Below, in pieces: positions 1 to 54,741 of a DNA stretch of 54,741 nucleotides. How positions within the stretch are numbered: the first letter of the stretch is position 1; the number at the start of each line of letters is the position of its first letter. This DNA is from an uncultured archaeon (lineage in GTDB: Archaea > Iainarchaeota > Iainarchaeia > Iainarchaeales > 1-14-0-10-31-34). The notes beneath the pieces were generated by a model that ran no database searches, was not told the DNA's origin, and saw only the letters and a list, made by a program, of their open reading frames with translations. The position numbers were made by a program, and so were the translations under genes. Location: contig CAYTYC010000007.1 of the NCBI GenBank assembly GCA_964442255.1, positions 1-54,741 of the forward strand. The letters are read 5' to 3'.

Positions 1-9
1 GGCGGCCCT

Positions 10-68
10 TTTTGATCAAACTTTTTGGAAAAAAGTTTGTTTTGATAAAACTTTTGGAAAAAGTTTTA
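10..68. repeat. Two tandem ~30-nt imperfect palindromic units (TTTTGATxAAACTTTT(T)GGAAAAA(A)GTTT)
   Basis: 10-39 and 40-68 are near-identical; each contains an AAACTTTT/AAAAGTTT inverted repeat. Confidence 0.75.
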
Positions 69-71
69 CGG

Positions 72-125
72 AAAGAAATCCGCAAACCGCTGCCTGAAGG
101 CAGCGGATTTCTTTGGGTTGTTAAA
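72..125. repeat. Dispersed palindromic element, copy 1
   Basis: Hairpin CCGCTGCCT-GA-AGGCAGCGG (87-106); 93-125 matches 34830-34862 at 32/33 nt. Confidence 0.8.
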
Positions 126-148
126 AAAAAAAGAAATTGTTCCGGCGT

Positions 149-1762
149 TTACCTGCTTAAAAGCATTCTCGCCATTTCCCCGTAAGCCGGGCGGGTGATG
201 AAAATTCCAATCAAAACACCCGAAATGGTGGTGATTGCAAATCCCACCAGTTTTCCCAAGCCAAAGCCAAACAAAATAATGGGCGCCATTGTGGCGATTG
301 TTGTTGCCGCGGCAGCAAAAATAATGAAAAAAGCCTTTTTCAGCCTTCCCGCAAAAGAGCCTGTCTGCGTTCTCACTCCCCTCACCAGTTCATCGGAAAT
401 AATTATCTGGTGGTCAACGCCTGTTCCAACCGCCGCAATTATTCCCGCAACCGCGGCAAGGTCCAAATTCCAGCTGATAAGGGAAGCAAATCCCAGAATC
501 AAAACAACCTCGCTTAACCCCGCAAACATTATGGGAAAAACAAGCTTCAACACCCTGTAACGGATGAAGATAACCAGCACGACAACCAAAAGCGCGACAA
601 AACCCATTAAGGCCGCGTTCTGCAGGAACGCCTTTCCAAGAGTGGGTGAAACGGTTTCCCTGCTGATTTCCTTAACAGGAATGGGAAGGGAACCGGATTC
701 AAGCAAAATAGTCAAGTCATTCAATTCCTTCATTGCCTGCTCCGGGTCGGGGGCAAAGCCGCGGATAACCAACTCGGAATGCCTTTCAGCCTGCTCAACG
801 CTTTCCACGAAAGGGTCAAGGCCTGTCACGTCCTCGCTTAAGGAAATGACCTGCTGGATTCCCGTAACCTTCCAAACCCACGGGGTTTCCGGCTCAACCC
901 CGCGTTCGGTTACCTGAAAGCCAAGTTCCTTCAGTTCAGCGATTACTTCTTCATTCGTTCCCAAAGGAACAAGCGCATTCGGGTTTTCTTCAGCCAAAAC
1001 GGAAAGCCCCTGCAACTGCGCCTCTTCCAGGCTTCCGGTGAAAGTGAAGTGCGGTATTCCCGAATTCTGCAACAATTCAGCCATGCTTGTTTCAGCGGGA
1101 ATCCCCAAAAACTGGTTTCCCTGCAAAAGGAGACCGCGGTCATTAGAGAAAACAGACTGCGGAATCACCAGAACAGCGTCAGCCGGGCGGTCAATAAAAA
1201 AATACGTTTTCTCGCATTCATATTGTTTTCCTGCACCGGGGTCCTGTGAAACAATAGTGCACTTATGGAAAGTCATGCGGGTGAACCTTTCGGCAGCAGA
1301 ATCCTTTAGCATGAAAGGCAGGCGCCACATTATTCCGTCCCCTTCCTGTATGAAACCGTAGCCTTTGTCGGCCTGCTTGAAGATGTGCGCGATTTCATCT
1401 CCCGTAAAGAGAACGTTTCCGTCCAGGGTTGCCTCAAACTTTCCCTGGCGCCTCAAACGCGATTCAATCAGGTCAATCTGCTCCGGGTCGGTTTCCGCAA
1501 TCTGGACAAGGATTACTTCATCACCCAAACTGGTTACCTTTGTGTCCTTCAGCCCGGTCCAGTCCAGTCTCCTGGAAAAAACGGAAACAATCTGGGAGAG
1601 TTCATTAGCATTTTTAGCGGGTTCCTGTAGCTGAACCTGAAACTGGGTTCCGCCCTTGAAGTCAATTCCAAACTTTAATCCGTTAACTGAAATCACGAGA
1701 AACGCGCCCAAAAGAAGGGCAAGAAGCAGGGCAATCCGGAAATTCATGAAAAACTGCCTCAA
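149..1762 (-). CDS. secD: Protein translocase subunit SecD
   Basis: N-terminal TM then GIDFKGG; large extracytoplasmic domain; SGSLP, VSPTLG, GTGVDHQIII and five C-terminal TMs; start overlaps the secF stop. Confidence 0.95.
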   Translation of the reverse strand: MRQFFMNFRIALLLALLLGAFLVISVNGLKFGIDFKGGTQFQVQLQEPAKNANELSQIVSVFSRRLDWTGLKDTKVTSLGDEVILVQIAETDPEQIDLIESRLRRQGKFEATLDGNVLFTGDEIAHIFKQADKGYGFIQEGDGIMWRLPFMLKDSAAERFTRMTFHKCTIVSQDPGAGKQYECEKTYFFIDRPADAVLVIPQSVFSNDRGLLLQGNQFLGIPAETSMAELLQNSGIPHFTFTGSLEEAQLQGLSVLAEENPNALVPLGTNEEVIAELKELGFQVTERGVEPETPWVWKVTGIQQVISLSEDVTGLDPFVESVEQAERHSELVIRGFAPDPEQAMKELNDLTILLESGSLPIPVKEISRETVSPTLGKAFLQNAALMGFVALLVVVLVIFIRYRVLKLVFPIMFAGLSEVVLILGFASLISWNLDLAAVAGIIAAVGTGVDHQIIISDELVRGVRTQTGSFAGRLKKAFFIIFAAAATTIATMAPIILFGFGLGKLVGFAITTISGVLIGIFITRPAYGEMARMLLSR

Positions 1763-2820
1763 ACCACCAGCCTCCTGGACTTTTTTTCAACATACCACAA
1801 AAGCACGGGGGCATTCATGAGCCATGTGCTGATTAAATCCGCAAGCAAACCAAACAATAAAACGGCTGCGATTGAGAAAATTACGGTCATCTGGTTAAAG
1901 AACGCCAACACAATCATTGCGCTCAAGGCGGCAATTGTCGTGAAAGTCATTGTCAAACCGGTTTTCATTGAATCCGTTGTCCTTTCCTTCGGGGAACGCT
2001 CTTTTCTCTTGATTAAACGCGTTGTAAGCATTATGTCCGTGTCAACACTGTAGCCGACAAGCATAAGGAGAGCGGGAATGGAGGAAAGGGAGAGGGGAAT
2101 TCCTGTTAAAGACATCAGGGCAAGGGCGCCGGAAATGTCAAAAACCGCGGCGGCGATGATTGCCGCCGAGGGAATGATTTCACGGAAGAAAAAGAAAACC
2201 ACAAAAATAACTGCAATGAATGCGACAATTGCGACAAAAACCGCGTTCTCCCAAAAGGTTGCGCTTAAGCTGGGGCCGACTTCAACGCTCTGCACAGAGT
2301 AAGAGTTTCCCAAAGGAAAATTGGCTTCCAGTTCCGCGAGAAGGCTTTTTTCAAACGCCTGCTTTGCCTTTCCGAATGCCTCATCCGCAAACTCCAGTAA
2401 ATCCTTTGGGTTGCCTGGAGGAAGGCCTTCAACAAAAGGAGCCAAAAGGGAGAGCGCGTTTTTGGAGCGTTCAGCCGACTCTTCAGGGGAAGAATCCAGC
2501 AATGCACGCGCTTCATCCAGTTCCGCTTTTGCTTCCGCCAGCTCCAGGTTTTCCGCGAACTCAATGTTTAATCCGAAGCCAAGGGGAGAGGAAACCGTTG
2601 TGACCCTTAAATCCGATAAATTAAAGTTTTGCATTAAATGCTGTTCAACTGCTTTTGCTTCCGGTGCCTCCTCCAGACCCGTGAAAATGTAAGAAGTGCC
2701 CCCGGTTAAGTCCATTCCCCTTTGAATGCCGGGAAAAACGAATATCATTGCCAGGAAGATTATAAATAAGGCTAACGGAATGAACATGTACCGGGTGTAG
2801 TTTTTGCCGTACAAACGCAT
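1759..2820 (-). CDS. secF: Protein translocase subunit SecF
   Basis: GMDLTGG, VGPSL and LMLVGYSVDTDIMLTTR motifs; likely start ATG 2820 (MRLYGK). Confidence 0.95.
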   Translation of the reverse strand: MRLYGKNYTRYMFIPLALFIIFLAMIFVFPGIQRGMDLTGGTSYIFTGLEEAPEAKAVEQHLMQNFNLSDLRVTTVSSPLGFGLNIEFAENLELAEAKAELDEARALLDSSPEESAERSKNALSLLAPFVEGLPPGNPKDLLEFADEAFGKAKQAFEKSLLAELEANFPLGNSYSVQSVEVGPSLSATFWENAVFVAIVAFIAVIFVVFFFFREIIPSAAIIAAAVFDISGALALMSLTGIPLSLSSIPALLMLVGYSVDTDIMLTTRLIKRKERSPKERTTDSMKTGLTMTFTTIAALSAMIVLAFFNQMTVIFSIAAVLLFGLLADLISTWLMNAPVLLWYVEKKSRRLVV

Positions 2821-2942
2821 TATTTTGGCCCCTAAACAGAGAATTAAGATTTTAACCAAAGAAAGGCATTTAAAGGATACTGGGAAAGGAAAGGCTTTAC
2901 ACCCTGCAAAGATTTTTATATTCCAAAGAAGTTATTTTTTGC

Positions 2943-3869
2943 GTGCAGGAAAAAAGGGCGCAGGGCGCATTAGAGTACCTGCTGTTGATTGGCGGGGCAG
3001 TGCTTGTCGCGGTTGTGAGCATCAGTTTGCTGACCTCAATAGGGCCTGCGGGAAAAGCCACGGGGGAAACCGCGGAAGCAAAAGCCGAAAGCGCAGGGGA
3101 AAGCCTCCGCACAGGGCTCGGGTTTGGGACAGCACTTCTTGCTGACGGGCGGGCATGCGCTGATGGAAGTGAATGTGAAGGGGGCGTATGCGATTCCAGT
3201 AGTTTTTGTCAAACTTGTGAAGCGGATCGTACTTATGTGTCAGACAATGTGTGCCACAGCGAATGCGGAAGCCTTGCGGATGCCTCTTTTGATGGAACCG
3301 CTTCCCCTGGCGACAGGATTTGCACAGCGTGGGACAGATTCGCGGAAGCCTGTGATGCGGGAGAAATCTTTTGCGACACCGGGTCAAAAGAAGTTTGTTC
3401 AAGCGGAACATGCGTTGTTGATTTGGTTGCTCCCGCCGCGCCCTCCGCATTTAGCGCCGCAGACAAGCCGTCTTCAAGTGACACCATAAAATTAGACTGG
3501 ACCAATCCTGGAGATTCAGACTTTGACAAAATAAAAATTTTGCGAAAAACAGGCAGTTATCCTTCGGCTTCAGATGACCCAACCGCAGATATTGTTTATG
3601 AGCAAACAGGGGAAACGCCGGGGGCAGATAAAACATTTGATGATTTTACGGGGGCAAATACAAACGGCACTACATTTTATTACAATATTTGGGCATTTGA
3701 CAGGGTTTTAAATGAAAGCGCAAGCAGAAGCGCGCAAGGAATTCCTCTTGGAACATTAAACGGTTACTGTGGCGCAAACAGCCATTGCGAAACCGCTTAC
3801 CCAAAATGTTGCTTTGACTCTGGATACAAATGCAAGGCAAGCGATTATCCATTTTGCCTAGGGCCATAA
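2943..3869 (+). CDS. Class III signal peptide (type IV pilin-like) protein with Cys-rich region and FN3-like domain
   Basis: KRAQG/ALEYLLLIGG prepilin-type N-terminus; many Cys pairs; APAAPS..LDWTNP..FYYNIWAFD FN3 pattern. Confidence 0.8.
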   Translation: MQEKRAQGALEYLLLIGGAVLVAVVSISLLTSIGPAGKATGETAEAKAESAGESLRTGLGFGTALLADGRACADGSECEGGVCDSSSFCQTCEADRTYVSDNVCHSECGSLADASFDGTASPGDRICTAWDRFAEACDAGEIFCDTGSKEVCSSGTCVVDLVAPAAPSAFSAADKPSSSDTIKLDWTNPGDSDFDKIKILRKTGSYPSASDDPTADIVYEQTGETPGADKTFDDFTGANTNGTTFYYNIWAFDRVLNESASRSAQGIPLGTLNGYCGANSHCETAYPKCCFDSGYKCKASDYPFCLGP

Positions 3870-3875
3870 AATAAA

Positions 3876-6437
3876 CTATTTCCTCCACAGCACAAACAGC
3901 ACTGCCAAAAGCAGCAATGGAAGGAAGTAAACCGGAAGCCCGGGGACAGTCAAAAGCTTTTCGCCTGTTATTGTGAAGTAGGTGCGGACGGTTTCAGTGT
4001 CGGTTATTGAATAGGCTATTGCGGTGACTTTAACGTCAACCCTGTGGTCGCCTTTCTCCCATTCTTCTAAAGTGGAGCCAACATTTATGGTTGCAGGAAA
4101 AGTAAAGGTTGTGCCTTGCGGCAGAATTCCGTTGTAGCTGTCAAAAACAGTTCCATCCAAGGAAAACTCTATAACAATGTTGGAGAGGTCTGTGCCGGAA
4201 ACGTTTTTCACTTTAACTCCAACTTCAGTTTGCTCCCCGCTCCTTCCAATAATTGCCCTCGGAACAGCTTCAAAGTCAAGTATTCGGATTAAGTCCCCCA
4301 AAGGAGGCGCAGGGTTTACAGTAAATGGCCCGGAATAGTCAAGCTCGTTGCCTGTGCTACTGCTTGCCCAGCCGGCAACATAATAGGTTCCAGGAGGCAA
4401 ATCACTGCAAAACAATCCAACAGCGCAGTTTGTAGTGTTAAAAGTGCAGTCCGCTGCCCTTCCGGGCGGGCCGCCAATTGCACAGGAATAACTTGGGTCC
4501 CCGGAAAAATCGTCTGCATATCCCCCCTCGGGGAATAACGGGAAGTCTGTTTCATTGTAGTTACCCCAAACCGTGTCATTGTCCAAATAAAAATAAAACG
4601 TCATTGGATTGCCTCCACTGTCAGAGGCATTCCATTCAACGCCCAAAGAATCATCCACAGTGTCGCCGTCTGGTTTGATTACATTAATTGACAAAACACT
4701 TGAGCTTACTTCCCAAGGCACCTGCAGAGTGCTGCCACGGGGCGGGACTGCATTGTCTTCACAGTAAGCCTCCGCAACCCAGTGGTCCGGCTCCAAAGAA
4801 ATTGGATCAGATGCCGGGCCAGAGTCAACCCACTTCCCCATTCCATCTGGTGCAACAATGTCTGGGCCAGTATAAACAATTGTGCTTTCGCCTGGGGCTC
4901 TCTTTACGGTAAAGTTAACAAAAGCAACATCATTTGACGGGGCATCCGGGTCAACGCATTCAGCCCTAATCGCATGAATTTGCTGACCACTAGTAGTCAA
5001 GGAATCACAGGCAACCCAAGTGCCCGCCCCATCACTGTCGCATTCAATGTTTGAAATTTCGGGTGCCCTGTTAGTAACGTAATTTACTCCATAAACTGTT
5101 GCCCACAATTCAAAGTAATCAGCGCCGCCTTCAACAGGGACATACTTGGAGTAAACTGTAACCAGTTCATCCGAGTTCCTGAATGCCCAGGCGTCTTTTG
5201 TAAAGTCCCCGCGGTTGGTGCCCACTTTTCTGCCTGTATTAAATGAATCAGGGAAAGACACGCTGTCCGAAAAAAAGCCGTTTGGAGGACCTCCGTCCTG
5301 CTCTGTCAGCAGCCTCAAATAAGATGTTCCGGTCGGGCTGTTGGGCAGGGGCTCAGTCATCCAATAATTAATCAAGAAATCGTTGGAAGCTGTCGGCAGA
5401 ACAAACGGACCGTTAGAATAGGGGGACGCCCGGAGATAACCACCGGAAACAACTGGTTCAATTTCTCCAAGCGGGAAAGCTAAGGGGTTTCCGGCAGTAT
5501 CAAACCTCCTTGTCAGTATGTACCTGGGATTCCCGTTAAAAGGGTCATTTCCGACCCACACAAGGGCAATAACCCCGTCTGAGTTTACTGCAGCAAAAGA
5601 CCTTTCCGTAAGAGGGTTAATTCCATCAATAGGGGAAATAGTTGTTTCGCTGCCGTCAAGCCCGATTATTGATGCAGTCACTTCTTTAGTGTAATAATCC
5701 GGACAACCGTAATCATGGGTTACGGTAAAAACAACCCCACCAGAAGGCATAGGAGTTATGCCGCCATAAGCAGGAAAATCATTCGTTGTTCCAGTAAGCT
5801 GGATTTCGCCAGGAGGAGTAAGCAGTGAAAAAGAGGCGCCATCAAAAGAAAATATGGAAAGGTAATAAGTTGAATAGTAGGTCCTAGAAGGGCCGCAAAC
5901 CTTGTCTCCATGGGATTTCGTATAGAGCAGGTAAATATTGCCGGAATCATCAACAGCCGCATCATCAAACCCCATAAAATCCCCTATTGAGCCAGTGCCA
6001 ATCAAAACTGTTTCACCCATTAGTTGGGTTAAGTTTCCGGTTTGACTATCAAAATCGTAAACCTTTGCATAGAGCTTGTATTCAACTGTGTCCTCCCAGA
6101 AAACAAACAGTCTGTCCTGGGAGTCAAAAATTACTTTAGGGTTTAAAAACCGCAGACCTGGTGACTCGCTTATCTGGAACTGGAGAGAAGGCTGATTGGA
6201 TGAATCGTAAAGCCTTCCAACAATGTTCTGTTCGTATCCGGGGGTGGCAGTATATTCACTCCACGCGACCAAAAAGCTTCCGCCAGAAGCCAAAGCCAAA
6301 TCAAAGGAATCAAGCACATTGCCTTGGCTTTGGTCAATTTGGAACTCATCCAGAATAGTCAAATCTATTGTTTCAACCGCAGCTGAATCAGCGGCAAACA
6401 AAACCAAAAACGCAGCCAAAAACAATTTCTTATACAT
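3876..6437 (-). CDS. Large secreted cell-surface protein with Ig/CARDB-like domains and a C-terminal membrane anchor
   Basis: Signal peptide; beta-rich body; VKVKNVSG CARDB-like segment; C-terminal VPGLP + TM + RK. Confidence 0.75.
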   Translation of the reverse strand: MYKKLFLAAFLVLFAADSAAVETIDLTILDEFQIDQSQGNVLDSFDLALASGGSFLVAWSEYTATPGYEQNIVGRLYDSSNQPSLQFQISESPGLRFLNPKVIFDSQDRLFVFWEDTVEYKLYAKVYDFDSQTGNLTQLMGETVLIGTGSIGDFMGFDDAAVDDSGNIYLLYTKSHGDKVCGPSRTYYSTYYLSIFSFDGASFSLLTPPGEIQLTGTTNDFPAYGGITPMPSGGVVFTVTHDYGCPDYYTKEVTASIIGLDGSETTISPIDGINPLTERSFAAVNSDGVIALVWVGNDPFNGNPRYILTRRFDTAGNPLAFPLGEIEPVVSGGYLRASPYSNGPFVLPTASNDFLINYWMTEPLPNSPTGTSYLRLLTEQDGGPPNGFFSDSVSFPDSFNTGRKVGTNRGDFTKDAWAFRNSDELVTVYSKYVPVEGGADYFELWATVYGVNYVTNRAPEISNIECDSDGAGTWVACDSLTTSGQQIHAIRAECVDPDAPSNDVAFVNFTVKRAPGESTIVYTGPDIVAPDGMGKWVDSGPASDPISLEPDHWVAEAYCEDNAVPPRGSTLQVPWEVSSSVLSINVIKPDGDTVDDSLGVEWNASDSGGNPMTFYFYLDNDTVWGNYNETDFPLFPEGGYADDFSGDPSYSCAIGGPPGRAADCTFNTTNCAVGLFCSDLPPGTYYVAGWASSSTGNELDYSGPFTVNPAPPLGDLIRILDFEAVPRAIIGRSGEQTEVGVKVKNVSGTDLSNIVIEFSLDGTVFDSYNGILPQGTTFTFPATINVGSTLEEWEKGDHRVDVKVTAIAYSITDTETVRTYFTITGEKLLTVPGLPVYFLPLLLLAVLFVLWRK

Positions 6438-6600
6438 AACCGGCACTCTTTTTCACTCTTTTCGCTCTATTCGTTTGGTTTTAATGCATATAGAATAGGC
6501 AAGGTTGTTATTAAAGATTTTCTTTTAAATCTCGGGGGATTTTCACAGGAAATCAGCCCCCTTTCAACGCATTTAAAAGTGAAAGCAGGGTTACCCCTTT

Positions 6601-6831
6601 ATGGCTAAAACGCAGAAAAAAATCCTGGGAGAGGAATTCGGGGTTAAGCCTGATGAAGCGGACAAGCTGTACTTGGGATTGCTGGATTCAGGGCCCCAAA
6701 AAATTGAAATGAACCGCACAATAAGGGAAGGGCTGAAATTCAGGCACCTGGCAAAAACAAAAAACGGAAAAATATGCCTGACTCCGCTGGGCAAGACAAT
6801 CGCAAAAGGCGCAAAAAAACTCTTCCACTAG
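6601..6831 (+). CDS. Small hypothetical protein, possibly winged-helix
   Basis: 76 aa; TTTAAAA TATA-like box ~25 nt upstream; ICLTPLGK wing-like end. Confidence 0.6.
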   Translation: MAKTQKKILGEEFGVKPDEADKLYLGLLDSGPQKIEMNRTIREGLKFRHLAKTKNGKICLTPLGKTIAKGAKKLFH

Positions 6832-7162
6832 CCGCAGGCTGTTTTGAATTGATTAAAGGTTTGCTTCCTAAGCCCCTGCATATTTAACCTCAAATGTTGT
6901 CATGAGAGGTCTTGATTCCTGTTTAAGCGGAAAATCCTCAAGGTATAATTCAGTGGCTTCCTTTAAATTGGCCAAAGCTTCATCAATTGTTTTGCCCTGC
7001 GAAACCACCCCCAACTCCACGCATTCCGCAACATACATGTCTTCATCTTTATGCAAAACGGCAGTAAAAGTCTTCATGAAAACCATAAAATAAATTGCCT
7101 GAAAAAGCTTAAAAACCAAAGCAAACTGCAAAAGGCGCAAAAAAACTGTTCCACTAGCCGCA
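6802..7162. repeat. 35-nt direct repeats (6802-6836 and 7128-7162) flanking the hicB cassette
   Basis: GCAAAAGGCGCAAAAAAACT(C/G)TTCCACTAGCCGCA, one mismatch. Confidence 0.9.
6868..7077 (-). CDS. hicB: HicB-family antitoxin (short form, no adjacent hicA)
   Basis: MKTFTAVLHKDEDMYVAECVELGVVSQGKTIDEALANLKEATELYLE is the typical HicB fold; start ATG 7077. Confidence 0.9.
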   Translation of the reverse strand: MKTFTAVLHKDEDMYVAECVELGVVSQGKTIDEALANLKEATELYLEDFPLKQESRPLMTTFEVKYAGA

Positions 7163-7293
7163 TATTTACTTTTAAAATGTTCAGGCACATATTGTTATCA
7201 AGAAAGCTGAACTGCTTTCGGAAGTGGTTTGAATGAATGGATTAAAAATATTGGAAATACTGGTTCTGGTTTCAGGCTAAAGGAGGGGGTTGC

Positions 7294-7560
7294 ATGGTGA
7301 AAGAAGAGTTAGAGGCCGCCGCGGAATTAATGGACGCGGTTATGGAAGACAGGGGGGTGCCGAGAAACATCAGGGGAAAAGTGGAGGAAGCCAAGAAAAA
7401 AGTGCTGGAATCAGCTGAAAAAGAGCTGAGCGTAAACATCAGCTCCGCATTGTACATGCTGGACGACATCAGCAACGACATCAACATGCCCTCACACACC
7501 CGAACAGAAATATGGCAAATCATTTCCGAGCTGGAGGCAATCAAGGAAAAAGTGAAATAA
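7294..7560 (+). CDS. UPF0147 family protein
   Basis: EDRGVPRNIR and LDDISNDINMPSHTRTEIWQIISELE motifs; GGAGG SD. Confidence 0.9.
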   Translation: MVKEELEAAAELMDAVMEDRGVPRNIRGKVEEAKKKVLESAEKELSVNISSALYMLDDISNDINMPSHTRTEIWQIISELEAIKEKVK

Positions 7561-7569
7561 GGGCTCGGA

Positions 7570-9168
7570 ATGGCTGAAGAAAAAGAAAAAACAGAATCCA
7601 ACGGAAAAAGCGCCGCAGAAGAAGGGGAAGAAAGCGGCGGAAAGGAAAAAGAAATAATAGAGTACGCGTCAAAAAACAACGCTGCAGTGAACAACAAAGC
7701 AATCGCGCTGCTCAAGGAAAGGGAAGACTACCGGAAAATAATCGACGAACTGCTTGAAGAAGGGCACTTCATTTTAAGCAAAGACGCCGTGGAAGGAAAA
7801 ATAGTCGAAAAAAAAAGCAAAATCGAATTAGTCAAAGAGGTTGAAATCCACGGAACAGGGTTCAAGCCTTTGGCAAAAGAAGTTGCACCGGATTTAAGGG
7901 AAATAAGGCGGCTCAACCTTCCGGAGCACGTGAACTCCGGCGGAAAAGCCGAAGACTTTGTGCAAATGTTCAGGGACAAATTCCGGGTGCTGGAAGGCGT
8001 GCTGAAGCAGAGAAACACATTGAATGCAAAGCCAATCAAAAGGCTTAAGGCGGTTCCAATGGGAAAAGAAGTGGAAATCATTGGAATGGTGCAGGAAAAA
8101 TTCACGAGCAAAAACGAAAATCTGGTCTTAAAACTCGAGGACTTGGAGGCAGAATGCATTGGGGTTGTCTCAAAGGACGACCAGAGGCTGGTGGAATTCG
8201 CGAAACGCATTCTCCCGGACAATGTGGTGGGAGTAAAGGGAAAAAAAATAAGGGACGGAATGATTGTAATCAGGGAAATAATGCTTCCCGAGCTTCCGCA
8301 AAAACCGTTCAAAAAAAGCGAAAGGAATTTAAGTTTGGCTGCTGTTTCCGACTTTCACGTGGGAAGCAAGCTCTTCATGGAAGAAGAATTCAAGCGGTTC
8401 CTGCTTTGGCTGAAGGGAATGACGGGAAGCGAAAAAGAAAAGGAAAAAGTGGGAAAAATAAAGTATCTGATGATTTTAGGGGATGTCTGCGACGGAATAG
8501 CTGTTTACCCCAACCAGCTCGAGGAGCTGGCGATAAAAGACATTTACGGGCAGTACGAGGCATTAAGCGAACTGCTTGTGGAAGTGCCGGAATACATTGA
8601 AGTGGTGATGATTCCGGGGCAGCACGATGCCGTGAGGTGGAGCGACCCCCAAAACGCGATTCCAAAAGAGTTTCTCCCGGAACTGCACAAGCTAAAAAAC
8701 TTTCACTTCATAAGTTCGCCGGGGTGGGTGGAGGTTGAGGGATTAAAGTGTTTAATGTACCACGGGCCCTCGATGCACGACCTTTATGCAAGCGTTTCAA
8801 ACCTCTCCTACAAAAGGCCGCACGAGGCAATGATAGAGCTGCTTAAAAGAAGGGACTTAATGCCAAGCTACGGAATGAAACGGCCCTATATTCCGGAAAA
8901 AATGGATTACATGGTTATAAGGGAAGAGCCCGACATTTTTTTGGCCGGGGAAATGCACCACAACTCCTACGGGCCGTACCGCGGCACAATGGTCATGAGC
9001 TGCGGAACCTGGCAGCTGCAGACGGATTTTCAGGTCCAGCAGGGGCACACCCCAACCCCGGGAATAGCCTCAATTTATGAAATGAAAACAAACAAAATAA
9101 TTGAAAACTATTTTTACAGGAAAGAAACGGAAGAAAAAGGCGCAGGGGAAAGGAATGAAAGAAGCTGA
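7570..9168 (+). CDS. polB: DNA polymerase D small subunit DP1
   Basis: OB fold (IIGMV..LEDL) and calcineurin-like motifs SDFHVGS, GDVCDGIAVYP, PGQHDAVR, YHG; directly upstream of DP2. Confidence 0.95.
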   Translation: MAEEKEKTESNGKSAAEEGEESGGKEKEIIEYASKNNAAVNNKAIALLKEREDYRKIIDELLEEGHFILSKDAVEGKIVEKKSKIELVKEVEIHGTGFKPLAKEVAPDLREIRRLNLPEHVNSGGKAEDFVQMFRDKFRVLEGVLKQRNTLNAKPIKRLKAVPMGKEVEIIGMVQEKFTSKNENLVLKLEDLEAECIGVVSKDDQRLVEFAKRILPDNVVGVKGKKIRDGMIVIREIMLPELPQKPFKKSERNLSLAAVSDFHVGSKLFMEEEFKRFLLWLKGMTGSEKEKEKVGKIKYLMILGDVCDGIAVYPNQLEELAIKDIYGQYEALSELLVEVPEYIEVVMIPGQHDAVRWSDPQNAIPKEFLPELHKLKNFHFISSPGWVEVEGLKCLMYHGPSMHDLYASVSNLSYKRPHEAMIELLKRRDLMPSYGMKRPYIPEKMDYMVIREEPDIFLAGEMHHNSYGPYRGTMVMSCGTWQLQTDFQVQQGHTPTPGIASIYEMKTNKIIENYFYRKETEEKGAGERNERS

Positions 9169-12100
9169 AATCCTGGCAAAGCCGGAAATAAAGGAATACT
9201 TCCGGAAAATAACCAAACAGGTTGACGAAAGATACTGGATAGCGAAAACTGCAAGGAAAAAAGGGCTGGATTTAAGCACGGAAATTGAGTCAGTGCCTGC
9301 GGCAGACCTGGCGGAAAGGATTGAAACCCTTGTGGGGCCGGAGGGGGTTGCGGAAAGGTACAGGCAATTGTTCAAGGAACTGAAAGGGGACAGGATGAAA
9401 ATCATTTTCCGGCTGGCAAAAGAAATCGTTGAAGGAAACCTCGGGGATTTGGAGGGAGAGGAGGCAAGGATTGAAAAGGCGGTAAAAGTCGGGCTGCTGG
9501 TGGAAACCGAGGGAGTTGTTGTTGCGCCGGTTGACGGGGTTCCAAAGGTAACGGTAAGCAAAAACCCGGACGGAAGCAGGTACGTGGACGTTTACTACGC
9601 CGGACCCATAAGGGCGGCGGGAGGAAGCTCAACCGTAATTCCGCTGATTCTGGCTGACTACGCGCGGAATCTGCTGGGACTGGACAGGTACAAGCCCACG
9701 GAAGAAGAAGTGGAGCGGTACGTTGAGGAAATAAGCATTTACCAGAACGAGGTAATCTCAAGGCAGTACATGGTTTCAGAGAATGAAATCAGGACAATCA
9801 TCCGGGGGTGCCCGGTGTGCATTAACGGAGTGCCGACAGTTGAAAGGGAGGTTTCAGTTTACAGGGACATGGAGAGAGTTCCCAGTAACCGGATTCGCGG
9901 AGGAATGGGGCTGGTGGTAAGCGAAGGGGTTGCACTCAAAGCAATGGTGATACTGGAATGGGCAAAATTGCTGGGGCTGAACTGGAGCTGGCTGGAAAAA
10001 ATAATCAAAGTGAAAAAGACAACGGAAAAAAAGGTGGAAATAAAGCCCAACCCAAAGTACCTGGAAAGGATTGCTGCAGGAAGGCCGCTTTTGGCTTACC
10101 CAATGCGGTACGGGGGCTTCAGGCTGAGGTATGGGAGAAGCAGGAACAGCGCAATAATGGGAAAAGCGATTAACCCCGCGACAATGTCTTTACTGAACGA
10201 CTTTATTGCGGTGGGAACGCACATAAGGATTGAAAGGCCGGGAAAAGCCGCACAGCTTTTTCCCTGCACATCCATCAACGGGCCCATAGTGAAATTAAAG
10301 GACGGGGAAGTGCTGAGGGTTAATTCAGTGGAAGAAGCGGAAAAAGTGAGGCCGCACGTGCAGGAACTGCTTTTTTTGGGTGACATGCTTGTTTCACTGG
10401 GGGACTTCAGGAAAACCGCGCACCCGTTAATGCCGAGCCCTTATGTAAAAGAATGGTGGGAACAGGAGGCAAAAGAAAAAGGCGTGAAAACCGGGGAAAA
10501 AATTGACGGAAAAAAGGCGGTGGAGTTAAGCGAAAAATTCGGGGTGCCGCTGCACCCGCGTTACCTGCATTATTACACCGCACTGAAAACAAATGAATTA
10601 AAGGAATTGGTGAAGTGGGTAAAGGAAGGGAAAAAGGTTGAAGAAAACAGGGAAGTGAAGGCCGTTGAGTTTGAAGAAAACCCTGCACTCAAGGAAATGC
10701 TTGAAAATATCGGGCTGCCGCACAAATTAAGGGAAGGAAAAATTGTTGTGGAAAAAGAGTTTGCGTACAGTTTCCTTAAAACTTTTGGGGCACTTGAAGG
10801 GGGCGAAGCGAAAGACGAGCCGGTGCCGTCAAAAATCCGGCACACAGAAACCGCAGGAAAGCAGGACTCGCTGCCGGGCGAAACCGGCAATGTTCTGGAA
10901 GTTTTAAGCAGGTTAAGCGGAATTGAAATAAGGGACAAGGCGGGTACTTTCATAGGCGCAAGGATGGGAAGGCCGGAGGCGGCAAGGGAAAGGACAATGA
11001 AAGGCAACCCGCACGTGCTTTTTCCAATCGGGTTGAGCGGGGGGCCGAGAAGAAGCATAAACAAGGCGCTGGACGCGGAACAGGAAAAAAAAATAAAGGT
11101 GGACATCGCGTTATTTGAGTGCCCGCAATGCGGTTCGCCCTCGCCCTTTGTTTTCTGCCCAAAGTGCGGGAAAAAAACAGTTAAAATATTCAACTGCACC
11201 AAATGCGGAAGAAAAGTGCAGGAAGAAAAATGCCCTGTGTGCGGGGGAAAAGGAAAACACAACGAAGAAAAGGAAATAGACCTGGAGGGAATAATTAAAG
11301 GGGCGCTGGAAAAGCTTAACACGAAAATGCCTGAACTGGTGAAAGGAGTTAAGGGGCTGATTAACGCGGGAAAAGAGCCGGAGCCGGTGGAAAAAGGGAT
11401 TCTGCGCGCGAAACACGATTTATACGTGTTCAGGGACGGCACAATGCGCTACGAGCTTTTGAATGCGCCGATAACGCACTTCAAGCCAAAGGAAATAGGG
11501 TTAAGTGTTGAAAAAGTGAAGGAACTTGGCTACAGCAAAGACAAAGACGGAAAAGAGCTTGCTTCGGAAGAGCAGGTGCTGGAAATATTTCCCCAGGACA
11601 TAATAGTGCACGAAGGGGCGGGGGAATGGATGGTGAGGGTCTCCAAATTCCTGGATGAACTGCTGGAAAGGTTTTATGGCGGAAAGGCCTTTTACAACGC
11701 GGAAAAAAAGGAGGATTTAATCGGGGAACTGGTTGTGGGGCTGGCTCCGCACACCTCCGCGGGAATAATCGGGAGAATAATAGGCTACAGCAAGGCAAAA
11801 GTCGGGTGGGGCCACCCTTACTTCATAATGACAAAAAGGAGAAACTGCGTGCACCCTTCCACCGGACTGGTTGTGTGGGATGAAGAAAAGAAAAAGACGG
11901 AAATAAAAAGAATCGGAGAACTGGTGGAAAAAGAGATATCCGAAAACCCGAAAAGGCTAATAAACGCGGACATGCATGGGACAAAAATTATTGAAAACCA
12001 CAGAAACCTGTTCGCATACCGCATTAACCCGGAAAACAACCGGCTGGAAAAAAGCAAGATAACGCATTTCTTTAAAGGGCGCGCCCCAGGACACTGGATA

Positions 12101-13147
12101 AAAATAACCACCAACAAAGAAAAGAAATTTGTAATGGACCCAAACCACCGCTTCATTTATCTGAAAGAAGGAAAAATAAAGGCAAAAAATGCAAAAGAAG
12201 CACTTGCAGGGGATCTTGTGCCCGTGGCATTAAAAATTCCCGGAAAAAATGGATTGCGGCAAAAAAAAGATTACGTTCCAGAAAAAGTTGTGTCCGTAAA
12301 AAAAATGTATGACAAAAAACCAAGGTATTGTCTGGAAATAGACAGCCGGCCAGAAATTGAGTCCAAAGTAATATTGTGGGGAAACAAACTGCTTCAAGCC
12401 AGGTGCGACGGAGACCAGGACTCCATAATGCTTTTGCTTGACCCCCTGCTGAATTTCTCGGAGCACTATTTGAGTGCCTCCAGGGGAGGAAGAATGGACG
12501 CGCCGCTGGTGCTGACTTCCGTGCTTAACCCCCTGGAAATAGACAAGGAAGTCTATGAAATGGAGGCCATAGAGCGGTATCCCCCGGAATTTTACAGGAA
12601 AACACTTGAGTTTGCGCCGCCGGCAGTTGAAATGGTGGAAGTGGTGAAAGACAAGCTGGGAAAAGAAGGGCAGTACACCGGGCTGAACTACACGCATGAA
12701 ACGGATTCATTTGATTTGGGGCCAAAGCAAAGCACTTACGTCAAGCTTGCGACAATGGAAGAAAAAATAAGGGCGCAGGCGGTTCTGCAGTCAAAGATAC
12801 GGGCATTGGACAAAAAGGACGCGCTGGAAAGGGTAATGCTCTCACATTTTATCCCGGACATAATAGGAAACACGCGAGCATATTCAAGGCAGACCTTCAG
12901 GTGCAGTGCCTGCAACACAAAATTCAGGCGCATTCCGTTGGTTGGGAAATGCACGAAATGCGGGGGAAACATTATTTTGACCATAGCGGAAGGGTCGGTG
13001 AAAAAATATTTGGCGATTGCAAGGCAGATAACCAACGAATACAATTTAAGCCACTACCTCAAGCAAAGGATTGACCTGATTGAAAAAGAGCTGGACTCGG
13101 TCTTTGAAAACGGAAAAGAACAGAGAAAACTCCACGAATTCGTGTAA
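9155..13147 (+). CDS. polC: DNA polymerase D large subunit DP2, intein-containing
   Basis: YYAGPIRAAGG, GGFRLRYGRSR, RMGRPE, GLAPHTSAG, KRRN..CDGD, GGRMDAPLVL and Zn ribbons; likely start ATG 9155. Confidence 0.97.
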   Translation: MKEAEILAKPEIKEYFRKITKQVDERYWIAKTARKKGLDLSTEIESVPAADLAERIETLVGPEGVAERYRQLFKELKGDRMKIIFRLAKEIVEGNLGDLEGEEARIEKAVKVGLLVETEGVVVAPVDGVPKVTVSKNPDGSRYVDVYYAGPIRAAGGSSTVIPLILADYARNLLGLDRYKPTEEEVERYVEEISIYQNEVISRQYMVSENEIRTIIRGCPVCINGVPTVEREVSVYRDMERVPSNRIRGGMGLVVSEGVALKAMVILEWAKLLGLNWSWLEKIIKVKKTTEKKVEIKPNPKYLERIAAGRPLLAYPMRYGGFRLRYGRSRNSAIMGKAINPATMSLLNDFIAVGTHIRIERPGKAAQLFPCTSINGPIVKLKDGEVLRVNSVEEAEKVRPHVQELLFLGDMLVSLGDFRKTAHPLMPSPYVKEWWEQEAKEKGVKTGEKIDGKKAVELSEKFGVPLHPRYLHYYTALKTNELKELVKWVKEGKKVEENREVKAVEFEENPALKEMLENIGLPHKLREGKIVVEKEFAYSFLKTFGALEGGEAKDEPVPSKIRHTETAGKQDSLPGETGNVLEVLSRLSGIEIRDKAGTFIGARMGRPEAARERTMKGNPHVLFPIGLSGGPRRSINKALDAEQEKKIKVDIALFECPQCGSPSPFVFCPKCGKKTVKIFNCTKCGRKVQEEKCPVCGGKGKHNEEKEIDLEGIIKGALEKLNTKMPELVKGVKGLINAGKEPEPVEKGILRAKHDLYVFRDGTMRYELLNAPITHFKPKEIGLSVEKVKELGYSKDKDGKELASEEQVLEIFPQDIIVHEGAGEWMVRVSKFLDELLERFYGGKAFYNAEKKEDLIGELVVGLAPHTSAGIIGRIIGYSKAKVGWGHPYFIMTKRRNCVHPSTGLVVWDEEKKKTEIKRIGELVEKEISENPKRLINADMHGTKIIENHRNLFAYRINPENNRLEKSKITHFFKGRAPGHWIKITTNKEKKFVMDPNHRFIYLKEGKIKAKNAKEALAGDLVPVALKIPGKNGLRQKKDYVPEKVVSVKKMYDKKPRYCLEIDSRPEIESKVILWGNKLLQARCDGDQDSIMLLLDPLLNFSEHYLSASRGGRMDAPLVLTSVLNPLEIDKEVYEMEAIERYPPEFYRKTLEFAPPAVEMVEVVKDKLGKEGQYTGLNYTHETDSFDLGPKQSTYVKLATMEEKIRAQAVLQSKIRALDKKDALERVMLSHFIPDIIGNTRAYSRQTFRCSACNTKFRRIPLVGKCTKCGGNIILTIAEGSVKKYLAIARQITNEYNLSHYLKQRIDLIEKELDSVFENGKEQRKLHEFV
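11846..12403 (+). mobile_element. Mini-intein (186 aa, no homing endonuclease) in DP2, ending in Arg
   Basis: Splits conserved KRRN/CDGD; begins CVHPST; block B MDPNH; block F YCLEI; ends LLQAR before Cys+1. Confidence 0.9.
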
Positions 13148-13155
13148 AAATTTGT

Positions 13156-13932
13156 TCAAAAAAGCTTGAGGATTCCAAGAAAATCAAGCGCAACCACGAC
13201 CAGCACGACAACAAGAATTAAAACCAAAAGCCAGTATGGGGAAAAGAAAAAGGAAGGGATTCCAGGCCTGGATGTTTTGGAAGCCGCTTTTGAGCCGAGC
13301 TTAAAAGATTCCGTTGTGTAATGCACCCAAGCGCCGGGCCGCTTCAGTTCCTGCATCAGCTCAGCCGTAACCTCAAGCCAGCCCTTTTCCCTGAAAGGCA
13401 CTTCATCGGATTCAAGCAGTTCCCCATCCAATGCGCTGAACACAAGCCTGTATGTTCCTTCCTGAACCGTCACATAAGAAACCCATCGGGGAAAAAGGAT
13501 TTCCCGGAATTCGGTGACGACAATTTTTTCTTTCGGGATGGAATGCTTCTGGGAAATCTTCAGGACCGCAAGCTCTTTCGCATTCCCGCTTGAAAGGGAG
13601 TGCTCAAGGATTTTGAAGCCGTACTTTGGCTTTGTTTTTGCGAGGTCCCGGAGAAGGGATTCATCCATTTTTTCGTGAAGCCCTTCAACAAGTTCCCCGG
13701 AATTTGGGTCAAAGGATTCCTTTCCCTTAACTGTGCGGTCAACAATCGGGGAAGATGCTTCATTTTTTTCCGAGTAAGCGTAAAAGGAAACAAAGAAAAA
13801 GGGCTTGAGGAAAAGGGAAAGCTCCGCCGCCTCAAATTTACGCCAATGCCTTTCCCTCAGCATGGACTCGATTTTCTTTACCGTTTCCTCCACGCCAAAA
13901 GAAACACGGAGGAAAGGTTTTTCAAAACCCAT
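13156..13932 (-). CDS. Hypothetical protein with C-terminal TM helix
   Basis: 258-aa ORF immediately downstream of sepF on the same strand; hydrophobic C-terminus. Confidence 0.75.
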   Translation of the reverse strand: MGFEKPFLRVSFGVEETVKKIESMLRERHWRKFEAAELSLFLKPFFFVSFYAYSEKNEASSPIVDRTVKGKESFDPNSGELVEGLHEKMDESLLRDLAKTKPKYGFKILEHSLSSGNAKELAVLKISQKHSIPKEKIVVTEFREILFPRWVSYVTVQEGTYRLVFSALDGELLESDEVPFREKGWLEVTAELMQELKRPGAWVHYTTESFKLGSKAASKTSRPGIPSFFFSPYWLLVLILVVVLVVVALDFLGILKLF

Positions 13933-13941
13933 AAGGAAGAA

Positions 13942-14295
13942 TTATTCCCTTCTCTTAATAATCTTTACATTTGCGGGAGTAATAAGCACCTTGTCGTGGG
14001 AAATCCTTGCGATGTCGCCGTTTATCTCCTCAACTCCGCCCCTAATGCCGCTCACCAAATCCCTCAACTTCAAGGCATTCCTTTTTGCGAGGTCAGAGAT
14101 GTTCAAAAGCACGATATTGCCTTTCTTTGCCTCCTCCATCACAGCTTCGGTGTCGGTGTCGGAGTGGAGGGTCATGGGCTTAACGTAGGCGTCGGCGTTC
14201 TCGTACATGGACTCCTCTTCAACGTCCAGGTTGTTCAAAAACTCCTCAATGTCAATTTCGTCGGTTTTCCTGAATAAAGATTCCATAAAAGCCAT
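13942..14295 (-). CDS. sepF: Cell division protein SepF (archaeal)
   Basis: Amphipathic N-terminus; acidic linker; GNIVLLNI..GDIARI..VLITP core. Confidence 0.9.
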   Translation of the reverse strand: MAFMESLFRKTDEIDIEEFLNNLDVEEESMYENADAYVKPMTLHSDTDTEAVMEEAKKGNIVLLNISDLAKRNALKLRDLVSGIRGGVEEINGDIARISHDKVLITPANVKIIKRRE

Positions 14296-14422
14296 TCCAG
14301 TATCACCCCAAAATTAAGATATAATATTTTTCCATAGAGGGTTATTTTAAGCATATTGGTGACGGGTTCGGAAAGCAAACAAAAACATTATTTTAAAGTA
14401 ATGCAGCAAAAAAATTTTTCCC

Positions 14423-15634
14423 ATGGGAAAAAACATATTCGAGGAACACATGCATAAGGCCTCTGTTTTTCGGGACCGAAACATGATAATGCCGCACTAC
14501 GTTCCCGAAGAGCTGCCGTTCAGGGAAAAGCAGATAAGGCAGACTGGAAAGGTTTTGGCCGTGGCCTTGGACGGAAAAAAGCCCGACAATTTGTTTGTTT
14601 ACGGGAAAGTGGGGACAGGAAAAACCGCGACACTGAAGAATGTGCTGAAACAACTGGGGGAAGTCGTGGAAAAAGGCGGTGCGCCCATTGACCGGACTTA
14701 CATAAACTGCAGGAACCACAACTCAAAATACAAGGTGATGATTAAGGCGGTGAAACAGTATTTTCCGGGGCAAAACTTTCTGGGCTTCAGCATCGGGTTT
14801 GTGCACGACAAGCTTTTGGAGTATGCAAACAAAGGAAGGCACCTTGTGCTTGTGCTGGATGAAATTGACAAGGTGAAGGACGTTGATGAACTTGTGTACG
14901 CTCTTACGCGGAGCAATGATGAACTGGAAAAGGGTTCGGTGAGCATCGCGGGAATTTCAAACAACCTGATGTTCAAGGAAAGGCTTGACCCAAGAACAAA
15001 AAGCAGTTTGTGCGAAAAAGAACTGGTGTTTCCGCCGTACAATGCGGAAGAACTGAAGGCAATTTTAAAGCAAAGGGTGGAGCTGGGGTTTAAGGAGAAT
15101 TCTGTGAATGAGTCTGCATTGAGTCTGGCCGCTGCTTACTCAGCAAAGGAAAGCGGGGATGCAAGGACAGCGGTAATGCTTTTGCTGCGTGCAGGGGAGC
15201 TGGCGGACGAGGAAAAAAAGGGAACGGTTTCCGAAAAAGAGGTGGAAAAAGCGAAAAGCAGGGTGGAAGAGGAAATAATCTTTAACATGGTTTCAACCCT
15301 TCCCGAACAGCAGCAGCTGGTTTTGAAGGCGGTTGCGGAGCTCACCTTAAGCAGGAGAGGGGTGAGGAAAATTACGGGTGCAAGCGAGGAAGGGGTGTTT
15401 TATTCGGGGGACATTTTCGAGAAATACCAGGCGATTGCAAGGGGAATGCAAAAGGATGTCGTCACCGCGAGATGGTACAGGCAGTACATCAGCGAGCTGG
15501 AAACATACGGATTACTTCTCACAACCTCTTCAGGAAAAGGAATCAGGGGGCAAACCAGGCTGATTAAACTTGGTTTTGACGCAAGGGGAATAAACCAGGT
15601 AATAGACAAAGAACTGGGTTTAAGGATTGCCTGA
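14423..15634 (+). CDS. cdc6: Orc1/Cdc6 replication initiator
   Basis: YVPEELPFRE; Walker A GKVGTGKT; Walker B VLDEID; FPPYNAEEL; GDAR; winged helix ending GKGIRGQTR. Confidence 0.97.
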   Translation: MGKNIFEEHMHKASVFRDRNMIMPHYVPEELPFREKQIRQTGKVLAVALDGKKPDNLFVYGKVGTGKTATLKNVLKQLGEVVEKGGAPIDRTYINCRNHNSKYKVMIKAVKQYFPGQNFLGFSIGFVHDKLLEYANKGRHLVLVLDEIDKVKDVDELVYALTRSNDELEKGSVSIAGISNNLMFKERLDPRTKSSLCEKELVFPPYNAEELKAILKQRVELGFKENSVNESALSLAAAYSAKESGDARTAVMLLLRAGELADEEKKGTVSEKEVEKAKSRVEEEIIFNMVSTLPEQQQLVLKAVAELTLSRRGVRKITGASEEGVFYSGDIFEKYQAIARGMQKDVVTARWYRQYISELETYGLLLTTSSGKGIRGQTRLIKLGFDARGINQVIDKELGLRIA

Positions 15635-18600
15635 TTAATTTGCGCAGTCTGTTGTTTCGATTCCGCCGAGCTCTTCAATCAAAACGTCCTCATTCCACCT
15701 GAAAACAGAGGAGTTTCCGGAATCCTTTACGCAGGCGTAACCCGCTTTAACCAAATCAAATACGTCCTGCAGCGTGTTCACCGTGTCCCCGGAACCGAAG
15801 CCATTCAATTCAACTGTTCCGCTTTGCTCCACACTGCCGCCTTCCGCATTCCTTAAGGCAACGGTTTTGAAGGCTGAAGTCCCTTCTTTGGGCTGGAATA
15901 GTTCCAGCTTCACCCCTGGCTCAAGGGAAGAAATGTAGGCGACTGAAGAAAGCGACTCCCATCCAGTGAGCTGCGGGGAAAGCCATTGAAGCTTGTATGC
16001 AGTTCCCGCAAGTGAAGCATTTTCCGAAGAAAACAGGGAAGAATCCGCAGAAGAAGTCAGTAAATCCTGCAGCACCCTTTCGCTTCCTCCGCTGAAGTCC
16101 CTGCACTCCGCGCCATGCAGCTGCCAGGAAAGAAGGCTGCTGCCAGCGGAAAAGCTTCCCTCTCCTTTCAAAAGCGAATAAAATACTGCTGCCGTTTTTT
16201 CTTCCCTGATTTCTTCAAGGTTAAGCTCAAGGAGAAGGGGGGAGGGAGTTGAAGGGAAAAAGTCAAGCGTGCGAGTTGCCCCGGAAGTGCTTCTCCTTAA
16301 ATCCAGCATTACGCCTCTCTTTTCCGAATTAAGTGTCTCCAAATCCGTGTACCGGGTTGAAATCAGGGTGGCCTGCGCTGGCTCATCTCCGGTTGTGTCA
16401 AGCGCCAGATAGTTTTCATTCAGGGGCAGTGGCCCGGAATTGTTTGCAAACCTTAAGCCATAGCCTTTGCGCGTGAATTCCTCCCCCTTTAAACCGATCT
16501 CCCCGTCAAAGGGCAGGTAATAAAAAACAGACTGTGTTAAGCCTTCAATGTTTCCTGCAGGGGAAAGCAGCCCAACGACAATATTTATTTTCCCCCTTGT
16601 CCCAAGCCCTTCGCCTTCAATGAAGTTTTGCTTCGCGGTTTCGCTGGAGAACTCCAGTTCAACGCTGTAAAGGCCTGCGTCCGGCAGCTGCCACGGGTAA
16701 CGGCGCACTTTTCCGTCCATTAGTGCGTTGAATAATGCGCCTCCGCTTTTCATTACAGTTGGCGAGCCAAAAAAGTCTGTTCCGCTGGTCCACCCTGCAA
16801 AGTCAAGAAAGAATTCCTTTGGCATTGCGTCCTGAATCAGGTAAGAGCTGAAGGAAAGCAGGTTTTCATCGCCTGTTTCATGGAATTCGTCAAGCCTGTG
16901 GGAAACAGCCATTAAAAATTGTGCGGAATCACAAAAAATAAAGTCTTCGTTTCCTCCATCACAAACCGTTAAATTGTCGGAGTTTAAGCCGAATTCATCC
17001 CAGTCCCAAGTGAAGTCAACCCGGGGAAGGGCGTTTGCGCCGTCACGGCAGTCCCCAGGGCCAAGCGCCGTGCCGCAGCCGCCGATACTGAAGCTGACAT
17101 CAAAGTTTGTTCCTTCCTTGTTCAATGCGCCCATTCCAAGGCAGGAAACCGAAGAAAAGCCTTCCGGGGAAATGCTGATTTCTCCCGGAGTGAGGACGGC
17201 CTTTGCTGGAACGGATTTTTCGCCATTAAAGCCCGCAGCCTCCAGCAATTCAAATTCAACCGCAACGCTTCCCCTTAACGTGGCAGAACCGCCAAATGTT
17301 TTTCCAATGGGGCTTAAAGGAAGCTTAACCTCCAGTTTTCTTTCCTCTCCGGGAGCCAATACGGGGGGGCCCAAGTAATCAACCAGGGCTTCGGCAAGCC
17401 GCCCGGAAGGGTCGGCAAATGCAGGGGTTACTGTAATTTCAAGCATGTAATCGGAAATGTTTTTCACTGTGAGCTGTTTTGCAACTGAATCCGCGCCCGC
17501 ACCTTTCTCCACTTCAGAGTGCACAAAACTGAACTCCAGTTCATCAGGCGAAAGCTCAATCAAGTCCCCCAACTTGGTTATCTCAACCCTGAAGGGAACG
17601 GAAACAAAAGAAATGTCTTCCCCTTCCGGGGCAGAGGAATCCTTCACTGAGACAGTTAAATGGTAAAGTTTTGAGGAAGACTCGCCTGCCTCAAAGGCTT
17701 CCCCTGAAAGGATTGCAGGCAATTCAATATCCAAGCCGGAGTGTGCGTCAATGTCCGCCTTGTTCAGCCTTCCGCTGTAAATTGGTGTGCCTTCACTTTC
17801 CGAGAGAACAGAATACATTGCAAGCCAGTCCAGTTCATCCGGGGAAGATTCACTTAAATCAATCAAGTAAACGTTAACGTCAAAGCTCCTGTTTAATCCC
17901 TCCAGGTAAGGGGAAATGTTTTTTGAGAGAAGCTTGAGGTTAAAGGTTTTCTTTTTCTCTAAAGCCTCTTCAGGGATGCCCGGGTAGAAAGAGAAAACAA
18001 GTGGGTTTTCATCAGTGAGAACAGTTTCGGATGAATCCGAAACCCTTATGCCTGAATCCGGGCGCGCAAAAATTGTTGCAGTGAAAGGCACAGTGAAGTC
18101 ATCCGAGAGTTCCTTTGTTTCCCCGAACGCAACATTGACTGTCAGGGTTCCGGAACGGGTTTTGTTTTCGGTCAATAAAAGGGTTTCATCCAGGTTAAGC
18201 ATTAAGTTCAGGTCAATTAACGCTGTTCCGTTCACAGGAATTTCTGTTTCCGCAAACTCCTGGAGAACGGCAAGCATCGCTTCCTCTTCCAAAAGTGCGG
18301 GGGATTCCGGATTGCGGTCAAAGGAAAGGGAAAGGGATTCAATTGAAATTTCTGCGGCAGAAAGGTTTTCAACCAGAATTTGCCTGGACTTTACGCCCGT
18401 GAAATCGTATTCCGCAAGGAATTCAAGCGAAGGAGGGCAGGAATCAAAGGGCTCGGGGCAGTACTCGAAAAGATAGGAGTCCTTTACTGTGAACGCCTTC
18501 TCAAACCATCCTGAAGTGCGGGGGTCAAAAACCCTGACAAGCACTTGGGAGGCGGGCCACATTGAGTCAAAGTTTTGCTGCACAATTCCAGTTTCGCCTG

Positions 18601-21600
18601 TTTCGGGCTGGGAAAACACCACACCATTAACCCAGAACTCGGTTTGGATTTCCTTAAGCGGCTCGTTGAATTCGTCTTTCACGGCCACAGTCATCTGAAA
18701 TGGCTCAAAAGGATTCAGTTCAGCCGGGGAAATTGTGATGTAAAGCTGTGCCTCGCCCTGAACCTTTAATGGAACCTTGCAGGAGGAAAACACGTCCACT
18801 GCAGGCAAAACATCAAGCCAGACTGAAGTTCTGTCGGAAACTTCCCCAAAGGAAACAGGGGCGAAAGAGGTTTTGCCTTCAACAGAGTATCCTGAAAGGA
18901 AATCAAACGCAAATTCCGGTGTTGTGCTCTCCCCTCCCGTCAGTTCGCCTGAAGCAGATTCACTTGGGGAAAGGAAGCCGTAGTCCCTGAAAACCAAGTC
19001 CTCCGCAGCCAGGCCGGAAGCTGTTTTGTTTGAAACCTTCAGTGCTGAATCTGGATTGTCTTCCGCGGAATTGTTAAGTGAAAAATTCCAGCCGTAAAGG
19101 CAATCCATTTTCACCTTATGCAGGGAAAAGGACTCTGTGCTGAAATCCTCGGGCTGGCAGCCCTGAACATTTTCCTTGGAGTAAAGGGATTCAGTGAAAC
19201 AAAACCCGTCTTCACTGCCGCCCTGGTTGCAGTTCATTTTCAAAGCGTAAACCCTTGCGCCGGAGTAAAGGAATTCGTTAAAGCTCCTGCCCGCAGAATC
19301 CCCTGGGTCAAAGAAAACGTTTTCCTCAGAATCATCTATTATGAGCATGCGGTAATGCAGCTGCATTCCGCTGAAATCCAGCACCCCTTCCTTCAGCGTG
19401 ACCTGAACCGAAACCATCAAAGAGCTCACCCTTTTATCACCCAACCCGCCCCAAGACAAAAGGGACCATTTTGCGGGGTCCGCGGAAGTTGCCCTGGATG
19501 TTTGCGTGTCGTTCTGGTGGTTTGCGGAGGAGTACTCCGCGGAAAAGTGGGTTGACCGCAGTTCGGACGCATTGAAGGGCGCCTCCACACGCGTAATCAC
19601 AAGCGGATCATCCGCAATTGCGCCCGGCTTTCCTGTGCGGAAATGCGATTCAATGTACGCCGGATCGGAGTCAAGGTCAAAAGAGGACAGGAACCTGAAC
19701 TTGTACGCCTTGCCTAACTCAAATTCCCCGTTTAAAACACGGCTGTCGGATTCATCCAATACTTCAACAAGCTTGATGTAAGGGTCGGTGAAGATTTCAT
19801 CCAGCGAAGAAGGCCTCAAAAGGACCTCCCTCTGCACGGTTATTCCCTTGGAGACATGAATTTTTTCGGTTGCGGTTGCGTCATACCCCTCCGCCCACAA
19901 GACAGCGAAAACCTCTGTTCCTGTTTCTCCCGCGGGAAAAAAGAAGCTGTCCTCGAATTCATTGAAGCCGTAATTGAACACCTGTTCGCCGGTGAAGGCG
20001 TTAAAGAAGTTTGCGTCAATGCCGCTTACGGCAATCCCTGACTCCGAGTCAAATACATTCAGTTTCAGGCCGCCTGTTTTCAGGCGCATTGCAACAGAGT
20101 ACTGGGCGGACTTGTTTTCGTCCACTAATTTTGTTGCGGAGTTTCCCTCATAATAGTTGGCTCGCGCAACCGCATAATAATTGCCTTTCCTTACCCCCTC
20201 AATTGTCGCTATTCCCGAAAGCAGGCTTGGCTTTGCAGCGGCATAGCCCGCAAGCCTGTTCGCTTTTTCCCCTTCACTTGCGCCGTAGTAAAGGAAAACC
20301 TTTGTGTCTCCGGGGGGAAGCTCCGCGAATCCTGTTTCCTCATTGAATTTTTTAACCGACACAACGGCCTTTCCCGGGAGAGGTGTCGGGGGAGGCTTGC
20401 AGTCCTCAAAGTCCTCCAAATCAGTTAAGCCGTCGCCGTCGTCGTCCCTGTTGTTGTTGCATATTTCTTTTCCCCAGCATTCCGGGTCATCCAGGTCAAC
20501 CAAACCGTCGCCGTCGTTGTCTTTTCCGTCACCGCACATTTCTTTGTACCAGCAGTCCTCGTCCGCCTCGTCAATTTTTCCGTCACCATCATCATCCAAA
20601 CCGTTGTCGCATATTTCAACAGGCACAGGGTCAAGGAAAATGTTCACGTCAGCCCCGGCATGGAAGTACTCAATTTCATCGAAAGGGTAATAGTCTTCCT
20701 TCATCGCAACAAGCAGGTAATCCCTTTCCTTCCGGACTGCAAAGCTCGCGAAGGAAACGTTTTCCTCTTTCCCAACTAAGCTGCCGTTCGCGTCCTTCAG
20801 CTGGATTTCATCGGCTGTGAGGGCTTCTTCAGTAATTGAATCCCACACCCGAACCTTGATGAAGTAATTTTCGTCAGGGACGCATACCCCTCCCTCACAA
20901 TTTTGCGGAATTTTTTCCACAAACACCTCGAAGATTGTGGGGACGTTTTTCCTTACCTCCAGCACTTCGCTTTCCGCGGGCCAGTACTCATCAGTTTCGT
21001 TTGCGTCGCTCACCGACAGGTAGTAGGAGCCGGTTGCAAGCCCAAAGTCTATTTCGCCGTAGGAATCGGTGTTAATTTCATGGACAGGCGTATCTTCAAT
21101 GCCTTCCTCGAAAACCAGCACCTCAAAAATTTTTTCCACCGGCTCTTCAGTGTTTGCGTCCAAAACCCTTACAAACACGCTTCCCGTGTCCTCCCCTGCA
21201 GGGCACTCCGGATCGTCCCCATCAATCAAACCGTCGCCGTCGTCATCCACCCCATTGGAGCACAGCTCAATAGGGTCATTCACATCGCAGTCAGGGTCCT
21301 CTTCGTCCACCCAGCCGTCTCCGTCATTATCTTCCCCATCATCGCAGACCTCGTCAAAGTACGCCGGTCCAGTGGATTTATGGTAAAGGGTTACAATCTC
21401 GCCGTCAAGCTTTTTCCTGTCAATTTCCCTGAATTTGCTGGTCTCATCCACGGAAACAAGGATTTCCCCGCAATGGTTGTCGTATTTGATGTTCAAAAGC
21501 CCTGTGGAAACCCATTGGGGGTTGGAGCCTGAGCCGGAAAGCACTTCAATTCCGCCTGTTGAAGAAGAGCACTCGAATTCGGCCTTTATCGCGTCAGTTA

Positions 21601-22138
21601 CTGTGAATCCGTCCTCGTCCTTGAAACGGACTTTTTTTGCGGTCCAGTACGTTCCACCCGGGTCATCCCCCCCGCCGGCAAGGAGCTCTATTTTGAAGTG
21701 CTGCAGTTCTTCTTCCAAGGAAGTGCCTTTCCGGTAGTCCGCAAAGCCTTCACGGGAAACCTCAAACAAAAACATTGTTCCAAGCGGGTAGTTCTCCAAA
21801 ACAATTTTTCCGTCCTTGTCAGTTGTTTTTTCCAGCGGCCCGGCTTCATTCACCGTAATCTTCACTGCCTGGCCTGAAACCTTTTCATCCGGGTCCTTTT
21901 CAATTACCGTTAAAACAAGGGTTCCGTTTTCCTGCGGAAAAATTATTCCGCCCCACGGGAAAAAGAAAAGCAAAAGCAAGGCAAGGAGAAGGAGGAGAAG
22001 CAAAACAAAGGAAGGGAAAACCCTGTCAATTGGGTCAATTATTTTGTGGACTGGAATGAACTTGTTTATTTTGTCCAGTGCAGCGTAATAGCGGTCCTCA
22101 AAGAAAAAATAAAAGTCCCTTGGATTCATTTCATGCAC
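15635..22138 (-). CDS. Giant (2167 aa) membrane-anchored surface protein with acidic Cys/Asp repeats and Ig-like/carboxypeptidase-regulatory-like domains
   Basis: N-terminal TM; five E-x-C-x-(D/N)-x-x-D-x-DGDG-x-x-D...C repeats; beta-sandwich-like segments. Confidence 0.8.
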   Translation of the reverse strand: MHEMNPRDFYFFFEDRYYAALDKINKFIPVHKIIDPIDRVFPSFVLLLLLLLALLLLFFFPWGGIIFPQENGTLVLTVIEKDPDEKVSGQAVKITVNEAGPLEKTTDKDGKIVLENYPLGTMFLFEVSREGFADYRKGTSLEEELQHFKIELLAGGGDDPGGTYWTAKKVRFKDEDGFTVTDAIKAEFECSSSTGGIEVLSGSGSNPQWVSTGLLNIKYDNHCGEILVSVDETSKFREIDRKKLDGEIVTLYHKSTGPAYFDEVCDDGEDNDGDGWVDEEDPDCDVNDPIELCSNGVDDDGDGLIDGDDPECPAGEDTGSVFVRVLDANTEEPVEKIFEVLVFEEGIEDTPVHEINTDSYGEIDFGLATGSYYLSVSDANETDEYWPAESEVLEVRKNVPTIFEVFVEKIPQNCEGGVCVPDENYFIKVRVWDSITEEALTADEIQLKDANGSLVGKEENVSFASFAVRKERDYLLVAMKEDYYPFDEIEYFHAGADVNIFLDPVPVEICDNGLDDDGDGKIDEADEDCWYKEMCGDGKDNDGDGLVDLDDPECWGKEICNNNRDDDGDGLTDLEDFEDCKPPPTPLPGKAVVSVKKFNEETGFAELPPGDTKVFLYYGASEGEKANRLAGYAAAKPSLLSGIATIEGVRKGNYYAVARANYYEGNSATKLVDENKSAQYSVAMRLKTGGLKLNVFDSESGIAVSGIDANFFNAFTGEQVFNYGFNEFEDSFFFPAGETGTEVFAVLWAEGYDATATEKIHVSKGITVQREVLLRPSSLDEIFTDPYIKLVEVLDESDSRVLNGEFELGKAYKFRFLSSFDLDSDPAYIESHFRTGKPGAIADDPLVITRVEAPFNASELRSTHFSAEYSSANHQNDTQTSRATSADPAKWSLLSWGGLGDKRVSSLMVSVQVTLKEGVLDFSGMQLHYRMLIIDDSEENVFFDPGDSAGRSFNEFLYSGARVYALKMNCNQGGSEDGFCFTESLYSKENVQGCQPEDFSTESFSLHKVKMDCLYGWNFSLNNSAEDNPDSALKVSNKTASGLAAEDLVFRDYGFLSPSESASGELTGGESTTPEFAFDFLSGYSVEGKTSFAPVSFGEVSDRTSVWLDVLPAVDVFSSCKVPLKVQGEAQLYITISPAELNPFEPFQMTVAVKDEFNEPLKEIQTEFWVNGVVFSQPETGETGIVQQNFDSMWPASQVLVRVFDPRTSGWFEKAFTVKDSYLFEYCPEPFDSCPPSLEFLAEYDFTGVKSRQILVENLSAAEISIESLSLSFDRNPESPALLEEEAMLAVLQEFAETEIPVNGTALIDLNLMLNLDETLLLTENKTRSGTLTVNVAFGETKELSDDFTVPFTATIFARPDSGIRVSDSSETVLTDENPLVFSFYPGIPEEALEKKKTFNLKLLSKNISPYLEGLNRSFDVNVYLIDLSESSPDELDWLAMYSVLSESEGTPIYSGRLNKADIDAHSGLDIELPAILSGEAFEAGESSSKLYHLTVSVKDSSAPEGEDISFVSVPFRVEITKLGDLIELSPDELEFSFVHSEVEKGAGADSVAKQLTVKNISDYMLEITVTPAFADPSGRLAEALVDYLGPPVLAPGEERKLEVKLPLSPIGKTFGGSATLRGSVAVEFELLEAAGFNGEKSVPAKAVLTPGEISISPEGFSSVSCLGMGALNKEGTNFDVSFSIGGCGTALGPGDCRDGANALPRVDFTWDWDEFGLNSDNLTVCDGGNEDFIFCDSAQFLMAVSHRLDEFHETGDENLLSFSSYLIQDAMPKEFFLDFAGWTSGTDFFGSPTVMKSGGALFNALMDGKVRRYPWQLPDAGLYSVELEFSSETAKQNFIEGEGLGTRGKINIVVGLLSPAGNIEGLTQSVFYYLPFDGEIGLKGEEFTRKGYGLRFANNSGPLPLNENYLALDTTGDEPAQATLISTRYTDLETLNSEKRGVMLDLRRSTSGATRTLDFFPSTPSPLLLELNLEEIREEKTAAVFYSLLKGEGSFSAGSSLLSWQLHGAECRDFSGGSERVLQDLLTSSADSSLFSSENASLAGTAYKLQWLSPQLTGWESLSSVAYISSLEPGVKLELFQPKEGTSAFKTVALRNAEGGSVEQSGTVELNGFGSGDTVNTLQDVFDLVKAGYACVKDSGNSSVFRWNEDVLIEELGGIETTDCAN

Positions 22139-24032
22139 CGCCTAACCCCTGCTTTTTCCAGGTGTAAAAATAAAATTCAAAGTTTTCGGTGTTCACTCCA
22201 TCCGAGACCTGCACCCTTGCAAGGTAAATCTTGTGCCACTGGAGCTTGTCCTCCGCAACAAATTCAAGTTTAGTGAACAAAGGCTTTCCTTCCTCCGTGA
22301 AAATGCCGCCATCAAACGATTTAACCGCTGAATTGCCTTCAGGGTCAAATATTTCAACCTTTAATTCCGCGCTTATAAGTTCATTTGAGGAACTGCCGCG
22401 CACAAACGCCGTGAAGGGAAGGCTTCCGGAAAAGTATTCAAGCCCAATACATGAAGGCTCCCGCAGGTAGCTTACAAGAAAATCTTTATCAAACCCAAAG
22501 TAAGAGGTTTCGGAAATGGGGTCTCCGGAAGTCAGTGAAGCAGTTCTTTCAAAAGGGATTTCCTCTACTATTCGGGGGTAATCCTCCCTTCCAGGTCCTT
22601 TGAATGTCTTGAACCTTTTTTTGGCTTTGACTAAAACAGTTGAGCCAGCCGAAAATTTGCAGGTGTCCATTAAAAGGCTTTCCTCTAATTCAAAAACCGT
22701 TTCATGCGGAAAGCGAAGTTCCTGTTCCCTGCTTGAGTCCTTCAATTCAAAGTTTTTTGCCCTCACAAGCTTTGGCGCGGCACCGGAGAAACTGGTTAAA
22801 AGGATGCCCTTGCTTTCCCCGTCAACCCCGTCCACAGCATACTTTCCCAATTTGCCCTCATACTTTAAGGCAGCCAAGCCTTTCTCGCCCCCAAAAGAGG
22901 AAAAGGAAATTTTCGCCCCTACCGGGTTTTCAATGCTTTTAATCTGAATTTGCCCTGCGTCTCCGCCGTTGCCCCCATTTCCGCCGTTAGTTGCATGGCC
23001 TCCTCCCCCTTCTTTTCCTCCCGTTCCCCCAGCACCGCCGTCTGAAAGAATGATTAAGGCTGAAGCATCTGCAACCAACTCAAGGCTTCCAATTACGGTT
23101 ACATCCCCTCCAAAACCCGCAGACCCTGCGTGGCCTCCATCATCATTGGCATGGCCTTTAGTTTGGTTTGCTCCGTTGCCCCCGTTACCGCCAGAACCGC
23201 CTTTAGATGATACAAACATAGTTTCACCAGAAACAATAAGTGACCCGCCAAAAACTATTTCCCCCGCTTTTCCTCCAAACCCCCCATAGCCCCCGCCATT
23301 CTTCGAATCTCCCTCGGATGCTCCGTCGTCTGCTCCGTGGCCTCCATTGCCGCCAAAACTATTCACCGTAAAATCCCCGCTCCTCACTTCAACCTTTTCA
23401 TTGAATGAAATTTTTCCGCCAAAGCCTCCGTGGCCCCCGTCACCTGCACGCCTGCTTTTGGTGCCAATACCTCTGCCAGCTTTTCCGTCCGCACCATTCG
23501 CCAGTATGCTTCCTCCTCCCTCCACAATTAAAGGGGCATTAAAGGAAATATTTTGAGCAGTTCCCCCGTAACACCCGCTGCAATTTCTCTCGTTTGCATT
23601 GCCCCACAAGCCGCTTACTTCATCCCACTTAAGATAGGCTTCATCGTTTTTTGTTTCAATTATGCCTCCTTCCAAAAAAATTTCCCCAATGCTTTCGTCA
23701 AAAACAAGGTCTTTTTCCGGGGCGTTTTTCAGCATGCCTTTAATTGAAAGGCGGACAAGGGTGTTAGGGAGGCTGGAAGAAAATCCATCAGCCACTTTAA
23801 TCACTGAAGATTCCGCAACGCAAACCGAATCAGCGGGAATTTCAACAACCTTCAGGAAGGATTTTCCTTCAACTGGCTCAGGGAGTTCGGTCACCGGAGA
23901 TTCAAACTCAATAAGGCAGCCGGCCTCCTCATTGACATCAATTGAGCCCTCAAAAGGGTTTCTCAAAGCAGAAGCAGAGGCTGAAGAAAAAAGCAGCAGG
24001 AAAAAAGCCAGTGCAAAAAATTTTTTTTTCAT
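22131..24032 (-). CDS. Secreted glycine-rich protein
   Basis: Signal peptide; repeated GGxGGxGG tracts alternating with short hydrophobic strands. Confidence 0.75.
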   Translation of the reverse strand: MKKKFFALAFFLLLFSSASASALRNPFEGSIDVNEEAGCLIEFESPVTELPEPVEGKSFLKVVEIPADSVCVAESSVIKVADGFSSSLPNTLVRLSIKGMLKNAPEKDLVFDESIGEIFLEGGIIETKNDEAYLKWDEVSGLWGNANERNCSGCYGGTAQNISFNAPLIVEGGGSILANGADGKAGRGIGTKSRRAGDGGHGGFGGKISFNEKVEVRSGDFTVNSFGGNGGHGADDGASEGDSKNGGGYGGFGGKAGEIVFGGSLIVSGETMFVSSKGGSGGNGGNGANQTKGHANDDGGHAGSAGFGGDVTVIGSLELVADASALIILSDGGAGGTGGKEGGGGHATNGGNGGNGGDAGQIQIKSIENPVGAKISFSSFGGEKGLAALKYEGKLGKYAVDGVDGESKGILLTSFSGAAPKLVRAKNFELKDSSREQELRFPHETVFELEESLLMDTCKFSAGSTVLVKAKKRFKTFKGPGREDYPRIVEEIPFERTASLTSGDPISETSYFGFDKDFLVSYLREPSCIGLEYFSGSLPFTAFVRGSSSNELISAELKVEIFDPEGNSAVKSFDGGIFTEEGKPLFTKLEFVAEDKLQWHKIYLARVQVSDGVNTENFEFYFYTWKKQGLGGA

Positions 24033-24038
24033 TTCAAA

Positions 24039-25775
24039 TCACGGTTTAAATGGATAGCTTCTGGGGGAGCTTTCCGACTGTGCCTCCAAAACCATTTCGG
24101 CAGCATAAGAATTTCCAGCCAAAACATTCAGTGCCTTTATTGCATCAAAGGGGAAAAAAAAAGGAAAAGAAGAATTAACGGGAAACAAGGCAAAAGACAA
24201 ATTTATCAGCCCGTTGGAAGACGTTTTGCTGTCAAGCAAAACCTGCTTTTCAATCCCTGAACCTGAAAACGAAAAATCATTTAGCCTGGTTTCAACCGGG
24301 TTTCGCTCCGCATCAACCGAATAAGAGAAAAAAGAAAAAACCACCGGAATCGGCTCTTCACTTAAGGGGGCTGCAGGGCAACCGGTTGTGCCGGCCGGGG
24401 AAAAAGAACCCGGAAGGACTGTAGCGGAAACTGAGCCTGATTCAATTAAAGGGAGCAATTCCTCATTGAATCTGTAGGGGTCGCGGACAAAAAACCTGAA
24501 TTTTTCCGCGGAAAGGTTCAAAGAATCCAGGGAATAAGTGCAGGAACGGAAAACAACAGCGGAAGAGCTTTTAATTGTTGAATTAAATACTGGATTGTCT
24601 GATTCCGCAGGAGCGTTTACTTCAATTTCCGCGCCCTCAATTGCCGCAGGAAGCAGCCCAGTGTAAGAATTGCGGGCAAGCACAATATTTCCCCTTGTTC
24701 CGGGGCTGCCGTCAATGCGTTCAATGTAATAGCGCCTTGGCTCTCCGCCGGTTCCTTCGCCCCCTCCAAGTGATTTAACTGAAAAAATGGAGCCAGAGGA
24801 ATTGTCAGCATCCAAAATTGTTATTGCTCCGGCATTGCCTCCGTTTCCTCCTTCAGGAAGAAAGTTTTCGCATCCTCCTCCCGCATCGCACTGGTTTCCG
24901 CCGTTTCCGCCGTCACCTGCTTTTGAAAGGATTGAAAGGCTGCAGCCGCTTAAAAGCTTCAGGTTTGCGTCAACTTCAATTGGCCCGGAATCTTTCCCGT
25001 CCGCCCCGTGGGAGGCGTTTGAAAGCAACTGCCCTGTTTCCGAGTTAACGTCCCGGTTTGTTCCATTCAATCCGTCAGAGCCGAGGTTCCTTAAGGAAAA
25101 GTAGCCTGTGCATTCAACTGTTTCGGCCTCAATTTTCAATGGAACCCTGTTCCCGGTCACTTCAATTGAGCCTGAGCCAAGGAAAACCTTTTCAAAGCCC
25201 TGAATAATTATCCCGGATTCAGGGGCTGTGCCTGCATTTGTTTCCGGGGCAGGGCTTGAGCCTGAATCAGGCACATCAGTTCCGTCAGGTTCGGTTGGCT
25301 CATCCGGCGCATCGGTTCCACCGGTTCCGCCACAATTTTTCCCCCTGCAGAATCGTGCAAACTCTATCACAAAAAATCCTTCAGGTTCTTTTTCCTGCGC
25401 TTCAAATGCGCCTTCTTCAGGCGCTTCTTCTTCCGAAGTTTCCTGAACCGAAGAAGGGTCAACATAGTTTTTCAGAACAGAATTAGCGGTTATTTTGAGC
25501 CAGAATCTTTTTCCGGTTTCCTCACTGGTTCCAGTGCCTGCCCCGGGCTCTTCGCCCCAGCCGCCGCCGTCAGGCCTGTCTCCCGCAACAGGGCGCAGAA
25601 CCCAGGCTCCGGGCTGCATTGTTGCGTTTCTTCCGGCAATCTCGAAAATGATTACATCACCGGTTGGGCCTGGTTTCTGTGTCGCAGTCCCTTCAGCCAA
25701 GCCTTCAATGTATGCGGCGGAAACGCCGAAAGAAATCATTAAAGCAAACAATAGTGAAAGCAGGAGCCTGAACAT
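24039..25775 (-). CDS. Secreted glycine-rich protein
   Basis: Signal peptide; GDGGNGGN and GGNGGNAG tracts; first gene of a tightly packed three-gene unit. Confidence 0.75.
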   Translation of the reverse strand: MFRLLLSLLFALMISFGVSAAYIEGLAEGTATQKPGPTGDVIIFEIAGRNATMQPGAWVLRPVAGDRPDGGGWGEEPGAGTGTSEETGKRFWLKITANSVLKNYVDPSSVQETSEEEAPEEGAFEAQEKEPEGFFVIEFARFCRGKNCGGTGGTDAPDEPTEPDGTDVPDSGSSPAPETNAGTAPESGIIIQGFEKVFLGSGSIEVTGNRVPLKIEAETVECTGYFSLRNLGSDGLNGTNRDVNSETGQLLSNASHGADGKDSGPIEVDANLKLLSGCSLSILSKAGDGGNGGNQCDAGGGCENFLPEGGNGGNAGAITILDADNSSGSIFSVKSLGGGEGTGGEPRRYYIERIDGSPGTRGNIVLARNSYTGLLPAAIEGAEIEVNAPAESDNPVFNSTIKSSSAVVFRSCTYSLDSLNLSAEKFRFFVRDPYRFNEELLPLIESGSVSATVLPGSFSPAGTTGCPAAPLSEEPIPVVFSFFSYSVDAERNPVETRLNDFSFSGSGIEKQVLLDSKTSSNGLINLSFALFPVNSSFPFFFPFDAIKALNVLAGNSYAAEMVLEAQSESSPRSYPFKP

Positions 25776-25888
25776 CTAAAACCCATTAAATAATTGGATT
25801 AGACTATATATAGTTTACTGTGGGCTAGAAGAGGCAAAAAAACAGCCAAGAAAAACTTTAATAAGGATTGAAAACAACATCTAACCGA

Positions 25889-26365
25889 ATGAAACACGGC
25901 TATGCGATTATTGGGTTTGCCTTGGGGCTGGTTCTGGGGATTTTTTTAGGGTTAATCCTGTTCAGCGGATGCAGCACAGAAGAAAAACAAAGCAAACAAG
26001 GAGAACCAATAACAGAGGGTTTGGAAGGCATAGTGTTTGAAGGAAAAACAATGCCAATAGGGGAAAGCTTTACCCTGGAATTTCCCCCAACAACGGAAAA
26101 AGCCGAAATAAGGCTTTTGGGGATAATTGACAAAAAAACAATTGAAGTGGAATACCCTGATTCGGTTGTGGGGGGAATAGAACACCCTGGACTTTGCACC
26201 AAAAGGGAAGGAAAAAAATATGAAACAGAAATCAGTTCAGGGCAATGCATTCACACAAACTCCTGTGACGGCGGAGTGAAAGGGTGCTTTTCATTCCAAA
26301 AAGAAAACTCTTTCCTTAAAGTAACCTACACAACAGAACAATTCGGCGGGTTACCGCTTCCCTGA
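25889..26365 (+). CDS. Putative lipoprotein
   Basis: Hydrophobic leader ending LFSGC lipobox; four further Cys. Confidence 0.7.
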   Translation: MKHGYAIIGFALGLVLGIFLGLILFSGCSTEEKQSKQGEPITEGLEGIVFEGKTMPIGESFTLEFPPTTEKAEIRLLGIIDKKTIEVEYPDSVVGGIEHPGLCTKREGKKYETEISSGQCIHTNSCDGGVKGCFSFQKENSFLKVTYTTEQFGGLPLP

Positions 26366-26369
26366 AAAT

Positions 26370-28535
26370 TCAAAATTTATCCAAACTGGACTGATTCTTT
26401 TGGGCAGGGGAAAGCTTTGTTATGGACTCCTTTGCAACCTTTTCCCCGAGCTGTTCCTTCACATTAACCGCAACCTTTGGGCCGAGGATTAAGGAAAGGT
26501 CTTTCAGCGGAATTTTTTTCAGGGACGCAATTGACTGAAGCTTTGCGTTAAAGAGTTTCCTTGCCCTCACCCTCCCGATTCCGCGGAACTCGGTCAGGAT
26601 TAAGAGTTCCTCGGTTACGCCGTACTTCAGGCGCTTGCGGAGCTTGTAAAAAAAGGGAAGCGCAGGCTTTTTTTCAATCAGCCTTGCGAGCTCAAAACAG
26701 CAGTAAGCCAGCCAGTCCACAATCCTGAGTTTTGCCTGCAAAATTCCGGGCTGGACATTGTACGCCTTGGACAGGTGTTCCTCCGAGGACTCGTTAATCC
26801 AGTCCTGAAACAAAAGCGAAGCCGAAAACTTCCTCAAAAGTTCGGTGTCAAAAAACATTTCCTCTTCAACATCAACCGGAAGAAGTGATGAGGATTCCTT
26901 CATCTGTTCCCAGAGCTCTGGCTCCCGGCTTTTCGGCACTGAAGGAAGGGGGCGGAGCTCGTGAAGGTCGTTAAGGAGATACAGCGCGGAAAGCTCTTCG
27001 GGCTCCTTTCTTCTAAGAAACTGGAGAATCTTGTATCCGCTTTCAGGGTCAAGGTACAGTTCGGAAACCCTTTTGCCGAGCGGGGTGGCCTTAAACTTTT
27101 TTTCATCAGAGGAAATGAAATCCATTTCCTCCAGTTCGCGGAGAATGAGGCTCATTTTTTCCATCAAAACAGAGGAACCGCGGTTCAGGTGGAAGAAAAA
27201 GGTTTTCGAGAAAAACTTTTCAAGTGCAGCCAGNNNNNNNNNNACAAATTCAGAGGCAATGGCGGAAAGGACATGCGTTCTGAGAACAGGCTCAAAGCCT
27301 AACTGAGAGGAAACAGGTTCAGGGCCGGCGAAAACGTATTCATCAAACAGTTCCTCCTTCTCCAGCTCGTTTCTTGCGAAAAGGATTGCTTCCCCCGAAG
27401 AATCGTACTGCGGCCTTCCAGCCCTTCCGGCAAACTGCTTGTATTCGCGGACAGGAATGCGCTGCATTCCGTAGGCTGTGAAGCGGTAAAGGGAAGGGAC
27501 AAGCACGCGGAACGCCGGCAAATTTAGCCCACTGGAAACCGTAGTTGTAGCTGTAAGAACTTTCAGGTAATGGCTTCTGAATAAATCTTCAATAATTCCC
27601 CTCTGCCCGGAAACAAGCGCGGCATTATGGAACGCCACCCCTTTTTTTATCAGGGAGGAAAGGGTTCTGCACTGTTCAGTCGGGGAACCCAGCGCGTTCT
27701 CCGCTTCAGCAGATTTCCTGAGCAAAAAATCTTTTTCCTTTTCCAAAAGATTTTTCTCCACCAGATTTGAGAGCTTTTTCGCCGCGGAAATGGAGTTCTT
27801 GCGCGTGTTGCAGAAAACAAGTGCCTGCTTGTTTTTCTTTAAGGTGTCTTCAATTAAGGAGGGAAGGGCCTCCTCCTTGGAGCTTACTGGTTCCTTTCTT
27901 TTGTGAAAATCAATTTCAGAGTTAAAGTAAATTCCTTCATGCAGTTTCACAGGGCGGTAATCCGAAAGGACCAACTCGGCGTTCAGCCATTCCGCAAGCT
28001 CTTTTGCGTTAGGGATTGTGGCACTTAACGCAAGGATTTGCATTGAAGGGTTCATCAGCCGGAGTTTGGTTGAAAGGATTTCAATTGTCGGGCCTCTCCC
28101 CGAATCAATCTCGTGAATTTCATCAATCACAAGCAAACCAACCGAATTCAGCCATTCCGCGTTGTGCCTCAAAAGGGAGTCGACCTTTTCATAGGTGGAA
28201 AAGATTGCGTCAAAGTTTTTCAGGTGCCTTGAGCCTGAATCAAAGTCGCCGGTGGAAATCGTGCAGCGTATGTTCAATTCCTTTGAGTACTTTCTCTTGA
28301 ATTCCGTGAAGTGCTCGGAGGCAAGCGCGCGGAGAGGGCAGGCGTAAAGCACTTTCTTGGATTTATTCAGAATGCAGTTCAGGGCGGAAAGCTCTGCGCA
28401 AAGCGTTTTTCCGGAGGCAGTGGGCGCGCTCACCACAATGTTTTTTTCCTTCCAGCCCTTTTTCAGGAAAGCCTTCTGCACCGGGTTAAAGGAAGGCACT
28501 CCCGAAAGCGACAAAACCTGTTTTTCTGCTTCCAT
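26370..28535 (-). CDS. hel308: Ski2-like DNA helicase Hel308 (spans an N gap at 27234-27243)
   Basis: APTASGKT, DEIH, ALSATIPN, AFHNA, QFAGRAGRPQYD and GIGRVRAR; likely start ATG 28535. Confidence 0.95.
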   Translation of the reverse strand: MEAEKQVLSLSGVPSFNPVQKAFLKKGWKEKNIVVSAPTASGKTLCAELSALNCILNKSKKVLYACPLRALASEHFTEFKRKYSKELNIRCTISTGDFDSGSRHLKNFDAIFSTYEKVDSLLRHNAEWLNSVGLLVIDEIHEIDSGRGPTIEILSTKLRLMNPSMQILALSATIPNAKELAEWLNAELVLSDYRPVKLHEGIYFNSEIDFHKRKEPVSSKEEALPSLIEDTLKKNKQALVFCNTRKNSISAAKKLSNLVEKNLLEKEKDFLLRKSAEAENALGSPTEQCRTLSSLIKKGVAFHNAALVSGQRGIIEDLFRSHYLKVLTATTTVSSGLNLPAFRVLVPSLYRFTAYGMQRIPVREYKQFAGRAGRPQYDSSGEAILFARNELEKEELFDEYVFAGPEPVSSQLGFEPVLRTHVLSAIASEFXXXXLAALEKFFSKTFFFHLNRGSSVLMEKMSLILRELEEMDFISSDEKKFKATPLGKRVSELYLDPESGYKILQFLRRKEPEELSALYLLNDLHELRPLPSVPKSREPELWEQMKESSSLLPVDVEEEMFFDTELLRKFSASLLFQDWINESSEEHLSKAYNVQPGILQAKLRIVDWLAYCCFELARLIEKKPALPFFYKLRKRLKYGVTEELLILTEFRGIGRVRARKLFNAKLQSIASLKKIPLKDLSLILGPKVAVNVKEQLGEKVAKESITKLSPAQKNQSSLDKF

Positions 28536-28607
28536 AAAGAAAACCAGTTCAGATGATTTAAAATCCTTAACCAAACGGTTAAAAGCTGTCGTGTATACAG
28601 ATGATAT

Positions 28608-28889
28608 ATGCAGACTGAAATGATTCATTTAAGGATGAAAAGCGCGCTTGTAAAAAACATAGACTATTTTGTTCAGCACGGAAACTACAAGTCCAGGACA
28701 GAGTTTTTGAATGACGCGGCAAGGGAAAAAGCGGATGAAAAAATGAAAACCGAGGCAATAAAGCGGTTAAAAGAAAACCTTGGAAAAGGAAAAGTAAAGC
28801 GCTTGGACGAGAAGGAACTGGACAAGCGAGCCGAGAAATGGGTAAAGAATAATCCATCAAAGATCCTCGGGGAGTTTGGGTTCAAGTAA
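28608..28889 (+). CDS. Ribbon-helix-helix (CopG-like) protein, antitoxin-like
   Basis: MIHLRMKSALVKNIDYFVQHGNYKSRTEFLNDAAREK RHH pattern. Confidence 0.8.
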   Translation: MQTEMIHLRMKSALVKNIDYFVQHGNYKSRTEFLNDAAREKADEKMKTEAIKRLKENLGKGKVKRLDEKELDKRAEKWVKNNPSKILGEFGFK

Positions 28890-29267
28890 ATCAGAGAACT
28901 CCAAAAAATGCTTTGTGTCGCGCGTCACTATAAACTCTGCTTTGCCTCTCTTTGCGATGAGCGCGTGCAGGGCATCGGTCCAGTTTTTTGAAAGTTTCTT
29001 TGCTTCTTTTGCCTCGCTTTCAGTCCGTTCAAGCACTTCAATTTTTCCGGTTTCCCTCAAATCCCGCAAAAGAACATTCAGCACTGTTAAACCCTGCACT
29101 GAAGCTTTAAGTTCTTCCAGAACCCAATCCGAGGAAACAATGAAAAACTCGCATTCAAGCGTTCTCCTGAACAGCTGGAAAGCGAATTCGCCCAAAGATC
29201 GGATGTTGTCTGTTCTGTTCTCCAGGTAATCAAGGAAAATATTGGCATCCGCATAAATTCTTTCCAT
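28857..29267 (-). CDS. vapC: PIN-domain (VapC-like) nuclease
   Basis: IYADANIFLD, VLEEL, DALHA and IVTRDTKHF retain the acidic tetrad. Confidence 0.9.
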   Translation of the reverse strand: MERIYADANIFLDYLENRTDNIRSLGEFAFQLFRRTLECEFFIVSSDWVLEELKASVQGLTVLNVLLRDLRETGKIEVLERTESEAKEAKKLSKNWTDALHALIAKRGKAEFIVTRDTKHFLEFSDLLEPKLPEDL

Positions 29268-29271
29268 CCAA

Positions 29272-29496
29272 TCACTCTTTCAATGCAAGGTAGCGGTAGG
29301 CTTCCTGCAGTGCCAAAACCGCTTTCGGGATTTCGTTCACGTTCAATGAATTCGTGGACTTCCATTCGTCGTTCTTGTCCTTGTAACGCTTGTCAATGGA
29401 AACATTGTGGAAAGAGCCTTCGCCTTTTTTGGATTCGTTTTCCCAGACGCTGACCTGCACTGGGCCGGAGTTAAACTTCTTTAAAGGAACGCTCAT
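29272..29496 (-). CDS. Small conserved protein, PC4/ssDNA-binding-like
   Basis: VSVWEN..VSIDKRYKDKNDEWKSTNSL..IPKAVLAL (four strands plus a helix); GGGGTGA SD. Confidence 0.65.
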   Translation of the reverse strand: MSVPLKKFNSGPVQVSVWENESKKGEGSFHNVSIDKRYKDKNDEWKSTNSLNVNEIPKAVLALQEAYRYLALKE

Positions 29497-29551
29497 TTTT
29501 TCACCCCCTGAAAAAAAGAATAAGGAAAACGGCTATATTTCTTTGGAGGGG

Positions 29552-29642
29552 GGGCACATTTCCTGTCAACCGCCACTGTCGGTTGACGCCAGTGCCCTGC
29601 TGCCTCGCTACGTTTGGCAGCAGATCTGCTCGCTTCGCTCGC
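29552..29642. other. GC-rich multi-hairpin element (candidate structured leader or ssDNA signal)
   Basis: GGGCAC/GTGCCC encloses GTCAACCG/CGGTTGAC; second stem CTGCTGCC/GGCAGCAG; GCTCGCTTCGCTCGC. Confidence 0.6.
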
Positions 29643-29690
29643 AAAAAAAAAACCAAAGTTTAAATAATCATCTTAACTTAATTGAATGGC

Positions 29691-30893
29691 ATGAAAGCCT
29701 GGCTTGTTCTGGTTGTTGCGGCAGTGCTGTTTTTCGGGTGCACGGGCATTCCGGCAGGGGAGGCACCGGATGAAGCGCAGATAAAGGCTGACCCTGAAAA
29801 AGCCTACGCGGAGCTCAACGCAAAGGTTTTGGCAACGGAAAACTTCAAGGCAACATACAAAATGGTTCTCGAGGCCGGGCTGTTCGGAAGCATTGAATCG
29901 GATTTGGAGGTAGTGAAATCCGGCGAAAAAACCAGAATAAAAAGCATTTCAGAATACATGGGAATGGAAAGCGAAACCTCAACATACTTTCAGGGCAAAA
30001 AAGCGGTGATGTGCGCGGAAACCAGCTTAAGCGGAATGAACTGCGCGGAAATTGATTACTCGGGCGGAATAATGGAGGCACAGGATTTCTACAACTTCAA
30101 TCCAAAGCTGTACGAGGGCGTGGAAGTGGAATATTTGGGCAAAAAAGAGGTCCAGGAAAAAAACTGCTTTGAGTTCAGGACAACATTTGACAAGAAAGCG
30201 GTGGATGAGCTCATGAGGAAAGAAAGCGAGGCCCGCGGGGAAACGCTTCCGGAAGAAGGAATGATTTCAAAAATAGAGGTAACCGACTGCAAGGAAGAAA
30301 ACACCGGCTTAAGCCTGGAATACAAAATGGACATTTACGGGGAATCCGCCGTAAAAGAAGAGCCAACCGAATTGATGAGCTACGACATAAGGCTGAAAAG
30401 CCTGGAGCTGGACACGGGGGAAGAAGAGGTGCGGCCGGAAAAAGGCTTCGCGTTCATCGGAATGGAGTGCACAACAAAGGACGCAATAATGGGCGTAGTG
30501 GGGCTGAAGGATTACGGAAAAACAGAGGCGCAGATAAACGCGGGGGAGGAGGCGTTTACGGAGGAAATGCCTTCACTCGGATTCGGGGAAGAAAAAGAAT
30601 TCGTGCTTGAGTTTTCCAGGGAATACCTGCAGTTAAGCGTTCAGGTTGAAGTGTGCATTGAAGGGGAATGCGCAATACAGCAATGCCCGGTTTCAGACTA
30701 CGGCGGCTGGGGAGAACTGGACGAATGCTACGGAAAAGGGGAAAACGAATGCAATGCGGACGAAAGCTGCGAAGCAGTTTACGGGCCAGGCGAATGCGAT
30801 TTGAACGGGGAATGCACCGGGGATGATGTGTTCCAGGTGTGCACGCCCAGATGGGAAGAAGGGGAAACAGGGGACGAAAACTCTTCAGAATAA
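29691..30893 (+). CDS. Putative lipoprotein with Cys-rich acidic C-terminus
   Basis: LFFGC lipobox; beta-rich N-terminal half; Cys-rich tail. Confidence 0.75.
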   Translation: MKAWLVLVVAAVLFFGCTGIPAGEAPDEAQIKADPEKAYAELNAKVLATENFKATYKMVLEAGLFGSIESDLEVVKSGEKTRIKSISEYMGMESETSTYFQGKKAVMCAETSLSGMNCAEIDYSGGIMEAQDFYNFNPKLYEGVEVEYLGKKEVQEKNCFEFRTTFDKKAVDELMRKESEARGETLPEEGMISKIEVTDCKEENTGLSLEYKMDIYGESAVKEEPTELMSYDIRLKSLELDTGEEEVRPEKGFAFIGMECTTKDAIMGVVGLKDYGKTEAQINAGEEAFTEEMPSLGFGEEKEFVLEFSREYLQLSVQVEVCIEGECAIQQCPVSDYGGWGELDECYGKGENECNADESCEAVYGPGECDLNGECTGDDVFQVCTPRWEEGETGDENSSE

Positions 30894-30902
30894 AAAAAAA
30901 GC

Positions 30903-31562
30903 TTATTTTGATTTTGCCCACTTCAGGATTTCCTGGAAACACTTTATCCGGGATTCAAGCCCCTCAATCTTTTTTTGAAGCGAGCCCATCTTGTTTTCGC
31001 TCAAGCCCTTCCTGAATTCCTGCAGCTGGTCGGCGTATTTGGCGAGCTTTTTGTCCTTTTTGTAGACGATTGAAGACTCAAATGTTTCAGTGAGCTGCTT
31101 CCTGTAATCCAGGTCATTAACAAACATGCAAACCATTGGCCTCCAGCGCTTGTCGGGGACAAGGTGGACGGGAAGCCTTACTTTTGAGGCGTCAGCCCTG
31201 TAATCCGGGTTCACCGCAAACTTAATCAAATGCTTCCAGTACAATGCATCCTTCAATTTTTTGACGTTGTTCACTGTGTTGTAAATGCTTGCATGGAAGT
31301 GCTCATTCTTCCAGTCGCCTTTCTTTTTGGAAAAAAGCCCTTTCGCCCTGGATAATTCATCAATCTGCTGGCTGATGCGCAAAGGGGAAGGGTAAATAAG
31401 CCTCGGCCAGCCGTTGGATGCCTCTCCGCTCACTGAAATTATCCCGCCGTGGGCGAAATACTTTTTTAACGCCTCCGAGCGCTCGCTTTTTTCCCCGGAA
31501 TCCCTTAACTGCGGGTAAAGGGACAAAAATTTTTCAAAAGAAGAAATGACGTCCTTGGGCAT
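30903..31562 (-). CDS. Hypothetical protein with coiled-coil C-terminus
   Basis: 219-aa ORF with ATG start filling the gap between neighbours. Confidence 0.7.
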   Translation of the reverse strand: MPKDVISSFEKFLSLYPQLRDSGEKSERSEALKKYFAHGGIISVSGEASNGWPRLIYPSPLRISQQIDELSRAKGLFSKKKGDWKNEHFHASIYNTVNNVKKLKDALYWKHLIKFAVNPDYRADASKVRLPVHLVPDKRWRPMVCMFVNDLDYRKQLTETFESSIVYKKDKKLAKYADQLQEFRKGLSENKMGSLQKKIEGLESRIKCFQEILKWAKSK

Positions 31563-31614
31563 AATCCTAATAGGTTAAAAAGACGAACAGGTTAATAAAT
31601 TTTGTGGGAAAAGA

Positions 31615-32001
31615 ATGGATGAAAAGAAACTGGTTGAAGAGGCAAAAAAAGCAAGAGAAAACGCCTATGCCCCTTACTCGGGTTTTAAGGTCGGGGCAGC
31701 GGTCTTGAGTTCAAACGGAAAAGTTTACCGGGGATGCAATGTGGAAAACGCCTCCTACGGAACAACAATGTGCGCGGAAAGAAACGCAATAGGCTGTGCA
31801 GTAGCCGACGGAAAAAAGGAATTCACCGCGATTGCAGTTGTTTCGGACAGGGAAAATGGGGCAGCTCCATGCGGCGAATGCAGGCAGGCGCTCGCGGAAT
31901 TCGCGAAAAAAAAAGACATCAGGGTAATAATTGCTGATTTAAAAGGAAAATTCCGGGCGAAAGGAATAAGGGAACTTTTGCCTGAAGCATTTGAATTATA
32001 G
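31615..32001 (+). CDS. cdd: Cytidine deaminase (homotetrameric type)
   Basis: AYAPYSGFKVGAA, NVENASYG, CAER and PCGECRQ. Confidence 0.97.
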   Translation: MDEKKLVEEAKKARENAYAPYSGFKVGAAVLSSNGKVYRGCNVENASYGTTMCAERNAIGCAVADGKKEFTAIAVVSDRENGAAPCGECRQALAEFAKKKDIRVIIADLKGKFRAKGIRELLPEAFEL

Positions 32002-32015
32002 GAGGTGCAAAAAAA

Positions 32016-32351
32016 ATGTTTCCTGGAATGGGAAAAATCAACCCGGCACAGATTCAAAGGGCCATGAAGCAGTTTGGAATAAAGTCAGAGGAACTGGAGG
32101 CGGAAAGAGTGATATTTGAATTAAAGGGCAAAAAACTGGTGATAGAAAACCCCAGCGTAACCGCAATAGACATGCAGGGGCAAAAAACCTATCAGGTGAT
32201 GGGAGAGGCAAGGGAAGAAAGCAGGGGACCGCCGGAAGAGGACGTGAAAATGGTTATGGAACAAAGCGGAGCAAGCAGGGAAAAATCGGAAAATGCGCTT
32301 AAGGGCAGCGGCGGGGATTTGGCCGAAGCTATCTCAAAATTAAAAAAATAA
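32016..32351 (+). CDS. nac: Nascent polypeptide-associated complex protein
   Basis: NPAQIQRAMKQFGI, IENPSV..MQGQKTYQV and a UBA domain (DVKMVMEQ..GDLAEAI). Confidence 0.95.
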   Translation: MFPGMGKINPAQIQRAMKQFGIKSEELEAERVIFELKGKKLVIENPSVTAIDMQGQKTYQVMGEAREESRGPPEEDVKMVMEQSGASREKSENALKGSGGDLAEAISKLKK

Positions 32352-32371
32352 AAAAAAATAAAAAAAATGCT

Positions 32372-32488
32372 TCAGCGCTGAATCTTATAGTTGTGGATTT
32401 TGGTTATCCTGAAAAGAACCAAAACCAGCAAGCTGATTGTCACAACCTGCGTAACCAGCAGGGTTTGGGCAACAGTCCAAAAAGCCAT
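32372..32488 (-). CDS. 38-aa single-pass membrane microprotein (MAFWTVAQTLLVTQVVTISLLVLVLFRITKIHNYKIQR)
   Basis: Perfect GGAGGTG SD 8 nt upstream; TTTAAA box at 32526-32531; hydrophobic helix followed by basic tail; not in the ORF track. Confidence 0.65.
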   Translation of the reverse strand: MAFWTVAQTLLVTQVVTISLLVLVLFRITKIHNYKIQR

Positions 32489-32694
32489 TTTAAGTGCACC
32501 TCCTGAAAAAAGTAAGCGGAAAGGGTTTAAATAGATTAAACATAACAGGGTTTCATTGAAAAAGCCGGTTTAACCGGGTTTTTCTTTTGATGCAATCGGC
32601 AAAACCCCTGTAAAAGCCGTTAAATCGGCGATTGTGGCTGTTTGTTGGAAATTCCCGCCGGAAGGGAGATTTTCAATAAAGCCACATAACAGGG

Positions 32695-34059
32695 TTAGGC
32701 GGATTCAGACTCTGAAGCTGAAACAAACAGTATTTTCCCTGCCTGCACAAAGGCAGTGAACTCCAGTTCAACTTCTTCCCCGACTGAATGGCCTGGGAAA
32801 AGCAAAACCTCAACTTCCCGGTCTTCAAGCGGCAATTCTTTCCCTGTTTGCCCGTCAAAAATTGTTTCAAGCAGCACTATGCCGGCCTGGAAAATTTCCG
32901 GCTCCGGAAAAGAAAGCAAAGAAAAAAGCCCTTCAACCCTTTCCGCTGTCTGGATGGAGGAGCCTGAAAAATTCAGGTCAGCCGAGTAAGAGCCGGTTGA
33001 TTCGGTGAAAGAAAAATCCCCTTCCCCCAAACCAAGGCGCGGGATTTCAGCGGAAAGGAATTCCTTAATTGAGGAAAAGTCTTCCTTTTCACTGAATTTG
33101 ACTTCAGCGGAAAAACCTTCGCCGGAAGAAAACAATTCAAAGGAAGAAATTTCAGGGGAAGCGGAAAGCAGCGCATTCAAGTCTTCCTCAAATGTTTCGG
33201 AAGGGGAAAAAGAAATGCCCAAAGTAAAGGAGTCCGGGGGAACGCTTCCCGTTACTTCAGCCCCGGAAACTGCCTCCAGTTCAAGAAGCTTTTGCTCCAG
33301 TTCATCAAAAGAAATGAACTCCGAAAAAGAAATTTCCCTTGCGCCCGCAACAAGGGACCCCTTAAGGGACTCAATGGAAAAGGATTCGGTGAAGGAAAGG
33401 GAGCGGATGGAAGTGTCCCTGTATTCATAAGCGTCAATTCCCTGCAAAGTTTTTCCGGCAAAATAGGCGTTCAGCTGCACCTCAATTTCCTCTCCCGCGG
33501 TTGTGTCAGGGTATACAACGGTTTCAACCAAAGGGTCTTCAAGCTCCTTGTTCAGTGAAAAGTTGAGGTCAGGGTTGACAAAGCTTATTTCGCCTTTTAC
33601 CGTGGTAAACGCAAGGCGGTACACCTCAAAGTTTTCCAGCACACCGGAAGAAGCGGACTCAATTTCTGAAACAAGTTCCTCCGCTTCCCTGGAATCATCA
33701 AACCTTATTTCCGAAATATAAGTCAAAGAAGACCCGATTGTCGGGCCGGTTATCTCCGCATACCTTGAGTTCAGGCGGATTACCCCGACCACGGAATAAA
33801 GGATTTCATCTATTTTATTCAGTTCAGGCTCCCGGGTTTTTGCGGAAACAAATAGGACGGGGTTAAGCTGGAAAACCACCGCCTTCACGGGGTTTTCGCT
33901 GACAAAGTTAACCAAAGTGCCGTCGTCCACAGTTCCATCCGAAGGCGGAAACTGGGGCCGGGAAGGCGGAGAGTCGCCGGCAAACAAGGCGGCATAACCC
34001 AAAATAGAGCCAAGCATCACAATTGAAACAAATATTACCCCGATTGTTGAAGGCTTCAC
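32695..34059 (-). CDS. Hypothetical membrane-anchored acidic protein
   Basis: N-terminal TM; 454 aa; GGGTGA SD before GTG. Confidence 0.75.
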   Translation of the reverse strand: MKPSTIGVIFVSIVMLGSILGYAALFAGDSPPSRPQFPPSDGTVDDGTLVNFVSENPVKAVVFQLNPVLFVSAKTREPELNKIDEILYSVVGVIRLNSRYAEITGPTIGSSLTYISEIRFDDSREAEELVSEIESASSGVLENFEVYRLAFTTVKGEISFVNPDLNFSLNKELEDPLVETVVYPDTTAGEEIEVQLNAYFAGKTLQGIDAYEYRDTSIRSLSFTESFSIESLKGSLVAGAREISFSEFISFDELEQKLLELEAVSGAEVTGSVPPDSFTLGISFSPSETFEEDLNALLSASPEISSFELFSSGEGFSAEVKFSEKEDFSSIKEFLSAEIPRLGLGEGDFSFTESTGSYSADLNFSGSSIQTAERVEGLFSLLSFPEPEIFQAGIVLLETIFDGQTGKELPLEDREVEVLLFPGHSVGEEVELEFTAFVQAGKILFVSASESESA

Positions 34060-34123
34060 TTTTTTTTCACCCAGTGTTTAATAAGCTTTTCTTTTAGGAA
34101 ATTAATAAAAATGGGTGCGGGAA

Positions 34124-34822
34124 ATGAAGGAAGGAAGCCTGGCGTTAATTGAATTCACCGGAAAAGAGCTGAACACAGGGAAAATTTTTGACACAACCTC
34201 CAAAGAAGAGGCGGAAAAGGCGGGAATAGCCAAAGAAAAAGGGGTTTACAGGCCGATTCCGGTAATGGTTGGAAAAGGGGAAGTAATCAGGGGAATGGAT
34301 GAAGCGTTAAAGGAAATGAAGGAAAACGAGAAAACGGTTGTGAAGATTCCGCCGGAAAAAGGGTTCGGGGAAAGAAGAAAAGACCTGGTTGTCGTGGTTC
34401 CGCTAAAGGAATTCAAGGCAAGAAAAATGCAGCCCCACCCCGGAATGATTGTGGAAATGAACGAACAAAGGGGAAGGGTGCAGACAGTTTCAGGGGGAAG
34501 GGTGAGGGTAGACTTTAACCATGATTTGGCGGGAAAAACACTGGAATACGAGGTTAAAATAGTCAAAGAGCTTAAGGGAAAAAAAGAAAAAGTTGAAGCA
34601 CTTTATGGAAAATACTTTCCCTTCATTGAAGAAACAGAAGGAAAAGTGGAGTTAAAGGGAAACGAGGCGGAAATATACATTCCCGGAAAATTTGCGGAAT
34701 CCTCCCTCAAACTGAAGCCCTTGGTTGCAAGGATTTTAATGGACGGCGTGAAAGGAATTGAAGCGGTAAAATTCATTGAAGAATACGCAAATCCCGCAAA
34801 GCCAAAAGAAAAGGAAAAATGA
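34124..34822 (+). CDS. slyD: Long-type FKBP peptidyl-prolyl isomerase (SlyD-like)
   Basis: GKIFDTT, IPPEKGFGER, GGRVRVDFNHDLAGKTL plus archaeal C-terminal domain. Confidence 0.95.
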   Translation: MKEGSLALIEFTGKELNTGKIFDTTSKEEAEKAGIAKEKGVYRPIPVMVGKGEVIRGMDEALKEMKENEKTVVKIPPEKGFGERRKDLVVVVPLKEFKARKMQPHPGMIVEMNEQRGRVQTVSGGRVRVDFNHDLAGKTLEYEVKIVKELKGKKEKVEALYGKYFPFIEETEGKVELKGNEAEIYIPGKFAESSLKLKPLVARILMDGVKGIEAVKFIEEYANPAKPKEKEK

Positions 34823-34829
34823 CTGCGCC

Positions 34830-34867
34830 CCTGAAGGCAGCGGATTTCCTTGGGTTGTTAAATCCGC
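34830..34867. repeat. Dispersed palindromic element, copy 2
   Basis: 32/33-nt identity to 93-125; GCGGATTT..AAATCCGC stem. Confidence 0.8.
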
Positions 34868-34972
34868 GTTTACTGCCAATACGGCTTGTGGGCATTTATA
34901 AACAAAAACAGGCATTTCTGCGCCGAACCTTTACCCTAAACAAATTTAAATAACCTTAACCTTTTCTTTAGC

Positions 34973-35872
34973 ATGGTGTTTGAAACTGCAATGGGATTCC
35001 TGAAGCTGGAGGAAAAGCCGTTCAACGCATTTTTTTTTGGGATGGCCGCGGCAATTCCGGGGATAGCGATTGCTTACACTATTTTCCCGGTGAACGCTGG
35101 AATTGTCGCGGTTTTTTTCACTTCCCTTGCGATGATGCCGTTCATAAAGAAAATGACGGAAAAGGCGGCAATGACGGGCTCAACCGAAAAGACAGTGAAA
35201 TCGCATGGAATAAGATTAAGGGAATACAGGGTTAGGGGGGAAAAGCTGACCTTAAAGGCTGTGTGGAGCGAATACGGAAAGCTCATTAAAGTATACTTCT
35301 TCTCTTTCTTCGGAATATTCATGGTGTTCTCCACGCTCACGCTGGTTTACCCTGAAGATGTTACAGTAAAGCTTTTTCCGGAACAAAAAAACTCAATCCA
35401 GGGCTCGGCAACAGGGAAAGCCGCTGCAATGGGGGCAAAAGAGGCGTTCTTTATTGCGATAATTGAAAACAATTTGTGGGTGATGTTTGTGTGCTTTTTG
35501 ATTGCATTGGTGTACGGTTTTGGCGCAACCTTTATAATCACCTGGAATGCCTCGGTTTGGGGGATAGCGTTCGCGTCAAGGGCAGTTGAAATGGGCTCTG
35601 CGCTTGGGGCCGAGCCCTTCACATACTTTGCGTTGATAATGCTGGTTGTTCTCCCGCACACCGCGGCAGAGGCGATGGCATACTTTTTTGCGGCAATTTC
35701 AGGAAGCATTGCGTCAATCGCAATCGCAAAAGAAAAGATTCTGGGCACAAGGTTTAAGCAGGTCGTGTTCCAGGCAATAATCGTGTTCTTTGGCTCGGTG
35801 TTTTTCCTTTTTCTGGGGGCATACCTGGAAGTCTATGTGATAGGCTTCTTCCAGTGGATTTTCTGGGGCTGA
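34973..35872 (+). CDS. SpoIIM/DUF95-family membrane protein
   Basis: Multi-TM; IIENNLWV, WNASVWG, LPHTAAE and GAYLE motifs. Confidence 0.85.
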   Translation: MVFETAMGFLKLEEKPFNAFFFGMAAAIPGIAIAYTIFPVNAGIVAVFFTSLAMMPFIKKMTEKAAMTGSTEKTVKSHGIRLREYRVRGEKLTLKAVWSEYGKLIKVYFFSFFGIFMVFSTLTLVYPEDVTVKLFPEQKNSIQGSATGKAAAMGAKEAFFIAIIENNLWVMFVCFLIALVYGFGATFIITWNASVWGIAFASRAVEMGSALGAEPFTYFALIMLVVLPHTAAEAMAYFFAAISGSIASIAIAKEKILGTRFKQVVFQAIIVFFGSVFFLFLGAYLEVYVIGFFQWIFWG

Positions 35873-35878
35873 AACAGC

Positions 35879-36004
35879 ATGCGCTCATTGAACAACAGTG
35901 AAAGAAAAAAGGCAATGGGCAGGCAGCTCAGCTTAATGGACAAAGGCTTCAGGATGGGCAAAATAAAAATAAAGCACAGAAGCGAATTGTACGGCAGAAA
36001 GTGA
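35879..36004 (+). pseudogene. Antitoxin C-terminal remnant (41 aa)
   Basis: RQLSLMDKGFRMGKIKIKHRSELYGR resembles VapB-type C-termini ending R-x-E-L-Y-x-R; no DNA-binding N-terminus and no toxin gene follows. Confidence 0.45.
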
Positions 36005-36120
36005 GCCCAATCCATTGACTCAAAAATTTTGGCTCAGGCTTCAGCAGTTTTGGGCACAGAAAACTGTGCTGCTTCTTGGGCGACATATATATATATACCA
36101 CATACGGCAACAAATGTTTA

Positions 36121-36889
36121 ATGGGAAAAAAAAGGCGCGCAAGCATTATAGCTAGTGGAATTATCGCAGGTGCGCTGGCTTTGGCTCCAGCCCACGCAGC
36201 TGAATTGCCGGACCACGATGCAAGGCTCCGCGCAGGATGGAGCCCTGCTTATGCGGAAACCTACGTGGTGCAACACACCAAACCAGAGAGCTATCACTGG
36301 ATAACAGCAGGCAAACGAAGATTTTCGCTTTGGTCGCAGGTTTACGGCGCAAGAGGAAAGAAAACTGGCGGATACTTTCTGATGGGAAAATCATTTAAGC
36401 CGGAAGAACCAGTGTTCTTGGGTGCAGGCGTAGCCAGAAAAACCCCTTTTGGAACTGTTGCATTGGCTTTGAACATGCAGGGCACAGTTGTAGGGGTTTC
36501 AGTTGCGGCAACAAAAGATATTGGAAAGCTTGGCTTGAGTGTTCTCCAGAATATTGCAAGAGAGGAAGCCCCGCTTATTGGGCTAAAATTTGGGCATCCA
36601 AAAAGGGGGGAAAACATTTTTTGGGGCAGCCACTGCAAGAGTTGCAAAAGAACATGGTTTGGTTGCAGGGCTTTCAGCCGAAGGCAAAACTTTGGCTTTG
36701 GATGCCTCTTACGGCCCTAAAAAAAGGCAGGCATCATTTGCCGGCACAAGAACGCTTGGAAGAAACGCTTACTTTAAAGTGGGTTGGACTGGAGCAAAAG
36801 GCGTGAGGGGAGGAACTTTTGGGCTGGAAGTCCACAAAAAGCGGGGCTTCCCGCAGAAGAAGCCCCAAAGAAGGTCCCAAGCAAGATGA
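36121..36889 (+). pseudogene. Frameshifted secreted beta-strand-rich protein (~255 aa if joined by a +1 shift near 36586-36622)
   Basis: Signal peptide ending APAHA; ORF 36590-36889 is in the +1 frame and continues the amphipathic-strand pattern. Confidence 0.65.
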
Positions 36890-36978
36890 CGCGGCAGGTT
36901 AAAGCTTTAAAAGGATTTGCTTAGGCAGTATTAGTAGCCAGAGAGAGCTATTTTTTGAGGAATTTTTTGGTGCTTTAA

Positions 36979-37596
36979 ATGGAGAAATCGCTTAAAACAG
37001 GCACAACAACTGTCGGGGTCATCACAAAGGATTCTGTTGTTTTGGCTGCGGACATGCGCGCCTCAATGGGGCACATTGCCTACGATGAGGAGAGCCCGAA
37101 GCTGTACAAAATCACGGACAACATCGCTGTCACAAACGCGGGAAGCGTGGGGGACAGCTTAATGGTGGTGCGCTACCTGAAAAGCCAGGCAAGATTGTTT
37201 GAAATTGAAAGGGAAACAAAAATGAGCGTAAAGGCCGCGGCAACACTCTTATCCAACGTTTTAAGCTCCAACAGGTACTTTCCCTTCATAGTGCAGTTCA
37301 TTATCGGGGGAGTAAACAACAAGCCCGAGCTGTTTGAACTGGTTCCGGACGGGGGGCTGCTGGAAAGAAACAAATTTGCGGTTTCAGGCTCTGGAACAGA
37401 GTTTGCAATGAGCGTACTGGACCAGCAGTTCAGGGAAGGAATGAGCACAGAAGAAGGGACAAGGGTTGCGGTAAAGGCAATCATGGCCGGAAAAAAGAGG
37501 GACGTTTACTCCGGCGGAAAAAGCGTTTCCGTAATGGTGATAGACTCGGGCGGGGTAAGGCAGCTCGGGGAAGAAGAAGTGAAAAATTACATTTAA
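36979..37596 (+). CDS. psmB: Proteasome beta subunit
   Basis: KTG/TTTVG propeptide cleavage site; AADMRAS; GSG; RDVYSG. Confidence 0.97.
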   Translation: MEKSLKTGTTTVGVITKDSVVLAADMRASMGHIAYDEESPKLYKITDNIAVTNAGSVGDSLMVVRYLKSQARLFEIERETKMSVKAAATLLSNVLSSNRYFPFIVQFIIGGVNNKPELFELVPDGGLLERNKFAVSGSGTEFAMSVLDQQFREGMSTEEGTRVAVKAIMAGKKRDVYSGGKSVSVMVIDSGGVRQLGEEEVKNYI

Positions 37597-37685
37597 AAAC
37601 AGGGTTTTTTGAAGTCTTCCGGCAGCGGCAAAAAAAAAAGCTCACCGCAAAAAAATTTTTTTATTCTGCCAAAGGGTTAAAGCAA

Positions 37686-39575
37686 ATGGAAATAATAAAG
37701 GAAGTCAAGGAAGTAATCAACTCAGCCCTTCCAAAGGAAGCGGAAATAACAAACGTGGACATGGAAGGCCCGGAAGTGGCGGTTTACACAAAGAACCCGA
37801 AAATCTTTTTTGAAAACGAAAACTTTGTGGCAAAAATCGCCTTTGAATTAAAGAAACGGGTAAACATCCGAACAGACAAGTCACTGCTGCAGGAAGAGGA
37901 AAAGGCGCTCAGGGAAATAAAGGAAATCGTGCCGGAGGAAGCTGAAGTAAAGGACATTTACTTCAACCCCTCATTCAGTGAGGTGGTGATAGAGGCGATA
38001 AAACCGGGGCTGGTGATAGGGAAAGGCGGGGAAACCTCAAAGCAAATAATAATCAGAACCGGCTGGACACCCCGCATTTTGCGCTCCCCAACCTCGCCCT
38101 CGGAAATACTGAAAGGGCTTAGGAGGCATTTGCACAAGCACAGCGCGGAAAGAAAAAAAATCCTTCAGGAAACCGCGAGAAAAATTTACAGAGAAGTCGG
38201 ATTAAACGGAAACGGCTGGGTGAGGGTTACGGGTTTAGGGGGATTCAGGCAGGTTGGAAGAAGCTGCGTGCTGGTTGAAACCCCTGAAACAAAGGTTTTA
38301 CTGGACTGCGGAATCAATGTGGCAAACCCTGACAAGGCCTACCCTTACCTGGATGCATTGAGGTTTCCGGTGGATCAGCTTGACGCGGTTGTGGTGAGCC
38401 ACGCGCACCTTGACCACAGCGGATTTGTGCCTTACCTGTTCAAAAGCGGATACCGCGGGCCGGTGTACTGCACGCCTCCCACCCGGGACTTAATGGCGCT
38501 GCTGCAGTTTGACTACGTGGACGTTTTGGTGAAGGAAGGCAAGGACCCCGCGTACACTGAAAGGGACGTAAAGGAATGCGTGAAATACTGCATTCCCCGC
38601 GAGTACAGGGAGGTAACGGACATAGCGCCTGACATGAGGCTTACCCTTCACAATGCGGCGCACATCCTGGGCTCTGCTTCAGTTCACCTCCACATGGGGG
38701 AAGGCGGGCACAATTTGGTGTACAGCTCGGACTTGAAGTTCGGCTTCACAAGGCTCTTCAACAACGTGGACTTAAAGTATCCGAGGCTTGAAACGCTGAT
38801 AATTGAGTCAACTTACGGGGGAAAAGACGACATAATGCCTGACAGGCAGCACGCTGAAGACAAGCTCATACAAATAATAAAGGAAACAATGGAAAACGAC
38901 GGAAACGTTTTGGTTCCTGTTTTCTCCGTGGGAAGGGCACAGGAGCTTCTGCTTGTTTTGGAGGAATACTACCGGCGCGGGGTAATTGAAGGAAAAGTGT
39001 TCATTGACGGAATGACAAAAGAGGCAAGCGCAATCCACACCGCATATCCGGAGTATCTGCGCAAAGGGGTGCAAAGAAGAGTGCTGACAAACGATTCCCC
39101 ATTCACTTCGGAAATTTTTCAGACAGCCGACGCAAGCAGCAGGGAAGAGGTCACCGCGGAAAAAGGCGCAGTAATACTTGCTTCAGCCGGAATGCTTACC
39201 GGCGGGCCATCAGTGCAATACCTGTACAAGCTGGCAGGGGACGCAAACAATACGCTAATTTTTGTGGGCTACCAGGGCGAAGGCTCTTTGGGGCGAAGAA
39301 TCCAGCAGGGATTAAGGGAGATTCCAATGCAGGAAAACGGGAAAACCCGGGCGCTGAACATAAAAATGCGGGTTGAAACAGTGGACGGATTTTCCGGGCA
39401 CTCGGACAAAAACCAGCTGGTTAATTATGTAAGAAACCTGAACCCCAAGCCAAAAAGGATTCTGGTAAACCACGGGGAAAAAAGCAATACCCTGGAGTTC
39501 TCCAGATACCTTTCACAAAAATTCAGGGTGAACGCTGTTTCGCTCAGAAACCTGGATGCGGTCAGGCTGAAGTGA
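37686..39575 (+). CDS. fttA: aCPSF1/FttA KH-domain beta-CASP ribonuclease (transcription termination factor)
   Basis: KH KPGLVIGKGG; SHAHLDH; AAHILGS; ESTYGG; FSGHSD; NHGE; conserved position after psmB. Confidence 0.97.
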   Translation: MEIIKEVKEVINSALPKEAEITNVDMEGPEVAVYTKNPKIFFENENFVAKIAFELKKRVNIRTDKSLLQEEEKALREIKEIVPEEAEVKDIYFNPSFSEVVIEAIKPGLVIGKGGETSKQIIIRTGWTPRILRSPTSPSEILKGLRRHLHKHSAERKKILQETARKIYREVGLNGNGWVRVTGLGGFRQVGRSCVLVETPETKVLLDCGINVANPDKAYPYLDALRFPVDQLDAVVVSHAHLDHSGFVPYLFKSGYRGPVYCTPPTRDLMALLQFDYVDVLVKEGKDPAYTERDVKECVKYCIPREYREVTDIAPDMRLTLHNAAHILGSASVHLHMGEGGHNLVYSSDLKFGFTRLFNNVDLKYPRLETLIIESTYGGKDDIMPDRQHAEDKLIQIIKETMENDGNVLVPVFSVGRAQELLLVLEEYYRRGVIEGKVFIDGMTKEASAIHTAYPEYLRKGVQRRVLTNDSPFTSEIFQTADASSREEVTAEKGAVILASAGMLTGGPSVQYLYKLAGDANNTLIFVGYQGEGSLGRRIQQGLREIPMQENGKTRALNIKMRVETVDGFSGHSDKNQLVNYVRNLNPKPKRILVNHGEKSNTLEFSRYLSQKFRVNAVSLRNLDAVRLK

Positions 39576-39616
39576 AAACCTGCTTTTAAAGGAAAATACG
39601 GGCACAAAAGGCAATT

Positions 39617-39807
39617 ATACATAACCCCGTTTTTTGCGGAAAAAAATTTTTTCCAAAAATACATAAAAAAAATAAATATACATAAAAAAATAAGCCCGTA
39701 TAGGGCTCTATTTCGGTAAAAAAACCCCTTAAAGGGGGTATACATAAAAAAAAGCCCAAAAAAGCGTTTTTTTACCGAAAGATATTTAAATACAATAGTC
39801 CTATTGT
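39617..39807 (+). promoter_or_regulatory. AT-rich region with four ATACATAA direct repeats, a TATA box and an ACAATAG-N2-CTATTGT palindrome
   Basis: Repeats at 39617, 39659, 39678 and 39740; TTTAAATA at 39785-39792; palindrome at 39792-39807. Confidence 0.55.
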
Positions 39808-39835
39808 TAGTGTTGCATTAAAGGGTGCCAAAAAA

Positions 39836-39994
39836 ATGGTTGAGTACATAAGCTCAAGGGAAAGGCTCACCTTGAATAAAAGCGATAAGCTCGCCTTAAA
39901 CGTCGCGCAAAGGCTCTGCAATGCCCTGGAATGCAAGGGCATGAAGAAAAGCGACGGAGAAATCGCTTTATTCAAGAACAAAAATCACCCCTAA
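39836..39994 (+). CDS. 52-aa hypothetical protein (MVEYISSRERLTL...KNKNHP)
   Basis: TATA box and GGGTG SD upstream; not in the ORF track. Confidence 0.55.
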   Translation: MVEYISSRERLTLNKSDKLALNVAQRLCNALECKGMKKSDGEIALFKNKNHP

Positions 39995-40146
39995 TAAAAG
40001 CCCTTAAACCCCTTTAATGCAGCCCCTCTTTTTATTGCCGTACAGAAGTCCGGCGCCTCCCGCAAAAAAAGCAGGCCTTCAGCCGCGGAACCGCTTTTTG
40101 GTTCCCCTAAGCTTCTAAACTGTTTCCATCCAATTATCTTTTTACC

Positions 40147-40632
40147 ATGCGGCTTATCATCACCGGAACCCCCGGAGTGGGAAAAACAAGCGTGGCTGAA
40201 GCGCTGCGAAAGAGGCTGAAGCTGAAGGCATTGAATGAAAGGCACGTTGCGCTCAAGGAAAAAATCGGCGGGTTTGAGGAAGGGGAATACGCAATCCCCC
40301 TGGATGAATTCAGGAAAGCCCTGAAACAAATTCTACATAAAAAGGGGGGCCTGATTTTGGAGGGGCACACACTCTGCGAAATCAAGCTGAAGGCGGACGC
40401 AATAGTGGTTTTAAGGGAAAAACCCGAAAAAGTGGAGGCACGGTTGAGGGGAAGGGGATACAGCGAGGAAAAGGTGCAGGACAACGTGATGTGCGAAGGG
40501 ATTGACTACTGCAAGAAATATGCTTTAAGGAACTATGGGAAAGAAAAATTAATTGAAGTCCACTGCGGAAAAACAGTGAAAGAAACAGTGGAAAAGGTTC
40601 TGAAAGAATTAAAGCAAAGAGGGCTGAAATGA
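40147..40632 (+). CDS. AK6/Fap7-type adenylate kinase
   Basis: ITGTPGVGKT, LEGH and RLRGRGYSEEKVQDN. Confidence 0.92.
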   Translation: MRLIITGTPGVGKTSVAEALRKRLKLKALNERHVALKEKIGGFEEGEYAIPLDEFRKALKQILHKKGGLILEGHTLCEIKLKADAIVVLREKPEKVEARLRGRGYSEEKVQDNVMCEGIDYCKKYALRNYGKEKLIEVHCGKTVKETVEKVLKELKQRGLK

Positions 40633-41861
40633 GGAAACTCTTCGGATTGCTGGTTTTTCTGGTTTTGGCGCCCCTGGCCTCAGGGGAAACGCTGAAGGAA
40701 AGAAACTTCACTGATTTGGGCTATGAAGGCTTTGGGGTAAAGGGGGCAAGCCAGGAAAGCTGCAGGCAAATAATTTTCTCCATGGATTTAGGGCCGGCAG
40801 AGGAAAGCCATTACACATACCTTTCCCTTCACGCGAATTTTTTTCCGACCTCAACAGGAACCGCTTCAATAAGCGTTTACCTGAATGGCGGGGAAGAGGC
40901 CGTGGAAGAGCTTGCGGCAAAAGACTTCAAGGAAGGCTGGGCGAGGGCAAGGCTGCAAAACGCGGAACTAAAGGAAAAAAACGAGTTAACTATTTGCATG
41001 AAAACGTCAAGCTCAACCACAAAAATAATGGTAAGGGAGGACTCGAAAATCGGCACATATCTTGCGCCTTTTTTCGGGAAAAACGATTTCACGAAAAACA
41101 CCGCGGAATGGAGGGTTACAACAGGAAACCCCGTGAAGGTTGAGGTCATTTTAAGGAACTCGGGAAGCGAAGAAAGCCCTTACAAAATCTTTGCGCAAAA
41201 CCCCTCCCGGGAAAGGCCGGACATCACAATATTGGAGGGAAAAACAAGGGACGAAGGAATTTTGGGGGCCGGGAAAGAAGTGAGGCTGGAATACTTCATA
41301 AGGGTTGACGAAGAGGGAACCCGCGGGCTTCCGAATGCAATAGCGGAAGTGGAAAACGTTTTTGGGGAAAAGATTTCGCTTGAAAGCAATTACCCGGAAA
41401 TAGTTGTGCAGGGATTTGGGCAAAAGCTCAAGCCAATTGTTTTGCTGGAAAAAGGAAAAATTAAAACCCTGGAAAAAGTAAGCGCAACAATCCTCGTGAA
41501 AAACGAGGGGCCAGGCCCGCAGTACAACGTAAAGCTAAAAATAAGGGAAAGCGGGGGCCTGAATATTGCGGGCGAAAAAAAGGAAACAATCGAAGTGATA
41601 GGGGCAAAGGAAAGCTTTGGAAAAGAATTCACTTTTTCCGCTGCAAGGCCCGGAAAATATTCCCTGAGCTGTTCACTGGATTACCTGGACCAAAACGCAA
41701 GCACAGTGCAGTGCAGCCCGGTGGAAATAATTGTTGAAGAACCCGGAATAGGGGCGGGAATATTAATCGGGGTTGTAATGCTTTTAATTGGGCTCGGAAT
41801 ATATTCGTATTTGTACTTCAGCACCAGGGAAAAAAGGCCTTCTCCGCCCCCCTCCGCATAA
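40629..41861 (+). CDS. Surface protein with BatD/CARDB-like Ig domains and C-terminal TM
   Basis: Signal peptide; ILRNSGSE and LVKNEGPG Ig-like repeats; C-terminal anchor. Confidence 0.75.
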   Translation: MRKLFGLLVFLVLAPLASGETLKERNFTDLGYEGFGVKGASQESCRQIIFSMDLGPAEESHYTYLSLHANFFPTSTGTASISVYLNGGEEAVEELAAKDFKEGWARARLQNAELKEKNELTICMKTSSSTTKIMVREDSKIGTYLAPFFGKNDFTKNTAEWRVTTGNPVKVEVILRNSGSEESPYKIFAQNPSRERPDITILEGKTRDEGILGAGKEVRLEYFIRVDEEGTRGLPNAIAEVENVFGEKISLESNYPEIVVQGFGQKLKPIVLLEKGKIKTLEKVSATILVKNEGPGPQYNVKLKIRESGGLNIAGEKKETIEVIGAKESFGKEFTFSAARPGKYSLSCSLDYLDQNASTVQCSPVEIIVEEPGIGAGILIGVVMLLIGLGIYSYLYFSTREKRPSPPPSA

Positions 41862-41866
41862 AAAAC

Positions 41867-44800
41867 TTATTTTCTAAGGGAAGGAACCGGCCTGGGTTTG
41901 GGTTCTTTTTTCCTTAATTTTTTTCCGTAAAGCCTGTAAAAAAGGGCTGCGGCGGCAAGCAAGGCAAGGGGAAATGCGGCTGCAGGCACACTAAAGGCTT
42001 CAGGCGGGGAAGCAAAAAAAAGCCCTGCGGCCTTCTCCGAAAAAGCAATTGACTCAAGGAAACCGCCTTCCTCAAACCGCTTCCTTGCGCTGGAAAAGAA
42101 AAAGTAAAGCTCTTCATTCCCCGGGTCAGTGCCTGAAACCTCTTCCGCACGGGACAGGAAAAAGGCCGCGTCCTCCTTAAGCTTGCTTAAGGCGTTGGAC
42201 GCCTCATTTTGGAGTGCGTTTGCTTCGGAAAGCGCATCGGAAAGGGGCTTATCTATTTTCTGCGCAAGCATGAACGCCTTTTCCGTTTCGCCTTCCTTAA
42301 ACGCTTTCCGGAATTCTTCAACCTGTTTTTGAAGGGAAAGGGAAGGAATTGAGCCAAGCTTGAGTTCAATTGCCTTCACCCTTTCCGCGCCAATGGGGGG
42401 AAAATATTTTTCAGGAATTTCTTCCACGGAAAAAATTTCCTTAAGCAGGGAAATGCTTTCCATTAATTGCGGGGAGGAAATGGTTTCCCCAAGCCCCAGA
42501 ATCTTTCCGTTCACCTTTTCATTGAATGACTGCTTTGCAGTGAAGGCCGCGGAATTGAAGTCCCTTGTTTCCTGTTCAAGCCGCATCAATGAATTCCCCG
42601 CCTGCAAAAGGTTTCCGGATGAAATGAAAGACAAAAGGGATTCACGGGTTTGCGGAATTTTTTTTCCAATTGAAAGGTTTCCGGAAAATCCCAAAAAAGA
42701 AACGGGTTCCTGAAGGGAACGGAATTCACTCCAAACGCTTTCCGCCTTTGAGGAAATTGCCTGGCTTAAATCAGGCGCCGGCTCTAAGGAAGAAATGCCC
42801 GCAAAAAGCGCTTCATTGGCTTTCCCGAATTCTTCCGCTGAAAAACGGGATTCCGCTTCATTCAATTTTTCCGACGCCCCATCCAGGGAATCGCGCAGGG
42901 AAAAAGCCCCGGGAAAGCCAAATTCATCGGCTTTTTCAAGGAAAGATGCTGACTCTTCAGCCAGTTTCAGGAGCCTTTCACGGAGCTCAAAAAAGGAATC
43001 CTTTTGGGCGAGAAGTTCCAGGGAACGGGCGGAAAGAAAAGCGGTTTCATTCCCCAAAGAAGAAATTGCTTTTGCGGAAGAAATGGAAGAAAAATCGGTT
43101 TGGCTTTCAAGCTCCAAAAGCCTTTCCTCAATTCCCACGGCTTTTTCCCTCACCTCAGCGAATTCACTGAACTTCAGTTCACTTAACCCTTCTTCCAGAT
43201 CCCGGAAGGTTTTATTCCAGAAAGCGCTGAAGTCCCTTACTTTAAGGAAAAAATTCAGGGAAATGCTTTGGTTTGGGAGGAGCCCGGAAACCCCAAAGGA
43301 AAAAGAATTGTTTTTGAGGGGGGTTGTTTTAATTTTCTTTCCCCTGGAGTCAGTTAACTCGAACTCCTCCACCAGCCCTGAATTCAAATCAAACGGAAGC
43401 TTTAAGGAAACTTTTTCAGCTTTAACTGGAAGCCGGTTGGTTACTTTGATTGAGTAAATCATGGAAAATGTGTTCTGGTCAAGCTGTCTGGATTCAGTTA
43501 AATTCACTGAAGCCGCGATTGGCCCGGAAACAGAGAAAAACAATTCAACTTTCCCGCTCCCCCCAATCTTTTGAAGCTCAAAAAAAGCTTTTCCCCCCGA
43601 AAGAAAGGAAGGGATTTCCTTTCCATTAAACACGGCAATCAATTCAAAGGGCTCAAGAGGATTCAAAAGAGGTTGCACAATATTCAAGGAATTGAGCTTA
43701 AAGGGGGAACTAAAGGAAAGCGTTTTTTTTACAAACGCCTTAAACTGGTCCAGGTAAAGCAGCTCAATTTCTTCGTCAGGGAAAAGCCCGGCTTCCGGAA
43801 AATTAAATTCAATCCATGTGCCGGAAAGAGGCACATTGTTCAAATCAACAAAAAGTTCTCCATCTTTTCTGGAAACATTCAAAACATTCGGGGAAGAAGC
43901 GAAATAATTGAAATCCGGAACAATTAATGGAAGGGAAAAAGAAAGAGGGGAAGCAAAAGAAAAGTTAAAAGGGTTTTGAAAGGAAAGCAAAGCAGTCGCG
44001 GAAAACGGCTTATTGAATTCAACATGCTCAGGGGTGAGGGCCTTAAACTCAAAGTTTTCCTTAAAGTGCTTAATGAGCGCCTCCCTGTAAAGTTCAAGTG
44101 CATCGGAATGCAGGCCGGAAACTGATTCACTTAAATCAGAGGTTATTCCAATGGATTCATTCAAACTCAAATGTGTCCCTGCAAAGTGGTCATCCAACTT
44201 TTTGAATCGCGAATTAAGTGAATCCAGCTGAGAAGAGGAAAAAATTTCCGGAAAATGGGCAGAAGAGGCGTTAATGGAGGAGGTTAGGGAGGATAATTCA
44301 CCAAATTTGCCTTCAAGGAACAGGATTTCCGGCTGCGAGTGAATGAATCCCTGCACCTGTTTTTGGAGGTTTAAGCAGTTGTTTAAAGTGGCATAGTCCA
44401 GTGGGGCGCTGTTTTTGGCATATTTAAGGGAGGAAAACTGGTTTTGGAAAAGTGTTAAGTCACTGCGCAGTGAAAACATTTTCCCCAAAAAATCCATGCA
44501 TTCAGCGAACTGGGAATTCAGAGTGCCGTGCAAAATTTCGGAGTTTTGTCTCCCTTCATTGAATTCAGAGAAAAATTGGTTAACTTCCTTGCATAAAAGA
44601 AGTTTTTCTTTTGGTTCAGCGGACTTAAAAGAAAAAACCTTTGCTTCAATCAATGCACGCAAGTCCTTTAGTTCGGTTGGGGAGTGAAAATCAAATTGGA
44701 TTCCGTCCAAATCATTTTCAATCTGGTTAACTCTTGCGTTGCACAGGGCCCGGACATCCTCAATGACAGTGTTTCCAAAGAAATCGGTTTTTTCAATGAA

Positions 44801-46042
44801 GAGGGCAAGCTCCGCGGAAAGGCTTTTGAGTTCGCTTAACTCTTCACCCAAGGAAATTTCATCCAAAAAAGCCCTGGAATTTAATTCAGTGAACCGCTGT
44901 TCAAGGAAAAACAGTTCATCCGCCGCTTTCGGGTGAAAAGAGCTCAGCTCAACTGAATCAAACTTTGCTGCGGCAATGCTTGAATCACTGGAAAGGCTTT
45001 CCCGCAGGGAAAACAAAAAATTCTGGTCAAAGTGCGAGTAAAAATCGGGGTCAATTGAGTCAACTTTTTGTCCGGCTTCAGCCAAAAGAAAAGCAATTTC
45101 CTTTCGGAGGGCCCCTTTGGAAGAACGGACTTCATCCAGGTGCAGGGAAGAATAATGGAAAAAGGAGCCGAACTCCGCTGCAACAGAGGAATCCGTTCCA
45201 ATAAAGGAGTTAAAGGAGTCAAAAAGGCTGAAGGACGGCATCGCATTCAATGCCTCCAGCGAACGCACCATGTTAAAGTTTCCGGCGACAAGGGAAAAAA
45301 TTTTCAGATAAGTGTTTTTCAGCATTGGAATAAAAAAATGCGTTTCAGGGAGCTGCTGAAGGAGGTCCTCATCATAAAAGTCAATTACATTAACCAAAGT
45401 GGCTTTGCGGAGGTAAACCGGCTCAAAGCCTGCAAGAAGCAGCCGGGAATTCAGTTCCTCAACGCGCCGAAGGTAAAAGGAAACAAAGGAATCCGATTCA
45501 GTGTCTGAGGAAGCCAAATCGTTGAGGTTCTGGCTTAAAAGAATCAGGTCATCAAACACTTTTTCCTCCTTGATTTTTTCGGTTTCCTCTTCAACCAAAA
45601 AGTTTTTTTGCAAAGCAATTGCGGAAAAAGAGTCCTCGCTCAAGTAATCGATTTCCTCCACGACACGGGAAAGAAAAAAATGCAACTCGTTTGTGAGCGC
45701 GGGAAGGGAAGAATAGTCTTCAGTGCTGCATGCAAGGTTGAGCTTTTGGGCGGTTTGCAGGGATTTATGGTAATAAAGCCAGGAGGAAGCCAGGTGGTTT
45801 TTGAAGGAATGCAGTTTCAGCCTGACTTCATTTGAAAACACTTTTTGGTTAAAGGAAAAAAAGTTTTTCTCCACTTTTTCCGTGCATTCCCCCTGGCTGT
45901 AGCATTCCGGAATGCTGGAGGAAGAGTGCGAGGTTAACACCATGCAGGCTCTCCTCGCATCTTCCACCTCCTCCTCTCCCACCAGGCAGCCGGAGAAAAA
46001 AAGAAAAGCAAACAACAGCGGGATAAAATGGAAAAACTTCAT
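41867..46042 (-). CDS. Large (1391 aa) putative lipoprotein with helical/coiled-coil and beta domains and a C-terminal TM
   Basis: FFSGC lipobox; C-terminal hydrophobic helix followed by a basic tail. Confidence 0.75.
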   Translation of the reverse strand: MKFFHFIPLLFAFLFFSGCLVGEEEVEDARRACMVLTSHSSSSIPECYSQGECTEKVEKNFFSFNQKVFSNEVRLKLHSFKNHLASSWLYYHKSLQTAQKLNLACSTEDYSSLPALTNELHFFLSRVVEEIDYLSEDSFSAIALQKNFLVEEETEKIKEEKVFDDLILLSQNLNDLASSDTESDSFVSFYLRRVEELNSRLLLAGFEPVYLRKATLVNVIDFYDEDLLQQLPETHFFIPMLKNTYLKIFSLVAGNFNMVRSLEALNAMPSFSLFDSFNSFIGTDSSVAAEFGSFFHYSSLHLDEVRSSKGALRKEIAFLLAEAGQKVDSIDPDFYSHFDQNFLFSLRESLSSDSSIAAAKFDSVELSSFHPKAADELFFLEQRFTELNSRAFLDEISLGEELSELKSLSAELALFIEKTDFFGNTVIEDVRALCNARVNQIENDLDGIQFDFHSPTELKDLRALIEAKVFSFKSAEPKEKLLLCKEVNQFFSEFNEGRQNSEILHGTLNSQFAECMDFLGKMFSLRSDLTLFQNQFSSLKYAKNSAPLDYATLNNCLNLQKQVQGFIHSQPEILFLEGKFGELSSLTSSINASSAHFPEIFSSSQLDSLNSRFKKLDDHFAGTHLSLNESIGITSDLSESVSGLHSDALELYREALIKHFKENFEFKALTPEHVEFNKPFSATALLSFQNPFNFSFASPLSFSLPLIVPDFNYFASSPNVLNVSRKDGELFVDLNNVPLSGTWIEFNFPEAGLFPDEEIELLYLDQFKAFVKKTLSFSSPFKLNSLNIVQPLLNPLEPFELIAVFNGKEIPSFLSGGKAFFELQKIGGSGKVELFFSVSGPIAASVNLTESRQLDQNTFSMIYSIKVTNRLPVKAEKVSLKLPFDLNSGLVEEFELTDSRGKKIKTTPLKNNSFSFGVSGLLPNQSISLNFFLKVRDFSAFWNKTFRDLEEGLSELKFSEFAEVREKAVGIEERLLELESQTDFSSISSAKAISSLGNETAFLSARSLELLAQKDSFFELRERLLKLAEESASFLEKADEFGFPGAFSLRDSLDGASEKLNEAESRFSAEEFGKANEALFAGISSLEPAPDLSQAISSKAESVWSEFRSLQEPVSFLGFSGNLSIGKKIPQTRESLLSFISSGNLLQAGNSLMRLEQETRDFNSAAFTAKQSFNEKVNGKILGLGETISSPQLMESISLLKEIFSVEEIPEKYFPPIGAERVKAIELKLGSIPSLSLQKQVEEFRKAFKEGETEKAFMLAQKIDKPLSDALSEANALQNEASNALSKLKEDAAFFLSRAEEVSGTDPGNEELYFFFSSARKRFEEGGFLESIAFSEKAAGLFFASPPEAFSVPAAAFPLALLAAAALFYRLYGKKLRKKEPKPRPVPSLRK

Positions 46043-46157
46043 CCAAGTGGAACGCGGGAAAAAAGCATTAAAAAAAGTTTTCTACGTGGATAAGCGAACC
46101 CCTTTGGGAATCGACGAAGAAAACTTTTTATTAAATAGGTGTTGAGGTATTACATAT

Positions 46158-46597
46158 ATAGCCAGGCTGTCGGTTGACCAGAAGCTGAAGAAAGGCGACT
46201 TCATTGTCGTAATCAGGGTTTTCAGGGTTCCGGGATCCAGGAAAATGCCGGAAAGAATCAGGTACAGTTTAGCGCTCATACACAAAGAGAAAAGAGTTCC
46301 GGGATACGACCACAGCCTGCTGGAAAGCCATCACAGGCACTTTCAGGGAAAGAAAACCAAGGTAAAGCCTGTTAATCAACGACTTCTTCAACAACAAGCA
46401 GTCCTACTTCATCTTTCAGGGAAAGAAAACCAAGGTAAAGCCTGTTAATCAACGACTTCTTCAACAACAAGCAGTCCTACTTCATCTTTCAGGGAAAGAA
46501 AACCAAGGTAAAGCCTGTTAAGCTGAGCGAACTGCTAAAGCGGTTCAGGAAAGAATGCGATAAAATCATGAAAAAATCACGGAGTGAAACAAGATGA
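46158..46597 (+). pseudogene. DUF6516/TumE-like toxin gene disrupted by two 73-nt repeat+insert units
   Basis: RVP..PERIRYSL..GYD..HHRHF motif; deleting 146 nt restores a frame ending in an ATGA overlap with the next gene; apparent start is ATA. Confidence 0.75.
46340..46521. repeat. Repeat-insert-repeat-insert-repeat array (36-nt repeat x3, identical 37-nt insert x2)
   Basis: Repeats 46340-46375, 46413-46448 and 46486-46521; inserts 46376-46412 and 46449-46485. Confidence 0.95.
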
Positions 46598-46974
46598 TTA
46601 AGGCGAAAGAAATCGAGATTAAAATTCAGTCCCGGGGGGATTTTTTCAAAGAAGCAGAAGCGAGAATTAAGAATATAGAGAAAGGAAAATTTCCAAAGAA
46701 GGGCGTTCGCTCTGTTTCATTCCATAATCTGGAAGAAGTGAAGAAAACGCTTACCTTAAAAAGGCTTGAGCTTTTGCATGCAGTGAGAAGAAAAAAACCG
46801 GCATCAATCTACGCTTTAGCCAAGCTCCTTGGAAGGGAAACAGAAAACGTGAACAGGGACGTTCACCTTTTGGAGGGCCTTGGTTTTCTTGAATTAAAAA
46901 AATCCAAAGAAAAACGGAAAAAGCTTGTTCCGCAAACAGAATTTAATGAAATCAAGATAGCGATTCCGATTTAA
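46594..46974 (+). CDS. HTH transcriptional regulator/antitoxin (HVO_A0114-like)
   Basis: LTLKRLELLHAV..PASIYALAKLLGR..NVNRDVHLLE..G; typical partner of DUF6516 genes. Confidence 0.85.
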   Translation: MIKAKEIEIKIQSRGDFFKEAEARIKNIEKGKFPKKGVRSVSFHNLEEVKKTLTLKRLELLHAVRRKKPASIYALAKLLGRETENVNRDVHLLEGLGFLELKKSKEKRKKLVPQTEFNEIKIAIPI

Positions 46975-46984
46975 TCCAAATACG

Positions 46985-47428
46985 TTAGTGAGGTTTCCTG
47001 GTTTCGCCAAACCCGAGTTTCCTGAAAAAAATTCCCCTCAATTCTTCCGCAACCATTTCATCAGGATAGAGCCTTCCTGATTTTCCCAAAACAAAGTCCC
47101 TAAAATGCAGCCCGTTTATTTTGGACGCCCCAATGCGGGGAACAAGCCGATCATCAAAAACAAACCTCACCCTTATCCTCACACTACGCCTTCCAAGCAG
47201 CAAATAAGACTGAAAAGAGTAAACGTCCTGCCCATAACGGTTAGTTTCAACAAACTTTACGGCGCCCATTCTTACCCCGGGGTAGGTTTCCTTCACCGCC
47301 TTTCTCCTCTCCCTGTCCAGCCTTTCGCGGGGGATTGAACGGCTTCTTTCAGCCCATTCCCTTGCACGCTGCATCTTTGCCCAAGCATCTCTCCACTTTG
47401 CAGTATCCCCGCTTTTTTTCCTTGGCAA
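46985..47428 (-). CDS. Basic hypothetical protein (paralog of 48018-48480)
   Basis: GGAGTG SD before TTG 47428; Arg-rich; shares YPG/VYSF/KING motifs with its neighbour. Confidence 0.65.
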   Translation of the reverse strand: MPRKKSGDTAKWRDAWAKMQRAREWAERSRSIPRERLDRERRKAVKETYPGVRMGAVKFVETNRYGQDVYSFQSYLLLGRRSVRIRVRFVFDDRLVPRIGASKINGLHFRDFVLGKSGRLYPDEMVAEELRGIFFRKLGFGETRKPH

Positions 47429-47475
47429 TTCAAGCACTCCCTAAAAATAAAAACCCTCTCACACTTATTTAACCT

Positions 47476-48087
47476 GTGCATGAACTTTTAAGTGCGGGGC
47501 AGGGGGAAAGGCTTGTGAAGCTTGCGAGAAAGGCAATAGCCTATTTTCTGCACACAGGGCAGTTTTTGGAAGACTCTGCACCCACGGAATTCAGCGGGGA
47601 ACGCGGGGTGTTTGTCACACTGCACAAGTACCCGGAAAAAGAGTTAAGGGGCTGCATCGGCTTTCCCGAGGCAGTGAAGCCGTTATGGAATGCCGTGATT
47701 GAGGCCGCGGTAAGCGCGGCATTCAGGGACCCGAGGTTTATTCCATTGAAGGCGGAAGAACTGGAAAAAATTTTGGCGGAAGTTTCCGTGCTCACTGTCC
47801 CTGAAGAATTAAGGTGCGGAAAAGAAGGGCTGCCGGAAAAAATTGAAATTGGAAGGGACGGATTGATTGTAAGGAAGGCGGGAGTGTCGGGATTGCTGTT
47901 GCCGCAGGTGGCGCCGGAATGGAAATGGAATTCCACGGAATTTCTGGAGAACGCCTGCGCAAAGGCAGGAATGGAAAAAAGCTGCTGGAAAGAAAAAGAA
48001 ACAAGTGTGTGCCGGTTTCAGGCGCAAATATTCAAGGAAAAAGAGCCGGAAGGAAAAGTTGAGCAGGAAAGCCCGGGCCAGGAATAA
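47476..48087 (+). CDS. AMMECR1-domain protein
   Basis: RGVFVTL, LRGCIG, AAFRDPRF, EVSVLT, GLLLPQVA and CAKAG. Confidence 0.95.
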   Translation: MHELLSAGQGERLVKLARKAIAYFLHTGQFLEDSAPTEFSGERGVFVTLHKYPEKELRGCIGFPEAVKPLWNAVIEAAVSAAFRDPRFIPLKAEELEKILAEVSVLTVPEELRCGKEGLPEKIEIGRDGLIVRKAGVSGLLLPQVAPEWKWNSTEFLENACAKAGMEKSCWKEKETSVCRFQAQIFKEKEPEGKVEQESPGQE

Positions 48088-48480
48088 TTCAGCGCCCGAT
48101 AGATCTCAGTCCTTAAGCGGTCTTTAATTTCTTTCACACGTTTGGGTTCTTTTGCGTGTTGCTCCATTATAACTTCATCAGGAGGCTTTCCATTGATTTT
48201 AACAGAATCCATTTTCGGCTCAAGAGCAGAATCCAATTTAAAGGCGACTGCCACCGCTTTCCCCCCTAAAAAATTCAGGGATATGTTCAGTAAAAGAATA
48301 AACCCCCTGACTAGTTTCTTTCACAGTTTTGCCAATTCCGGGGTAACACGCCTTAGCCTTCAGGCTTTTATCCAATAAAGCCTCCTTACCTGCCTTCTTT
48401 GCCCTCCCTCTTTTCGCCCTGTTTAACATTTCCCCGGCTTCATCCGCGGGAGTCCTTCGCATTCTTCTTTTTTTAGGCAA
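48018..48480 (-). pseudogene. Frameshifted basic hypothetical protein (~153 aa if joined by a +1 shift at 48258-48267)
   Basis: ORFs 48238-48501 and 48018-48254 together align colinearly with the 46985-47428 product. Confidence 0.65.
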
Positions 48481-48488
48481 ATCAATCC

Positions 48489-48812
48489 CTAAACGGAGCA
48501 TTCCCGGGGGTCAACGCCTTTTTCCTGCATGCATTCAAGGTAAGAATCTAATTGCTCTCCCTGGAGCTTCTCCTTAATTATGCATTCAGCCAGTTCCCCG
48601 CGCAACCCCCGGTCAAGCCGGGGCTCAATAAAGTAATGCGTCAGGTAAAAGCCCGCAATCAATCCAACAATGAACACAAACAAAAGAAACAATTTGCTTA
48701 AGGAAAAGCTTCCAAAACCAAACCCCTTTTTGGAAAACTTTCCCCGGGGCGCACCACCATAATCTTCATCCCCCAAATCAATGTCGTCATCATATTTTTT
48801 TCTTTTCGGCAT
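48489..48812 (-). CDS. Hypothetical single-pass membrane protein
   Basis: Central TM helix; follows taw1 by 4 nt. Confidence 0.7.
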   Translation of the reverse strand: MPKRKKYDDDIDLGDEDYGGAPRGKFSKKGFGFGSFSLSKLFLLFVFIVGLIAGFYLTHYFIEPRLDRGLRGELAECIIKEKLQGEQLDSYLECMQEKGVDPRECSV

Positions 48813-48816
48813 GCAA

Positions 48817-49761
48817 TCACTCAGTCAACGGTTTCTTTTTTCCGGATGAAAGCAATACCACCCTCGAACCCGGGCTTTCATCCAGTAAAGTATAGTTTAA
48901 GTGGTTATTAATTTTAACTGCAAAGTCTTTCACAGAGGAGTGAAAAGGCATGTTCTCTTCCTTTAAGCGTTTCCTGCTTTCACCAACCCAAACATACCCC
49001 TTTACCTCCACAAAATCGGGCCCGGCTTTTTGTATTAACTCCGCGAACTGTTTTTCTTTTTCCATATTCATTTTCCCGATTGCTGTTACCCTGATTACTT
49101 TTCTCGTGGAAAGGGAAGGCATCAGCTCCAGAGAGCGGTTGAATTTCTCCCAGGAACCCTTAATTATTGGGGCATTCAACCGCTTGTGCGTTGCTTCATC
49201 CACTGCCTCCAAAGAAAGGTAAAGCTGCGTGGGCAGGGAAATATTTTCCAAAGCTTCAGGGTTCAGGCCGTTTGAAACCAGGAACGTGGAAAAATTGCGC
49301 TTTTTGTATTCATCTATCAGTTCGGAAAGGAAAGGGTAAAAAGTGGGTTCGCCTGAAAGGGAGATTGCAACATTGTTCGGGGAGTTCGCTTCCAAAAGCT
49401 TTTTTTCGCCGATTTGTTCTTTCAATGCGCCGTAGCCGGAGAGAAGCTTTCTCTGCATTTCAATTGAGAGTTCCGCTATTTCCTTTGGGTCTCCCTTTGG
49501 CTCAATTTTTTCCTTGAGCGGGATGTGCGGGCGCCAGCAGAAAATGCATTTCTGCCCGCAATATGTTGTGAGGGGAGTCATTTGAAGGCAGCGGTGGGAG
49601 TTAATGCCGTAAAATTTCTGCTTATAGCAGGCCTTGTTCCCGGTGAGGGAGGACTTGGTGTAATGGCACAATTTAACCGCAGAATGGCCGAACAATGCGT
49701 AATGCTGGCGCCTGAGCTTTGCGGTCACTTCATCAGGCCAGTAGTTTTCAGGTGAAAGCAT
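48817..49761 (-). CDS. taw1: 4-demethylwyosine synthase (TYW1/Taw1, radical SAM)
   Basis: HSAVKLCHY, CYKQKFYGINSHRCLQMTP, CxxxCxxC, AISLSGEP and FVEVKGY..G.SR. Confidence 0.97.
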   Translation of the reverse strand: MLSPENYWPDEVTAKLRRQHYALFGHSAVKLCHYTKSSLTGNKACYKQKFYGINSHRCLQMTPLTTYCGQKCIFCWRPHIPLKEKIEPKGDPKEIAELSIEMQRKLLSGYGALKEQIGEKKLLEANSPNNVAISLSGEPTFYPFLSELIDEYKKRNFSTFLVSNGLNPEALENISLPTQLYLSLEAVDEATHKRLNAPIIKGSWEKFNRSLELMPSLSTRKVIRVTAIGKMNMEKEKQFAELIQKAGPDFVEVKGYVWVGESRKRLKEENMPFHSSVKDFAVKINNHLNYTLLDESPGSRVVLLSSGKKKPLTE

Positions 49762-49876
49762 AAGGGAAAAAGGGCGGAAAAGGCTTAAATCCTTTATGTA
49801 GAATTAGGTTTTTTGAGGTAAATTTATATATTAGAAGGCACTTTTATAGATACAATATTTTCAGGGGTGAAAAAGA

Positions 49877-50143
49877 ATGTATAAGTACACGATTGCAAGG
49901 CAGCTGGCAACAAAAAGGGTTATAACAAACAGGGGAGACGAGGTAGGAAAACTGTCGGATTTGCTGATAAACGAGAATACCGGGGAAATTGAAACCCTTT
50001 TGGTTGAACTGGACAGGGACAGCAAAATAGCCAAAGGCGGAAGCCATAAGGACAGGCTGCTGCACATCCCTTACTCGGCGGTCACCGCTGTAAGCGATGT
50101 CTTTATTGTGGACGAACGGGAAATTCCGTCTTCCGCGCATTAA
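49877..50143 (+). CDS. PRC-barrel domain protein (CdpB-like)
   Basis: KRVITNRGDEVGKLSDLLINENTGEI..IPYSAVTAVSDVFIV. Confidence 0.88.
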   Translation: MYKYTIARQLATKRVITNRGDEVGKLSDLLINENTGEIETLLVELDRDSKIAKGGSHKDRLLHIPYSAVTAVSDVFIVDEREIPSSAH

Positions 50144-51258
50144 TCAGGGAAATCAATTTCCAGCCTGTTTTTTCCTGAAAGGGAAACCTTTTTAGCCATG
50201 GTGTTGCCTTTTGAGGCAAGCAAATTCATCTTATACATAACCTCTTTTTTTCCTTCTGTGCGGAGGTTTTTGGCGGCATCCATTATCTGCTGAAGCTCAT
50301 TGAAATGCGCGTAAATGAATTCGCCTTTTTTCATGTTTTCCCTGCTCTGGTTTTCCAGTTTTTCCCGCGCATTTAGTTGGTCTTCCAAACTCCTGCGCAG
50401 GGCTTCAGTATTTTTATTGAACTTTTTTTCTGTTTCAGCGGTTTTTTCCGAAAGAAACGGCTTTGAAAGCAGCTCATCAACCGCGTCATTCACTGAGGGA
50501 AAAGATTTTTCCGGTTTTCCGAAGACGGAAAGAGGGAAAGGGAAAAGGGTTTCACCGTAAAGCAGGGGACTGGCTTTCTTCAAATCCACGGAGTAATAGG
50601 CTTTCATTTTTTTGGCCAGCCCATTGAGCTGCGGGTTGGAGAGGGTTTGGGGGGAAAGGCTTTTCTCCAGGCCCAAATCTGAAAGGATTTGCTCCGCGAC
50701 TGGGGGGGAAAGATTGACTGCAGCGACAAGGGAGCGGATTAAATCTTTTTTTGAATCAAAAAAGGCTTTTTGCAGCTCTTCAGGAATTGCATTCAACGGG
50801 GAAAGCTTTCCCGAAGAAGGAAACCGGTATTCAGAGCCTTTTCTGGTCTCGCGGTCACTCCACTGCTCTTTCCGGTAGGCTGAAAGCACGCGCATTCCCT
50901 TGTCAGTGAGAACAAAATTTCCTTTAGCGAAAAGCTCCATTATGAGAAAACAGTCCGGGAATTCCAATACCGCAATCCGGTCTGCTTTGTGCTGGAAAAA
51001 TGAAAGAATTTTTTTTCCCTCAATTCTTTTGCGAAGGAAAGCGGCGTAGCCGGAGGTTGTCTGCCTGGCCTCCAACTTGAATTGCGTGAAGTAAGGGGCC
51101 CGGAGCGTGAGAATAAGGTTTTTTGTTCCCGCCCTTGTGCGGACCTTGAACTTTATCCTGTCATTGCCTAATTCCTGGACTTTGTTTACGTAGGCGCCTT
51201 CCAAAAGAGGAGAGAGCTCTGCAACGAGGTAAGAGAAGGAAATGTTCGGCAATTCCAT
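50140..51258 (-). CDS. rqcH: Rqc2/RqcH (NFACT) protein, N-terminal part only (372 aa)
   Basis: GAYVNKVQ, FLRKRI, DRI, ELFAKGNFVL, HhH region and first coiled coil; stops before the NFACT-R domain. Confidence 0.85.
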   Translation of the reverse strand: MELPNISFSYLVAELSPLLEGAYVNKVQELGNDRIKFKVRTRAGTKNLILTLRAPYFTQFKLEARQTTSGYAAFLRKRIEGKKILSFFQHKADRIAVLEFPDCFLIMELFAKGNFVLTDKGMRVLSAYRKEQWSDRETRKGSEYRFPSSGKLSPLNAIPEELQKAFFDSKKDLIRSLVAAVNLSPPVAEQILSDLGLEKSLSPQTLSNPQLNGLAKKMKAYYSVDLKKASPLLYGETLFPFPLSVFGKPEKSFPSVNDAVDELLSKPFLSEKTAETEKKFNKNTEALRRSLEDQLNAREKLENQSRENMKKGEFIYAHFNELQQIMDAAKNLRTEGKKEVMYKMNLLASKGNTMAKKVSLSGKNRLEIDFPD

Positions 51259-51356
51259 GGAATAAGGTAAGGAAAGGGGAAGATTTAAATATAATGGAAA
51301 ACTAATGGATAACAGCAAAGTAAGGAACTTTTTTCATTTAAAAGGAGGTAATAAAA

Positions 51357-52079
51357 TTGAATAAATTGGGTCTTGGATTGATTTTTTTAAGCGCGTGTGC
51401 GGCGCTTTTGGTTGGGTGCGTGATGCCGGAAGAAACAACAGGGGCGGCAAGCGACCTGAAAATAAAAAGCGACGGAGACGGGGGAGGGGGCGGTGCAAGC
51501 GGAAAGCCTCCAACAGCGCCAACCAACTTGTTTGTGGAATTGGCTGACGGAAACGAATTGGCGGTGGACCTGAACTGGAATCCAAGTACTGGCGAACCAC
51601 CAATAAGCTATGATGTCTTCAGGAATACGACAGGTTCAACAACAAACTACAATAAAATCGGGTCAACCTCAAGCGCATTCTACACCGACAACACAGTAGA
51701 AGGAGCCCAAAATTACTACTACGCGGTAAAAGCAAAGAACAGTTATGGAAAGAGTGACTACAGCAACCAAGCAAAAGTCTATGTCCCCGCACCAGGTAAA
51801 GCGCCTTCAGCGTTTGACCTAAACGGAATACACCACGACGAAAACACACTATTTAACGAACTTTTCTGGACAGAAAGCAAAGGAACAGCACCAATAAAAT
51901 ACACAGTTTACAGGAAAGGGCCGATAAGTGCACCAAATTACGCAGTAATTGTGGGGCCAATGACCGAAAGAACATATGACGACTTTAACATAACCGACTC
52001 AAACACAACTTATTCATACTATGTTTTTGCAGAAAACCAGTACGGTGACACAAACTCAAACACAATCGGCTTGCCGTAA
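51357..52079 (+). CDS. Lipoprotein with two FN3 domains
   Basis: GGAGGT SD; LVGC lipobox; two W..Y.V.R..Y.D..YYV.A.N.YG units. Confidence 0.85.
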   Translation: MNKLGLGLIFLSACAALLVGCVMPEETTGAASDLKIKSDGDGGGGGASGKPPTAPTNLFVELADGNELAVDLNWNPSTGEPPISYDVFRNTTGSTTNYNKIGSTSSAFYTDNTVEGAQNYYYAVKAKNSYGKSDYSNQAKVYVPAPGKAPSAFDLNGIHHDENTLFNELFWTESKGTAPIKYTVYRKGPISAPNYAVIVGPMTERTYDDFNITDSNTTYSYYVFAENQYGDTNSNTIGLP

Positions 52080-52109
52080 AAAAGGATTCAATTCCTTTTT
52101 CCCTTTTTT

Positions 52110-53303
52110 TTATTTTAAATACTTTAAAAGAACCTTCACCAAACCAGGGTGCTTCACGAGTTTTTTTGAGACAATTTTGGCGCTTTCCATCAACTCTTCG
52201 GAGGCAAGCTTCATTATGTCGTCCCCGGTAACCGAGGAAGCAAGGGTTTCAAAGTCTTTGTCAGTCATTTTCTCAAACATCTGGCGCTTCTTCAAAACAT
52301 TTTTCAGTTTTTTTCCCCGCACGGTTTCCCATTCGGCTGTGTAATTGCTTAGCATTGCGTCGGAGAAATCGCCTTTCTCGTGCGCGTCCTTTATCACCTG
52401 CCCCGCAATCTGGCCAGCCTCATACGCCAAGCCCATTCCGCCCCCGTGGATTGGGTTGACCTGGTGTGCGGCGTCGCCAACCACCAAAAAACCGTCCAGA
52501 GTGAGCTTGTCCATGAAGCCTCCAACAGGAACAGCGCCGCCATTCATTTCAATTACAGAGCCCCTGGAAATTTTCGGGCGGGATTCAATCCAGCGGTCCA
52601 GATAGCTTTTCGCCGTAAGCGGGTTGTCCGCCGCAATTCCGATTCCAACGTTTCCGCAGTCCTCGCCTTTCGGAAAAATCCAGACATAGCCCCTGGGCGC
52701 GATTTTTTCGCCAAAATACAAGTTAATCAAGTCCGGGTATTCAATGTCAATGCCGGCCATTTCATACTGGAAGCCGGAGTCAATGTGGTAAAGCGTATTG
52801 AAAGTTTTTAATCCGGCTTTCTGTGCGGTCTGGCTTTCCACCCCGTCCGCGCCAACAACAACATTTGCCCTGAACTCCTGTTCCTCGCCAAGGTGAAGGG
52901 CTTTTACGCCGGCAATTTTCCCGTTTTCTTTTATTAAATCAGTTACAGTTGTTTTGACCCGGAATTTTGCGCCCTTTCCTGCGGCCTCGCGAGCAAGCTC
53001 TTTTTCAAAGATTTTTCTTTCAATAATGTGCCCCGCGACATCATCGCTGCGGACTTCAATTTTTTTTCCGGAAGGCGAGTAAAGCATTGCCCCAAAAATT
53101 TTCTGCACAGCCCAGCTTTTTTTGGGCTCAATGCCCATGCGCTTCAAATGCCCTAACCCAAGGCCTTCCCCGCACCTTACCGGAGCGCCTATTTCCTGGT
53201 CTTTTTCAAGCACAAGGGTTTTCAGGCCAAGGGAAGCTGTTTTCGTTGCGGTGGAAATTCCACCCGGGCCCGCTCCAACCACAATAACGTCAAATTCCTT
53301 CAT
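52110..53303 (-). CDS. Digeranylgeranylglycerophospholipid reductase (geranylgeranyl reductase family)
   Basis: VVGAGPGG, PVRCGEG, GADG, APRGYVWIFPK and GDAAHQVNPIHGGG. Confidence 0.93.
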   Translation of the reverse strand: MKEFDVIVVGAGPGGISTATKTASLGLKTLVLEKDQEIGAPVRCGEGLGLGHLKRMGIEPKKSWAVQKIFGAMLYSPSGKKIEVRSDDVAGHIIERKIFEKELAREAAGKGAKFRVKTTVTDLIKENGKIAGVKALHLGEEQEFRANVVVGADGVESQTAQKAGLKTFNTLYHIDSGFQYEMAGIDIEYPDLINLYFGEKIAPRGYVWIFPKGEDCGNVGIGIAADNPLTAKSYLDRWIESRPKISRGSVIEMNGGAVPVGGFMDKLTLDGFLVVGDAAHQVNPIHGGGMGLAYEAGQIAGQVIKDAHEKGDFSDAMLSNYTAEWETVRGKKLKNVLKKRQMFEKMTDKDFETLASSVTGDDIMKLASEELMESAKIVSKKLVKHPGLVKVLLKYLK

Positions 53304-53503
53304 TTGGGCACCTTTTTTGCTTCACTCATCGCCCCCACAGGGCAGATTTTAATGCAGGCCATGCATTTAATGCATTTTTCGGGGAATACCTTTACCCTGG
53401 TTTCCTGCAGTTCCAATGCAAGCGCAGGGCAGACTGAAACGCAGGCACCGCAGTAAAGGCATTTCTCAGGGTCGCAGACAGGAGGGAAATCCATTAAAGC
53501 CAT
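53300..53503 (-). CDS. 2[4Fe-4S] ferredoxin
   Basis: Two CxxCxxCxxxCP motifs; stop overlaps the GGR start (ATGA). Confidence 0.93.
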   Translation of the reverse strand: MALMDFPPVCDPEKCLYCGACVSVCPALALELQETRVKVFPEKCIKCMACIKICPVGAMSEAKKVPK

Positions 53504-53611
53504 GTGAAAGAAGATAGTGAAGGGAAATTTTTTAAATGGAATTGAACCCGCAAAAAGCTTTGCTTTTCAAACTCAAAACAGTTAAATTAGGTTTGAAGGC
53601 ATTAAATATTT

Positions 53612-54223
53612 ATGGAATTTGAGTTCAAGGGAAACAAGATTTTGTTTGAAAGGCGGCTTTCAAACCTGGACAAACTGGTTTTAAGGTTCGTGAAAATACT
53701 GGGAAAACTGGAAATAGATTACGTGATAATTTCGGGTTACATCGCCATTCTCTTCGGGAGAAGCCGGAACACGGAGGACGTGGATTTATTCATTGAGGAA
53801 ATGCCTTTGGAAAAGTTCAGGAAATTCTGGAAAGAACTGGAAAAACAGGGATTTGAGTGCCTCAACACCTCAAAGCCGGAAGACGCTTACAGGGATTACC
53901 TGAAAGAAATGGTTGCGGTAAGGTTTGCCGAAAAGGGAATGATTCAGCCGAATTTTGAGCTGAAATTCCCGAAAACCAAATACAACCGCTATTCCCTTGA
54001 GCACAAGGTTGAGGTTCTGCTTAACAGGGAAAGGCTTTTCACTTCAGAAATTGAGCTTCAGATTGCGTTCAAGTTAAGCCTCGGAAGCGACAAGGACTTT
54101 GAGGACGCAAGGCACCTTTACAAGGTTTTTAAAGAAGATTTGGACATTGGTTTGCTTAAGAGGCAGATTAGAGAGTTAAGGGTTGAAAAAGAGGCGGGGA
54201 AAGTTTTATGGAAAAAGGATTAA
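53612..54223 (+). CDS. Nucleotidyltransferase-fold protein (DUF6036-like)
   Basis: YVIISGY..GRSRNTEDVD and C-terminal FKL..GSDKDFEDA. Confidence 0.8.
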   Translation: MEFEFKGNKILFERRLSNLDKLVLRFVKILGKLEIDYVIISGYIAILFGRSRNTEDVDLFIEEMPLEKFRKFWKELEKQGFECLNTSKPEDAYRDYLKEMVAVRFAEKGMIQPNFELKFPKTKYNRYSLEHKVEVLLNRERLFTSEIELQIAFKLSLGSDKDFEDARHLYKVFKEDLDIGLLKRQIRELRVEKEAGKVLWKKD

Positions 54224-54375
54224 AGCTCACGGAAAAAGATTTCAAAGAACTGGAAGAAGAAAAGGAAAGAAACCGCAAACAGCGAATGGAGTTCGTGGAC
54301 TTTTACGCGAAATGGCTGAAAAAAACCCCGAACAGGGTGTGGAGCAGACAACAGGCAAAATATTTGGACAAATGA
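54208..54375 (+). CDS. 55-aa helical partner protein of the nucleotidyltransferase
   Basis: MEKGLK..ERNRKQRMEFVDFYAKWLKKTPNRVWSRQQAKYLDK; overlaps the upstream stop; not in the ORF track. Confidence 0.7.
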   Translation: MEKGLKLTEKDFKELEEEKERNRKQRMEFVDFYAKWLKKTPNRVWSRQQAKYLDK

Positions 54376-54450
54376 AAAAGATTTGGAAGAAAGGAAAGCC
54401 TTTTGCGGCTTCCATTTTTGCTGAAAAAATCAGCTTAATTTAACTTTCAG

Positions 54451-54561
54451 CTCCTTCACCTGCTTTTCAGTTTCATCAGCCGGAACATGTCTTTTGCGTT
54501 TGTCGAATTAGATGAATACGACCTCCTTCACCTGCTTTTCAGTTTCATCAGCCGGAACATG
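54451..54561. repeat. 39-nt perfect direct repeat around a 33-nt insert
   Basis: 54451-54489 = 54523-54561; insert 54490-54522. Confidence 0.95.
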
Positions 54562-54741
54562 GCCTCCGGAGTCTGTTCCTGAACTTACGGGCTTAACTGA
54601 AAGGCTGTCACACCATGCATTCCCTGAAACCCCCCACAGTGTTTCATTCATGCAATACACCCGCAACCGCCTGTCTTCAGTGTTCGCCTGCACAGTGAAG
54701 GAAAAAGGAGTCCAGCCTGTTTGCCCTGAAACAAATGCCCC
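54508..54741 (-). CDS. 3' end of a gene entering from the right edge (possibly a carbohydrate-binding-like beta domain)
   Basis: Open frame from the window edge: GWTPFSFTV..LRVYC..GNAWCDSLSV; the present stop lies inside the 33-nt insert. Confidence 0.55.
   Translation of the reverse strand, partial: GAFVSGQTGWTPFSFTVQANTEDRRLRVYCMNETLWGVSGNAWCDSLSVKPVSSGTDSGGHVPADETEKQVKEVVFI

Follow-up and report, generated by a model that had tools for sequence, protein, structure and literature searches.

Off-target integration by the CRISPR adaptation proteins Cas1 and Cas2 has been documented in vivo in E. coli (Nivala et al. 2018, via bioRxiv 10.1101/148544). As outlined in the preprint, the acquisition machinery was artificially up-regulated in that case, and the evidence from natural genomes is only circumstantial and comes from two other species (bioRxiv 10.1101/148544). 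The resulting "neo-CRISPR" units are described in outline (Nivala, Shipman and Church 2018, Nat Microbiol) as repeat-length ordinary DNA doubled around a spacer-length fragment, with heterogeneous, partly self-derived inserts, sites that have common sequence features, and reusable sites at which a small array starts. In vitro, Cas1 and Cas2 of Pyrococcus furiosus alone suffice for off-target integration, a result which, in that account, was obtained on plasmid substrates, with a repeat of 30 nt and with the cognate repeat known (PMC6698737).

The insertions reported here, in the 1.28-Mb genome of a DPANN archaeon (Iainarchaeota), share these features of the neo-CRISPR units as outlined, and differ from them in being fixed, ~24 in number, in a natural DPANN population, with a geometry of 37+36 nt and no cas gene or array found. 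Compared with the P. furiosus system as described, they are natural units in an organism whose cognate repeat is not known.

Other elements are less similar. IS elements and MITEs are also short insertions between direct target duplications, but have conserved ends, a family sequence and duplications of usually 2-15 bp, whereas the inserts found here are mutually unrelated and the duplication is ~37 bp. Casposons likewise use a Cas1-family integrase that makes a target duplication. They measure many kilobases, end in terminal inverted repeats, encode a polymerase and make duplications of ~14-15 bp, in contrast to inserts of ~36 nt without conserved ends in a genome without a Cas1 match.

Insertion Units in the Window and Across the Genome

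The window, i.e., the whole stretch of DNA analysed (54,741 nucleotides), contains three repeat pairs to which a sequence-only reading had assigned one architecture, native coding DNA duplicated around unrelated inserted DNA. All three were recovered where that reading had placed them (Table 1), and a chance origin of exact 35-39-nt repeats in 55 kb is not possible. A census of direct repeats matching exactly over at least 22 nt, with periods of 10-400 and covering all 51 contigs, returned 208 pairs. Periods 72, 73 and 74 account for 26 of them (9, 8, and 9), against 1 pair at period 71, 2 at 75, 1 at 76 and 0-3 at most others; 8 pairs at period 78 were left out, all from a single internally repetitive and unannotated locus on contig C23 that is likely a coding repeat. 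The sharp genome-wide mode predicted from the window thus exists, with repeats of ~37 nt recurring at periods 72-74.

Inspection yielded 24 loci at which a native segment of 34-42 nt (A) is duplicated around an unrelated insert of 32-39 nt (B): 18 with identical repeat copies and 6 with one or two mismatches. Four doubtful loci (C17:16805, C17:27770, C21:15121 and C33:6907) stand outside this count. The geometry, read directly from 19 units of the 18 identical-copy loci (C11 supplies two), averages 37.3 nt for A (sd 1.6), 36.0 for B (sd 1.8) and 73.2 for the period (sd 1.1). About 8 of the 24 loci carry their insert twice or more. C11 holds three units with two different inserts, and the units at C13:2189 and C13:2286 overlap; in both cases one site was reused. 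The observation of repeat-flanked insertions is therefore confirmed. Loci 2 and 3 of the window belong to the genome-wide class; the hicB locus (locus 1) lies outside it.

Table 1. Coordinates of the repeats, inserts and affected genes in the window.
Feature	Positions	Strand	Remark
Locus 1 repeat copy 1	6802..6836		3' end with stop codon of 76-aa gene
Locus 1 insert	6837..7127		291 nt, unique in genome
69-aa ORF in locus 1 insert	6868..7077	-	resembles HicB/UPF0150-type antitoxin
Locus 1 repeat copy 2	7128..7162		one synonymous mismatch, CTC to CTG
Small gene truncated by insertion	46245..46448	+	product matches relatives only to end of A copy 1
Locus 2 motif boundary	46333..46346	-	minus-strand reading …CCCTGAAAG|TGCC
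Locus 2 A copy 1	46340..46375		36-nt duplicated native segment; same as 46413-46448 and 46486-46521
Locus 2 insert B copy 1	46376..46412		37 nt
Locus 2 A copy 2	46413..46448		identical repeat
Locus 2 insert B copy 2	46449..46485		same sequence as copy 1
Locus 2 A copy 3	46486..46521		runs on into native downstream sequence
Downstream partner gene, winged-helix, family HVO_A0114	46594..46974	+	PF25212, E 4e-21
Locus 3 A copy 1	54451..54489		39 nt, identical to copy 2
Locus 3 insert B	54490..54522		33 nt
Gene running off contig end	54508..54741	-	reading frame now stops within locus 3 insert
Locus 3 A copy 2	54523..54561		following flank starts GCC, fits motif

Target Sites and Affected Genes

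One boundary of the target sites has a common motif, …WAARG|GSC, seen directly in the counts over 21 sites: G at +1 (16/21), G or C at +2 (19/21), C at +3 (16/21) and A at -3 (15/21). The best six columns hold 3.99 bits of information, compared with a mean of 1.90 (sd 0.31, maximum 3.52) for 300 sets of random sites treated in the same way. Four extra sites that took no part in building the motif gave one good and three partial fits. The motif has no leader-repeat junction to be compared with, as no cognate one is known for this organism.

The insertion sites are ordinary genes. Removal of the unit in silico gives one frame of 431 aa at C4:1709 (332+169 with the unit) and one of 331 aa at C22:23378 (218/225). 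In CysRS, the insertion adds 25 in-frame residues that are absent from all homologs among the matches listed (n=119), and the protein has 491 aa vs. 450-479 aa for those homologs. The gene that reaches into locus 3 matches no Pfam family.

At locus 2 (46340-46521), where Tandem Repeats Finder reports period 73, 2.5 copies and 100% identity, the repeat occurs three times and the insert twice. For the 67-residue product of the truncated small gene, homologs from 9 relatives and a C23 paralog align within residues 2-47; a single match of lower significance (E 0.0023, with two in-frame stops) spans residues 22-65. In the frame of this gene, the stretch 46487-46597 runs to a TGA overlapping the start codon of the following gene (ATG, 46594), such that reading the locus as empty brings back an ATGA stop-start overlap, as in a relative. 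The two-gene arrangement also occurs in relatives, with overlaps of 4 nt in L070 and 44 nt in L074. The earlier proposal that removing a unit restores a gene end is thereby well supported at this locus.

The hicB Locus

Locus 1 had been suspected of a different origin, which is borne out by its 291-nt insert and by the lack of the motif. It is probably the remnant of another event, either a site-specific integrative element or a recombination patch that brought its own 3' end of the target gene, and as such a 326-nt segment separate from, and perhaps older than, the 73-nt class. Its 35-nt repeat copies differ at one base (C/G, repeat position 21); the mismatch is synonymous (Leu), both copies encode …AKGAKKLFH-stop, and weak similarity goes on upstream (44 nt, 89%). 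The AAAG|GSC motif is absent from both sides of the repeat as read from the sequence, the insert has 291 nt instead of the ~36 nt of the class, and a tyrosine recombinase is encoded on C3. Elements that restore the end of the gene they enter typically have a repeat covering its stop codon, as is the case here. On the other side, the repeat length falls in the class range (34-42 nt), no integrase or other element genes adjoin the segment, and synteny with relatives is not conserved, hence no empty site can be demonstrated. The ORF in the insert reaches DUF7387 at 28.8 bits, barely above the cut-off, with UPF0150 (E 1.5e-4) and HicB_lk_antitox (E 6.4e-4) below theirs.

Origin of the Inserts

The inserts of the 73-nt class are mutually unrelated, as first proposed from those of the window: 21 of them have no common sequence and share words of 11 nt at most. 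They are not hairpins, with no folding detected (mean z -0.47). The origin of five is directly visible in exact copies, in housekeeping genes, elsewhere in the same genome (35/35, 35/35, 35/35, 38/38, and 35/37 nt), three of the sources being carbonic anhydrase, adenylosuccinate synthetase and tyrosine-recombinase genes on the chromosomal contig C3. No common PAM lies beside the five source sites, a small number for such a comparison. The other 16 have no template in the genome; their GC content (41%, sd 9) is near that of genomic 36-mers (46%, sd 10), and they therefore resemble the organism's own kind of DNA rather than random community DNA. No non-self insert searched could be traced to a source. 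A search of viruses and of the metagenome had been suggested for the window inserts; neither B of locus 2 nor B of locus 3 has another copy in the genome, and exact searches of viral and metagenome contigs (locus 2) and of viral and genome contigs (locus 3) were empty.

CRISPR Genes in This Genome and in Relatives

The genome is 93.8% complete with 0.23% contamination. A search for cas1, cas2 and cas4, suggested along with the integrase, found none: there is no match to Cas1 (PF01867), Cas2 (PF09827), RAMP, Cas6 or Cas7/DevR, no canonical CRISPR array, and no Rfam CRISPR-DR family matched by the repeats. The single "Cas4" match is the repair nuclease NucS.

Two cas1 genes occur in a genome of the same order (G024), along with three arrays whose repeats are 37 nt long and whose periods are 73-76; two of the arrays adjoin cas1. 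These arrays share the 37-nt repeat, the spacer length (36-39 nt) and the period with the scattered units, but use a single repeat sequence throughout and lie outside genes, two beside cas1, whereas each locus of the window has its own "repeat" taken from local coding DNA. In ~200 kb of G024 outside the arrays, no such units were found. Five genomes of the same family, ~640 kb sampled, gave at most one weak candidate; since ~12 would be expected there at the density of this genome, the process does not characterise the lineage in general.

Mechanism of Insertion

We consider the 73-nt class to be best explained, with a probability of roughly 55%, by off-target integration through a CRISPR-type integrase, Cas1-Cas2 or one acting like it, with a ruler of ~37 bp; the enzyme and the order of steps are what we infer. 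Loci 2 and 3 would be two of ~24 scars. The integrase would take a fragment of ~35-38 nt, coming in part from the cell's chromosome and mostly from DNA absent from the bin, and join its two 3' ends to the two target strands ~37 bp apart, one attack site being picked by sequence (…WAARG|GSC) and the other by distance. Repair of the gaps would leave 37 bp duplicated on both sides of the fragment, and the 37-nt repeats could then allow a unit to be copied by slippage or by unequal recombination, giving A-B-A-B-A. The sequence-only reading had proposed such an integrase, with a ruler of ~36 nt; geometry, insert diversity, partly genomic origin and motif speak for one with a ruler of ~36-37 nt. The support is limited by the missing cas genes and array, by the exclusion of the hicB locus, and by gene-end restoration being well supported at locus 2 rather than at all three loci.

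Some observations count against this explanation. Integration alone does not account for the repeated inserts, about two dozen insertions that are fixed and in several cases disrupt a gene are an unusually heavy load for one population, and neither a cas gene nor a canonical array is present at this level of completeness. The last point, together with the confinement of the process to this genome among the relatives sampled, would suit an integrase or transposase-like enzyme unrelated to Cas1, belonging to the archaeon or to a mobile element, that makes staggered cuts ~37 bp apart and inserts short arbitrary DNA. We regard such an enzyme as rather unlikely. To our knowledge, Cas1-Cas2 alone inserts arbitrary ~35-nt fragments with a repeat-length duplication, cas1-linked arrays of this archaeal order have the same geometry, and no candidate gene was found, short of a screen of the whole proteome.

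Much less probable still is that library preparation, amplification or assembly created the units artificially and that the organism's chromosome does not contain them. The bin is a scaffolded metagenome product in which 55-nt overlaps span runs of 100 N, and several units are located at such gaps. An independent assembly was available as Logan k=31 contigs of the source run (X1), for which no joints and no loose ends are reported. Depth is uniform across the flanks (8.9-9.2); at locus 3, A has a depth of 17.8 (2.0x), the A-B-A loop 9.4 (1.05x) and the flank 8.9, and at locus 2, A has 25.2, the loop 14.9 and the flank ~9.1, i.e., ~1.6 copies per genome. The junctions, which the sequence-only reading had conceded might be artefacts, are hence seen at full depth, and because the repeat is at twice and the insert at once the flank depth, the filled allele is directly read as essentially fixed. 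The k=31 depth alone fits integrated units as well as an empty site with equal amounts of free A-B concatemers, but for free molecules the ratios at locus 3 would be a coincidence. Moreover, the overlaps across N gaps suggest that the assembly was made at k=55, which would need reads containing the join of flank, A and B, as A (36-39 nt) is shorter than k. Nor would artefacts be expected to share a target motif, to show enrichment for the organism's own DNA among 611 Mb of metagenome contigs, or to include six units whose repeat copies differ by 1-2 bases; in a second sample (X2), one contig fits two places of the stretch, weak evidence of a repeat branch.

About as improbable is a replication or repair error in which the polymerase switches template, copies ~36 nt and returns ~37 nt behind its departure point. 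In its favour, the cell's own DNA supplied five inserts, another insertion site lies less than 1.5 kb from two of these five sources (C27:4708 near C27:6124; C3:55055 near C3:55940; p ~0.03 by our own estimate) and extra unit copies fit slippage. However, variable lengths and usually microhomology would be expected, whereas lengths are fixed within ~1-2 nt and source flanks have 0-2 nt in common with the target (inspected for three of five junction sets), 16 of the 21 inserts have no genomic template, and a one-sided boundary motif is not foreseen.

Concluding Remarks

If the units stem from off-target integration by a CRISPR-type integrase, the gene of the enzyme, absent from the assembled genome, may reside in unbinned DNA, be carried by a mobile element or by a host cell, or have been lost. 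The units would then be the scar expected of a CRISPR memory enzyme writing outside its array, in a genome without CRISPR genes.

Repeat Units With a Fixed Period

Direct repeats of about 37 nt (A), enclosing inserts of about 36 nt (B), recur throughout this genome. All three repeat pairs reported by the sequence-only reading were found where it had placed them. Its claim that they share one architecture holds for loci 2 and 3, the hicB locus (locus 1) having in common with them the length of the repeat alone. Locus 2 comprises a 36-nt segment present three times with two identical 37-nt inserts between the copies (period 73, 100% identity in Tandem Repeats Finder), and locus 3 a 39-nt segment present twice and flanking 33 nt.

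The census considered all exact direct repeats of at least 22 nt with periods of 10 to 400 on every contig of the genome (1,277,402 bases, 51 contigs, 93.8% complete, 0.23% contamination), and was later extended by a mismatch-tolerant search and in-register inspection. It returned 208 repeat pairs. The sharp peak in a genome-wide histogram of periods, which had been proposed as a check on the candidate capture system, is there: periods 72, 73, and 74 account for 9, 8, and 9 pairs, periods 71, 75, and 76 for 1, 2, and 1, and nearly all remaining periods for 0 to 3 pairs each. The eight pairs of period 78 all belong to one internally repetitive locus of contig C23, excluded as a likely, unannotated coding repeat. 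In total, 24 loci were counted, 18 with identical repeat copies and six whose copies differ by one or two bases, and units occur at a density of one per ~50 kb. Among the doubtful candidates left out, a duplicated 72-nt unit (C17:16805-16990) adjoins the 3' half of a tRNA gene; tRNA-like bases persist in the copy nearest the tRNA, and the remaining copies depart from it at a cluster of three positions. This unit is possibly an older representative of the class.

Repeat units and related features. C7 is the window; other C-numbers are further contigs of the same genome. Frame lengths are for the allele emptied in silico, then for the pieces as assembled.
Locus	Feature	Insert source	Match	Frame lengths (aa)
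C7:6802-7162	Locus 1 (hicB), apart from the class
C7:46340-46521	Locus 2, A-B-A-B-A; same insert repeated
C7:54451-54561	Locus 3, A-B-A
C1:17573	Insert with traced source	C3:8668-8702	35/35
C15:14606	Insert with traced source	C27:4708-4742	35/35	143; 111 and 69
C22:23378	Insert with traced source	C3:62838-62872	35/35	331; 218 and 225
C27:6124	Insert with traced source; copies differ by 1-2 bases	C3:55055-55092, reverse strand	38/38
C13:2286	Insert with traced source; same insert repeated, N-gapped	C4:64396-64430, reverse strand	35/37
C13:2189	Target overlaps that of C13:2286 by 14 nt
C4:1709	Interrupted gene			431; 332 and 169
C12:6400	Interrupted gene			167; 126 and 64
C24:9020	Same insert repeated
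C30:9338	Same insert repeated
C11	Same insert repeated
C1:81885	Same insert repeated, N-gapped
C14:24347	Same insert repeated, N-gapped; hairpin element
C33	Same insert possibly repeated
C3:55940	Copies differ by 1-2 bases
C17:21211	Copies differ by 1-2 bases
C21:3005	Copies differ by 1-2 bases
C22:135	Copies differ by 1-2 bases
C36:380	Copies differ by 1-2 bases
C17:16805	Doubtful, left out: adjoins tRNA, indels
C17:27770	Doubtful, left out: GC-rich hairpin repeat, contig end
C21:15121	Doubtful, left out: interrupted by N gap
C33:6907	Doubtful, left out: period 79
C23:22602, C6:45337	Discarded: period-72/74 matches within low-complexity repeats
C13:15213, C1:13246, C1:15496	Hairpin element
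C5:25849/26004, C14:15344/15499, C31:5335/5490	100-N runs with exact 55-nt flanking repeats (examples)
C7:27234-27243	10-N run, scaffold join
C13:1-81, C8:53918-53972	28-nt tandem unit at contig start and contig end

Across 19 units from the 18 loci with identical copies (two from C11), A averages 37.3 nt (sd 1.6; range 34-42 nt), B 36.0 nt (sd 1.8; range 32-39 nt), and their sum 73.2 (sd 1.1). A nearly constant length, widened by chance matches at the boundaries, could account for the spread of A. The lengths of A and B are negatively correlated (r = -0.78, n = 19; -0.67 without the 42/32 outlier), as arises when chance identity at a boundary adds to A exactly what B loses. Given nearly invariant true lengths, simulated boundary identities yield such a correlation with a probability of 0.06-0.15; a rule fixing the total, with A and B compensating each other, was set aside as unnecessary. 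Inserts delimited by their source copies measure 35, 35, 35, 38, and 35(+2) nt and pair with duplications of 37, 36, 38, 37, and 36 nt, respectively.

Depth of the Units in an Independent Assembly

Many runs of exactly 100 N in this assembly are flanked by exact 55-nt repeats, as a de Bruijn scaffold with a final k of 55 would show. If so, A is shorter than k and the joins between flank, A, and B must derive from reads. Since adjacent scaffold pieces share 55 nt, the 100-N gaps could be closed. The same 28-nt tandem unit (TATTGTAGAAAGTGACTGGCAACCATGG) stands at the start of C13 and the end of C8, two contigs that are therefore probably joined across a tandem array.

The stretch is present in two public runs of one microbial-mat study, with 0.99 of sampled words in X1, probably the source run, and 0.68 in X2. 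In the independent k=31 assembly of X1 (Logan), which gave no report of joints, loose ends, or variant letters, the depths of the flanking contigs are 9.21, 8.92, and 8.86. Locus 3 has 17.8 for the A unitig and 9.4 for the A-B-A loop, corresponding to two A and one B per genome copy, hence to an insert carried by essentially every genome in the sample. At locus 2, the corresponding depths of 25.2 and 14.9 give an average of ~1.6 inserts per genome, which implies a mixture of one- and two-copy forms. The k=31 depth alone would also be compatible with an empty site accompanied by equally abundant free A-B concatemers, a reading disfavored by the apparent k=55 joins and by the integer ratio at locus 3. 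Among the pieces listed for X2 (8 of 24), one contig fits two places of the stretch, so that the assembly branches at a repeat there as well, a weak indication that the units are present in this second sample.

Sites can be used again. Contig C11 carries three units with two different inserts, and the overlapping targets at C13:2189 and C13:2286 represent two events. An identical insert occurs at least twice at about eight of the 24 loci. Integration does not explain the repetition of the same insert at one locus. The fractional copy number at locus 2 points to slippage, or to unequal recombination among the 37-nt repeats, as an ongoing process, and slippage of this kind could delete units too.

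Target Sites and Interrupted Genes

Empty alleles were made in silico by deleting the insert and one repeat, and at several sites the open frame became longer (frame lengths in the table); the 332-aa piece assembled at C4:1709 carries a CARDB domain. Three units of 72 or 75 nt are in frame and free of stops. The clearest of them adds 25 residues directly before the HIGH motif of a cysteinyl-tRNA synthetase, which is 491 aa long here and 450-479 aa long in 119 homologs among the matches listed, all at most 62% identical. A search for other assemblies of the same species with the flank of this gene returned no match in metagenome contigs, and no closer protein relative was listed.

At locus 2, the truncated product is matched within residues 2-47 by homologs from nine relatives and by a C23 paralog, so that homology ends about where the insert starts; one weaker match (E 0.0023, two in-frame stops) spans residues 22-65. 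Read on in the frame of the gene, the last A copy leads to a TGA overlapping the ATG of a downstream HVO_A0114-family gene (ATGA), and one relative (L070) shows this 4-nt stop-start overlap as well. When the restored 36-residue tail was compared with a homolog by BLASTP, no match emerged. The earlier claim that deletion restores a sensible gene end is thus upheld at locus 2 by gene architecture, through the stop-start overlap, and not by sequence similarity of the restored tail. At locus 3, the gene concerned extends past the end of the contig and matches no Pfam family.

Orientation of 21 sites by expectation-maximization on 24 columns around one boundary yielded the motif …WAARG|GSC, with …(T)AA(A/G)G as the end of A and G-(G/C)-C as the start of the flank (position +1, G in 16/21; +2, G or C in 19/21; +3, C in 16/21; -3, A in 15/21). 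The best six columns hold 3.99 bits, against a mean of 1.90 (sd 0.31, maximum 3.52) in 300 control sets of 21 random genomic sites with three restarts. Four imperfect loci outside the training set gave one good fit and three partial ones. The opposite boundary shows a weak preference, the first base of A being G in 10 of 21 sites. One sequence-defined end and one distance-defined end are what a ruler-type integrase would be expected to give. The …GAAAG end of A resembles the usual 3' end of archaeal CRISPR repeats.

A dispersed hairpin-containing element of ~35-45 nt (…CCGCCCATTGAAACAGGCGG…) occurs in ~20 places of the genome, and two insertion targets fall in copies of it.

Sequence and Origin of the Inserts

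When 21 inserts were compared with their own genome, five had an exact copy elsewhere (see the table for sources and matches). The sources on C3 fall within genes for carbonic anhydrase, adenylosuccinate synthetase, and a tyrosine recombinase. The idea of C3 as a plasmid or provirus donor was rejected: the contig holds RadA, several tRNA synthetases and purine synthesis genes, and is an ordinary chromosomal contig. C3 makes up 5.6% of the genome and bears three of the five traced donors (estimated p ~0.002, on small numbers). Two of the five lie at most 1.5 kb from another insertion site (C27:4708-4742 from C27:6124, and C3:55055-55092 from C3:55940; estimated p ~0.03, on small numbers), and capture and insertion may share hot regions. 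A check for a protospacer-adjacent motif (PAM) found no flank common to all five source sites, a small sample; certain CRISPR types work without a PAM.

For the remaining 16 inserts, the bin holds no match; their GC content averages 0.414 (sd 0.089), near the 0.462 (sd 0.097) of 36-mers drawn at random from the genome. The inserts are mutually unrelated, as had been observed at the first loci, the longest word common to any two being 11 nt, and on this ground a mobile-element nature was rejected. A hairpin nature was likewise rejected, for they fold no better than shuffled controls (mean z -0.47). Exact searches for outside sources covered five of the 16 non-self inserts, in collections that may omit records of this genome. 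No match was returned for the locus 2 insert in viral and metagenome contigs, for the locus 3 insert in viral and genome contigs, for the C11 insert in genome contigs, or for the C4 and C13 inserts in viral contigs.

cas Genes and Arrays in the Genome and Its Relatives

Neither Cas1 (PF01867) and Cas2 (PF09827) nor RAMPs, Cas6, and Cas7/DevR gave any match in the 93.8%-complete bin, with the control genomes responding each time. The lone "Cas4" match is the mismatch nuclease NucS, adjoining enolase and DNA glycosylase genes. No canonical CRISPR array was seen in this genome, nor any matching Rfam CRISPR repeat family. Cas1 scored above cut-off in 12 of 151 sampled genomes of the phylum. In G024, a genome of the same order, cas1 occurs twice and 37-nt repeats make up three arrays with periods of 73-76, two of which adjoin cas1; CRISPR systems with just this geometry are therefore found in the lineage. 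In the bin itself, the search for cas1, cas2, and cas4 suggested by the sequence-only reading was negative. The repeat of one G024 array recurs as a near-copy directly upstream of another (L084, G024:C14, 6860-6912), which suggests that arrays were fused or replaced.

No scattered units were found in ~200 kb of G024 outside its arrays or in the 260 kb sampled from the main chromosome of G003, a genome of the same family, and four further family members (G012, 119 kb; G018, 200 kb; G112, 24 kb; G108, 37 kb) gave at most one weak AT-rich candidate. Scattered units look specific to the genome studied here. In G003, a cas1 gene and a 37-nt-repeat array are carried by that bin's contigs C5 and C6 (L007, L020), of ~50% GC vs. 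36-40% for the main chromosome; these contigs may be foreign to the bin.

The hicB Locus

At locus 1, two copies of a 35-nt segment, differing by one mismatch, enclose 291 nt. On the minus strand of the insert, a 69-aa ORF matches DUF7387 just above cut-off, and HicB_lk_antitox and UPF0150 below it. The ORF list for 6400-7600 holds no candidate HicA partner beside this ORF. The repeat spans the stop codon of a 76-aa gene (6601-6831) matching the C-terminal half alone of 166-180-aa open frames in four relatives (the one frame read being a 158-aa ORF in G003), and this gene is either truncated here or starts elsewhere. The sequence-only reading had itself suspected a different origin for this case, a suspicion borne out by the 291-nt insert, the synonymous nature of the mismatch, the coverage of the stop codon and the absence of the …WAARG|GSC motif. 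Locus 1 is rather likely what is left of an integrative element or of a patch of recombination that brought its own copy of the gene end. No empty site was found for it. By eye, the translation of the nearby ORF at 7570-9168 looks like a DNA polymerase II small subunit, an example of archaeal gene content that fits an assignment to the Iainarchaeota.

Candidate Mechanisms

Off-target integration by a Cas1-Cas2-type enzyme is the reading that we rank first for the units, with a probability of roughly 55%. It owes this rank to the CRISPR adaptation integrase being, to our knowledge, the only enzyme that inserts arbitrary ~35-nt fragments with a repeat-length duplication, and to its documented action off target both in vivo and in vitro. 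Like neo-CRISPR units arising from such action, those described here combine a constant, repeat-like target duplication with arbitrary inserts of spacer length; contrary to what such units lead one to expect, neither cas1 nor cas2 was found in the bin searched. The gene of the enzyme would be unbinned, on a mobile element or in a host, or since lost. Over-expression of E. coli Cas1-Cas2 has revealed integration off target in vivo, a process suggested as the route by which new arrays arise, and evidence from natural genomes is described as circumstantial only (bioRxiv 10.1101/148544); off-target integration by Cas1-Cas2 is also documented in vitro (PMC6698737). The literature searched covers the concept and in vitro work but neither natural events on a genome-wide scale nor DPANN archaea.

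An unknown non-Cas integrase comes next and seems unlikely. The proposal that the integrase is not the archaeon's own Cas1-Cas2 is similarly doubtful; it could then be an adaptation complex that belongs to a mobile element, or to the cell hosting this episymbiont, and acts on the archaeon's chromosome, or a Cas1-independent enzyme with a 37-bp ruler. Either way, the units would be natural births of proto-CRISPR repeat-spacer units from coding DNA. An artefact is very improbable in view of the full depth in an independent assembly, the target motif, the enrichment of own DNA among the inserts, given community contigs totalling 611 Mb, and the diverged repeat copies of six units. Template switching during repair, the main alternative in the sequence-only reading, now deserves very little credence: the lengths are fixed, microhomology is lacking at the three of five junction sets inspected, a target motif is present, and 16 inserts have no template in the genome.

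Known mobile elements differ from the units in other respects. Casposons need a Cas1 gene, a polymerase gene and terminal inverted repeats, and duplicate ~14-15 bp of target, whereas the duplication here is ~37 bp, no Cas1 was found in the bin, and the inserts of 32-39 nt have no conserved ends. IS elements and MITEs consist of a conserved recurring sequence with terminal repeats, whereas these inserts share words of at most 11 nt. Simple tandem duplication by slippage is rejected, as B differs from the sequence following the last A and five B are copies of distant loci.

Biological Significance

This genome bears some two dozen fresh natural events, for which the ruler can be measured and a target motif and donor sequences are known. 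Such a collection could provide natural data on how an adaptation integrase chooses sites outside arrays, and a gauge of the mutational damage involved, as genes are split and an aminoacyl-tRNA synthetase bears an insert. With no cas gene found in the genome, where the enzyme resides becomes a concrete and testable question. Finally, these loci could offer a view of repeat-spacer units starting from coding DNA.

Follow-up and report, generated by a model that had tools for sequence, protein, structure and literature searches.

The inteins inserted in the catalytic motif of DP2, the large subunit of archaeal DNA polymerase D (PolD), include a large and previously undescribed clade that carries Arg in place of the terminal Asn or Gln. 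The case that led us to it lies in the window, by which we mean the whole stretch of 54,741 nucleotides that was analysed (contig CAYTYC010000007.1, from an uncultured archaeon). Because the Arg and the splicing residues are invariant, a homing endonuclease is mostly kept, dN/dS is low and Cys+1 goes with the intein, we infer that the clade in all likelihood splices, by a last step so far undescribed, and, more weakly, that the Arg is itself the nucleophile. We found no paper describing an Arg-ending intein clade.

The host gene can be identified as DP2 from its N-terminal, central and catalytic domains (Pfam PolC_DP2_N, _central and _cat; PF03833, PF24844 and PF24846), the motif NCDGD and the adjoining DP1 gene. 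The precursor (9101..13147, forward strand) scores 1408 bits against NCBIfam NF003103, with a cut-off of 1269, and its frame is continuous from either start (9101/9155-13147). Read from the TTG at 9101 the product is 1348 aa long; the database entry (P0003), at 1330 aa, begins from an ATG with MKEAEILAK. The gene for the small subunit, DP1 (7570..9168, forward strand; Pfam DNA_pol_E_B 53.7 bits, Metallophos 29.5 bits), is directly upstream and overlaps the long TTG reading of the DP2 frame. A search of the organism's own genome, which is 93.8% complete, found DP2 in a single copy. The remaining inteins of this genome have the canonical ends HN/S and HN/T (the slash marks the junction), so the host imposes no general oddity on its inteins.

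Alignment to intein-free DP2 alleles fixes the junctions of a 186-aa mini-intein, which folds as a HINT domain and lacks a homing endonuclease, at 11846..12403 on the forward strand. The precursor reads ...HPYFIMTKRRN / CVHPSTGLVVWDEE...FVMDPNHRF...RYCLEIDSRPEIESKVILWGNKLLQAR / CDGDQDSIMLLLD, with the insertion between KRRN and CDGDQD. The original prediction, made from the sequence of the window, was right that the intein ends in Arg (AGG), in a continuous frame and just before DGD, and that the penultimate His is missing; the end it gave, 12406, runs on to the third base of the codon for Cys+1 and has been corrected to 12403. Structural comparison bears out a genuine HINT fold for the insert: AlphaFold2 modelled it with a mean pLDDT of 93.9 and a pTM of 0.88, and Foldseek matches the model to archaeal mini-inteins (6rpq, 5o9i, 4e2t, 2jmz and the Pab PolII intein 2lcj) with a probability of 1.00 and TM scores of 0.72-0.79. 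TIGR01445 (intein_Nterm) gives 28.6 bits against a cut-off of 24.5, and Pfam Intein_splicing gives 34.2 bits, slightly below its cut-off of 35.8.

Of the features of a class 1 intein, the HINT fold, the in-frame insertion in a host motif and the pair Cys1 and Cys+1 are present, and the last residue is Arg186 rather than one of the described cyclising residues (Asn, more rarely Gln, Asp or Glu). Cys1 (TGC, 11846..11848) is the N-terminal splicing nucleophile. Block B (M-D-P-N-H, 12134..12148) keeps His101 at B:10 and has Asp98 (GAC, 12137-12139) at B:7 and Phe103 at B:12. Block F contains Tyr161-Cys162 (12326..12331), of which the Cys is F:4, and Lys174 (AAA, 12365..12367) at F:13, 12 residues before the intein end; the counterpart of Lys174 in the alignment with P0073 is the His of ...YHNVIINENILTHQ, and His is the usual residue there in PolII inteins that end in Gln or Asn. 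Arg186 (AGG, 12401..12403) is G:7 and is preceded by Gln184 (G:5) and Ala185 (G:6). It is followed by Cys+1 (TGC, 12404-12406) and the D-G-D of the PolD catalytic motif NCDGD, which together span 12404..12415.

As the original prediction advised, the AGG codon was checked. Logan contigs of two runs, X1 and X2, which are two samples of one study and represent assembled contigs rather than raw reads, show 0 differences; the X1 contig, which may come from the source sample itself, has a depth of 8.5, and record 4 of X2 spans 12163-12700 at a depth of 4.8. In this organism AGG is read as Arg, since within DP2 the two conserved Arg residues of KRRN are themselves specified by AGG and AGA. A sequencing or assembly error is ruled out by these contigs and by the more than 100 related inteins that likewise end in Arg, with six different codons.

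Terminal Arg is the hallmark of a clade of DP2 inteins at this same site, found in DPANN groups, Thermoplasmatota, Hadarchaeota and others. A phmmer search blind to the last residue returned 43 distinct inteins of the site, 18 of which are distinct Arg-ending sequences; five more Arg-enders are P0011, P0013, P0026, P0045 and P0050. The scan of species genomes gave Arg in 67/67 loci, using all six Arg codons (CGA 26, AGA 18, AGG 8, CGT 7, CGC 5, CGG 3). In the metagenome scan, with G:6 and G:7 left open, 69 of 70 loci had Arg (62 of 63 distinct C-terminal strings) and 1 had Gln. The two sets of loci partly overlap, as shown by contigs of equal length in both, and all host genomes are metagenome bins. 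Conservation of the terminal Arg at this site, which the original prediction had asked to see examined, is thus borne out, and the worry that Arg might be unique to this assembly falls away, as it is invariant across a large and diverse clade. A single change on the tree accounts for the Arg label, and the sister inteins have Gln or Asn as their last residue. The lone Gln copy (L115, codon CAA) is nested among Arg-enders and is 60% identical to two loci, L159 and L119; either residue can therefore fit one active site. A single transition converts CAA to CGA, the commonest Arg codon in the genome scan.

Among 63 complete copies, Cys1, the block-B His at B:10, the Tyr-Cys at F:3-4 and the terminal Arg are invariant (63/63). 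Thr occupies B:7 in 62 of them, the window copy being the sole exception; in 25 other inteins of the site this position is T in 21, S in 4 and Asp in none. The Asp at block B that had been pointed out beforehand is therefore true of the window copy (1/63) and is not a feature of the clade. Position F:13 is always basic (K 41, R 22). Lys never occupies G:7, though Lys and Arg swap freely at F:13, which argues that G:7 requires more than a positive charge. Lys at F:13 is not Arg-specific, since it also occurs with terminal Asn (P0021) and in both Asp-enders. At G:5 there is Asn in 32 and Gln in 28 of the 63, where the site's remaining inteins have Thr or Ser for the most part; G:6, which the mechanism below takes to be always hydrophobic, was observed as I, T, L, F, A, M, P or V and never as His, a residue frequent at this position in class 1 inteins although some lack it. 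Rival chemistries are equally compatible with the unvarying Cys of F:4 and with Asn or Gln at G:5 (60/63).

A LAGLIDADG endonuclease is kept in 51 of the 63 copies, and the acidic residues of its two motifs, LG.Y.aEG and fdGDGsi, are at least 90% conserved. By the Nei-Gojobori method, 54 pairs of splicing domains with dN<0.25 gave a median dN/dS of 0.11, and 48 pairs of endonucleases gave 0.12, values to be read with dS saturated (>1) in most pairs and with the pairs non-independent; judged by these substitution rates, the clade is under purifying selection. Intein-free DP2 alleles of the same order (n=23) close up exactly, as KRRN-(C/V/I/A/F)DGDQD, with V in 13, I in 5, A in 3, F in 1 and C in 1 at the +1 position. 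Cys+1 was present in 7/7 intein-bearing alleles with junctions inside the locus, and in all Arg-enders of the phmmer set, for which the regular expression permitted Ser and Thr too; the DNA patterns of the genome and metagenome scans demanded Cys+1, so those sets are no test of it. Part of this conservation could stem from co-conversion of the flanks during homing.

These data bear directly on the suggestion that the insert is a tolerated, non-splicing HINT domain: one that is endured beside DGD, or sits in a dispensable PolD because PolB does the work, or serves as a permanent regulatory module. No chemistry is known for removing an Arg-ended intein, the window copy lacks the endonuclease and has Asp for Thr at B:7, and the Pfam Intein_splicing score is slightly sub-threshold, all of which would suit such a reading. 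The same genome also encodes PolB, a second replicative-type polymerase, so the essentiality of PolD in this organism can only be assumed; the original prediction had counted another replicative polymerase, together with an Arg unique to the assembly, against itself, and the first of these was found but alone decides nothing. Against a non-splicing insert, residues with no known role outside splicing are invariant or nearly so over deep divergence (Cys1 and His B:10 in 63/63, Thr B:7 in 62/63), dN/dS is about 0.11, and Cys+1 is retained only alongside the intein. The 51 copies that retain an endonuclease under selection imply repeated invasion of naive DP2 alleles that function without the insert. 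DP2 and DP1 are otherwise intact, DP2 is single-copy, and for Thermococcus kodakarensis and Methanococcus maripaludis the essential polymerase is reported to be PolD (PMC4065339). We consider a non-splicing insert improbable. We give a similarly low standing to a narrower reading, compatible with either an Arg nucleophile or a helper Arg, in which the clade is active and the window copy is decaying, slow or partly inactive through Thr98Asp. Asp at B:7 is found in 1/63 Arg-enders and 0/25 other site inteins, the change from Thr requires two base changes, the endonuclease is gone, and Thr B:7 is reported to influence the N-terminal reactions (PMC4031507), so the window copy may be a poor splicer. 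Every other invariant residue is retained, however, in a single-copy gene with an intact frame, and the organism, encountered in two samples, was abundant enough for an assembly at a depth of 8.5.

The conservation, the endonuclease and Cys+1 therefore favour an intein that is active, and whose last step is new to the literature, over a dead insert. Of the three options in the original prediction (a new splicing chemistry, a tolerated insert or a conditional switch), this part of the first stands; formation of an Arg lactam is still conjecture. The guanidinium group has a pKa of about 13 and is a very poor nucleophile, and we know of no biological peptide-bond cleavage through Arg cyclisation. 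If it were true here, Arg cyclisation would be an autocatalytic peptide-bond cleavage new to biology. Even so, the account that we favour, at somewhat less than an even chance, is that this is a working class-1-type intein of a clade with Arg for Asn or Gln, in which the Arg side chain finishes splicing via a lactam. Steps 1 and 2 would proceed as usual, with Cys1, aided by the block-B His, forming the thioester and the N-extein passing to Cys+1. In step 3, the Arg side chain would take over from the terminal Gln of the sister inteins: its N-epsilon, which is as many atoms away from the backbone carbonyl as N-epsilon-2 is in Gln, would attack the carbonyl of the Arg-Cys+1 peptide bond and give a six-membered N-amidino delta-lactam. 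The alpha-amine that Cys+1 needs in the final S-to-N shift would thus be set free, and the acyl-guanidine end would hydrolyse later, restoring Arg. A basic F:13 (Lys or Arg for His) beside the side chain of G:7, together with a hydrophobic G:6, would lower the guanidinium pKa far enough for this attack. In the structure described for Pho PolII, His154 lies 3.4 A from the carbonyl of Gln166, an offset of 12 (PMC8229266). Lys174 has the same offset from the intein end, and from this and the alignment it probably adjoins Arg186. There is a precedent in peptide synthesis, where the delta-lactam is described as the most severe side reaction of carboxyl-activated Arg (PMC7352207). We regard as possible, and more tentatively, the fuller proposal that Arg is a fifth splice-completing residue, acting through an N-epsilon delta-lactam with a Lys or Arg neighbour activating the guanidine, a new autocatalytic cleavage of a peptide bond that arose from Gln-ending PolII inteins by one CAA-to-CGA transition in mesophilic uncultured archaea.

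Somewhat less likely is an active intein in which Arg is only a helper and the Arg-Cys+1 bond is broken by another route. The thiol of Cys F:4 might attack as in a cysteine protease, giving a thiolactone that is then hydrolysed; an N-to-S acyl shift at Cys+1, paired with that at Cys1, might swap the peptide bonds, with the intein leaving as a thioester or a head-to-tail ring; or water might be activated. In each route the guanidinium would serve as an oxyanion hole or stabilise a thiolate. Cys F:4 is present in 63/63 Arg-enders, whereas F:4 varies among the non-Arg inteins found there (C 11, D 7, S 6, N 1), it is the nucleophile of class 3 inteins (PMC4031507), and C143 of Hedgehog is reported to form a branched intermediate (PMC12054796). 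In the Pho RadA intein, Asp F:4 hydrogen-bonds Asn G:7 (PMC4031507), which places F:4 close to the C-terminal residue, and the ends of the HINT chain are adjacent, as seen from a Cys1-Cys+1 disulfide in Pab PolII (PMC8175363). Cys F:4 did not arise jointly with Arg, however, since sister inteins with Gln or Asn at the end have it too (P0021, P0025, P0028, P0039, P0086). A helper role leaves unexplained why Lys is absent at G:7 while interchangeable with Arg at F:13, and why Gln is the sole variant seen at G:7, and such routes have left no known trace in class 1 inteins. The true cut might instead be made by cyclisation of Asn or Gln at G:5 (Gln184 in the window), leaving a mature polymerase with KRRN-A-R-CDGDQD. 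Asn and Gln are known cyclising residues, and G:5 is enriched for them as counted above, but three intact members have Met, Ser or Cys there (including the endonuclease-bearing L062/P0006), residue 185 cannot act as a nucleophile, a large ring would be required for the acyl shift, and intein-free alleles have no two-residue insert at the junction; we think this very unlikely. Release by a host protease, which the original prediction had raised, has nothing in its favour beyond Arg being a common cleavage specificity: proteolysis cannot ligate the exteins, and a conserved partner would be needed across several phyla. Together with an error in the AGG codon, it is the least credible account of all.

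Returning to Arg as the splice-completing residue, the closest known systems are the PolII (DP2) inteins of Pyrococcus abyssi, P. horikoshii and Methanoculleus marisnigri, which occupy the same insertion point in the same host protein (KRRN / C.../ CDGDED). These Gln-ending inteins share with the window intein Cys1, Cys+1 and the HINT fold (Foldseek 2lcj, 5bkh, 7oec) and, like the Arg clade, have an atypical last residue with a reactive nitrogen at the epsilon position; their last step is described as slow (PMC4031507, PMC8175363, PMC8229266). They end in His-Gln and have His at F:13. In the clade of the window, a hydrophobic residue precedes the final Arg, F:13 is Lys or Arg, G:5 is Asn or Gln, and the Cys of F:4 never varies. 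Sequence identity with PolII inteins of known structure is low (phmmer finds 5bkh at E 0.02, over the N-terminal part only), and glutarimide formation by Gln is established, whereas the chemistry of the Arg clade is proposed. As last residues of inteins, only Asn, Gln, Asp and Glu are named in the review PMC4031507. Inteins that end in Asp (Amitai, Dassa and Pietrokovski 2004, as cited in PMC4031507) likewise combine a working splice site with an unusual last residue. Endonuclease-bearing examples lie at this same DP2 site in the family (G003, G005-G008) and order (G031) of the window organism, with ends ...NLAVYD / CDGDQD and Lys at F:13. They differ from the Arg clade in that cyclisation of the Asp carboxylate is a described route, in having Asp at F:4 and in falling in the other half of the tree.

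Class 3 inteins, with their Trp-Cys-Thr triplet, use as a nucleophile the Cys at F:4 that is also invariant in the Arg clade, and are described as lacking a nucleophile at position 1, having Trp at B:12 and Thr at G:5, and still ending in Asn (PMC4031507). The window intein was rejected as a member of this class, for only Cys162 at F:4 fits; position 1 is Cys, B:12 is Phe103 and G:5 is Gln184. The HINT domains of the Hedgehog/Hog and bacterial intein-like (BIL) kinds have the fold in common (6tyy, 1at0 and 6tmm, as weaker Foldseek matches) and are autoprocessing domains in which a terminal Asn is dispensable. They cleave or transfer to another acceptor and do not ligate their flanks. Nor, unlike the Arg-ending inteins, are they mobile elements inserted in a catalytic motif, with alleles that lack the insert and with a homing endonuclease nested inside it.

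The genes for the two subunits of the family-D DNA polymerase (PolD) adjoin each other on the forward strand of the window, the small subunit DP1 at 7570-9168 and the large subunit DP2 ending at 13147, with two alternative starts at 9101 and 9155. DP2 carries an in-frame mini-intein of 186 codons (11846-12403, +) that separates Asn from Cys in the NCDGD catalytic motif, and the translation across it reads HPYFIMTKRRN / CVHPSTGLVVWDEE ... FVMDPNHRF ... RYCLEIDSRPEIESKVILWGNKLLQAR / CDGDQDSIMLLLD, where slashes mark the junctions. The last intein codon is AGG (Arg186, 12401-12403, +), and the codon of Cys+1, the first residue after the intein, occupies 12404-12406 (+). The original prediction had placed the intein at 11846..12406; the start stands, but the end needs correction, since 12406 is the final base of the Cys+1 codon.

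Directly after polD lies the Cdc6/Orc1 gene (14423-15634, +; Cdc6_lid, Cdc6_C and AAA). The 1.2 kb between the two (13148-14422) hold only a 258-aa ORF on the opposite strand, with no Pfam match, and could be a replication origin region. Reverse-strand ORFs of 856 aa (3876-6446), 2167 aa (15635-22138), 633 aa (22131-24032), 578 aa (24039-25775) and 1391 aa (41867-46042) gave no Pfam match at E<=1e-5.

Profile scores and the predicted structure identify the insert as a HINT domain. Its TIGR01445 score exceeds the cut-off, Pfam Intein_splicing gives 34.2 bits against a cut-off of 35.8, and an AlphaFold2 model made from a 30-row alignment (pLDDT 93.9, pTM 0.88) is matched in Foldseek by archaeal mini-inteins at TM 0.72-0.79, including the P. 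abyssi PolII intein. There is no endonuclease, and the closest relative, protein P0004 of genome G002, shares 57% identity and ends LLQPR. The 1.28-Mb genome (93.8% complete) has a single DP2 and also encodes PolB. Two other intein ends in this genome (G000) are canonical His-Asn: NLIIHN/S in a 747-aa ORF (locus L003, G000:C9:42428-42934), and GIIIHN/T, with LAGLIDADG, in a GTPase-like ORF starting ...NIGIVAHIDHGK (locus L004, G000:C23:9877-10086).

Textbook protein splicing ends with the cyclisation of Asn, rarely Gln, Asp or Glu. According to the review of Mills, Johnson and Perler (PMC4031507), the side chain of each of these residues attacks its own carbonyl, and Arg is not among them. By its fold, its position and most of its catalytic residues the window copy qualifies as an intein, yet it lacks the one defining property that the known mechanism requires. 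Shifted junctions can be rejected: a shift by one residue (V...C / DGD), which the Cys at both junctions would permit, leaves position 1 and +1 without a nucleophile, and other shifts, by inspection, break the KRRNCDGD product. Asn180 (the N of LWGN) can also be dismissed as the true end, because the position following it carries Gln, Gly, Asn, Asp or Lys, none of which is a nucleophile, and other inteins of the DP2 site often share this Asn.

The terminal Arg itself appears secure. Positions 11600-12700 show 0 differences in the contigs of two public runs (assemblies from two samples of one study, one sample possibly the source), so that the AGG of the original prediction is found with the same letters in both. 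Sequencing or assembly error can be set aside as its source because these contigs agree and the relatives also have Arg, the relatives being the stronger argument. AGG is to be read as Arg: within this gene the conserved RR of KRRN is written with AGG and AGA, and relatives use all six Arg codons at the terminal site.

A word-based protein search found four more lineages ending ...PR/C or ...LR/C, and in one of these the intein has a LAGLIDADG endonuclease. Exhaustive phmmer searching of 1.84 billion representatives, using the intein plus 10 flanking residues as query, gave 84 matches. Among 45 proteins with both DP2 junctions, a set that took in phmmer matches and some of their cluster members, the inteins end in Arg (20), Gln (13), Asn (10) or Asp (2); once identical inteins are dropped, 18 of 43 sequences have Arg. 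Five additional Arg-enders lack one junction or have a variant motif. Among members, the names given by NCBI include Diapherotrites, Pacearchaeota, Nanoarchaeia and Thermoplasmatota. Two DP2 proteins, P0013 and P0030, have CDSDED instead of CDGDED in the catalytic motif; the intein before it ends in Arg in one of them and in Gln in the other. In a tree of the 43 sequences from which the last residue had been deleted beforehand (IQ-TREE, quick search), the Arg label maps as a single change, with a Gln/Asn group as sister and one Asn-ender, P0021, in the unresolved base of the Arg group; support is weak for the exact Arg branch (40) and higher for the enclosing groups (91 and 99).

One genome per prokaryote species was then scanned with the degenerate DNA pattern [Arg or AGY-Ser]-Cys-Asp-Gly-[Asp/Glu]-[Glu/Gln]...Asp-x-Leu-Leu-Asn-Phe. 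All 67 loci recovered have Arg, by a pattern that could detect Arg or Ser only, and 62 contain both junctions. The codons are CGA (26), AGA (18), AGG (8), CGT (7), CGC (5) and CGG (3), and by record title the loci are assigned to Woese-, Pace-, Nano-, Parv- and Micrarchaeota, Diapherotrites/Iainarchaeum, Thermoplasmata/-ota, Hadarchaeota and Methanobacteriota. Locus L037 (JAPLGF010000181.1), an archaeal DP2 with an Arg-ending intein on a 2.1-kb contig in an Atribacteria-labelled bin, is close to Thermoplasmata copies (dN 0.10 to L078) and is probably a misbinned contig.

Because of the limited reach of that pattern, metagenome contigs were scanned with one that fixed W-x-x-Q-h-h-[N/Q] upstream and CDGDE downstream and left G:6 and G:7, the last two intein residues, open. 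Arg closes 69 of 70 loci, or 62 of 63 distinct C-terminal strings, within the subclades that have this motif and CDGDE; the window's CDGDQ subclade lies outside them, and the genome and metagenome sets are not independent, as some contigs, judging by their identical lengths, are evidently the same records. The Arg defines a clade of inteins at this DP2 site and is not confined to this assembly, such confinement being part of one refuting condition in the original prediction. The lone exception, L115 (match 1701-1742(-)), ends ...QIINFQ with the Gln codon CAA and is the only non-Arg member found inside the Arg clade. It shares 60% identity with the Arg-enders L159 and L119 over 511 residues, and since its second LAGLIDADG motif reads DGNG, not DGDG, the endonuclease has probably lost its function. 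An HMM of the last 30 positions (the Arg-type F-G block) matched only DP2 proteins among 103 proteins, a small and biased set.

The anatomy of the clade follows from an alignment of 63 complete copies, the window copy and 62 taken from genomes. Cys1, Trp84, His101 (B:10), Tyr161-Cys162 (F:3-F:4) and Arg186 are invariant, and Thr98 (B:7) is present in 62 copies. Both departures from the canonical blocks noted in the original prediction are real. The penultimate His is missing, G:6 being Ala in the window copy and an aliphatic residue, Thr, Pro, Phe or Met, never His, throughout the clade. Asp does replace the block-B Thr (GAC, 12137-12139), two base changes from any Thr codon, but in the window copy alone of the 63 Arg-enders and in none of 25 other inteins of the site. 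Position 174 (F:13), 12 residues before the end, is Lys in 41 copies and Arg in 22, and it aligns with the block-F His of Pyrococcus-like PolII inteins. LAGLIDADG domains are found in 51 copies (464-512 aa), the acidic residues of both motifs being kept in at least 90% of copies, and the other 12 are minis of 169-205 aa. Median dN/dS (Nei-Gojobori) is 0.11 for the splicing domain (range 0.05-0.26; 54 pairs with dN<0.25) and 0.12 for the endonuclease (48 pairs), rough figures because many pairs have saturated dS and share branches, and no value approaches 1.

Occupancy of the DP2 site varies among close relatives. Of 119 DP2 open frames in the order to which the window belongs, 13 are long enough to include an intein (at least 1300 aa). 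Within the window's family the site is empty (G001, G004), holds an Arg-type mini (G002) or holds an Asp-ending, endonuclease-bearing intein (G003, G005-G008), which is the patchwork expected of homing inteins. The Asp-ending type, found in the order in G031 also (loci L020, L025, L173, L181, L182, L188, L189 and L191 across these genomes), is 484-493 aa long, has LAGLIDADG, a penultimate Tyr and Lys at the F:13 position, and ends ...GNLAVYD / CDGDQD. Intein-free DP2, found at 23 loci among a set of 30 plus 5 more in the order, reads KRRN-X-DGDQD, where X is V (13), I (5), A (3), F (1) or C (1) (L174-L177, L183-L187, L190, L192-L204). Cys+1 is present in 7/7 intein-bearing alleles with the C-junction inside the locus, 2 Arg-type (window included) and 5 Asp-type. 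Since the Cys of NCDGD is kept only with an intein, it is dispensable for the polymerase in this lineage and required by the intein. Part of this pattern may stem from co-conversion during homing, and loss of the Cys may protect DP2 against re-invasion.

By four indirect lines drawn from sequence comparison, it is very probable that the clade is splicing-competent, with the window copy put somewhat lower because of Thr98Asp. Residues with no known role outside splicing have stayed fixed while everything else changed, most copies are still mobile and must enter DP2 alleles that work insert-free, Cys+1 tracks the presence of the intein, and the DP2 gene, apart from the insert, is intact and present once. 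A tolerated insert that no longer splices, to which the same features are opposed, is unlikely.

For the last step we tentatively favour the possibility that the terminal Arg performs the role of Gln. Steps 1 and 2 would be ordinary intein chemistry; the Arg N-epsilon would then stand in for the Gln N-epsilon-2, an equal number of atoms from the carbonyl and closing a six-membered ring either way, while the Lys or Arg at F:13 would bring a second positive charge up to the guanidinium and so reduce its pKa. The sister inteins have Gln or Asn as their last residue, and a Gln copy (L115) lies within the clade. One transition turns CAA into CGA, which leads the Arg codons of the genome scan and ranks second, behind AGA, in the metagenome scan. 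Lys, moreover, is absent from G:7 despite the free exchange of Lys and Arg at F:13. The block-F His of solved PolII inteins, which end in Gln, is 3.4-4.1 A away from that residue (PMC8229266, PMC8175363), and delta-lactam formation by activated Arg is a notorious side reaction of peptide synthesis (PMC7352207). When the window intein is aligned by phmmer with these solved inteins, the alignments extend to about residue 132, short of blocks F and G. Against Arg acting as Gln, guanidine is a very poor nucleophile, and we know of no biological precedent.

The main alternative, itself tentative, is that the intein is active and the chemistry falls to something other than Arg: Cys F:4, which is invariant, water, or an N-to-S shift at Cys+1 by which the two peptide bonds trade places. 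Class-3 inteins use Cys F:4 as nucleophile, and a 2025 abstract describes the Hedgehog Cys F:4 as nucleophilic (PMC12054796); however, the Gln/Asn sister group has Cys F:4 too, which separates its origin from that of Arg. Lys F:13 forming an isopeptide with the C-terminus, an idea prompted by Lys in every one of the first 18 sequences, is rejected by the 22 copies with Arg. Cutting at G:5, which is Asn in 32 copies, Gln in 28 and another residue in 3, is very improbable, and an explanation by a protease or by sequencing error, the latter opposed by the concordant contigs and relatives, is scarcely credible.

Our search of open-access PMC and bioRxiv, a scope that excludes subscription journals and InBase, found no paper describing an Arg-ending intein. 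A large, mobile and selected clade of this kind would mean either that arginine does an undescribed peptide-bond cleavage or that HINT domains resolve the branched intermediate a second way, and either would extend what autoprocessing proteins are known to do chemically. Since the intein interrupts the catalytic motif of the replicative polymerase, its splicing rate could gate replication. Protein engineering would gain a new intein type, which may be controllable via the guanidine pKa and which, unlike the Pyrococcus PolII inteins, is probably active at moderate temperature.

Follow-up and report, generated by a model that had tools for sequence, protein, structure and literature searches.

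Spacer-sized inserts between duplicated target copies interrupt a TumE-family toxin gene and recur at about 20 sites in an Iainarchaeota genome

In the 1.28-Mb assembly of an Iainarchaeota (DPANN) archaeon (51 contigs, 93.8% complete), we identified a TumE-family toxin gene interrupted by a 37-nt insert (S) that lies between copies of 36 nt of the gene's own sequence (R), and we found the same type of scar, each with its own R and its own S, at 20 sites across the genome. The toxin locus is contained in the window, as we term the whole 54,741-nt stretch of DNA analysed (contig C7). The insertion, the duplication of its target, its support in sequencing reads, its recurrence and a sequence motif common to the sites are directly observed; the mechanism that best accommodates them is off-target spacer integration of the Cas1-Cas2 type followed by duplication of the inserted unit, an explanation that we judge to have an even chance of being right.

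At the window locus the arrangement reads R-S-R-S-R (46340-46521; Table 1), with all copies of R and all copies of S identical. Tandem Repeats Finder reported a period of 73 over this interval with 2.5 copies and 100% matches (score 364), and pattern searches of the window allowing up to 3 mismatches returned three matches for the 36-nt R (starts 46340, 46413 and 46486) and two for the 37-nt S (starts 46376 and 46449), with matches in 0 of 100 shuffles for either search. These analyses bore out the period-73 structure of three repeats and two inserts given in the original prediction. No further copy of S was found in the genome (1,277,402 bases, 51 contigs) besides those at this locus. R translates as FQGKKTKVKPV in the frame of the upstream open reading frame (ORF; 46245-46448, 67 aa), which agrees with the earlier reading of the repeat as the toxin's own coding sequence, and the stop of this ORF falls within the second unit. 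A frame ending in TGA (46595-46597), which overlaps an ATG at 46594, is reached only after removal of 146 nt, just as had been proposed for restoration of the gene to its ATGA junction. In one frame, S reads NDFFNNKQSYF, all codons of which end in C or G.

Table 1 Features of the interrupted toxin locus and further scars (positions are those of the window unless a contig is named)
Feature	Position	Strand	Basis or remark
TumE-family toxin gene, N-terminal part, to end of R copy 1	46146..46375	+	homologue search, alignment
R copy 1, 36 nt, duplicated target, FQGKKTKVKPV	46340..46375	+	
S copy 1, 37-nt insert	46376..46412	+	source not found
R copy 2; holds the TAA stop of the broken ORF (46446-46448)	46413..46448	+	
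S copy 2, identical to S copy 1	46449..46485	+	
R copy 3, runs on into native downstream coding sequence	46486..46521	+	
TumE gene C-terminal part, FQGKKTKVKPVKLSELLKRFRKECDKIMKKSRSETR plus stop, out of frame with N-terminal part	46487..46597	+	
Partner gene, 126-aa HTH protein, PF25212 (HVO_A0114)	46594..46974	+	Pfam E=4.3e-21
Second window scar, R(39)-S(33)-R(39), period 72	54451..54561	.	repeat search, X1 depths
Scar with 38/34 unit	C12:6400		

The family of the interrupted gene was assigned through its homologues. Alone, the window fragments fall below the Pfam threshold, with no TumE match at E<=1, and another homologous-protein search with the window ORF returned only the ORF itself; a HMMER (phmmer) search with the 76-aa N-terminal part gave 34 proteins at E<=0.001, mostly of ~100 aa, and all seven of those tested against Pfam match PF20126 (TumE). 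Both parts of the window gene fit intact homologues from end to end and are gap-free at R (alignment A1; for example, ...LTELVEKFRKECFELM in a homologue stands opposite ...LSELLKRFRKECDKIM in the window). Because of this gap-free alignment, the ancestral TumE gene can be taken to have had one R and no S. The empty site expected of off-target integration is therefore represented by the TumE homologues, and it is represented again by copies of a dispersed element that lack S+R (described below).

The locus resembles TumE systems with an HTH partner in the ~100-aa TumE proteins related to the broken gene and in the partner gene, which overlaps the stop by ATGA; it differs in that the window copy, known here from its sequence, is frameshifted by 146 nt and carries ATA in place of the start Met. 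The partner protein is presumed from its PF25212 assignment to be an antitoxin or regulator. The ATA codon (46158-46160) stands opposite the start Met of the homologues, and the first ATG (46245) is found 29 codons further on, so that the start of the TumE gene may be lost or unusual, and the gene may already have been impaired. With its 146 extra bases the gene is out of frame, its toxin product is truncated, and its link to the overlapping start of the partner gene is broken. Inactivation of the toxin by the insertion, as originally proposed, can accordingly be upheld in that the gene is frameshifted and truncated, but prior activity is doubtful given the ATA opposite the start Met.

To describe the insertion in sequencing reads we used Logan k=31 contigs. 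The region is present in two runs of one microbial-mat study, X1 (0.99 of sampled words) and X2 (0.54, depth ~4 over the region), and X3 holds next to nothing of it. Among the X2 contigs listed, neither a junction nor the unit stands out clearly. X1 may be the source sample, and it therefore confirms the reads rather than supplying a second population. In X1 the contigs break precisely at the R ends: one of 1812 nt extends 30 nt into R (depth 9.2), one is R by itself (36 nt, depth 25.2), one of 97 nt consists of S flanked on either side by 30 nt of R (depth 14.9), and one of 7989 nt begins with the last 30 nt of R (depth 8.9). At 46340, X1 contigs thus contain both the R-S and the S-R junction above flank depth. 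The depth ratios suggest some 1.6-1.8 units per genome, which may reflect either a mixture of alleles with one and two units or noise around a value of two. This intermediate depth fits doubling of the unit by slippage or unequal exchange. The proposed check for zero, one or two units was consequently answered in part, since R is longer than 30 nt (k-1) and contigs at k=31 are blind to an empty allele. At the second window site (54451) the flanks stand at a depth of 8.9, R at 17.8 and S at 9.4, and the insertion appears to be fixed, with one unit in every genome. As a separate observation, this scar (54451-54561) takes the place of the last residues, at the C terminus, of an ORF on the minus strand that extends beyond the end of the window.

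These depths bear on whether the scars might be an artefact of assembly, scaffolding or library preparation. The assembly does contain 100-N gaps flanked by duplicated 55-mers, and the number of units in a 73-nt tandem is not fixable by short k-mers. Against this, the independently built X1 contigs hold the R-S and S-R junctions at no less than flank depth at both window sites, the R copies have diverged at five of the 20 sites, and the sites share a sequence motif; an artefact is, in our estimation, very unlikely.

To assess how widely the same build occurs, the whole genome was scanned for direct repeats with exact runs of at least 18 nt. Periods of 72, 73 and 74 returned 9, 10 and 12 runs, respectively, compared to 0-4 at nearly all other periods between 40 and 120 (the 8 runs at period 78 are a protein tandem repeat). 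Curation yielded 20 scars, of which 15 have R copies that are identical and 5 have R copies that differ at 1-2 positions; over the 20, R is 34-42, S is 32-39 and the period is 71-76 (mean 73.2, sd 1.1). Because of the mismatches at the five sites, the scar events are considered to be inherited and of different ages. A doubled unit is present at four of the 20 sites, namely C7:46340 (the window locus), C11, C24:9020 and C30:9338. The suggestion that the toxin locus might be a snapshot of de novo array formation did not survive this survey, in which it is one of about 20 scattered scars. Beyond the window, the eighteen further scars (loci L023-L041; period 71-76) are distributed over contigs C1, C3, C4, C11, C12, C13, C15, C16, C17, C21, C22, C24, C27, C30 and C36.

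Several candidates were set aside during curation. C22:137/144 is a period-36 protein repeat, C17:27770 is a hairpin array at a contig end, C23:22602, C23:22638, C6:45316-45374, C17:14945, C16:25792 and C11:7635 are short-period or low-complexity repeats, and C1:82040, C13:2440, C14:24347 and C21:15121 are 55-mer duplicates at N gaps. C17:16805 was rejected as a 72-nt tandem duplication beside a tRNA-like piece.

The scars fall within real genes, which they have broken or lengthened. Removal of S+R lengthens the stop-free frame at 15 of 19 sites (C11 excluded), and at the remaining four the insert keeps the frame open. In-frame scars add 25 aa next to the catalytic motif of a cysteinyl-tRNA synthetase (C27:6124) and 24 aa to a GT4 glycosyltransferase (C16:22715), the scar at C30:9338 shifts the frame of a HEPN gene, and a gene for a CARDB surface protein also carries a scar. 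As 36-nt repeats flank the insert, each scar should be reversible by slippage, and such units could conceivably switch genes off and on.

The scar at C13:15213 sits in a dispersed element of ~130 nt, for which a search gave 15 matches. Two of these are the duplicated C13 pair (C13:15217/15290); in the other 13 places, R passes directly into the downstream sequence without S+R. Because of these 13 copies, C13:15213 constitutes a second, independent proof of an empty site. The element itself (copies include C1:49252, C2:12098, C8:13048 and C30:8990) has a conserved 34-nt core, followed by an A run and a GC hairpin.

The most elaborate scar, C11:3653-3902 (L026), is located at the stop/start junction that precedes a T2SSF (FlaJ/TadC-like) gene and consists of four repeats and three spacers in the order Sa, Sa, Sb. 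Of the four repeats, the one beside the native T2SSF start has only 28 nt in common with the rest, whereas 35 nt are common to the remaining three, the 7 additional nt being non-native. In the simplest history, a 28-nt duplication with a 46-nt insert would have come first, and a later event, starting from the same outer boundary and spanning 35 nt, would have copied 7 nt of the earlier insert. The far-end cuts are both at GAA↓GG-type sequence (arrow, cut).

To describe the target sites, each end of R was read outward across its boundary (40 ends; 1920 tests). At 8 of 40 ends, GGC directly adjoins R on the outside (expected 0.65, P=2.5e-7); GCC stands one base further out at 7 of 40 (P=3.6e-6) and CTG starts 7 nt inside R at 7 of 40 (P=3.1e-6), while the border bases of R are G or C in 27 of 40 (P=5e-3). 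Of the 20 sites, 13 have the flank motif at one end, 3 have it at both ends and 4 lack it. The window R ends in CTGAAAG on the minus strand; the TGAAAG ending to which the original prediction had drawn attention is indeed there, recurring at 2 of 14 other perfect sites (background 0.005, P=2e-3), and TGAAA lies within the last 9 nt of R at 4 of these 14 (P=1e-3). When inserts were oriented by the flank motif, their first base was T in 9 of 13 (P=1.8e-3) and their second T in 8 of 13; the definition of the boundary can bias the first base only against G. Motif, spacing and orientation therefore point to a sequence preference that spans one junction, with the other cut placed at a measured distance and the insert oriented.

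Each insert is a discrete fragment, and most bear no relation to the other inserts: among 21 compared inserts there was neither a common sequence nor terminal repeats. A transposon or miniature element (MITE) with target-site duplication was rejected on this basis, the inserts sharing no family sequence or ends and forming no hairpins (a search for hairpins gave no general signal). For 3 of 15 inserts, the full length is an exact copy of a distant locus of this genome (C3:8668-8702, C27:4708-4742 and C3:62838-62872). Each of these sources begins within a T-rich stretch, and their contexts and those of the targets display no similarity and no microhomology. The other 12 of 15 have no counterpart in the assembly, and most inserts probably derive from DNA outside this genome for that reason.

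These origins are informative with respect to microhomology-mediated template switching, in which a polymerase would copy ~35 nt elsewhere and return ~37 nt upstream. Such a process would give R-S-R with a templated S, and three inserts are templated in the genome while two resemble nearby sequence. However, it would be expected to produce a wide range of sizes, compared to a period with an sd of only 1.1, and it is further disfavoured by the positional target motif, by the missing microhomology or context similarity at the three known sources, and by the 12 of 15 inserts that have no template in the genome. We regard template switching as improbable.

For the window insert, the exact 37-mer and a codon-degenerate pattern were not found in metagenome contigs, nor was the degenerate pattern found in genome contigs; viral contigs held no source either, and blastn against phages and plasmids gave only chance-level matches (E>=0.04). 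Three other inserts (C4:1709, C13:2189 and window 54490) likewise had 0 matches in viral contigs, and the source sample may be absent from the searched collections. The proposed database check thus yielded neither a source nor, for window S, a PAM or protospacer, so that, of the description of the insert as a foreign coding fragment, the readable NDFFNNKQSYF frame stands and a foreign source was found in none of the collections searched. An origin in adjacent or paralogous sequence, which would have spoken against the original prediction, found no support: window S has no similarity to its surroundings (z=0.0) and is unique in the genome. As a general explanation, copying of inserts from the flanks was rejected, as it applies only to C24 and C30 and weakly to 54451. 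The C24:9020 insert resembles the edge of its own target (20/24 nt), and the C30:9338 insert resembles a stretch 29 nt downstream of its target (18/24 nt). Window S shares 15/17 nt with the reverse complement of the C24 insert, in a segment that is not common in the genome. In addition, the inserts of C7:46340, C24:9020 and C1:17573 have a similar segment of 17-22 nt (15/17 and 19/22 nt), otherwise rare in the genome, and may come from related source sequences.

To our knowledge, no reaction other than Cas1-Cas2 spacer integration surrounds an oriented, site-specific insert of spacer length with a duplication of repeat length. A spacer-length, unique insert between two copies of its target is what we observed at the window locus (S 37, R 36) and across the 20 sites. 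Under this mechanism, a DNA fragment of ~37 nt would have been pasted into the TumE gene by an integrase-type reaction, in which the enzyme cuts the two target strands at positions ~36-37 bp from each other and attaches the fragment at either end; repair of the gaps would then duplicate the 36 nt between the cuts and give R-S-R. Insertion of spacers by Cas1-Cas2 works likewise, and would here have taken place at a non-CRISPR site. Later, slippage or unequal exchange between the identical R copies would have doubled the 73-nt unit to R-S-R-S-R, and the number of units is probably still variable in the population. The same reaction would have struck about 20 sites in the genome.

Consistent with such a reaction, one report describes Pyrococcus furiosus Cas1-Cas2 alone performing full-site integration at non-CRISPR sites one repeat length apart and with G/C borders, guided mainly by the leader-repeat junction (PMC6698737), and a second report states that Cas1 contacts bases on either side of that junction (PMC13748974). 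A motif at one junction together with an oriented insert is expected of a Cas1-type integrase (PMC6698737, PMC13748974), which argues against a CRISPR-independent process. Seeding of spontaneous CRISPR loci by off-target integration has been credited to Nivala et al. 2018, as cited in PMC6698737 and bioRxiv 10.1101/148544.

The presence of Cas1-Cas2 is the one directly testable feature of off-target integration, and it was not found in the assembly: Cas1 (PF01867), Cas2 (PF09827) and Cas6 (PF01881) had no match in this 93.8%-complete genome, which leaves absence from the cell unproven. This is a finding that the original prediction had itself named as counting against it. A Cas4-like nuclease match is weak and solitary (24.5 bits). 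Comparison of R with true CRISPR repeats of the organism had also been proposed, and no canonical CRISPR array was found in the genome; Rfam CRISPR families did not match R, and Rfam searches of 18 flanking loci returned tRNAs only. The original account of ectopic spacer integration and unit duplication is thus supported by the geometry, the insertion and the target duplication, and opposed by an assembly in which Cas1, Cas2, Cas6 and arrays were not detected. The enzyme, if such an enzyme acted, would have to be encoded on unbinned contigs, to have been lost recently, or to come from a mobile element or host.

Searches of relatives extended this picture. Among 40 relatives, the search detected Cas1 in 7 (with this genome, which has none, 41 were covered) and, within the family, in 1 of 8 (G002). 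The G002 contig with Cas1 (C5, L010) has a GC of 0.50 and CCCTAA repeats beside the gene, and a second G002 contig (C6, L047) with a CRISPR array (37-nt repeat, period 73-81) has a GC of 0.51, compared to 0.36-0.39 in the large contigs of G002. Both contigs are probably mis-binned, and because of this difference in GC the family may lack CRISPR altogether. No R-S-R units were seen in 219 kb of the relative G001 (GC 0.27), nor in 80 kb of the large G002 contigs, a length too short to be informative.

A working mini-CRISPR array that guides interference would explain the repeat-spacer-repeat shape and the minus-strand CTGAAAG end at the window locus. Its two spacers are identical, however, its repeat is unique to the locus and unmatched in the Rfam CRISPR families, cas genes were not found in the assembly, and the locus lies inside coding sequence; we therefore rejected its membership in the class of CRISPR arrays and consider such an array the least probable of the explanations, by our reckoning hardly credible.

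A stronger competitor to off-target integration is a CRISPR-independent process that adds ~73 nt, comprising a short copy of other DNA with target duplication as the remainder. It would involve an enzyme or a replication/repair route that recognises a CTG...AAG↓RGCC-type junction, and integration of small chimeric circles or concatemers through R homology is a possible route. Neither cas genes nor an array is detected in the genome, and probably none exist in the family, as such a process would have it. The sum of R and S (sd 1.1) varies less than R or S, and the outliers compensate: 28+46 and 35+39 at C11 and 42+32 at C30, whereas a fixed ruler of the Cas1-Cas2 kind predicts no compensation. 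Two identical units at 4 of 20 sites are a high share for spacer integration and would be given by the circle or concatemer route. The site motif extends in part beyond R, into a region that in a CRISPR array is occupied on one side by variable spacers. Furthermore, the resemblance of the C24:9020 and C30:9338 inserts to sequence beside their own targets, and of window S to the C24 insert, speaks against Cas1-Cas2.

In turn, several observations weigh against the CRISPR-independent process, for which no candidate enzyme is known. The three inserts of known source have a constant length of 35 nt (up to 36-37 at two, where 1-2 boundary bases are ambiguous), and at these sites R varies over 34-38 with the insert constant, the opposite of compensation; chance identity at the boundary can account for values of R above 37. 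The inserts do not form hairpins, and the 219 kb of G001 contain no R-S-R unit. As proof of a non-CRISPR process, the fixed R+S sum is therefore mixed evidence. We see a CRISPR-independent process as a real possibility, though one that falls short of an even chance. We further suggest, tentatively and with somewhat less confidence still, that an integrase activity that does not stem from a resident CRISPR-Cas locus acts genome-wide at a short junction motif, be it a new enzyme or Cas1-Cas2 from a mobile element or from the host cell of this DPANN archaeon.

Off-target Cas1-Cas2-type integration also has the closest parallels among known systems. The neo-CRISPR loci of Nivala, Shipman and Church (2018), as described in PMC6698737 and bioRxiv 10.1101/148544, share with the scars a spacer-sized insert, a repeat-sized duplication of ordinary genomic DNA, sites that are reusable and grow to small arrays, and self DNA among the inserts. 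That work concerned E. coli with induced Cas1-Cas2 and, according to the preprint that cites it, offered only circumstantial evidence in two other species, whereas here ~20 natural scars, with a junction motif in common, occupy a genome without detectable cas genes or array. With P. furiosus Cas1-Cas2 in vitro (PMC6698737), the scars have in common a cut spacing of repeat length, G/C borders, specificity at one junction and no need of a leader; the spacing is 30 bp there and 36-37 here, and a test-tube reaction of a known enzyme stands against genomic scars read from sequence. Simple tandem duplication by replication slippage resembles the step from one unit to two identical units but differs in the first step, R-S-R, which is not a duplication of native sequence because S is absent from the homologues and from the rest of the genome.

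In these sources, off-target spacer integration is known mainly from induced E. coli and test-tube work, natural cases being circumstantial. Here, ~20 events are visible in the 1.28-Mb genome of a natural population, and the two window sites are at or above about flank depth in X1. The set combines mixed ages, a shared target motif and exact self copies, and one site has grown to three spacers; the genes broken or lengthened include those for TumE, the HEPN protein, the glycosyltransferase and the cysteinyl-tRNA synthetase. If Cas1-Cas2 made the scars, they would show a cost of CRISPR adaptation and how arrays can start, and the ~20 natural off-target sites would reveal rules of the integrase. 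If no Cas1 was involved, they would represent a new mode of DNA insertion. Should a non-resident integrase be responsible, the scars would reflect a new mutational or insertional process, or a natural source of proto-CRISPR units in a cas-less lineage.

Two further repeat types were noted in the assembly. At C17:16805-16961, an exact 72-nt tandem duplication (2.18 copies) lies by a piece resembling the 3' half of a tRNA; it has the period of the scars and a different build. A repeat of the type TTTTGATnAAACTTTTTGGAAAAAAGTTT, which is A/T-rich and has inverted-repeat character, occurs at window positions 10-66 and at many contig ends (C19, C23, C24, C27, C34 and C35), where it seems to break the assembly.
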